Numbered from the stretch's first letter, positions 1 to 30,967 are shown. The stretch: 30,967 nucleotides of DNA from an uncultured virus (IMG/VR IMGVR_UViG_3300034196_000262) (IMGVR_UViG_3300034196_000262); one strand, 5' to 3'. Made by a program: numbers and translations. The notes: generated by a model from the letters alone, not told the origin.

Positions 1-372
1 AGGGGATGTTTGAAAAACAGCAACAAACAAAAAGATCTTCCCCGATGTGGGGCAGCGAAAAGCATAGTGGCGTAGTCCACGTCATGCTTCGAAAGCTGAT
101 GCGAAGCAAGAAGCTTGAAGAGCTGTAGGCATTATAGTCAGGGGTGGTAAAAAGAGTAAATTAGACTAACGATCCATTGCTAAAGATCTAAAAAAAGCTA
201 TACCGAGGCAATAAAATACTAAAAAAAATATGATAACTGAATCTCATGCAGCCTATATAAACTAATAGTTCTACGGATTAATGTCATCACTTTAGATCCT
301 ACCTTAAAAAATAAAATGGTTGAAAAACATAGTGTCATTGTTATAAAAAAAGATCTAAAAAAAATTATAATC
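1..372. other. Non-coding structured region: GC-richer hairpin cluster followed by an AT-rich tract with repeated GATC/AGATCT
   Basis: No ORF of 60 aa or more. Nested complementary segments CAGC(53-56)/GCTG(95-98), AGCAT(61-65)/ATGCT(84-88), GTGG(67-70)/CCAC(77-80). GCGAAGC at 101-107. GATC at 34, 171, 185, 295, 352. Function unknown. Confidence 0.35.
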
Positions 373-374
373 AT

Positions 375-402
375 AAAAAAAACCCCTCGAAAGGGGCTTT
401 TT
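375..402. terminator. Intrinsic terminator downstream of endA (bidirectional-looking)
   Basis: A-tract, CCCC-TCGAAA-GGGG, then CTTTTT; T-tract on the minus strand, 15 nt past the endA stop. Confidence 0.8.
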
Positions 403-417
403 GGTATGCTTTTTGAA

Positions 418-1146
418 TTAATCTAGGTTTTCAATATATTTATTTGAGTTACCTTGAACTTCTTTGATGCGTTTGTTCTTAACTCGTTCCCATTGATCAA
501 CTGGGTCTTGCTTGTTCCACACTTCAAACAATTTACGTTGTGCGTCACTGATACGGATACCATAACGTTCAGACATGTAGAAGTAGGTTCTTGCTACGTC
601 ACCACGAACATTAGCTGGTGGTTGAACGGCCTTACCTTTAAAGTCAATCTTCATATCACATTGACCGTAAACAAAGTCAGTGCTGGTAAGAGCAGCGAAA
701 CGGAAGTTGCTTCGATCCATGTTGACTTCACCTACGGCTGGCACAAGGTTATGCAAGTCAATGTAAGCTTGACGGAAGGTTGGGTCTGTTTTCTCACAGT
801 AAGCACGCTTATCCTTGCGGGATTTGTTCTCAATCATACATTTGTTCTGAGCACCAATATGAGCGGCTGGAACGATGTGTTCTGCTTCAATACGTTGAGC
901 ACGACTAAGGTTGCCTTCTTTACGGTTTTGATAACCACAACTTTCAAGGTCAGGAACCAATTTTTTACCCTGTCGATGAATATCACAACCACAATAGAAT
1001 TCTTTGTTATCTTCACTTGCTTTATAGACCTTAGTATAAAGCACTCGCTTCGCTTCACTAAAACTATCAATACTGTTGTTAGCTGCCGAAGCACTGACGC
1101 TAAGAGCCGATGCAAACAACATAACCAAAACGTTTCTCAATTTCAT
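418..1146 (-). CDS. endA: Endonuclease I (EndA/Vvn family), secreted
   Basis: Signal peptide (..ASA-A); motifs FYCGC, IEAEHIVPA, DLHNLVPAVGEVN, RGDVARTYFYM, WNKQDPVDQWE. Start moved to the ATG at 1146, which follows a GAGG RBS. Confidence 0.92.
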   Translation of the reverse strand: MKLRNVLVMLFASALSVSASAANNSIDSFSEAKRVLYTKVYKASEDNKEFYCGCDIHRQGKKLVPDLESCGYQNRKEGNLSRAQRIEAEHIVPAAHIGAQNKCMIENKSRKDKRAYCEKTDPTFRQAYIDLHNLVPAVGEVNMDRSNFRFAALTSTDFVYGQCDMKIDFKGKAVQPPANVRGDVARTYFYMSERYGIRISDAQRKLFEVWNKQDPVDQWERVKNKRIKEVQGNSNKYIENLD

Positions 1147-1175
1147 ATAAGTTCCTCTCATTTATTTAGATGATT

Positions 1176-1204
1176 ATAATATCACAACCGCTTAATTTAG
1201 GCAA
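1176..1204 (-). promoter_or_regulatory. sigma70-type promoter for endA
   Basis: TTGCCT-17 nt-TATTAT on the minus strand. Confidence 0.55.
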
Positions 1205-1212
1205 AGCTTTTT

Positions 1213-2703
1213 TTAAATCTTAAACGTATTTTGTGTCGATTGTTTAACTTCTGCCACACTTTGCTGTTTCTGACTAAACGCTTGTTGGTTATTTCTCAAG
1301 CTTGATAAGGTTTCCATTTGAACTTTGTAATCAATCGCAGCATTCATGCCTTGGTCTAATATAGAATGATTCTTAACAAACTCATTTAACTCTTGTGCCG
1401 TTTTTTTATGATCCCATTTATTATGAGCATTCATCATGGATGTTACAACATCATAATTTGAATCTGACTCAAAAACTTTAGACATTCTTTTAGCAACTTT
1501 TTCTTGTCTAGCTTCATTAGGAACCTCTCTCATTTTTTCAACAGTAAATGTTCCCACTTTTGTTCCCCACTCATTGTAAAGAGGATCATTATTGCCTTCA
1601 TTAATATCCTTCATGATTTTTGCAACAGAGAAATCAACCCCTGAATCTTTTAAGCCAGCTAATTGTTCTGGTGTGAATTTGTGGTTTGATATCTGTTTAG
1701 CCAGAATTCCAGTAAATGAAGCTATATCGCTTGGTTTCATATTGAGTAAATCAGGATTTTTATTAACTAATTGTTTAAGCTCTGCTATACCATAAGTTGT
1801 GTTGTGAGAAATAGTTTTTTCCATTCTCTTCATTCTGAAGTCTATTGCATAGTCAGCCAACTTATTAAACTCTTGCAAACTTTTGGATTCAGCTCCCAAC
1901 ATCATCACTGTCGCCATATCGGAATGAAGTTCTAAGTCAACTTCTCTTTTATCGACCTGATTCTGAATATTGAACTCACGAGATTGATAAAATGAACCAT
2001 GTGCTGCTTCATGATACACAACATACTTAGTTATCAAGTCATGATCTTCTGGCTGAACGCCTATGAAATTAATTATATCATTAACCTCTTTAAAATTAAT
2101 AACAATACGTTCTGCTGTATTGTTGGCTAAAACAGCCGCTGAATGAAGATCTGCAGTCACTTCCACATCGCCATCACGATAGTAAGCCGAATTGATAGGG
2201 GTGTTTTCTAGTTCAATGACGTTATTTTCCCAAAATGGGTTTTTAAACGCTAACGGTGTGCGTTCTGGCATGGTTTTAAGTTGTTCTATACCTGCTGAGC
2301 TGAGTGATGGGACTTCTTTGCCAATATAATTGGTGTTTACAATTTTATTAGATAAATCAATAGTCTCCTGAAAAGTAGCAAGATTTGATTTCACATCCAA
2401 TCCAGAGAAATCAGATTTAACAACAATTTCAGTGGGCATAGGGCTTGATTGCTGTTGAATAACGGTTTCATATTGGGTTTGTGATGAGAGCAAAGCTCCA
2501 AAATCCATATCTTTAATAACAGATAATTGAGACAGTGCGTTAATGCTCGTTGCGGCTAATAACCCTATCAAAACAGCTTTATTTTCTTTTATGTAATTTC
2601 CAAAGTCATACAAAAGACCTTTCGTGGTTTTAAATTCTTCTACTTGGTAAAGTGTATCATCAAAATTTTCTCGTATATTCGAGATTTTATCAAATTTAGA
2701 CAT
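1213..2703 (-). CDS. Membrane-anchored HExxH zinc-metallopeptidase-like protein
   Basis: Hydrophobic segment AVLIGLLAATSINAL near the N-terminus; YVVYHEAAHG followed about 20 aa later by ELHSD (gluzincin-like third ligand). Confidence 0.55.
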   Translation of the reverse strand: MSKFDKISNIRENFDDTLYQVEEFKTTKGLLYDFGNYIKENKAVLIGLLAATSINALSQLSVIKDMDFGALLSSQTQYETVIQQQSSPMPTEIVVKSDFSGLDVKSNLATFQETIDLSNKIVNTNYIGKEVPSLSSAGIEQLKTMPERTPLAFKNPFWENNVIELENTPINSAYYRDGDVEVTADLHSAAVLANNTAERIVINFKEVNDIINFIGVQPEDHDLITKYVVYHEAAHGSFYQSREFNIQNQVDKREVDLELHSDMATVMMLGAESKSLQEFNKLADYAIDFRMKRMEKTISHNTTYGIAELKQLVNKNPDLLNMKPSDIASFTGILAKQISNHKFTPEQLAGLKDSGVDFSVAKIMKDINEGNNDPLYNEWGTKVGTFTVEKMREVPNEARQEKVAKRMSKVFESDSNYDVVTSMMNAHNKWDHKKTAQELNEFVKNHSILDQGMNAAIDYKVQMETLSSLRNNQQAFSQKQQSVAEVKQSTQNTFKI

Positions 2704-2830
2704 ATTATTTCTTTTTGTTTTTTATCATTTTACCATATTTTAGATATAAATAAAATAACAAAGCAATTTTTAAGTTTTTAGTTGATTTAGAGAGGCCGAA
2801 GTGGTATTATCGTGCAAAAGGAGTATAATT

Positions 2831-3379
2831 ATGAAAATAAATAAAATTATGCTGTCAATAATGCTTGCTGCTACTACCATTTTTTCTCAATATGTAGGTG
2901 CTGAAGAACCTGTAAAAGACAATTATCCTACACTGAGTTATCAAGTGATATCAGATGAATACAATATTGCTGTCAGTGTGTTTGCTTTCATGCAAAAACC
3001 TATGTATATTAGTTATCGAAATACAGTCGATTGTGCTTATAAAGATGAAGCTCCTGTATACGAAGATGGTGATTTATACACATCAGGTCTAAAACAAATA
3101 GATCTCTCTGAAAATAGTGAATACCAAATGACTGTTTACCCTATTAAACAAGTCGGTGAGTCTATTGAAACTCTCATGATTTTTATGATTCCTGAAAAAA
3201 GTAAAAATGAACTTTACAAGATTGATGAAAATTGTAGTTTAGAATTAGGCGAAAAAGTATTCAAAAAGTATACTATTATTCAAAAATTTAAACCAAATGA
3301 AATGACACCTGTGAAAGTAGGTAATAATTATGTCGAAGTCAAACTAATCGAACTTGAAACGCCAAAGGAGATCTTATGA
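2831..3379 (+). CDS. Secreted hypothetical protein, weak resemblance to the 12007/12661 proteins
   Basis: GGAG RBS before ATG 2831; signal peptide MKINKIMLSIMLAATTIFSQYVGA; beta-rich C-terminal half. Confidence 0.7.
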   Translation: MKINKIMLSIMLAATTIFSQYVGAEEPVKDNYPTLSYQVISDEYNIAVSVFAFMQKPMYISYRNTVDCAYKDEAPVYEDGDLYTSGLKQIDLSENSEYQMTVYPIKQVGESIETLMIFMIPEKSKNELYKIDENCSLELGEKVFKKYTIIQKFKPNEMTPVKVGNNYVEVKLIELETPKEIL

Positions 3380-3915
3380 ATAAATTAAAAAATGAACTAC
3401 AAGACCATTATCAACTTTACTTCCCTAATGGATTTGTTGATGAACTTGTTAAATTGGGTGCAAAAAATATTGAGACTTCTGTTGAAATTATCAAAGCAAA
3501 CTATTTGAGAAAAGTGACACGATACATTCTAAACGATTATGAATTGGTTGATAGTTATGGTCTAGTCAAATTTAAAGGCAGCATCTTGGTGATTGATCCA
3601 GCAAAACCACTCTATTCCAATGGTGATGAGCGTAAATTTGAGGGTTATGTTGGCATGGGTGCTATTGACTCATTATTTAAAGCCACCAATACTGAACTCA
3701 AAAAAAATATTGAGATTTTTCACTATGGTTCCAGTGCTGTGACTTCATTGAAAGAAGGTTATAAAGATATTGTAACCTCAGAAGCCAAGGTGATGACATT
3801 AATGGGTATTATCGACAATGACAGTCAAAAGATTTACTGGGGTGTAGGTGAAAGCTCTAATGCACTACGTTCTGCTGTGGATTCTTTGCTGTCGGCCATC
3901 AATCGCATTGATTAA
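3376..3915 (+). CDS. Hypothetical protein
   Basis: 179 aa ORF, AAGGAG RBS, ATGA overlap with the upstream stop, followed by a hairpin. Confidence 0.8.
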   Translation: MNKLKNELQDHYQLYFPNGFVDELVKLGAKNIETSVEIIKANYLRKVTRYILNDYELVDSYGLVKFKGSILVIDPAKPLYSNGDERKFEGYVGMGAIDSLFKATNTELKKNIEIFHYGSSAVTSLKEGYKDIVTSEAKVMTLMGIIDNDSQKIYWGVGESSNALRSAVDSLLSAINRID

Positions 3916-3929
3916 AAACACTATCTATT

Positions 3930-3973
3930 AATAATCTATCCTTATGTATCCAATAGGGATAGGTTATTTTTTT
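3930..3973 (+). terminator. Probable intrinsic terminator
   Basis: AATAATCTATCC...GGATAGGTTATT stem followed by a T run, after the 3376-3915 stop. Confidence 0.55.
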
Positions 3974-3984
3974 AAGGAATTAAC

Positions 3985-4070
3985 ATGTCAAAAATTAAAT
4001 TTTTCTTGAAGATTATGTTTGCACCAGTCTTCTAGATGAATTAAAATTAGTTGAAATGAACGCTATCTAG
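3985..4070 (+). pseudogene. Gene relic: RBS plus start joined out of frame to an orphan C-terminal tag (..LLDELKLVEMNAI*)
   Basis: AAGGA-N6-ATG at 3985 opens MSKIKFFLKIMFAPVF*. The -1 frame (3999-4070) reads IFLEDYVCTSLLDELKLVEMNAI*, matching the family tag. Confidence 0.55.
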
Positions 4071-4087
4071 TACATAACAAAAATAAC

Positions 4088-4111
4088 AAAAAAGCCCATC
4101 AGGGCTTTTTT
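4088..4111. terminator. Bidirectional intrinsic terminator
   Basis: AAAAAAGCCC-ATCA-GGGCTTTTTT between convergent units. Confidence 0.85.
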
Positions 4112-4617
4112 TATTGTATTGCAGTAAGTTCTGTTGGAAAGACTAAATCAGTGATAATCCATGTAAACAAATAACGACGACTGAATACAACTTGTTGGGC
4201 CTTTCCTTCCACTTCAAAATTGATAACGAATCTATTTAATCCTTCATACTCATAAGATGAGTGTAATTTTTTACCATCTGGGGTTTTGCCTGTTCTTAAC
4301 GATTCAAGTAATATTGCAATGTTCTCTGGTTCAACAATGACATCAATACCAAACTTAATAGAGCTTTCCATATTTCTTTTTGATTTTATTGCATTGCTAT
4401 CTAAGGTGCTTTCATCCACATTACCAAACAATGTTTTAGAATATCTATTGTATATATTGTTTTCCACTGTAACAGGTTCTACGAAATAATTAAGGATACT
4501 TATCTTTTCCTCTTTAATAGACATAAAGAGATTATGTAAGGCAATGTAAGGTGATACATATAAAGCAAAACAGACTGCTGACACCAATACAAGCACACTA
4601 ATTTTTCTAATTTTCAT
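4111..4617 (-). CDS. DUF2939-like membrane-anchored protein
   Basis: N-terminal TM helix then YVSPYIALHNL; C-terminal YEYEGLNRF...RRYLFTWIITDL resembles DUF2939. Confidence 0.6.
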   Translation of the reverse strand: MKIRKISVLVLVSAVCFALYVSPYIALHNLFMSIKEEKISILNYFVEPVTVENNIYNRYSKTLFGNVDESTLDSNAIKSKRNMESSIKFGIDVIVEPENIAILLESLRTGKTPDGKKLHSSYEYEGLNRFVINFEVEGKAQQVVFSRRYLFTWIITDLVFPTELTAIQ

Positions 4618-4669
4618 TCATTAACTCCAATAATTATAACTTTAAAGATTAACATTTTTTTAAGATATG

Positions 4670-5089
4670 TCAAAGTTTAAGCTTCTTTTTCCTTTTCAAT
4701 TTATCTGTATCGAATACAGGAATAGGCGTAATGCCTTCTGGTATGTTATAGGTCTTAGACATATGACGAATTGTAGGCTCAACTATTCTGCCATCATTTC
4801 TAAAGGCAGCATTCTTAAAACACTGTTCTGGGTTGTTTTCGAAGTATATATAATTGATTGGAATGTTAGGAAAATTCTTTTCTGCAAAGGTCTTAAATCC
4901 ATTCATAGATTGTTCACGACAGAGGTGACAATCAGCAATAATTAAATGATTATCAAAATCCAAAGGGATGTCACCAGCTTTGCGAGGATCATCAACAACA
5001 GTATATTCACCTTTGTTGAAGTTCTTACTGATATAGTCTGATTTACCAGAACCCGGCAAACCGATAAGTAGTGTAATTTGTTTTTGCAT
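4670..5089 (-). CDS. Small P-loop kinase/ATPase (AAA_33-like)
   Basis: Walker A LLIGLPGSGKS; Walker B-like LIIAD; lid CFKNAAFRNDGR. Confidence 0.75.
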   Translation of the reverse strand: MQKQITLLIGLPGSGKSDYISKNFNKGEYTVVDDPRKAGDIPLDFDNHLIIADCHLCREQSMNGFKTFAEKNFPNIPINYIYFENNPEQCFKNAAFRNDGRIVEPTIRHMSKTYNIPEGITPIPVFDTDKLKRKKKLKL

Positions 5090-5138
5090 ATCATGATGTC
5101 CTTAATTTAAGAACAGTATATCACATTTTTTATTTCTT

Positions 5139-5387
5139 TTAAACTTCTACCGCATCAACGATGTCATCTTTGTAAATAGCAATGTTAGTTAAATAGCCAG
5201 TGTTAACATAATAACAGAAATTATCTTCCCCCACGACTTTAACCACTCTCTTTACACGGATCTTACCACCAGACACAGAATATTCCATCAGAAAATTTTT
5301 TCCGACCTTAATCATTTCGAAAGACTCCATTTTATTAGTTGGTTTTTTTGTTGCAATATTGACTTGTTCGACCCAGAAATTGGACAT
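5139..5387 (-). CDS. Hypothetical protein
   Basis: ORF in an operon; AGGA precedes ATG 5387 (alternative start 5432). Confidence 0.6.
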   Translation of the reverse strand: MSNFWVEQVNIATKKPTNKMESFEMIKVGKNFLMEYSVSGGKIRVKRVVKVVGEDNFCYYVNTGYLTNIAIYKDDIVDAVEV

Positions 5388-5438
5388 AAAAAACTTCCTT
5401 ATCAAAAGGAAGTAGTTTACTAGATTCGACATTACTGG

Positions 5439-5990
5439 TCAAGTAATAGTTTCAGTTTCATCCACATCCATAAATATTTCTTTTGCAATCGGGATCATTT
5501 CTTGGAAGTCAGCGAGTTCTGCAACATCTAGATTTAATGTAAATTCACCCATTGTGATGTCGTAGATATCGGCTGGGAATATGTAGAATTGACTGGATAC
5601 TTTGTTTTTAAAGAAATGAGTCAATGGCATAATCTTGAACGCTTTTGTATCAACAAGTTTATCATGAAATGGTTTGTTGGTTTCTTTAATGAAATCAATA
5701 ACATTTTGGAATTCTAGTTTATGGATTAGATACACTCTTTTATAAATGTAAGCATTTTTTCCTTTCAATGATAACTGTGCATTGTCTAAACCGCTATTTT
5801 GATAGTTTTTAATGTTAACGTATTGTTCGATTACATCGCCGTTAATTACGTCTGTTAAATTAGCCCATACCATGTATTCTTTATTGGCTAAAACAAACTT
5901 CAAGTAACTATCCAAGCTATCTATAGCATGTGTAGATATTTTCATGTTCTTATTGTTGTCTATGTGACTGTATGTGATTATTGCACTCAT
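5439..5990 (-). CDS. Hypothetical protein
   Basis: 183 aa ORF with AAGGAG RBS. Confidence 0.75.
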   Translation of the reverse strand: MSAIITYSHIDNNKNMKISTHAIDSLDSYLKFVLANKEYMVWANLTDVINGDVIEQYVNIKNYQNSGLDNAQLSLKGKNAYIYKRVYLIHKLEFQNVIDFIKETNKPFHDKLVDTKAFKIMPLTHFFKNKVSSQFYIFPADIYDITMGEFTLNLDVAELADFQEMIPIAKEIFMDVDETETIT

Positions 5991-6140
5991 ACTTTTATCT
6001 CCTTGTCCTTAATTTTATTTTAAACATTATTAACAATTAGTCAATGATGGCAGAATAAAAAATAAATTTAAAAAACTCATAAAATAAAAGGAAAAACAAG
6101 GGCTTGTCTTATCTTTTAGACATTTTGTTGCGGTCTTTGT

Positions 6141-6383
6141 TTAAACGTAAATATTTATCAAAGTACCAATCTTGTTATTTTCCGCATCTGGAGCATTTGA
6201 TACAGATTGCACTTCATTCACATAATTCGGATCAAGTAACAACTGTTCTGAATGAGAGACTTCACCTGATGTACGTTTATACATTGCAATCGCTTTATTG
6301 ACATGACTGGAGTTGTCAATATTAAGTTTTGTTTCGTTTGAAAGTGCCATACTTTTTCTAACACTATCTAATATATCTAACAT
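6141..6383 (-). CDS. Small hypothetical protein ending GTLINIYV
   Basis: 80 aa ORF with AAGGAG RBS. Confidence 0.65.
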   Translation of the reverse strand: MLDILDSVRKSMALSNETKLNIDNSSHVNKAIAMYKRTSGEVSHSEQLLLDPNYVNEVQSVSNAPDAENNKIGTLINIYV

Positions 6384-6500
6384 AATAGTCTCCTTTTCTC
6401 AAGCCTACTTTAACACGTTGAAGGCTATATGTCAAAAGGATTGAAAAAATAGTAATCTATGTTATCTTGACAAGTAACCAATAGCTTTTAAGGAGTTATC

Positions 6501-6965
6501 ATGATTAAAAAGATAGTCTTAGGTTCATTGCTTGCTTTATCAGTAAGCACATCATTTGCTGGCGTTAAATGCGGTAGCGAAATAGTTGGACTAGATATCA
6601 ATACTGACAGCAGTGTCAAGGAATTGAAAGAATATAGAAAAGAATTGGAAGCAACAAAGGAAAGAGTTGACTACATTTATTATTATACATTGACCCATAA
6701 CAGAATTGTTATCAAGACTGAAAAATTGAAATACAACAGTGCCATTAATCACATAAAAGAAACCTACGCCGCTGATCCTAAAAAGGTGGAGATAATTACC
6801 AGTAAAGAAGGCGAATTATACTCGTCACTGGATGCTGCACTAGACAACATTAACATAAAAACAGAAGATTCTAAGAATCAAAAGCTCTTGGAAATAGATG
6901 ATCAAATAAAATATGTAAATGAATTAATCAGTGAAAGACCTATAATAGAGAGGTTAGGCTTTTAA
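6501..6965 (+). CDS. Secreted, largely helical hypothetical protein
   Basis: AAGGAG RBS; signal peptide MIKKIVLGSLLALSVSTSFA. Confidence 0.8.
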   Translation: MIKKIVLGSLLALSVSTSFAGVKCGSEIVGLDINTDSSVKELKEYRKELEATKERVDYIYYYTLTHNRIVIKTEKLKYNSAINHIKETYAADPKKVEIITSKEGELYSSLDAALDNINIKTEDSKNQKLLEIDDQIKYVNELISERPIIERLGF

Positions 6966-7064
6966 TATATGTACAATTTGGTGCAAAAATGATCAATGGT
7001 ACTTGTATTTGAAAACAAAAGGAATATAATTGTGAACAGAGAAAGTAAACAGAGTGAGGAAAAT

Positions 7065-7604
7065 ATGGATAATAAAAGTGTAGTCCTCTCAGAACTAGAT
7101 AATCATCTACGCCACTTGTTTGAATATCGGTTTTTTAATAAGTTTTACAATGCTGTCGAAATAATATGCCGTTACACTTTGTATGTAACGGCTATTGCTG
7201 TCTTGGCAGGTTCGTATCTTTATTCAAGATCTGAGAGTTATGCTGATATTACTTTTATTGACATTACTAAAATTGTATTTGGTGTTTCTTTTTTGATTAT
7301 CTCTTTGTCAATAATTATTCGAGAGATAACGATATTGTTCTACGGAAAAATATACGGGGAAACATTTAAACAATATGTAGCTGTAAGTGAAGATGATATC
7401 AACAAAATAGTAACAAAATTGAAGAAAGAGTCTAATGATCCATCGTTAATTTACGAAGTGGACAAGATTGTTAAAAGATACAAGTATAAAGAGAATGGTC
7501 TTTATGTAATCTTTACTGATGGTATAAACAAGAAGATAATAAAAGAGTTAATGAAGTTAGAAATTAACTACAAATACTCAAAAAGAGATGAAGAAAGAAG
7601 ATAA
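7065..7604 (+). CDS. Membrane protein with two TM helices
   Basis: GAGGA RBS before ATG 7065; hydrophobic segments YTLYVTAIAVLAGSYLY and IVFGVSFLIISLSIII. Confidence 0.75.
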   Translation: MDNKSVVLSELDNHLRHLFEYRFFNKFYNAVEIICRYTLYVTAIAVLAGSYLYSRSESYADITFIDITKIVFGVSFLIISLSIIIREITILFYGKIYGETFKQYVAVSEDDINKIVTKLKKESNDPSLIYEVDKIVKRYKYKENGLYVIFTDGINKKIIKELMKLEINYKYSKRDEERR

Positions 7605-7625
7605 AAAGACCCTCGGGTCTTTTTT
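7603..7625. terminator. Bidirectional intrinsic terminator
   Basis: AAAAAGACCC-TC-GGGTCTTTTT between convergent stops. Confidence 0.85.
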
Positions 7626-8781
7626 ATTTTCTGTTAATAATCCCACCCACTGAAATCAGTTCATCATTGTGATAGATAAACGGCATATCTTCACGCAACC
7701 ATGTTGGAACCTTTAACTCACTAAACAACTTCTTAACCTCTTTATGGATGTTACCTTGTTTAATAGTGGCTCCATTCACACGATTTTTGACAACTACTTC
7801 ATTAACTGGAATATCAAATCCAGCGTCAGTCAAGATACGAGCAATGTCATAGTCCTTTTTTTCTTTTTTAACGAAATGCAGTTCACCATTGTAACGAGTA
7901 ATGAAATAGTTCTTTTGTTCCCACTTCATTTTAGCGTCATCACGGGCTGGAATGATTTCATTAAAAATAGTATTCAACATGTTTTGAGAAGCTGACTGAC
8001 CAATATGATTAGCCACCCACTTACGAACAATTTGAACTTGCTCATAATCATTGACTTCTTGCAACGCTTGAATACTGATAGTATCAGATTCGGTATCAAA
8101 CATTTTCACATTATTGTCGATATACTGTTTTGCATTCTGAATATGTTCAACACTGTTGCAAATAGATGAAGATGCATTCTTCCAACGAGTTTTAAGCAGT
8201 GGAACCACTTCGTTTCGAATGAAATTACGGTCATATACACTGTCTTTGTTACTTTCGTCTTCAACCCACTGCAAACCTTCGGAAACAGCGTATTCTGTTA
8301 GTTCTTCTTTTCCGATAGACAAGAAAGGGCGACCATGAAAACCTTCGCCAAACGATTTGATTTCAGGCATAGATGACAAACCATCCAGACCAGCACCACG
8401 CATAAGATTCAACATGAAGGTTTCAACCTGATCATCCATATGATGTCCTGTCACAAGAACAGTGCGATCATTCATAACGCTTTCAAAAGCACCGTAGCGA
8501 GCTTTTCGAGCTTTGTCTTCAAGATTACTTTCCCCCAAAAGGTTGAATTTTTCAAATTTGAAGTCTACGGAAAGCGACTGAGCCGTTGCTGAGCAGAAGT
8601 CTTGCCATGTTTTAGCATTATCGGAAATACCATGATTGACATGAAAGGCAATAACCTTTTCTGGAACGATTTTAGCGAAGGCATGAAGAAGCACTTGACT
8701 ATCAACACCACCACTGTATGCGATGACATAGTTATCAAAATCGTATTTAGCGATGAATTGTTTTACAAGTTGCTCAATCAT
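7624..8781 (-). CDS. tilS: tRNA(Ile2) lysidine synthetase
   Basis: PP-loop AYSGGVDS; HVNHG; EDKARKARY; TGHHMDDQVET; RPFL; DESN...YDRNFIR; TilS C-terminal KKLFSELKVPTWLREDMP. Confidence 0.95.
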   Translation of the reverse strand: MIEQLVKQFIAKYDFDNYVIAYSGGVDSQVLLHAFAKIVPEKVIAFHVNHGISDNAKTWQDFCSATAQSLSVDFKFEKFNLLGESNLEDKARKARYGAFESVMNDRTVLVTGHHMDDQVETFMLNLMRGAGLDGLSSMPEIKSFGEGFHGRPFLSIGKEELTEYAVSEGLQWVEDESNKDSVYDRNFIRNEVVPLLKTRWKNASSSICNSVEHIQNAKQYIDNNVKMFDTESDTISIQALQEVNDYEQVQIVRKWVANHIGQSASQNMLNTIFNEIIPARDDAKMKWEQKNYFITRYNGELHFVKKEKKDYDIARILTDAGFDIPVNEVVVKNRVNGATIKQGNIHKEVKKLFSELKVPTWLREDMPFIYHNDELISVGGIINRK

Positions 8782-8811
8782 GAATAATATCCTTACCGTT
8801 TAAGTGAGGCT

Positions 8812-8840
8812 ATTATAACAAAAAATGGGGGATAGATCAA
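8812..8840 (-). promoter_or_regulatory. sigma70-type promoter for tilS
   Basis: TTGATC-17 nt-TATAAT with extended -10 TG. Confidence 0.7.
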
Positions 8841-9490
8841 TAAGTAATTGCGTCAACCATCCATGAATAGGTTTCAAAGTTGTTGATAAGATCTTCAATA
8901 TCATGAAAACCTTCATAAACTCTTGGACGGCGTTCAATATCATGAAACAACATTTTCTTAAAAGCAGTATCAGCATACTCTGGAGCTTTCAAGTCCAAAA
9001 TAGTACTTAATTTGAAAACAGATGGTCTATGGTAAAGCATACCATTCTTATCAACAGACAAGATAACCTCAAACTCAGGCACTTCTCTATTGCTCCATGC
9101 TCGTTGATGAAACATAAAGTATATTTTAAACATCTTAACTGTGGATAAAATATCAAAGTGTTCCATTAGTAACGAAATCATTGGATGATTTGATTCTTTA
9201 TTGAGATCATTGAAGTCAATTTCGTAATAGACTTCATTGTGATATTTTAGTACAGGCGTAGGCAATTCATGTTTTACGAGTTGATGCTTTTCATTAAAAT
9301 CACCCACCAAATAGATATGTTTATCTAAAAAATAGGACTCTGCACAATCTTCATAATAAAGATAGTCATCTTCTGTACAGCCATGAATCTCCAAATAACC
9401 CCAGTAGGAATCTTTTTCAATAAGCTGCTTTTCTACATTGTCATTATGCAGTTCCATTAGACTAATGTATTTACGATGACCCTTACCCAT
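8837..9490 (-). CDS. Hypothetical protein, variant member of the C-terminal-tag family
   Basis: AGGAG RBS; tail EDLINNFETYSWMVDAITY aligns without gaps to DDFINRFDDYKQVIEMSII of ORF 16853. Confidence 0.75.
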   Translation of the reverse strand: MGKGHRKYISLMELHNDNVEKQLIEKDSYWGYLEIHGCTEDDYLYYEDCAESYFLDKHIYLVGDFNEKHQLVKHELPTPVLKYHNEVYYEIDFNDLNKESNHPMISLLMEHFDILSTVKMFKIYFMFHQRAWSNREVPEFEVILSVDKNGMLYHRPSVFKLSTILDLKAPEYADTAFKKMLFHDIERRPRVYEGFHDIEDLINNFETYSWMVDAITY

Positions 9491-9507
9491 TTTTTAAATC
9501 TCCTAAA

Positions 9508-9536
9508 GAAAAACACCAAAGGGTATTGGTGTTTTC
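9508..9536 (-). terminator. Intrinsic terminator after hpf
   Basis: AAAACACCAA-AGGGTA-TTGGTGTTTT hairpin. Confidence 0.7.
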
Positions 9537-9557
9537 ATGAACTGAATTGCAGATTAA

Positions 9558-9881
9558 TTATTCTGCGAGTGCAATCTTTTGGTGTAGCTTGCCTTTTTGT
9601 TTCTCTTTGAGCTTTTTGAGCTTAATCAAAACTTTGTTTGTAGCGTCTGTAATAGAGTGATACATGTCTTCACTTGAACATGAAACCACAACGTCTTCGG
9701 TATTTGGAACCGACACTTTAAATTCAGCCACGAACTTAAATTTGTCTTTTTTAAGGAAGACATCGACTCGTGTGATTTTATCATGTTGATGTTGAATCTT
9801 GGCTAGATGACCATTGATGTGAGAGTGTAGAGCTTCGGTTACTTCGAAATCTGTAGAATGGATACTTTTAATCATAATCAA
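9558..9881 (-). CDS. hpf: Ribosome hibernation promoting factor (HPF/RaiA family, short form)
   Basis: FEVTEALHSHINGHLAKI, ITRVDVFL, SEDMYHSITDATNKVLIKLKKLKEK match the HPF pattern; AGGAG RBS (start may be 9875). Confidence 0.88.
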   Translation of the reverse strand: MIMIKSIHSTDFEVTEALHSHINGHLAKIQHQHDKITRVDVFLKKDKFKFVAEFKVSVPNTEDVVVSCSSEDMYHSITDATNKVLIKLKKLKEKQKGKLHQKIALAE

Positions 9882-9929
9882 CTCCTATAATTAAACTAAA
9901 ACAGATAAGATTGCCTCATCTGTTTTCGT

Positions 9930-9958
9930 ATCTTAACAGAGAAGAAGCAAAAAAGCAA
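9930..9958 (-). promoter_or_regulatory. sigma70-type promoter for hpf
   Basis: TTGCTT-17 nt-TAAGAT with extended -10 TG. Confidence 0.6.
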
Positions 9959-9972
9959 CCACTAAAAACAAG

Positions 9973-9993
9973 AAAAGCACCATTGAGGTGCTT
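9973..9993 (-). terminator. Intrinsic terminator after rpsU
   Basis: AAGCACC-ATTGA-GGTGCTT; T-rich tail on the minus strand. Confidence 0.7.
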
Positions 9994-10011
9994 ACTATTT
10001 AATCTTATTGT

Positions 10012-10197
10012 TTACTTATCTCTTTTATTGGCTCTTTTAATTGCTTCTTTCTTCCTTAGAACTTTTAGTTCTGTTTCAGGAATATAAAATTCATGTTTCT
10101 TATAATCTTGAATTATCTTAGCTTTGTCACAAGCTTTTTTAAATCTACGAAGAGCAAATTCAATTCTTTCGTTAGGTTTGAGTATTATTTTTGGCAT
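10012..10197 (-). CDS. rpsU: 30S ribosomal protein bS21 homologue
   Basis: MPKIILKPNERIEFALRRFKKACDKAKIIQDYKKHEFY.P matches the gammaproteobacterial S21 pattern (ALRRFKRSCEKAG...REFYEKP); basic C-terminus. Confidence 0.9.
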   Translation of the reverse strand: MPKIILKPNERIEFALRRFKKACDKAKIIQDYKKHEFYIPETELKVLRKKEAIKRANKRDK

Positions 10198-10396
10198 TTT
10201 GATATCCTATTCTTTTTCAAGTCCATTTATTATATTATACCATATCAATTAAAATATTATAAGTCAATAACAACAATTCTTATTTGTATATATTGAATAA
10301 CCTATCATTAGACGAATGGCTATTATTTCAATCCTATTTAATATAGATTTTTTAAGGCGTAACTGTTAAAATACCAAACCATTTAGGAGAAGAATA

Positions 10397-10783
10397 ATGA
10401 CTAAAATTACAGTAGAAAATTTGCTAGCTGAATTAAGTGCCAGTGAACTAAGTCCAAGAGACAAACAAAGAACAGTCAATATTGTGGTGGTCAATGAGGG
10501 GACTATGGGAGCCACACCTACTGTTAATGTTAAACAAGCCAGTTTTGGTTTTGATTGGGATTCCCAAATGTTTATGCTATTTCCAGAACAACCACTCACT
10601 ACACTAACCAGAGAAGAAATTGATGACATTTCTAAAAGTGTCCATGATACACAATCCTTTCATACACGCCAACTCCTTAAAGAGAACTATGAAAGAGAGA
10701 GGACATTAAGAGAATTTATCAAAAATCTTGATCAAAGTTCGATGACTACTGAACAAAAAGAATTCATTAGCCAATTAAGATAG
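10397..10783 (+). CDS. Hypothetical protein with GFDWD motif
   Basis: AGGAG RBS; 128 aa; followed by a terminator. Confidence 0.8.
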   Translation: MTKITVENLLAELSASELSPRDKQRTVNIVVVNEGTMGATPTVNVKQASFGFDWDSQMFMLFPEQPLTTLTREEIDDISKSVHDTQSFHTRQLLKENYERERTLREFIKNLDQSSMTTEQKEFISQLR

Positions 10784-10800
10784 TCTTAAACAGTAAAAAG

Positions 10801-10825
10801 AAAAGAGCTTTGATAGCTCTTTTTT
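10801..10825. terminator. Bidirectional intrinsic terminator
   Basis: AAAAGAGCT-TTGAT-AGCTCTTTT between convergent genes. Confidence 0.8.
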
Positions 10826-10840
10826 ATTTTTGTTCTCGTA

Positions 10841-11449
10841 TTAAGTCATTTTCAACATTTCAAATAATGTTAAATTAGCTTCTGTTAAATCTTCCATACT
10901 TTGAATATGAAGATCTTTGAAACAGGTTTTAACAAATTCTTTATTGCCTTTTAAGACTTCCATAATAATAAGATTCATCAAAGGTGTATCTTTATAATCT
11001 AATGTAATGTCAAAAATCTTTTCCATAAAGAAATGGTTAAAGAATTCGTTCAATTGATCGTTAAGTAAAATACTATCACTGTGGTCATACCAAAAATATT
11101 TGGAGTCTAATAAAGCTCCATTCACTGCATAATTATTCAAAGTCTTGGTAGGTTTACCATATGTATTTGCATTTTTATAGTAGATAAGGACAGGTTGTCC
11201 TGTAAACGAGTACGTTATCTGAGCAGGAAGGTCATATTCACTTTCTTTTCGGTCAGATGAGTTTTTGTTGAATTTTTTAATAATGCTGTTGGTGCCATCA
11301 TCATTCACAATAAAAGTAAAACTGTCATAAATGTAATGGATGTTAAAATGAGTTTGTAGAAAAGACACGATGCCATATTTTTCTATGTCTTCGGGTAATA
11401 GAACGGAGTAGCTTTCTGCGATAAAATATTCATAATCTTTTTTATTCAT
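10841..11449 (-). CDS. Hypothetical protein, C-terminal-tag family variant
   Basis: AGGTG RBS; tail EDLTEANLTLFEMLKMT is the tag plus one extra residue. Confidence 0.8.
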   Translation of the reverse strand: MNKKDYEYFIAESYSVLLPEDIEKYGIVSFLQTHFNIHYIYDSFTFIVNDDGTNSIIKKFNKNSSDRKESEYDLPAQITYSFTGQPVLIYYKNANTYGKPTKTLNNYAVNGALLDSKYFWYDHSDSILLNDQLNEFFNHFFMEKIFDITLDYKDTPLMNLIIMEVLKGNKEFVKTCFKDLHIQSMEDLTEANLTLFEMLKMT

Positions 11450-11538
11450 ATATCACCTATTGTTGTACCTATAATATACACACTAGCTGACTAAATCAAG
11501 ACATTAACTCCAAACGGTATCAAAACAGAAAATATAGT

Positions 11539-11826
11539 TTAGATTTTGGATAAAGATTCGCTCTCCATCAATTTTTTGACTATCTGCTTTACGACCAATA
11601 CAAAATCATCGTTTAAAATGTCTTTTACAATCAACTTATCAAAATAAATTTTGTCTAAATCAAGTAAAGCCGAAATATTAACCTCATTACCACTCAAATA
11701 ATATTTGAAATCCCATAGCAAACCCTTCGAATTCTCGAAGTCATCTAATCCAGAATAATCATCAAGATTTAATACGAATGCTTCACTCGTTTCGGCAATT
11801 TTAGCATAATTATCTAACATATTCAA
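11539..11826 (-). CDS. Small acidic hypothetical protein
   Basis: 95 aa ORF (start may be ATG 11820); shares a KGLL[WY]DF motif with ORF 1213-2703. Confidence 0.65.
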   Translation of the reverse strand: MNMLDNYAKIAETSEAFVLNLDDYSGLDDFENSKGLLWDFKYYLSGNEVNISALLDLDKIYFDKLIVKDILNDDFVLVVKQIVKKLMESESLSKI

Positions 11827-11953
11827 ATCATTGTTTTGTTATATCTTAACACCATTTTTATATAAATCAAGAAAAACCCTGTTTTCGTTGGATTTTATGA
11901 AAAATGAATGGAAAATTTGAACGTTTTCATCAATTAAAAATAAAAACACCAAC

Positions 11954-11984
11954 AAAAAAAGCCACTAGTCTTAACTGATGGCTT
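11954..11984 (-). terminator. Probable intrinsic terminator
   Basis: Imperfect AAGCCA...TGGCTT stem with a T7 tract on the minus strand, downstream of ORF 12007. Confidence 0.6.
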
Positions 11985-12006
11985 ATGATAATTATTGAAT
12001 ACTAGA

Positions 12007-12636
12007 TTATGGTTTAGAAACTTTAATAATTAACAATCTTATTTCATCCAAACTACTGACTGTTGAGAACACAGTGTATTCGTTTAAATTGACCCCGGTT
12101 GATTGTGTGAAAGTATTATCAGTACCAGATTTATTATAGGGTGCTGAGTGCTCGCCTGAACTGTCTACCATAATTTTACCTGTAATGCTAAATTGTACAG
12201 TATCGTTTTCAGAAGGGTATATTAATAGATCAATTTTGTAAGAATTTGATGATCTGTTTATTTTATAATCACCTGATTTCTTAGTTTCGTCAAGACTTAT
12301 TCTTGAGTAAGAATTGTTAAAACTAACATCTCGTTCAAGAGCAACATTATTAAATTTTAATATATTGTTTTCAATCAAGTTTCCTGTTGTTTTAAAAAAT
12401 TCATTTAATTCTAAGGCATTCTTTTTCGATTTTACATTGCTATCAATATCATCTAATGATGTCTTAATGTTATTAATCACCACTTCTTGTATTTCCACGT
12501 TAACGAAATTATTTTCAAATGGACTTGTGATACCGGGAATACCACGTTTAATTTCTGGAACATACGACTCGGCTGAAACGGACAATCCAGATAACATTAT
12601 TAAACACATTGGTAATACTTTTATATATCGGTTCAT
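12007..12636 (-). CDS. Secreted protein, possibly secretin-domain-like (paralog of 12661)
   Basis: Signal peptide; FVNVEIQEVVINN and FTQSTGVNLNEYTVFS..RLLIIKV shared with the neighbour; AGGAG RBS. Confidence 0.75.
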   Translation of the reverse strand: MNRYIKVLPMCLIMLSGLSVSAESYVPEIKRGIPGITSPFENNFVNVEIQEVVINNIKTSLDDIDSNVKSKKNALELNEFFKTTGNLIENNILKFNNVALERDVSFNNSYSRISLDETKKSGDYKINRSSNSYKIDLLIYPSENDTVQFSITGKIMVDSSGEHSAPYNKSGTDNTFTQSTGVNLNEYTVFSTVSSLDEIRLLIIKVSKP

Positions 12637-12660
12637 ATTCTCTCCTAAATACTCTTTATT

Positions 12661-13389
12661 TTATTGCTGCACTATATTTGATTCAGTTATTTTAACAATA
12701 AAAAATCTATTTTCACGAGTCTTATTGTCAACACCTGATGATTTGACATCATGAGAAATAATAGCGTATTCATTTAACTTAATTGCTGATGTTTGTTTGA
12801 AAATATTATGAACTTTAGTTTTCTCCATATCATTGTCAATTAAAGGCGTCCCAGAAGTTACCACATGATCTGTGTCGGATATACCATTGAAAGTCATTTG
12901 AATAGAATCACCCATTAATCTTTTTAAACCTACATTAAAAAAGTAAGCATTAGAGCTTTCAACATTATTGTATGTAAGGCCAGCTTCATTTTTTTTGTTT
13001 GATTGTGTGTTAGTTTTAACAAGATGACTTTTGATATATGAATTCTGAAACAAGGTGTCTTGATCATTAGGCACGCCATTAAAGTTAAAAGTGGTTGATG
13101 ATTGAACAATCCCTAGTGTTTGAAGATATTTGTCTAATTCTACTGAAGTTTTTATCTGTTTGACAATCTCATCTATATTATCGAAAGATTTGTCTACATT
13201 GTTGATAATGACTTCATGTATTTCTAGGTTAACAAAAGCATTTTTATTATAAATAGCTACTGTGTTTCTTAATCTATCCATATCATATGACAATTGTTTC
13301 TTTTCTTTGATTTCTTGAACAGTATCAGCCAAAACAGCACAAGAAAAAATGGCTAAACAAAGTGGTAATAACTTTAAATATCCTTTCAT
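12661..13389 (-). CDS. Secreted protein, possibly secretin-domain-like (paralog of 12007)
   Basis: Signal peptide; FVNLEIHEVIINN and FKQTSAIKLNEYAIIS..RFFIVKI; AGGAG RBS. Confidence 0.75.
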   Translation of the reverse strand: MKGYLKLLPLCLAIFSCAVLADTVQEIKEKKQLSYDMDRLRNTVAIYNKNAFVNLEIHEVIINNVDKSFDNIDEIVKQIKTSVELDKYLQTLGIVQSSTTFNFNGVPNDQDTLFQNSYIKSHLVKTNTQSNKKNEAGLTYNNVESSNAYFFNVGLKRLMGDSIQMTFNGISDTDHVVTSGTPLIDNDMEKTKVHNIFKQTSAIKLNEYAIISHDVKSSGVDNKTRENRFFIVKITESNIVQQ

Positions 13390-13476
13390 AAATATAACTC
13401 CTATTTTTAATATCTTAATAAGTTATCACCATAGAAATTATTGTCAAATTATATGCATGAATGCATATAATATAGG

Positions 13477-13502
13477 AACAAAAAAGAGGCCGAAGCCCCT
13501 TT
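13477..13502 (-). terminator. UUCG-loop intrinsic terminator, copy 1 of an exact 26-bp repeat
   Basis: Minus strand reads AAAGGGGC-TTCG-GCCTCTTTTTTGTT. Confidence 0.88.
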
Positions 13503-13505
13503 ATT

Positions 13506-13763
13506 TTACCAAGATACATACAGTGGGATTTCATCACCATATTCGATGGCTAATTTTTCTTTGATGAGCTTAATATCATTGTCATCACTTTCTTCTGGTC
13601 TAGTATCAAAGGTAATAAAGCTTCCATTATCTGGTTCATATGCATCCACAAACCAATGCCATAAATCCATAAACGTGACTTCAAGATTATATTTCTCTTC
13701 AATATAGTCAAATAATGACATAAGGTCAAAATATTCTTTTTTTGCTGCAATTGGCTTTTCCAT
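13506..13763 (-). CDS. Small acidic hypothetical protein
   Basis: 85 aa; GAGG RBS; start overlaps the upstream stop. Confidence 0.75.
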   Translation of the reverse strand: MEKPIAAKKEYFDLMSLFDYIEEKYNLEVTFMDLWHWFVDAYEPDNGSFITFDTRPEESDDNDIKLIKEKLAIEYGDEIPLYVSW

Positions 13764-14254
13764 TAATACGTCCTCTTATAGTTTCTATCGTATGGCCCAA
13801 GGTTGTGTGGTTTTTCTTCAAAACTCTTTGTTGCGTCTACTAAACGTTGTTCAAAGACAACTTTTAAATCATCATCCAGTTCTATGTCATTCTTGTTATT
13901 TTTTATAATATTAAGTACTGCCTGATCAACTAAACTGTTATTATTAATAGACTCAGGATCTTTGTAATCGAATGGTGGCGTTATCTTCATCACAACACCC
14001 AATTCAGCCAGTGAGTGACCAATCATGTTAAAATCTAATGCAGCCATAACGGTAACATATTTGATTTCATTTCTCTCTAAAACATCAAGAATTCGTCTGG
14101 CTGATATGGGATTACAACTCACACCCATTAAAATATCCAGAAAGCGTTTGTAATCTGTTGGCACACCTTCAAAAGATAAGCCAACGCCCATATATTCTGG
14201 ATAGTCCCATTCACCTTGATAGAAATCTTCAAATTTAAGTCGTCTACTCATCAT
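13763..14254 (-). CDS. Hypothetical protein with IGHSL motif
   Basis: Likely starts in the ATGATGATG run (14257/14254/14251) after GGGGG rather than at 14317. Confidence 0.7.
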   Translation of the reverse strand: MMSRRLKFEDFYQGEWDYPEYMGVGLSFEGVPTDYKRFLDILMGVSCNPISARRILDVLERNEIKYVTVMAALDFNMIGHSLAELGVVMKITPPFDYKDPESINNNSLVDQAVLNIIKNNKNDIELDDDLKVVFEQRLVDATKSFEEKPHNLGPYDRNYKRTY

Positions 14255-14642
14255 CATACCCCCATACTTTAACATTGACATTAACCTGTCCCAACGAATG
14301 TCCAATATGGTTTCCACCTAAAGTAATAATATCAGCAAATTTGAAATCGGATATTGTTTTAATTTCTGACCGTCGATTTCTTAAATTATTTTGTATGGTT
14401 GCGTTCAAAAGAATATCTTGAAAACCCATACAATGCTCTGATTCTTGCATAGTAAGCAAATTAGTTTTTAAAAAATAAACCATATCTTCGAAGTTGAGCG
14501 GTAGCTGTATTTCGGCTGCTTGATATCCGTGTATACCATCAAAGCCAATACACAAAGCTGATGATGGAAATCTACTGTTATCTTCTTCAACATAAAACAA
14601 TATCATTTCTTTTTGAAATCTATTTATTTCTTTTTGAAACAT
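14244..14642 (-). CDS. Hypothetical protein, paralog of 14646
   Basis: Shares QKEM..FYV.E, IGFDG, FE.MV.FLKT..LT, DFKFAD and G.SLGQ with the neighbour. Confidence 0.8.
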   Translation of the reverse strand: MFQKEINRFQKEMILFYVEEDNSRFPSSALCIGFDGIHGYQAAEIQLPLNFEDMVYFLKTNLLTMQESEHCMGFQDILLNATIQNNLRNRRSEIKTISDFKFADIITLGGNHIGHSLGQVNVNVKVWGYDDE

Positions 14643-14645
14643 AAG

Positions 14646-15002
14646 TCAACCCTCAATAATATTGACTAATAACTGACCTAGAGAATATCCGAAATTTCCC
14701 ATACCTAAGTAAGCAAGATCCGCAAATTTAAAATCAGTAATTGCCTTAATGTTCTTATCGTCCCCTTTCGCACATTGCATAATGACATCAAAAAAGAACA
14801 TAGTGCTATCAGACTGAGTTAAAGTTAGGGTTCCAGTTTTTAAAAATTCAACCATTGCTTCAAATGTTTTTGGTGTTTCAGGCATTTTATGATTATAAGA
14901 TTCATTTCCATCAAAACCAATAAAATAAGCAAAAGGAGTACCCATTCTGCCTGAATCGTGTTCTTCTGGGACATAAAAAATCATCATTTCTTTTTGAATC
15001 AT
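14646..15002 (-). CDS. Hypothetical protein, paralog of 14244
   Basis: GAGGTG RBS before ATG 15002; same shared motifs as 14244. Confidence 0.8.
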   Translation of the reverse strand: MIQKEMMIFYVPEEHDSGRMGTPFAYFIGFDGNESYNHKMPETPKTFEAMVEFLKTGTLTLTQSDSTMFFFDVIMQCAKGDDKNIKAITDFKFADLAYLGMGNFGYSLGQLLVNIIEG

Positions 15003-15054
15003 AGCCACCTCTCAAATCAATCGCGTTAGCATACCAGAACATTTTTAAAATATC

Positions 15055-15080
15055 AACAAAAAAGAGGCCGAAGCCCCTTT
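15055..15080 (-). terminator. UUCG-loop intrinsic terminator after nadE, copy 2 of the exact 26-bp repeat
   Basis: Identical to 13477-13502. Confidence 0.88.
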
Positions 15081-15095
15081 TGTTTACTTTTAAAA

Positions 15096-16769
15096 TCAAT
15101 ACTGAACAGCGACAATAGGGATTTGGCGACCGACACCAAACGATCTGTATTGCACACGAATGATAGGTGGTGCTTGATGACGTTTGAATTCTGAGTTGTG
15201 AACCAAACGAACTACCTTATCAATAACTTCTTGCTTAACATCTTTCAACAGAGCAAGCTCTTCAAGACGTTCTTTCTCATCCAAATAATCATGTTCAATA
15301 TAAAGACGCAAGATGGCATCAAGAACAGGGTATGGTGGAAGTGAGTCGGTATCCACTTGACCCGGAGACAACTCCGCAGAAGGCTCTTTCACAATAATGG
15401 TTTCTGGAATAAGTTCCACCCCATGCAATTCGTTGTAGTAACGAGACAGTGCATACACTTGCATTTTATACAAGTCACCGATCAAGTTCAAACCACCGTT
15501 AGTATCGCCATACAATGTGCAGAAACCGACTGACAGTTCTGACTTGTTACCTGTTGAAAGAACGATAGCACCTGTGTTGTTAGAGTATTCCATCAAGATA
15601 CGACCACGAATACGTGATTGAATGTTTTCGATGGTGATTTTTTTAGGTTCTTCACCAAAACTCTTTTTAAACTCTTCAACCGTTACATCAAAATCTCGAC
15701 CGATTGGGCGGGTATACAGTTTCACACCCAAGTTATTGCACAGGATAACTGAGTCATCCACACTACCACTTGATGAGTAATGCGACGGCATAGTAATTGC
15801 TTTAACGTTTTCAGCCCCAAGAGCATCCACAGCAAGAGCTAGTGTCAAAGCACTATCAATACCGCCAGATGAACCAACCACGACGCTGGTAAAGCCACAC
15901 TTGCCGATATAGTCACGAAGACCCATCACAGTTTGCTTATAGAAGAGTTCATTGGCTGTTGGAAACTTGCTGATCTTGTGTTGTGAAATATATTCAAGGT
16001 TATCCATTTCAACTACGGAGACTTGTTCAGCAAAGAATTCAAGATGACCACTGAGAATACCTTTACTGTTCATGATAAAACTAGCCCCATCAAAAACAAT
16101 TTGGTCATTAGCACCGACTTGGTTCACATACACAAAGGGCACTTTCAAAATTTCTGAAACGGCTTTTGAAAAGACTTCAAGACGGTCTTCTGCTTTATTG
16201 ATGTTACTTGGAGAAGCGTTAATACTCACAACGAATTCCGGGTTCTGTGCTTTAAGAGCCTTAACTGGGGAAGCGTTATACATCTTATTAGGTGCAGAGT
16301 CATCCCAACCATCTTCACAGATAAGAACACCCACACGATGACCATTCAAGTTAAAGACCATAGGCTGATCTGCACTACCTTCTTCAAAGTAACGTTTTTC
16401 ATCAAAGATGTTGTAAGTAGGCAGCAATTGTTTGCGGTAGTTGAAAATTTGCTCGCCTTTACTGAACACAGCAAGGGAGTTAAAGAAACGTTTGCCTGTT
16501 TCTGCAGAGTTACGTTCGATATAACCAATCATGATAGGAGTTTTAGCAGATTTAGAAAGTTTTTTCACTTTATCGAAATAAACGTCCTGCATTTCCATGA
16601 ACTTGTCATTAAGGATAAGGTCACGGGGAAAATAACCGCTGAGGCAGAGTTCTGTGAATGCTACCATCTCAACTTTTGCTTTCTTTTCAAGAACAGCGTG
16701 TTCAATTTTGGCATAGTTGCCAGCAAAATCACCAATTTTATAGTTGAGTTGAGCGATTGCAATTTTCAT
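15096..16769 (-). CDS. nadE: Glutamine-dependent NAD+ synthetase
   Basis: Nitrilase domain with E-K-C triad (FTEL, YRKQLLP, ICED); synthetase domain SGGIDS, ENIQSRIRG, TGNKSE, TLYGD, PSAEL..GQ.D.DSLPPY, SEFKRHQAPP. Confidence 0.96.
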   Translation of the reverse strand: MKIAIAQLNYKIGDFAGNYAKIEHAVLEKKAKVEMVAFTELCLSGYFPRDLILNDKFMEMQDVYFDKVKKLSKSAKTPIMIGYIERNSAETGKRFFNSLAVFSKGEQIFNYRKQLLPTYNIFDEKRYFEEGSADQPMVFNLNGHRVGVLICEDGWDDSAPNKMYNASPVKALKAQNPEFVVSINASPSNINKAEDRLEVFSKAVSEILKVPFVYVNQVGANDQIVFDGASFIMNSKGILSGHLEFFAEQVSVVEMDNLEYISQHKISKFPTANELFYKQTVMGLRDYIGKCGFTSVVVGSSGGIDSALTLALAVDALGAENVKAITMPSHYSSSGSVDDSVILCNNLGVKLYTRPIGRDFDVTVEEFKKSFGEEPKKITIENIQSRIRGRILMEYSNNTGAIVLSTGNKSELSVGFCTLYGDTNGGLNLIGDLYKMQVYALSRYYNELHGVELIPETIIVKEPSAELSPGQVDTDSLPPYPVLDAILRLYIEHDYLDEKERLEELALLKDVKQEVIDKVVRLVHNSEFKRHQAPPIIRVQYRSFGVGRQIPIVAVQY

Positions 16770-16801
16770 GATGGTAGAACTCCTTGATGTTTAATGTCAC
16801 T

Positions 16802-16830
16802 ATTATACAAGCCTTAATGGCAATAGTCAA
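16802..16830 (-). promoter_or_regulatory. Near-consensus sigma70 promoter for nadE
   Basis: TTGACT-17 nt-TATAAT. Confidence 0.8.
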
Positions 16831-16852
16831 CTATCTATAAAAGCTTTTTTAA

Positions 16853-17701
16853 TTATATGATTGACATTTCAATGACTTGTTTGTAGTCATCAAACCTATT
16901 AATAAAATCATCAACATTCGGCATTTCAAGTTTATTTGTCTTCATAATTGAATAATAGAAGAGAACAGAAATGAATCTTTTCATATCTGGGATACTGTCA
17001 TTTTTATTAAAACTTAGGGAATGCAGTGGATCAGAATATTCATGATTAAGATAGTAAGTATCACCATTTTTTAACAATGATGCACTGAACATTCTATTGG
17101 ATTCAAAAATAGCGTAATCTTGAGTTCCAATGATGTCAAACATAGTTGCACTTCGATTTTTAATACTCATTTTGAAGTCATCAACAAGCTTAAATGATGA
17201 ACCATCTTTAATCAAATTGAATACAAATCTTGATTTTTCTGTGCATTCAATCTTCCTATTAAAAACCATACCAGAGAGTTCTGATTTTTGAGAAGCACTC
17301 AGATCTAAATCAAAATCTTCAAATTTTTTCAATTTTACTTCATTTACATTTTTATTTACTGAAATGTTTTCAACATACGATTCCAGAAATTGATTAGACA
17401 ACTTAATGAAGTGTTCAATATTGTCTATGTTAACAAATTTAAAGAAATCTATATTTGGGATGAAATAAAGAATAACATCATCTGGGATTTCTAGGTTTTC
17501 GTAATAAGAGACTATCATTCCAACGACAGTATTATCAATCAATACATCGGCTCTGGTGTCTTCAAATTTTCTCCAATTGACAGTTACACTTAAATTTTCA
17601 TTATTAAGCCGGTCTTCCAATGCTTTAATAAATGAATCTTTATGTCTGTAGATAGTAGGATTACCTATTTTTTTTAGATTAATTTCCTTAAAATCACTCA
17701 T
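16853..17701 (-). CDS. Hypothetical protein, C-terminal-tag family; paralog of 20130
   Basis: Ends VIEMSII; shares P.D..LYF.P and FK.VDDFK.SI.N with 20130. Confidence 0.85.
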   Translation of the reverse strand: MSDFKEINLKKIGNPTIYRHKDSFIKALEDRLNNENLSVTVNWRKFEDTRADVLIDNTVVGMIVSYYENLEIPDDVILYFIPNIDFFKFVNIDNIEHFIKLSNQFLESYVENISVNKNVNEVKLKKFEDFDLDLSASQKSELSGMVFNRKIECTEKSRFVFNLIKDGSSFKLVDDFKMSIKNRSATMFDIIGTQDYAIFESNRMFSASLLKNGDTYYLNHEYSDPLHSLSFNKNDSIPDMKRFISVLFYYSIMKTNKLEMPNVDDFINRFDDYKQVIEMSII

Positions 17702-17716
17702 ATTTAAATCCTCAGT

Positions 17717-18337
17717 TTAAAGGTTGACCATTTGAACAACAGCAGAATCCAAGAACGTGAGTTCACTTACCTGCTTTTCAATTTTTTGAGATCCATGAAT
17801 ATGCATGAAATCAAATTTAAATAGCTCCCAGTCATGAGTGTTAATATCTTTATTATTTGAGTGTTCAAAATAATGATAACTCGAATCGTATGATACCGAA
17901 CCAGAATTAATATTAAATCTTAATTTATAAGTAGCTAGAAAAGAAACCCCATCATCACCTATAACCATTCCAGCATATTCAATAGTTTCACGACCAGAAA
18001 GACTGGAAATCTTAATAATGTCGTCAATCGTATTTGATTGATATGTTGACTCTGAACCAAAACAAAAAACATGCATGAAATTCAAATCATGACAAACAGT
18101 AAGCAATTCTTTATTCAAATCATTTAAAACAGACGTGTTGAAAATAAGCGGCATCTCATGATGTGCTGATGTATCACTGATAATCAATACATATTCTTCG
18201 ACTGACGACATTAAGAAATGATATACATATCGTTTATAATCTTTCTCAAACACGACCGTTCGAATGTTTGAAGATCTGCTGTAATTAATTCGATATGAAG
18301 GGTTTGTGTGATTCTTAATCAAAGCTTCGAAGAACAT
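17717..18337 (-). CDS. Hypothetical protein, C-terminal-tag family
   Basis: Ends SELTFLDSAVVQMVNL; GAGG RBS before ATG 18337. Confidence 0.8.
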   Translation of the reverse strand: MFFEALIKNHTNPSYRINYSRSSNIRTVVFEKDYKRYVYHFLMSSVEEYVLIISDTSAHHEMPLIFNTSVLNDLNKELLTVCHDLNFMHVFCFGSESTYQSNTIDDIIKISSLSGRETIEYAGMVIGDDGVSFLATYKLRFNINSGSVSYDSSYHYFEHSNNKDINTHDWELFKFDFMHIHGSQKIEKQVSELTFLDSAVVQMVNL

Positions 18338-18529
18338 ATTTAATCCTCTAAAATGATTGATGTATATTATCATACTTAGCGAAAATAATCAATCATTACA
18401 AAGTATTAGAAGAAATGAACAATTTTTGTCCTTTTTATTCATGATATCTATTGTAAAATAACTATTTTTTTTAATTGACTTCTATTGTAAAAGTCATAAT
18501 ATGTACTTAATACATATATAAAAAACAAT

Positions 18530-19021
18530 ATGAAAAAACTTCTATTAACTTTAATCTTTTTAATGAATGTTACTTATGCAGATTACACATTGATGATGCC
18601 ATTGGAACAATCTGGTGGTGGTGCATTACCAGACAATTCAATTACTTTTGGTCAAACTGATACCACTACACCACCAGACAATCAAACTGGACAATTTGAC
18701 GTAATACTTAATCTTGAAGATTTAACATCAACATCCAGTAGTCCTTTATTTCATCAAATCAGTATACCAAACTGGGGTTCATACGGAATTGATTTAAAAG
18801 TATATTCAAACAACACTACAAAATTATCTATTGCCAGTGTTATTCTAACGGATACTAATTTAAATATTATTAACTTACCATTAAGCAATGTGAGTTGCCA
18901 AGCAACACTATGTTCGATTACTGTTAATAATACTGGTGGTTCTAATATTGAAGGTTCGCTTTTTAATGTTGGTAGTTTAGAAATAAGAGTTAACTATGAA
19001 CAACCGCCAACACCAAAATAA
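18530..19021 (+). CDS. Secreted beta-rich protein with a Thr/Pro linker
   Basis: Signal peptide (..TYA-D); PLEQSGGGALPDNSITF, then TDTTTPPDN linker and an S/N/T-rich domain with a Cys pair. Confidence 0.75.
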   Translation: MKKLLLTLIFLMNVTYADYTLMMPLEQSGGGALPDNSITFGQTDTTTPPDNQTGQFDVILNLEDLTSTSSSPLFHQISIPNWGSYGIDLKVYSNNTTKLSIASVILTDTNLNIINLPLSNVSCQATLCSITVNNTGGSNIEGSLFNVGSLEIRVNYEQPPTPK

Positions 19022-19032
19022 AATAACTATTA

Positions 19033-20121
19033 TTAAATTTCCATCATCTCGAACAATAATATTATTTCATCTTTTTTCTTAACAAAATCATACAGTGTGT
19101 ACAGATGGCTAAACGCTGATGAATCAGTATAAATTTTTTCTGAGTAAAGTGTTGATAGATTCAACGTGTCTGTTATTTTAATGTAAAACCTATCATTGCA
19201 AAAATACAAGCGAACGGTATCAAAGTCAGGTTTCAGTATCTCTGCTGGCTGCAGTAAAAGATGGCTATCTACTATATTATATTTTCTTAAATAACGTTGA
19301 ACTATTTTTGTATTGGTCATAATTTTATTAGGTTCAGTTACAGATTTTCTTTGCCAAAACAAATCCATATATTTATAAAAATGTTCTAAATCATCACTAA
19401 TATAAGAAGTTGGAGGCACATATTGATAACCCATGCCAGATCCTACTGTATACCTTGTTAAAAGCCTGTAATTGAGTTTTAAATTATTTTCTAATATCAT
19501 CTTGTAATGAAATTTTTCAGGTAAAACTAACATGTGTATACACAAGTTTTTCTTCATGTTATTAATAGCGTTTAATTGGAATTCTAATTTCTTTCTTAAA
19601 TCTGTGTTGTCGGCCAGTTTATTGTGAAAAAATTCTATTTTATGGTCATAATGTAAATTCCTAATATCACGTAACTCATTTATTCTTAAAAAATTAATAT
19701 GAATGTTATTTAAAGAAAGTGTTGGATTGTCGAATAAATTAATAAAATCATAATCAACAATTACGACAATATCATTATTTTTATTTAGAATATAAAAAGA
19801 ATTATTTATATTTCGGCTTGGAATAAATTTTATAGATAAACATGCTTTATCTTCGTCATGAATAAGTATTTGAAACAGTTGGCTATTCGATATTTTATTT
19901 AAAAATATATCAAATTTTCTGTCAATATTAATAATTGTCTGTTCAAATTCAGTTGAATAATTAGTATATCTAGATTCAACCATTTTAATGGTTTCCAAAA
20001 AAGTTTCTTTACTCATTTCTTGATTAATAAAAATTATTTTTTTTCTTGAAGTTTCTATTAAATTCAAATTTATATTATGATTATTAGAATTTTTAAGTGT
20101 TTGATCTACTATTACTGTCAT
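19033..20121 (-). CDS. Hypothetical protein, C-terminal-tag family
   Basis: GGAGG RBS; 362 aa; ends LFEMMEI. Confidence 0.8.
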   Translation of the reverse strand: MTVIVDQTLKNSNNHNINLNLIETSRKKIIFINQEMSKETFLETIKMVESRYTNYSTEFEQTIINIDRKFDIFLNKISNSQLFQILIHDEDKACLSIKFIPSRNINNSFYILNKNNDIVVIVDYDFINLFDNPTLSLNNIHINFLRINELRDIRNLHYDHKIEFFHNKLADNTDLRKKLEFQLNAINNMKKNLCIHMLVLPEKFHYKMILENNLKLNYRLLTRYTVGSGMGYQYVPPTSYISDDLEHFYKYMDLFWQRKSVTEPNKIMTNTKIVQRYLRKYNIVDSHLLLQPAEILKPDFDTVRLYFCNDRFYIKITDTLNLSTLYSEKIYTDSSAFSHLYTLYDFVKKKDEIILLFEMMEI

Positions 20122-20129
20122 GTAACCTC

Positions 20130-20927
20130 CTAAATAACGGTCATTTCAACAAGCTTTTTATATTCTTCTAAATTATTAAGATAGTTTTCAAATAATGGAC
20201 ACTCCATGCCAATTTCTATCATCACTGAATAATAAAACACAATGTCAGCAAAGTGTTTAATATCTGGAAGTGGTTCATTTGCAGAAAATTCAATAGAGTG
20301 AATAATAGTTGTCATTGAATTATCACGAATGCAATAACAGTCATCATCCTTAATGAAGAGAACACTTAACAGGTTACTAAATCTTTTCATGTCAAAAAGA
20401 TTCAAAGTATTGTTATGAATCGAGTATTTGAAATCATCAACTACTTTAAACTCATCACCTTCTCTAATCATCCGATAAACGAGATTACCTGTTTCATTAA
20501 AACAAATGGTTTCAGAGCATAGTGTGCCATAGAACGGCTTGTCTTCATGTTGAAGATCAAAACGAAAGTCCAACAAACCTTTCTGGGGTGTTTTGTCGCT
20601 GGCTTTTAATACATTCAATGTAACGAGTGTGTTTTTCAAAAGCTGTGAGGAATAGTCTAAAAATTGAGTGATTGAATCCATTTTACAATAATCAAAGAAC
20701 GAATAGTCAGGAAAGAAATAAAGATACATGTCTTCGGGAAATGGCATGTTTGCAAAAAAAGTAATAATTTTGCCCACACGAACATTGTCCACATTCACAA
20801 TACCTTGTGTATCACCATGTTGAAGATACGTGATAGTCACTAATGAGTCTTCGTTAATTAGGCGTTTTTTGAATGCCTTCGAGAAGGTATCAATGGTTTC
20901 TTGTGTAATCACTTGACTCTTATTCAT
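20130..20927 (-). CDS. Hypothetical protein, C-terminal-tag family; paralog of 16853
   Basis: Ends NNLEEYKKLVEMTVI. Confidence 0.85.
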   Translation of the reverse strand: MNKSQVITQETIDTFSKAFKKRLINEDSLVTITYLQHGDTQGIVNVDNVRVGKIITFFANMPFPEDMYLYFFPDYSFFDYCKMDSITQFLDYSSQLLKNTLVTLNVLKASDKTPQKGLLDFRFDLQHEDKPFYGTLCSETICFNETGNLVYRMIREGDEFKVVDDFKYSIHNNTLNLFDMKRFSNLLSVLFIKDDDCYCIRDNSMTTIIHSIEFSANEPLPDIKHFADIVFYYSVMIEIGMECPLFENYLNNLEEYKKLVEMTVI

Positions 20928-20936
20928 GGTTTACCC

Positions 20937-21353
20937 TCAATAAAACATCCAAATAGTGCCTAAATTCTTAAATATCTTTTGAACTGCAGTATCTTCAAAC
21001 AAAAGACCGGGAATACGCTTGACATCAGAAACAATAATATTTCCCCATTTATCATAGACCACACCAGTTTCAAAATACTCAGGTCGTTTAGGATCGGTAA
21101 TGTTAGCCGCCGCATAAACAGCCTCAACAGTAATCAAAGTCTTTTCACATTCGATGTGATGTGATTCACAAACACTGGCAGCGTTATTTAAGTAATATCC
21201 GCCATCATCAAATAATTTTCGTTCGATGATATGGTGACTATCAACAGATGGTTTGTCACAAAATATACAGGTGTGATTATCTCTTTCAAAACAGGCTGTT
21301 TTAAAATCTTCTCTGCTGAGTAATGTGTTTCCATCTAATTTTTTCTGTTTCAT
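20937..21353 (-). CDS. HNH endonuclease-like protein
   Basis: FERDNHTCIFC, DSHHII, N...VCESHH; AGGTG RBS before ATG 21353. Confidence 0.8.
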   Translation of the reverse strand: MKQKKLDGNTLLSREDFKTACFERDNHTCIFCDKPSVDSHHIIERKLFDDGGYYLNNAASVCESHHIECEKTLITVEAVYAAANITDPKRPEYFETGVVYDKWGNIIVSDVKRIPGLLFEDTAVQKIFKNLGTIWMFY

Positions 21354-21368
21354 CTTTATCACCTAAAT

Positions 21369-22217
21369 TTAAATATGTATCATTTCATGGAGCGACAGTT
21401 CTGCTTTCAAGTTATCCATGTCATTGATGGTTACGTTCTTTAGTCTAACCAATGAAATAATAGCAAGTTCAATGTCTTTTACGTCAGCCATCATAAATTC
21501 TTCATAAGTTAATTTAATTGTCTGATTATAGATTTCAAACTTGATCTTAATATCATCCAGAACAATACATGCTCCTGTGTCTACATTAATAGAGAAAAGA
21601 CTCTCAAAATAACCCGATTTATGTTTCGCTTTACTTTCAATCTTAATTTCTTTTGTAGATATTCTTACATCAAAATAATCACAAATAATCTTATTAGTTT
21701 CTACATAGATACCTTTTTCGTAAACTGTTCTGTAAATGTTCTCGTTACAATTTAACAAAATATCCATTTTCTTTAAAATTTTTAACAAATGCTTAGAATA
21801 CAAGCTACAAACAATGTCATGACTTTCCTTACCCGCATATCTATGACATAACCTTAGAAACATATCTTCTGGGGTTAGATTATGTTTATTAAAATCAAGC
21901 AAACTCATATCAAAACTTAACTCACGACTATTATTTGAAACGTGTGGCAACATATTAACGTTTTTAATTTTGTTATCAATATGTTCAAACCTCATCATAA
22001 CAGTGGGATGGTGGCCCCCTGAAATAGTAAATTCAAAAAAAACAGGGATATCCATTTTGTTTACAATTTGGTATTCAGCTTGAATCAACTTCAAAAAAGG
22101 TTCAATCCGTGTAAGATTAATAGTAATGTTCTTTTTTGAATTGCGAATCTTATTCGTCAGTGCTTTATAATCAATCTTGTCTAGATTGAATAAAGTTGTT
22201 GATTCTGTATATCTCAT
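21369..22217 (-). CDS. Hypothetical protein, C-terminal-tag family
   Basis: GAGG RBS; ends LSLHEMIHI. Confidence 0.8.
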   Translation of the reverse strand: MRYTESTTLFNLDKIDYKALTNKIRNSKKNITINLTRIEPFLKLIQAEYQIVNKMDIPVFFEFTISGGHHPTVMMRFEHIDNKIKNVNMLPHVSNNSRELSFDMSLLDFNKHNLTPEDMFLRLCHRYAGKESHDIVCSLYSKHLLKILKKMDILLNCNENIYRTVYEKGIYVETNKIICDYFDVRISTKEIKIESKAKHKSGYFESLFSINVDTGACIVLDDIKIKFEIYNQTIKLTYEEFMMADVKDIELAIISLVRLKNVTINDMDNLKAELSLHEMIHI

Positions 22218-22294
22218 GGAAAATCCTCATATCTCAATAATACCTATATTATAGCATAAAGATAGACTTTTTTCCATGCTTTTTAACTGTTTGT

Positions 22295-22834
22295 TTAAAT
22301 TTTAACCATATCATTTAAAACCAAAAGATTTTTAAAGTTGCGTTCACCTTTACGATATAGCCCGATAAGGCTATCATCAACAGCCCCATCCATTTCAGTA
22401 ATGTATTTACCGTAAATCATGTAAGGAATGATTGCGGGGTCAATATCTTCATAAATGTTACCATTGTCTTGAAGATTCCTTCTTGAATAGAAATAAAATG
22501 ACTTCCAATAAAGTGAATCTTTGAACAATATTTCTAAATCATGCGGTTTAAAGATAAAATCTATATCAATAGAGTCACGAACATTCAGACTAACTGTATA
22601 AGCCAACACTTCGCCGTTAACAATTGTCTCTTTTCCTGATGCCACAAATTTAAAATGTTCAGTAATGATACATTCAGAATCATCTAATAATTGAGAATCA
22701 ACTAGAATTTGTTTTAACGTCTTGTTATTGATGAGTAGCTTCATGTCGCCTCTGTCATTAAAAGTAACAGTGAATATTTTTTTCATTCTTTCAATAATGT
22801 TGTCTGGAATAGACTTGCTTAGTGTAATAGCCAT
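22295..22834 (-). CDS. Hypothetical protein, C-terminal-tag family
   Basis: GGAG RBS; ends LVLNDMVKI. Confidence 0.8.
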   Translation of the reverse strand: MAITLSKSIPDNIIERMKKIFTVTFNDRGDMKLLINNKTLKQILVDSQLLDDSECIITEHFKFVASGKETIVNGEVLAYTVSLNVRDSIDIDFIFKPHDLEILFKDSLYWKSFYFYSRRNLQDNGNIYEDIDPAIIPYMIYGKYITEMDGAVDDSLIGLYRKGERNFKNLLVLNDMVKI

Positions 22835-22908
22835 GTATAATTGACTCCCAAATAATAGATCTCGTATTGTAATACATTCTGCGTATAGTTGTAAACTAAA
22901 AGTTTAAT

Positions 22909-22937
22909 AAAAAAAAGACATCCTAAGATATCTTTTT
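22909..22937 (-). terminator. Intrinsic terminator
   Basis: Minus strand AAAAAGATATC-TTAG-GATGTCTTTTTTTT after ORF 22953. Confidence 0.65.
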
Positions 22938-22952
22938 ATAATTAACTTAAAA

Positions 22953-23507
22953 TTAATTGTGAACAGTTGCTTTACTAATATTGATACAACTATCAACGAT
23001 TTCCCAGCATTCTTCTTTTGTTAACTGTTTACTGAATGGACAGACTGTTTCTGCGTTTTTCTCTTTAATTACCGAAGCATTTTCAAGAACTACGGCCCCA
23101 CGATACAAACGTGTAATGGCAAAGTCTGTTGATATCCTATGAAACTCATGACTTAACGATGTATAGCTGTCACCTTTTCTAAAATGTTGAACACTCTCTG
23201 GAATAACAATCACATTCACTTTTTGTGGTTTTACTATTTTTTCTTGTTTGCAATTTTCTTCAACCATAATGTAATCACCAAGACCCGAATGTATAGTAAA
23301 CAACTCTTGTGTGATTTTTCCCGCCATGATAGTTGAAATAAAGTCATATCTATGATTATGAATTTCTTCTACGTTGACTATGGGATTAACGTCTGGGTGA
23401 TAGAAATGCATTCTTAAATTATTGTCTAATTTTAGCTGGACAAAACCCAAACCAAAGAAATGTATCATTTGATGGTTTTTTCTTAAAAAATCGGTATCTA
23501 AATACAT
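22953..23507 (-). CDS. Cupin-fold (metal-binding double-stranded beta-helix) protein
   Basis: RMHFYHP..IHNHRYDFISTIMAG and GDSY....HEFHRI match cupin motifs 1 and 2. Confidence 0.65.
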   Translation of the reverse strand: MYLDTDFLRKNHQMIHFFGLGFVQLKLDNNLRMHFYHPDVNPIVNVEEIHNHRYDFISTIMAGKITQELFTIHSGLGDYIMVEENCKQEKIVKPQKVNVIVIPESVQHFRKGDSYTSLSHEFHRISTDFAITRLYRGAVVLENASVIKEKNAETVCPFSKQLTKEECWEIVDSCINISKATVHN

Positions 23508-23585
23508 ATCTTCACCTTTATTTGTTTATCCTATTATATAATAAGATTGATTTAATTCAATGACATCTAAAAAAGAAAGTTTTTC

Positions 23586-24266
23586 TTAAATAGTAAGCAT
23601 TTTCAACAAGAAAAGCTGTTCAGAAAACTCATGGGATGGAAGTGTAAAATCTACATCCATTACATCTCCTACATTGTAATAATTGGCTAAATCTTTTAAT
23701 GAATTAACAAGAAATTCCTTCTTTTTTACTTTGATTTTGCCATCAACAAAACGACACAGAATATCAACTTTACCAAGGAACTTGTCACCAGATTGAAAAT
23801 GAACTGTTAGTTTTATATTATCATCTGCTAATTTTGGTGAAAATAATTTATTCATAATTGAAATATTATAGGCTTTGTCAAAATAAAATTTTGTTTCTAT
23901 AAAAAGATGGACATCTGTATTATACAATGAATAGAATGCGATTAGATTGTTAAAATATAGATCCAAATTCATATCAAATTTGCTAAAATTTGTTATATTT
24001 TGTAATTCTGTCGAGTAATGTCGATGAACGACGTGGAAAAGTTCATAAGTTGGTCCATTACTCTTAACAAAAAAAACACCATTCTCTATATCATCATCAG
24101 TCACAGCAGAATTTGAGATAATTCTCGATAATGTTACATTGGCTGAATAAATGTTATTCATACCATTTTTTATGCTAGGTTTTAAAGAATTGATAGACTT
24201 CTTGGACAAATACATATTTTTATACATACTTTTAATTTTCTTATCAAGCGTTTTTTTATCGGTCAT
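23586..24266 (-). CDS. Hypothetical protein, C-terminal-tag family; paralog of 24300
   Basis: Ends LLKMLTI; shares VH.HY, KFDM.LDLY.NN and NKLF.PK.A.DNIK with 24300. Confidence 0.85.
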   Translation of the reverse strand: MTDKKTLDKKIKSMYKNMYLSKKSINSLKPSIKNGMNNIYSANVTLSRIISNSAVTDDDIENGVFFVKSNGPTYELFHVVHRHYSTELQNITNFSKFDMNLDLYFNNLIAFYSLYNTDVHLFIETKFYFDKAYNISIMNKLFSPKLADDNIKLTVHFQSGDKFLGKVDILCRFVDGKIKVKKKEFLVNSLKDLANYYNVGDVMDVDFTLPSHEFSEQLFLLKMLTI

Positions 24267-24299
24267 AGTTTTTAATCCTACTATTATAAGTTCATATTT

Positions 24300-24950
24300 T
24301 TAAATAGTTGCCATATGCAACAATAGGATACTTTGTTTAAAATCAGCTTCTGTTTGTGTGTAATCTAAATTAATTTCATCCGGTATGTTAAATCGTTCTT
24401 TAAAGTTATTGGTAATGTTCTCAAAAAAAGGATGAACATCTTTTTTATTTTGTATAATTATAACACCATTAACACACTCACAGGATAAATAAAAATCTCC
24501 TGCTATTAGGTATTGGTTAAAATGGAGTTCTAATTCTATCTTGATGTTGTCATTAGCGACTTTTGGTGGAAACAACTTATTAAGTAGCCAGCTATTTGAA
24601 ATACGATCTAAATACAACCTTGTATCTACAAAAAAATAAAAATGGTCGCTATACACTGAACAGAGGTTTAAAATGTTATTCATATACAAATCTAAATCCA
24701 TGTCAAATTTTTGAAAACTGACATGATTGGTATTCGGTGTTGCGTAATGGTGATGAACAAATTTAAACATCGAATCGGTTTCATTTTCTTTTTTATAAAA
24801 AATAATACGGTCTTCTTCCTCGGTGGTTCTATTGTAGTTATCCATATCAGATAGCTTTGCCTTACTTGAGTAAATAGCATTTAAAGACTTTAAAAAAAGT
24901 GGCATTAAATCATCCAATGTTTCAGGAGATATTACAGGCTTTATAGTCAT
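24300..24950 (-). CDS. Hypothetical protein, C-terminal-tag family; paralog of 23586
   Basis: Ends LLHMATI; GGAG RBS before ATG 24950. Confidence 0.85.
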   Translation of the reverse strand: MTIKPVISPETLDDLMPLFLKSLNAIYSSKAKLSDMDNYNRTTEEEDRIIFYKKENETDSMFKFVHHHYATPNTNHVSFQKFDMDLDLYMNNILNLCSVYSDHFYFFVDTRLYLDRISNSWLLNKLFPPKVANDNIKIELELHFNQYLIAGDFYLSCECVNGVIIIQNKKDVHPFFENITNNFKERFNIPDEINLDYTQTEADFKQSILLLHMATI

Positions 24951-24971
24951 AATTTGAAACTCCAAGAATAA

Positions 24972-25652
24972 TTATACATTCAACATTTGAAGAACCGTAG
25001 AATCTTCGGGAGTAAGGTCTTCTTTATTTTTACCAATCTTCGAAAAAATAACACTATCAAAAAGATCAGCAATAGACTGATTGTAGTCGTAATATTCAAC
25101 ATCCCCCGAAAGAATTCTATAATCTATTTCAATTCTTCTCTTTTGTAAGTTAACAATTGGATACATTCTTATTGTAAACTCATGTCCAAGCTGATCAGCG
25201 TATGCATTCAGTTCGAAACAAAAATTATCACCATCGTATTGAGTATAATACAAAATATCATCTATTTTTTCTGGACGTTTAACACCTGTGTGCTTTTCAC
25301 CATAAGCAAATTTATAGATTGAATGAACTTCATCATACACTCTACAAAAAAACTCAAGGATGGTTTCTTTTCCTGTAATATTGAAATATTTTTCAATATC
25401 TAAAAAGCCTTGCTTTCTATAACAATCAATAAGGAAAACATCGTCTTCATAATCATCGTCTTCTGGTGAAAAGAAAATGGTGTCATTCGATAAAATATAT
25501 GAATATTCATCAACAAAACCCAGAAGTAAAAAATCCTCAGAACGATTTAATTTAACCTTTACATGTTTTAAAGGTAGATCAGAGATAATATTTTCTTTCA
25601 TGATTACCAAAAGTTCTTGTGCAACTTCTTCTTTACTGAGTGTAGTTTTCAT
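24972..25652 (-). CDS. Acidic hypothetical protein, C-terminal-tag family; paralog of 25649
   Basis: Ends EDLTPEDSTVLQMLNV; shares PE...D.....YDGDN[FY] with 25649. Confidence 0.85.
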   Translation of the reverse strand: MKTTLSKEEVAQELLVIMKENIISDLPLKHVKVKLNRSEDFLLLGFVDEYSYILSNDTIFFSPEDDDYEDDVFLIDCYRKQGFLDIEKYFNITGKETILEFFCRVYDEVHSIYKFAYGEKHTGVKRPEKIDDILYYTQYDGDNFCFELNAYADQLGHEFTIRMYPIVNLQKRRIEIDYRILSGDVEYYDYNQSIADLFDSVIFSKIGKNKEDLTPEDSTVLQMLNV

Positions 25653-26341
25653 TGATCTTCCTTTTTATTATCGTCTGTAGTAAGTTTCCAAAAATATTCC
25701 GGCGTCTCACCTTCTGGCAGTGTCACATATTTGCTAATAAAACCAGCTTTCATTTCTTCAAAGTTGGCATACTGGTCATGCCCAATGAAATATCTAAATT
25801 TAAAAAAGAAGGTTTTCGTTTCAATATTTAACATAGGGTCTACAATTATCATGATTTTATTTTCATGCACATCATCAACGATAACAGTTCTAAGAAAATA
25901 GTTATCACCATCATAATACATCGAATCAATCATATCTTCCAAGGTTTCTGGTTTAGTTGAAATAATCTCAACACCCAAAAAGGTTTTATAAAGATCACTT
26001 AACTCTTCATACTGCTGGCGTATTGCGACCAGAAAAGAATCGGACATCGTTGAAAAATTATTCATATAATTAATAATGCTATACGGGTCGTAATAAATAA
26101 GATTAAACTCATCAGGTGATTCATTCTCGTCCAATTCAGCAGAACGCATCAAATTATAATAGTCTTCCGTAATTTCACCATCCTTACTCAGATTAAAATA
26201 AATTTCGTACAGATGTTCGTTAGGACACCTTACACTTTCCAAAACAATATCTTTACCCATCGCATTAACATTATATTCAAGTGCAGTTAAAACTTTTTTG
26301 AAAAGTTCTTCCGGTATGTTATTTAATTTTATATCATTCAT
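25649..26341 (-). CDS. Acidic hypothetical protein, paralog of 24972 lacking the final tag
   Basis: YYDGDNY; ends KLTTDDNKKEDQ; ATGA-coupled on both sides. Confidence 0.8.
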   Translation of the reverse strand: MNDIKLNNIPEELFKKVLTALEYNVNAMGKDIVLESVRCPNEHLYEIYFNLSKDGEITEDYYNLMRSAELDENESPDEFNLIYYDPYSIINYMNNFSTMSDSFLVAIRQQYEELSDLYKTFLGVEIISTKPETLEDMIDSMYYDGDNYFLRTVIVDDVHENKIMIIVDPMLNIETKTFFFKFRYFIGHDQYANFEEMKAGFISKYVTLPEGETPEYFWKLTTDDNKKEDQ

Positions 26342-27009
26342 ATTTTCACCATTGCTAATAGAGTATGATCTCTTAAAGTTAAGTCTTCTAATTTTTTATT
26401 AAGTGGCTCACAAGCATAGGCTACTAACAAATGGTTAATAACTTCTTCCGGTGTTCCTGAGTATAAGTTTCCATCAATTCTTGAATTTACAAAAAAATGC
26501 GGTTCAAATTTTGTGAAATCATCATTAAGCATAAACCTAACAATAATTTTGCTATCCAAGCAATGGGTAGGCATAAATGGTTTAAGTTCTTTTGAGAATT
26601 TAAGAATGTCATTGGGTGTGTTAATTTTAAAATCAACTGAATTATAATTATTGCTTGTTACATATTGCCTATCATCAAACAAAAAGTAATTAACAAATTT
26701 CAGTTGATTAGTAATGACTTCGATTTGGTTCAATATTTGTCTATCGAGATCACCCTTTACACCAATATTGAATACGCGGTCAGCCCGTTTAATTTTTGAT
26801 TTGTCATCAAAAAAAAGAACTAGTTTCTCTCCTTCAATAACAAGAATCATTTTCATATCCATATCTATGTAAAAACCTTTGAACATCAATTGAATGTTAT
26901 GGTTAGACGTTCTCACTGGAGATACTGTCAATTCATAATTTTCTTTATCATAAACAAGTCGTTCTCTTAGCACCTGCATATAATAATTTCTTTGATATTC
27001 CGAACTCAT
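26338..27009 (-). CDS. Hypothetical protein, C-terminal-tag family
   Basis: Ends EDLTLRDHTLLAMVKI; GAGG RBS. Confidence 0.8.
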   Translation of the reverse strand: MSSEYQRNYYMQVLRERLVYDKENYELTVSPVRTSNHNIQLMFKGFYIDMDMKMILVIEGEKLVLFFDDKSKIKRADRVFNIGVKGDLDRQILNQIEVITNQLKFVNYFLFDDRQYVTSNNYNSVDFKINTPNDILKFSKELKPFMPTHCLDSKIIVRFMLNDDFTKFEPHFFVNSRIDGNLYSGTPEEVINHLLVAYACEPLNKKLEDLTLRDHTLLAMVKI

Positions 27010-27032
27010 TCATAATTCCTCATTTGGTCGAT

Positions 27033-27061
27033 ATTATACCACAACCATAGAGAAACATCAA
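27033..27061 (-). promoter_or_regulatory. sigma70-type promoter heading the 27009-to-23586 operon
   Basis: TTGATG-17 nt-TATAAT with extended -10 TG. Confidence 0.7.
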
Positions 27062-27069
27062 TCAATTGC

Positions 27070-27606
27070 TTAACTTCGTGTAATCCTATGAAGAATATCT
27101 TCTGCAGTATAGAGTTTCATCTCTGAATCATAAGAAACGTTAATCCTTTTAATATCTACCTGACTATGCAGCTTGCCACCATGCAAATGAACTGACCCAC
27201 GAATACCAGACATACCGGGCCATTCAAGCATAGGATAGTGCATTAATACAACTTTCTGTTTAAGAAACATGATTTCTTTGTATTGAGATACACTCTCAAT
27301 GCCTAAATTCTTGTCTGTCATCATTTGCTCAAAGGTATCCATATGATCTTCTGAACTTAACACAAAGTGTTTATGTCCATTGAGTTCATACACAAGGTTC
27401 ATGTAAGATTGAAGAGCACCTTTTGCAATAGAACAAAACCCACCTAGAATATAAACAGTATCATCTGGTTTTACTTGGTTATTCCACTGGGTAATAATAC
27501 TCTCTTCCATTGCTTCTACATTATCGAAACCACGGGCAATCGCCACGTCTTTATTTCTGAAATGAAGATTAGCTGTAAAATGAATGTCTTTCAGTTTTTG
27601 AATCAT
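27070..27606 (-). CDS. Calcineurin-like metallophosphoesterase homologue with degenerate active site
   Basis: Scaffold IHFTANLHF..RGF..VEAMEE.II..WN..VKPDDTVYILGGF..LNG.K..HYP..W..HLHG is typical of small phage phosphoesterases. Confidence 0.8.
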   Translation of the reverse strand: MIQKLKDIHFTANLHFRNKDVAIARGFDNVEAMEESIITQWNNQVKPDDTVYILGGFCSIAKGALQSYMNLVYELNGHKHFVLSSEDHMDTFEQMMTDKNLGIESVSQYKEIMFLKQKVVLMHYPMLEWPGMSGIRGSVHLHGGKLHSQVDIKRINVSYDSEMKLYTAEDILHRITRS

Positions 27607-27778
27607 TTATGATCTCCAAAATGTTTCTTATTATACCATTTCTTGTAAGTTGTGTATAGTTCTATCTGTTATGCTAAAGGTTAAAAAGCTACTGTTTACA
27701 ACATAAAGAGTAACTATTTTTTAATATCATGTTGAAATAAAAAAATAACAATGCTATGATGTAGAAAAAGGAGGCTCT

Positions 27779-28093
27779 ATGTCGAATACTAAAGTTCTGC
27801 TGGAAACAATGGAAGTAAGATACGGAAAAGGGTTCGTGAGAGAATTAAAAGAGTCTTGCGAATTAACAGATGATGACTACGAAAATGTCATCCTTATATT
27901 TAGAGCTGCAATCTATTCCTTGGACAAATATTGCCGAGTGAAAGAGTCTACTTTAAAAGCACTTCGTGTGTTCAACCCAGAACTTCAAGGTGTAAGAATT
28001 AGTGATGATAGCGAAGTTCTTATTGGCGACAGTTATTTTCATAAAGTAAGAAATGAAATTGATGCCATGAAACAAATCGTTCAAAATCTATAA
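27779..28093 (+). CDS. Hypothetical protein
   Basis: AGGAGG RBS; 104 aa; terminator follows. Confidence 0.75.
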   Translation: MSNTKVLLETMEVRYGKGFVRELKESCELTDDDYENVILIFRAAIYSLDKYCRVKESTLKALRVFNPELQGVRISDDSEVLIGDSYFHKVRNEIDAMKQIVQNL

Positions 28094-28109
28094 TTATTTC
28101 ATACTCGTC

Positions 28110-28135
28110 AAAGACCACCACTTGGTGGTTTTTTT
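28110..28135 (+). terminator. Intrinsic terminator
   Basis: ACCACCA-CT-TGGTGGT followed by a T run. Confidence 0.8.
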
Positions 28136-28172
28136 GTTTGTGGTATACTATAATAAAAATAAAGAGATTTAG

Positions 28173-29084
28173 ATGAAAGTATTATTGTTGCAACATTTCG
28201 AAAGCTACTGGGAAGGTCCATTACGAGATCTTCATAACACTAATTTTGAAGAATGTATGAGCAAAGTCTTAGATTTCGTGGCATCAACCGAAGAACTTGA
28301 TAAAATCATCATCACACTTTTCGAAGATTATGAACTCAATCATGAGTATGAACTACTTGAATCCATGTGCAAAAATAAAGGAATACAACTCGATGTGCAT
28401 ACTTATGGATATGCATGGTATCGAGATCCTAATGACGAAGATAATGGCTATCCAGAAGAAACTAGAAATATTGATTGGTGTCAAGGCACTCGTGACTATC
28501 ACGGGGAAGAAGATGTGATTGAAATAACTGAATGGCAAAAAGAACTAAAAGCTCAGGAATCTAAGGTTTTAGTAGGTGGAGCATTCGATGGTGAGTGTGT
28601 CAGCGACGTTATTGCTGCACTCGATACATTAGAAATTGATTACGAAAGAGTAGAAGGATTAATAGTTGGTTCTGGTCATGATTATGAATTTGTTTTAGGT
28701 TCAGCGTCTGATATTCATGGAAGCATGATGTGTTTGATGTCTGACATGGCTGAGAAATATGATGAGTTGTTATCTGATTGTGATGACGATGAAGATTTGC
28801 TTGAAGAAGAATGTTTAGATGAAATGATTGAAATTGAAAAGTTATTAAATGATTTTGTTTCTGAAAACAGGACGATTATAGAAGCTTATGAATTAGAGTT
28901 CATTTCTGGAAATGAAGTGATTGATGAGATGGTTTACGATAACATTAAACATGGCACAGCGGCCAGTAGGTATTCAGACATAGCGGATGAAAAAAATCTA
29001 GCAGCGATCAAATCAAAATTGAAAGCTACTGATGAATCCCCTGTTGTTGAAAAACCGAAATCAAGAAATAAACTAACTGCATAG
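28173..29084 (+). CDS. Acidic protein with a possible isochorismatase/cysteine-hydrolase-like N-terminal domain
   Basis: ORF is solid. The fold guess rests on MKVLLLQHFE, KIIITL and VLVGGAFDGECVSDVIAAL and is tentative. Confidence 0.55.
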   Translation: MKVLLLQHFESYWEGPLRDLHNTNFEECMSKVLDFVASTEELDKIIITLFEDYELNHEYELLESMCKNKGIQLDVHTYGYAWYRDPNDEDNGYPEETRNIDWCQGTRDYHGEEDVIEITEWQKELKAQESKVLVGGAFDGECVSDVIAALDTLEIDYERVEGLIVGSGHDYEFVLGSASDIHGSMMCLMSDMAEKYDELLSDCDDDEDLLEEECLDEMIEIEKLLNDFVSENRTIIEAYELEFISGNEVIDEMVYDNIKHGTAASRYSDIADEKNLAAIKSKLKATDESPVVEKPKSRNKLTA

Positions 29085-29091
29085 CAAAATC

Positions 29092-29114
29092 AAACAACCT
29101 CCGGGTTGTTTTTT
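29092..29114 (+). terminator. Intrinsic terminator
   Basis: AAACAACC-TCCG-GGTTGTTT followed by Ts. Confidence 0.8.
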
Positions 29115-29205
29115 ATTTATTGAATTTTTTCTTATCTTTTGATATACTGAAAACTCGTTAAAACCATGTTAACATAGGTGAAAACGCTACGAGTGAGGTT
29201 GATTG

Positions 29206-29991
29206 ATGTATTCTATTAAAACTGATTTTAAAAAAGACGCTCTGACAGTTAATGAGTTAGATAAGACAAAATTAATAGAAGTGTCTATTGATGTGGCTAA
29301 ACATGTCTGTAAAGTTGATATCAATGCCTATGAATTTGAATCCGAAGCTAGACTAAGCGTTTTTGATAAGCTGAATGGAAACCTATATTCTATCATGATT
29401 TATGCAAAGAGTCCCTTTAATGAATTGTGTTTCACGTACTCTTTTAAATATGATTCTAACAATAAATTATTGCTTAACAGTAGCGATGTCTTTTTTTCTG
29501 ATTGGGCCTTGTATAATGATTTACCATTAAAAGACACATACCCTGATTCAATTTATATTAATTTCTATGATGATTTTAAAATTGATTCATACGAAGTCAG
29601 TTATCGTAGTATTATTCGTCATTATATCTACGAAAATGAAGAATATGACACGACATCGGTTGTCGATTTTAATTATACACTTAAAGACGAAACAATAACC
29701 TTAAATATGGAGTATAATTACTGGGAACAGAAAACAAACCCAGAAAATTATTTTAGCTTAACAAAACTTAATGTTAACGAAGCTCAATTAGCACAGGATA
29801 AGATGTTTATTAATCTGTTGAATTATATTGAAATGGGGAGTGTTGCAATGACGGACCTATTTGATTACATGGTTACTCAAAAAGTAAAAACAGCCGAAGG
29901 ATTTAAAGCTGCTTATGAGTACTTTACAAACATTGAAGATAAAGAAATGATTAAAAATAAAATATCAGTTATAAAAATGGAAAATATTTAA
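29206..29991 (+). CDS. Hypothetical protein, C-terminal-tag family (plus strand)
   Basis: GAGGT RBS; ends ISVIKMENI. Confidence 0.8.
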   Translation: MYSIKTDFKKDALTVNELDKTKLIEVSIDVAKHVCKVDINAYEFESEARLSVFDKLNGNLYSIMIYAKSPFNELCFTYSFKYDSNNKLLLNSSDVFFSDWALYNDLPLKDTYPDSIYINFYDDFKIDSYEVSYRSIIRHYIYENEEYDTTSVVDFNYTLKDETITLNMEYNYWEQKTNPENYFSLTKLNVNEAQLAQDKMFINLLNYIEMGSVAMTDLFDYMVTQKVKTAEGFKAAYEYFTNIEDKEMIKNKISVIKMENI

Positions 29992-30012
29992 AAGTAGACA
30001 AACGCTAATTTT

Positions 30013-30657
30013 TTAAATTTCAACCATATTCAATAATTCAAAGTATCGATCAACATTATCATAGGTGATCTCATCACAAATGGATAAGTTACCCTTTTCA
30101 TAGAACCTCTGCTGCAGGTAAATAACGCAAAATTCATAATTATGAAGCGTTTTAAAGGTCTTATGTATTAAGTTTTGATTGTGATATCCAAAATAGGTGT
30201 AAATGGGTGTACTATTGGTATCACTTTGAACTTTTATGAATAAATAGGCACCCTTGATATCATGAGTGCAGGTTGACCATTGTTCATATAGATCATTTTC
30301 TTTTGTAAAGTAAAACATGTGCTCAATGACATAGTTTACATGAAGATTAAATTTAGCAGCAATCAGATCTTTTTGGTCATGAATAGGTTCGAATTTTTCT
30401 CTTAAATCACTTTCAATGTCATGTTTAAAGATAAATCCATTCATTTTCATTGTATCAAAGAAATCTCTATTATCTTTAACTGTCATTTTGATAATAAACA
30501 CCCACCGTTCAGGTTCTTCAATAATCGACATGGTTAAATAAGGCACATTAAACACGATGTTAGTCGTATCCGTAGAGAGTTTTTTATATTGACTGTGATT
30601 GAGTTCAGCAGTCTGTTCAAACAATGTCGAACTGACAATATTACAGAGTTCATTCAT
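30013..30657 (-). CDS. Hypothetical protein, C-terminal-tag family
   Basis: Ends DRYFELLNMVEI; start 30657 or a nearby in-frame ATG. Confidence 0.8.
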   Translation of the reverse strand: MNELCNIVSSTLFEQTAELNHSQYKKLSTDTTNIVFNVPYLTMSIIEEPERWVFIIKMTVKDNRDFFDTMKMNGFIFKHDIESDLREKFEPIHDQKDLIAAKFNLHVNYVIEHMFYFTKENDLYEQWSTCTHDIKGAYLFIKVQSDTNSTPIYTYFGYHNQNLIHKTFKTLHNYEFCVIYLQQRFYEKGNLSICDEITYDNVDRYFELLNMVEI

Positions 30658-30967
30658 TTAAGTATTCTTCCATTCTTTTATTGGCTTCTTGTAAAAATAT
30701 AAACCTAGCTGATTCGTCAACAGGTGTTGTATCATATTTCAAACGATAATGAATAAAACACAACAGCTCTAGCTGATTATCAGTAAAAGTCTGTTTAGCA
30801 GGCATATTCAATTTAATAGGTTGCCCAATATCTTTTAAAACTGGATAGATGTCTTCAACAATTTCCGTATACACAATTCGATAGTCATCATTCATCTTTG
30901 AATTATCAGCAATGAACTTTTTTAAGAACGTATAAAAAGGGTCTTTATCTTTTATGTAATTATCCAT
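30650..30967 (-). CDS. Hypothetical protein at the window edge (may extend upstream)
   Basis: 105 aa ORF overlapping the start of the next gene. Confidence 0.6.
   Translation of the reverse strand: MDNYIKDKDPFYTFLKKFIADNSKMNDDYRIVYTEIVEDIYPVLKDIGQPIKLNMPAKQTFTDNQLELLCFIHYRLKYDTTPVDESARFIFLQEANKRMEEYLNE

Follow-up and report, generated by a model that had tools for sequence, protein, structure and literature searches.

Twelve open reading frames (ORFs) in the window, meaning the whole 30,967-nucleotide stretch analysed, terminate in one short motif, [LV]xxMxx[ILV] followed directly by the stop codon, and we consider the chance about even that this C-terminal tail is a docking or sorting signal read by a common partner. 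Of the 68 ORFs in the window that reach 60 aa, 23 were shadow or overlapping frames and were removed, leaving 45 non-overlapping ORFs. The motif ends 12 of these 45, against 0.046 expected (binomial P 3.3e-26) from a background of internal positions, where the same pattern occurs at 9 of 8,873. The enrichment over shuffled termini, a check named beforehand, was also found, with 20,000 composition shuffles giving a mean of 0.051 terminal matches and a maximum of 3. When gene calls were set aside and all six-frame, stop-to-stop frames with 30 codons or more were taken (n = 397), the motif ended 12 frames, which are exactly the 12 tagged ORFs. The 12 heptads listed in a preliminary description of this DNA are all present at ORF ends (Table 1), and its two variant tails (LFEMLKM+T and MVDAITY) are as given there. 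Its opposite-strand tail, VIKMENI, is likewise real and ends at 29988, but the position quoted for it, 29206, lies at the start of the ORF.

Table 1. Tagged ORFs, tail variants and the untagged paralogue in the window. Coordinates are counted from the first nucleotide of the window.
Family	Type	Coordinates	Strand	Length (aa)	C-terminus
F9	variant	8837..9490	-		WMVDAITY
F8	variant	10841..11449	-		LFEMLKM+T (one extra residue)
F1	tagged	16853..17701	-	282	VIEMSII
F2	tagged	17717..18373	-	218	VVQMVNL
F7	tagged	19033..20121	-	362	LFEMMEI
F1	tagged paralogue	20130..20927	-	265	LVEMTVI
F6	tagged	21369..22217	-	282	LHEMIHI
F5	tagged	22295..22834	-	179	LNDMVKI
F4	tagged	23586..24266	-	226	LLKMLTI
F4	tagged	24300..24965	-	221 (as listed)	LLHMATI
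F3	tagged	24972..25652	-	226	VLQMLNV
F3	untagged paralogue	25649..26341	-	230	no tail
F2	tagged	26338..27009	-	223	LLAMVKI
F10	tagged	29203..29991	+	262	VIKMENI (stop 29989-29991)
F11	tagged	30013..30657	-	214	LLNMVEI

The tail is conserved at the protein level, as had been proposed, because its Leu, Val and Ile codons differ among the tagged ORFs; the stop codons vary too (TAA, TAG and TGA), the DNA 3′ of the tagged ORFs is unrelated between genes, and no DNA repeat accompanying the tails was found. Among the 45 window ORFs, the tail is absent from every enzyme recognised by Pfam and from those proteins whose N-terminus is hydrophobic (hydropathy there at least 2.19, versus at most 1.02 in tagged proteins), which bears out the earlier claim that neither recognisable enzymes nor signal-peptide proteins carry it. 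Neither an N-terminal signal nor a membrane segment is present in the tagged proteins, so any export would need a non-Sec route. They match no family in Pfam, NCBIfam, PHROGs or PADLOC, in agreement with the earlier impression that no described system was involved.

The tagged genes lie mostly in one tandem, same-strand array with adjacent paralogue pairs, and their copy number varies between strains; the F4 gene at 23586, for instance, is skipped in a contig of run X10, which joins 23573 to 24298. Translation of the second F4 gene probably begins at an ATG, five codons 3′ of the TTG given as its start. The F8 variant is slower-evolving, with orthologues 83-87% identical that end in LFEILKMN and LFEMIKMV. 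The F9 variant, a family of five members across three genomes, ends in an F1-type 21-residue tail in which Ala replaces Met.

In outline, the tail consists of two hydrophobic residues, any residue, Met, a mostly hydrophobic residue, any residue, and Ile, Leu or Val at the carboxy terminus, so that five of the seven positions are hydrophobic. Position -1 is Ile, Leu or Val in 12/12 window tails and position -3 is hydrophobic (Val, Leu, Met, Ile or Ala) in 9/12. The Met at -4 is present in all 12, in 41 of 42 distinct F1 sequences and in 28 of 31 distinct F2 superfamily sequences. Positions -7, -6, -3 and -1 swap among Leu, Ile, Val and Phe, as a pure packing position would be expected to do, unlike the invariant Met. 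The distance from Met to stop is constant in 12 of the 14 window tails (the two variants included), while the spacer between an aligned Asp column and the heptad ranges from 0 to 16 residues. The preceding positions, -20 to -8, are mildly acidic (Asp plus Glu fraction 0.23 in the 12 tagged versus 0.14 in 27 untagged proteins), mostly through Asp and with no clear EExxE block.

A strict motif at the extreme C-terminus, with a fixed end, is also a property of C-terminal recognition peptides such as the ssrA tag, the ClpX-binding tail of SspB and PDZ class II ligands. The tail resembles these in its register to the free carboxy terminus and in its hydrophobic last and third-last residues, a match of pattern only. 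It could accordingly be a cytoplasmic tether to a common AAA+ protease or unfoldase, a chaperone or a modifying enzyme, serving as an adaptor handle (the F-box-like idea of the preliminary description) or as a C-terminal degradation signal, and the fast evolution of the bodies is what would be expected of target-binding modules in conflict. We nevertheless find such a role quite improbable: Pfam identified no gene for a protease, an adaptor or a PDZ or TPR protein among the 45 window ORFs, and the tail is predicted to be helical where PDZ ligands bind in an extended form. The tail also differs from these recognition peptides in being longer, with at least seven constrained positions, and in occurring on a dozen paralogous or unrelated proteins of one array.

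One member of the array has such a body but no tail. ORF 25649-26341 is related to the tagged F3 protein encoded at 24972 (phmmer 3.2e-7) and retains the F3 body as far as the helix that precedes the tail; the tail itself is missing in all three genomes, from the window gene and its two orthologues. By this indirect evidence, from sequence only, the tail appears to be dispensable for the fold. It is unlikely that the tail is a mere core helix, because this conserved tail-less paralogue keeps its body, because the Met-to-stop distance is fixed while the length of the preceding helix varies, and because Met stays constant whereas the residues around it are exchanged.

The same untagged gene overlaps both of its tagged neighbours (26338 and 24972) by 4 bp, and the start-stop overlap of 26338 and 25649 is kept in two related metagenomic loci, L081 and L082. 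These overlaps in the 26338/25649/24972 triad suggest coupled translation, which, with the broad hydrophobic face of the tail helix, would suit an oligomerisation handle through which tails pair mutually or with the untagged paralogue into mixed assemblies. Mutual pairing leaves the fixed C-terminal end unexplained, and we regard it as highly improbable.

The preliminary description took the bodies to be unrelated apart from a few paralogue pairs. At the sequence level this is largely so: when 17 profiles were compared by hhalign without their last 40 aa, the best of 136 pairs reached a probability of 8.2% and included a control, and deep profiles of F1 (42 sequences) and F2 (31 sequences) gave a probability of 0.3%. 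The exceptions are F2 and F3, which are linked through both body (F3 against the deep F2 profile, 32.5%, E 4.7e-4, 106 columns) and tail region (95.5% probability), and the paralogue pairs 16853/20130 (phmmer 1e-39), 23586/24300 (6e-31) and 17717/26338 (3.6e-5 after trimming the last 25 aa). The tails of F1 and F9 also align in register (hhalign, 20.8% probability).

Predicted structures give a different picture. AlphaFold2 models were obtained for two of the 11 families, F1 (16853; mean pLDDT 76.7) and F2 (26338; mean pLDDT 75.2, with two of five models averaging 44-45). Both have the same order of elements, namely a helix, four strands, a short helix, a long helix, a beta-meander, a helix of 16-17 residues and the tail helix, although hhalign finds no similarity between them. 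Five PDB entries (7emf_Q, 7ui9_n, 4akr_C, 2ciu_A and 9d2f_a) recur in both VIA top-50 lists, with Z 3.9-5.7. Since F1 and F2 have one element order, many of the tagged proteins are, on these models, probably ancient paralogues whose bodies have drifted past sequence recognition; separate acquisition of a tag by independent cargo proteins is improbable. The outcome that the preliminary description had set against its own idea, that of one divergent fold, is thus borne out in part, for two of the 11 families.

Descent from one superfamily could make the last helix no more than part of the fold, the slowest-drifting element of tandem paralogues, with no address function. The shared element order and VIA entries, the links between F2 and F3 and between the F1 and F9 tails, and the arrangement of the genes in tandem with adjacent paralogue pairs all favour this. 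The tail helix is modelled with fair confidence (pLDDT about 81-83 in F1, 69-81 in F2), so it may do no more than pack against the body; its five hydrophobic positions of seven suit a buried helix and count against docking. Compared with the body, the last 20 residues show no general excess of conservation within families (conservation rank 81/263 in F1, 169/207 in F3 and 307/343 in F7), and only in F2 do they rank high (2/204). This weakens the earlier claim of a constant tail. A purely structural helix is nonetheless doubtful, given the narrow reach of the models (two of 11 families, with weak alternatives for F2), the tail-less paralogue kept in three genomes, an invariant Met where core positions normally swap, and a stop position that is fixed while helix length varies. 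Docking to, or sorting by, a common partner remains the best reading of the tail, as the preliminary description had it. The data show the motif with its enrichment and its persistence in relatives, the rapid divergence of the bodies and a paralogue without the tail; that a partner binds, and which one, is what we infer.

The preliminary description read the tagged genes in a phage frame, which is weakened here, the replicon not being recognisable as a phage. The same proteins sit on contigs of 1.84-1.92 Mb, compared with 841 kb for the largest phage among those listed, and no close relative was found in IMG/VR. The replicon, of roughly 1.9 Mb, uses Shine-Dalgarno sites and comes from an uncultured organism with a weak likeness to Pseudomonadota. 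Even so, the conserved genes interspersed in the array are jumbo-phage-like. The HNH gene at 20937-21362 (up to 50% identity, E 1e-35) and the gene at 22953-23507 (33% identity, E 4e-20) have their best matches in jumbo phages with genomes of 235-485 kb. Genes for a phosphoesterase of phage type and for a PNK-like kinase are present as well.

These phage-like neighbours would suit a loading peptide, one that packs proteins for storage or joint delivery inside a structure that is capsid-like, encapsulin-like or derived from a phage. Encapsulins and bacterial microcompartments load unrelated proteins in this manner, a short terminal peptide or amphipathic helix behind a variable linker docking them to the shell, and one short, predicted terminal helix is likewise common to dissimilar bodies here. 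Their cargo consists of recognisable enzymes, whereas the tagged bodies belong to no known family, and the tail differs from the encapsulin consensus. Searches of Pfam (45 ORFs) and PHROGs (37 proteins searched) gave no match to genes for a capsid, portal or terminase, or for an encapsulin or microcompartment shell, including HK97-fold encapsulin shells (Pfam and PHROGs) and BMC-H or BMC-P shells (Pfam), and none of the 37 window proteins matched a structural PHROG. In addition, the F1 and F2 models lack significant BFVD matches, and plus-strand ORFs of at least 100 aa in the homologous region of Caulobacter phage C1 have no such tail. We consider loading into a shell very unlikely.

If the tail is read by a partner, our leading but low-confidence candidate is machinery for export or translocation, akin to type IVB or type I systems, which reads uncleaved C-terminal signals. 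Against it, the known signals of both kinds are loose and compositional rather than a fixed heptad. In type I secretion the signal is C-terminal and uncleaved, and some substrates end in an acidic residue followed by hydrophobic residues; the tagged proteins are similar in carrying a candidate C-terminal signal and no N-terminal one. They differ in having no RTX repeats and no gene for an ABC transporter, membrane fusion protein or TolC in the window, and a conserved Met is, to our knowledge, not a feature of type I signals. Dot/Icm substrates comprise many unrelated or fast-evolving proteins without a Sec signal, whose uncleaved signal lies in the last 20-30 residues and includes a Glu-rich E-block read by DotM of the coupling complex (PMC5802825). 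The likeness lies in a run of acidic residues about 10-20 positions before the C-terminus and in hydrophobic residues near the end, and the acidic fraction of the tagged proteins (0.23 versus 0.14) resembles the Glu-rich signals only loosely. The fixed heptad, invariant Met and predicted helix set the present tails apart from Dot/Icm signals. Pfam found no T4SS family among the 45 ORFs of the 31-kb window. The interspersed genes of the array look jumbo-phage-like rather than like a pathogenicity island, which counts against this reading.

The tail is retained in both related metagenomic loci and in about 70 database homologues, while the proteins that bear it diverge rapidly. Between genomes, the tagged genes are 30-70% identical, compared with 83-96% for their neighbours; in the same comparison NadE, TilS, HPF, the HNH gene and 22953 are 83-93% identical. 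The L081 orthologue of the F7 protein is 52% identical and ends in VINMLHI, and the tail is retained in orthologues of F6 (43-48% identical) and F5 (48-51% identical). Fast-evolving tandem families are known in bacteria, for example arrays of divergent immunity-type proteins, which lie on one strand and include paralogue pairs. The present array resembles them in its same-strand tandem organisation, its paralogue pairs, its change of copy number between strains and an identity far below that of its neighbours; it differs in that no toxin or known immunity family was detected in it by Pfam, NCBIfam or PADLOC, and we know of no common C-terminal heptad in immunity-type arrays.

The tagged ORFs would thus encode lineage-restricted, fast-evolving soluble alpha+beta proteins whose constant element is a short C-terminal helix stopping three residues past an invariant Met, after a mildly acidic stretch. 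A common partner would recognise this tail together with the free C-terminus, and the variable bodies, which we read as being under diversifying or relaxed pressure, would supply specificity. Near-identical DNA occurs in sequencing runs under three coded organism labels as well as in peat metagenomes, and its occurrence under three organism labels is compatible with a host-associated life.

The heptad [LV]xxMxx[ILV] ends 12 of the 45 non-overlapping ORFs kept for counting, 23 shadow frames having been left out of the window's 68 ORFs (≥60 aa). All 12 heptads quoted in the preliminary description are present at ORF ends; the one ORF assigned there to the opposite strand is correctly placed at 29203–29991 on the plus strand, with its stop at 29991 and the heptad itself in place. 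Internally, the same pattern occurs nine times in 8,873 positions, which gives 0.046 expected terminal matches (P = 3.3e-26), and 20,000 composition shuffles yielded a mean of 0.051 matches and a maximum of three. When gene calling was dispensed with, 12 of 397 stop-to-stop frames (≥30 codons) ended in the motif, and these were exactly the same 12 ORFs. The statistical enrichment of the tail is beyond doubt. Its codons and stop codons vary and the DNA downstream is unrelated. Integron-like or repeat-borne cassettes were ruled out, as no DNA repeats marking gene ends were found.

An N-cap box, [STN]xx[DE], precedes the tail in 10 of the 12 tagged proteins, but the pattern is too loose to carry weight, being expected by chance about once per two tails. 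A T4-type prohead protease site (L/I-x-E) was rejected, since Glu is found at position −5 in just four of the 12 tails. The tagged proteins are devoid of membrane segments and of hydrophobic N-terminal signals, and searches of Pfam, NCBIfam, PHROGs and PADLOC returned no match to them, with the sole exception of a sub-threshold Pfam match on 22295. PADLOC assigned no defence family to the 14 proteins with tagged or variant ends (the variants being 10841, ending LFEMLKM+T, and 8837, ending WMVDAITY); its one weak match among the 34 proteins searched lies elsewhere (PbeA, E 0.0008). A 97-aa ORF at 5139–5432 on the minus strand ends in ...DDIVDAVEV, reminiscent of the variant tail without Met in the 8837 family. 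The TTG listed as the start of the tagged ORF at 24300–24965 (minus strand) is probably not the true one; translation more likely begins five codons further downstream, at an ATG with no clear Shine-Dalgarno motif upstream of it.

By BLAST and phmmer, the 14 tagged or variant ORFs fall into 11 families, and the adjacent paralogue pairs are 16853/20130, 23586/24300, 24972/25649 and 17717/26338. With the last 40 residues removed, profile–profile comparison of 17 profiles (the 11 tagged families and six controls) detected no relation: the best of 136 pairs reached a probability of 8.2% and includes a control, and the best tagged–tagged body pair reached 3.0%. With deeper profiles, F2 (the 17717/26338 superfamily, 31 sequences) against F3 (the 24972 family) gave 32.5% (E 4.7e-4) over 106 collinear columns, and F1 (the 16853/20130 family, 42 sequences) against F2 still gave 0.3%. 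The last 60 residues alone gave 95.5% for F2/F3 and 20.8% for F1/F9 (the 8837 family), both in register, and 15.8% for a control pair. Judged by sequence, the bodies are largely unrelated.

Predicted structures were obtained for two of the 11 families with AF2, namely F1 (mean pLDDT 76.7, pTM 0.77) and F2 (mean pLDDT 75.2, pTM 0.72; two of the five models were poor). F1 and F2 are probably ancient paralogues, because the predicted order of their elements is identical (see table). The earlier proposal that the tail is carried by unrelated cargo largely stands at the level of sequence, but it is weakened by this common element order in two of the 11 families. A Chou-Fasman-type secondary-structure guess, intended for comparing the other nine families, was discarded at a Q3 of just 0.46–0.47 relative to the AF2 models. 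Foldseek found no match at E ≤0.001 to the F1 model in the PDB or to the F1 and F2 models in BFVD, and the ESM Atlas offered no usable match to 26338.

The untagged ORF 25649–26341 is clearly paralogous to the tagged 24972 family (3.2e-7; common YDGDN block), as are its orthologues in two related metagenomic loci, L081 and L082. All three align with that family up to the pre-tail helix and then stop without the tail, so the F3 body persists in tail-less form. The distance from Met to stop is constant in 12 of the 14 window proteins, and between 0 and 16 residues separate the heptad from an aligned Asp column. The Met is invariant across families that have nothing else in common, and the flanking hydrophobic positions interchange freely. 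As aligned, the tail-less paralogue, the fixed Met-to-stop distance and the invariant Met argue against a tail that is purely a structural helix, a reading in keeping with the hydrophobic residues at five of the seven tail positions, with the pLDDT of ~70–83 that AF2 gives to the tail helix, and with the last 20 residues not generally being the most conserved window within families (rank 2 of 204 in F2, 13 of 198 in F9, 81 of 263 in F1, 169 of 207 in F3, 307 of 343 in the 19033 family and 183 of 183 in the 10841 family). On this evidence, a purely structural helix is considered unlikely.

L081 and L082 were found by a metagenome scan with NadE (92% and 91% identity, respectively); both are syntenic with the window and carry the same array. 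Strict tails number seven in L081 and five in L082, and each locus has one more with Ile at −7; L082 also has two variants that are out of register. Met at −4 is present in 41 of the 42 distinct F1 sequences, 39 of which have Ile at −1, and in 28 of the 31 distinct F2 sequences. F2 has 23 representatives at E ≤0.001 among 1.84 billion cluster representatives, and one distant member is located on a 1.54 Mb contig. No F1 match was obtained from a metagenome scan with the F1 alignment or from 401 sampled genomes from the class of one NadE locus. The NadE scan of genome contigs returned only relatives of 37–51% identity, and the TilS search gave 29% identity in the two genomes matched. Peat metagenomes contain near-identical DNA, as do runs that bear one of three coded organism labels; this fits, without proving, a life in or alongside other organisms. 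From run X10, two contigs (890 and 2,252 bases) match the array at every position. No run that carries this DNA is listed as RNA; two that are taken for RNA only by guess carry small shares.

Ten tagged genes of the window have counterparts in L081 or L082, to which they are 30–70% identical; for the untagged paralogue 25649 the figure is 49–50%. The variant-tail genes evolve more slowly (10841, 83–87%; 8837, 71–72%), and the neighbouring genes are conserved (NadE, 91–92%; TilS, 83–85%; HPF, 90–93%; the HNH gene, 85–90%; ORF 22953, 88–92%). Copy number also differs: L081 has one copy of the 23586/24300 family against two in the window, and L082 has three F1 genes. An X10 contig joins 23573 to 24298, skipping one copy of the 23586/24300 family. 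Inside the array of L082 (2115–3930) is an IS607-like pair, comprising a serine recombinase with a MerR-type HTH and a TnpB-like ORF, and a TnpB-like ORF with a Cas12f1-like TNB domain is found at the edge of L081 (5–1069).

Scattered among the tagged genes are conserved ones that look like genes of jumbo phages (see table). In the homologous region of Caulobacter phage C1, no such tail was found in plus-strand ORFs of at least 100 aa. The consecutive ORFs 26338–27009 (tagged), 25649–26341 (untagged paralogue) and 24972–25652 (tagged) are joined by 4-bp overlaps. Because the overlaps occur at both junctions and the first (26338/25649) is retained in L081 and L082, coupled translation of the three is suggested. 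A complex prediction for 26338 and its untagged neighbour 25649 returned "no answer" (score 0.01) and counts neither way.

Features of the window and predicted elements of the two modelled families
Feature	Coordinates	Strand	Basis and matches
Endonuclease I	418–1161		Pfam
PNK-like kinase	4670–5089	-	PHROGs
TilS	7624–8781		Pfam
HPF, short ribosome hibernation factor	9558–9881		Pfam
Ribosomal protein S21	10012–10197		Pfam
NadE, glutamine-dependent NAD synthetase	15096–16769		Pfam
HNH domain	20937–21362	-	phrog_24030, 1.7e-44; best tblastn matches in phages of 235–485 kb, ≤50% identity
phrog_4784 match	22953–23507	-	Best matches Caulobacter and Brevundimonas phages, those listed ~300–327 kb
Phage-type phosphoesterase	27070–27606	-	phrog_547
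F1 elements (residues)	H16–32, E39–43, E50–55, E58–64, E76–82, H84–88, H92–112; strands 140–232; H240–255; tail helices 263–281		AF2
F2 elements (residues)	H3–17, E25–31, E39–45, E51–59, E62–67, H70–80, H87–111; strands 116–185; H187–203; tail helix 214–221		AF2

Several further features lie outside the tagged set. The ORF at 28173–29084 on the plus strand encodes 303 aa with a net charge of −48, has no family match and is absent from L081 and L082; its extreme acidity bears a likeness to that of DNA-mimic proteins. A 42-nt direct repeat (13468–13509 and 15046–15087; 88% identical) flanks the block 13506–15008 and resembles a terminator, with a G+C-rich hairpin and, after it, a T run; an X10 contig joins 13503 to 15053, with just 27 letters on its shorter side. 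Two adjacent paralogue pairs lack the tail, namely 12007–12636/12661–13389, with signal peptides (4e-17), and 14244–14642/14646–15008 (2e-16). The N-terminus of a 496-aa ORF (1213–2703, minus strand) resembles a 95-aa ORF (11539–11826, minus strand; 7e-5), and neither has a family match.

Pfam matches few of the window ORFs (about eight of 45), those beyond the five in the table being weak. The G+C content is ~31%, most starts are preceded by AGGAG-type Shine-Dalgarno sites, and neither tRNA genes nor Rfam families were found in the window, L081 or L082. The replicon is estimated at ~1.9 Mb, because contigs that carry the very same proteins measure 1,917,244, 1,859,102 and 1,843,594 bases. The largest phage genome among the papers listed measures 841 kb, less than half as much. 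In viral contigs of IMG/VR there was no F1 match, NadE reached at most 41% identity and no close relative of the locus was found; a tblastn search of phages with 16853 gave no match. The phage frame of the preliminary description is unsupported, given the size of the replicon relative to the phages in those papers and the lack of a close relative in IMG/VR. The closest solved structure to TilS is E. coli TilS (2.6e-55), and its Atlas neighbours are mostly from Pseudomonadota. S21 is nearest, among solved structures, to S21 chains of bacterial ribosomes, which are gammaproteobacterial, and is only ~40% identical to S21 genes in phage-labelled records. TilS and S21 together hint only weakly at a taxonomic placement. 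S21, HPF, TilS and NadE each stand isolated among ORFs without any family, which is odd for a bacterium, yet the contigs are of 1.84–1.92 Mb and Shine-Dalgarno sites are used. The replicon may belong to a reduced bacterium associated with a host, or to something more unusual.

The tail may be a terminal docking or sorting peptide, read by one common partner and carried by a fast-evolving multigene family, a reading judged to have an even chance of being right. The partner would read the tail together with the free C-terminus, and the bodies of the family would supply variable specificity. An export machine that takes uncleaved C-terminal signals is the preferred candidate for this partner, because the tagged proteins are without Sec signals, evolve like exported or conflict proteins and have a mildly acidic stretch before the hydrophobic end (acidic fraction 0.23 vs. 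0.14). Such an identity for the partner is doubtful, since the C-terminal signals of export machines are normally loose. The tagged proteins, with their acidic stretch and hydrophobic end, loosely resemble the substrates of Dot/Icm, in which DotM binds a Glu-rich signal at the C-terminus (PMC5802825). Other roles for the tail are a tether to a protease or chaperone, or a degron, which is improbable; a particle-loading peptide, which is highly improbable; and a handle for mutual oligomerisation, for which the chance is very slight indeed.

More tentatively than docking in general, the heptad could represent a new kind of C-terminal address, a short capped helix ending in Met-x-x-Ile that would bring at least eight sequence-unrelated families to one machine, whether to be secreted into a host, packed into a particle or passed to an unfoldase. 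It occurs in an uncultured lineage whose ~1.9 Mb replicon combines genes like those of jumbo phages with translation genes that stand alone (S21, HPF, TilS). Short terminal addresses on many proteins are already known as a concept; the motif and its families match none of the four family libraries. Such peptides allow clients to be listed from sequence, as in Sec, Tat, sortase, type IX secretion and encapsulins. If the heptad is an address, the whole client set of its machine would be readable straight from genomes, and a strict new motif would provide this handle in an uncultured lineage with almost no annotation. Were the tail a structural relic, the locus would be a clean case of paralogues that have diverged beyond profile detection with one helix kept, and a useful test case for remote homology. 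The tail marks the fastest-evolving genes of the locus, which are those likeliest to be pitted against viruses, rivals or a host.
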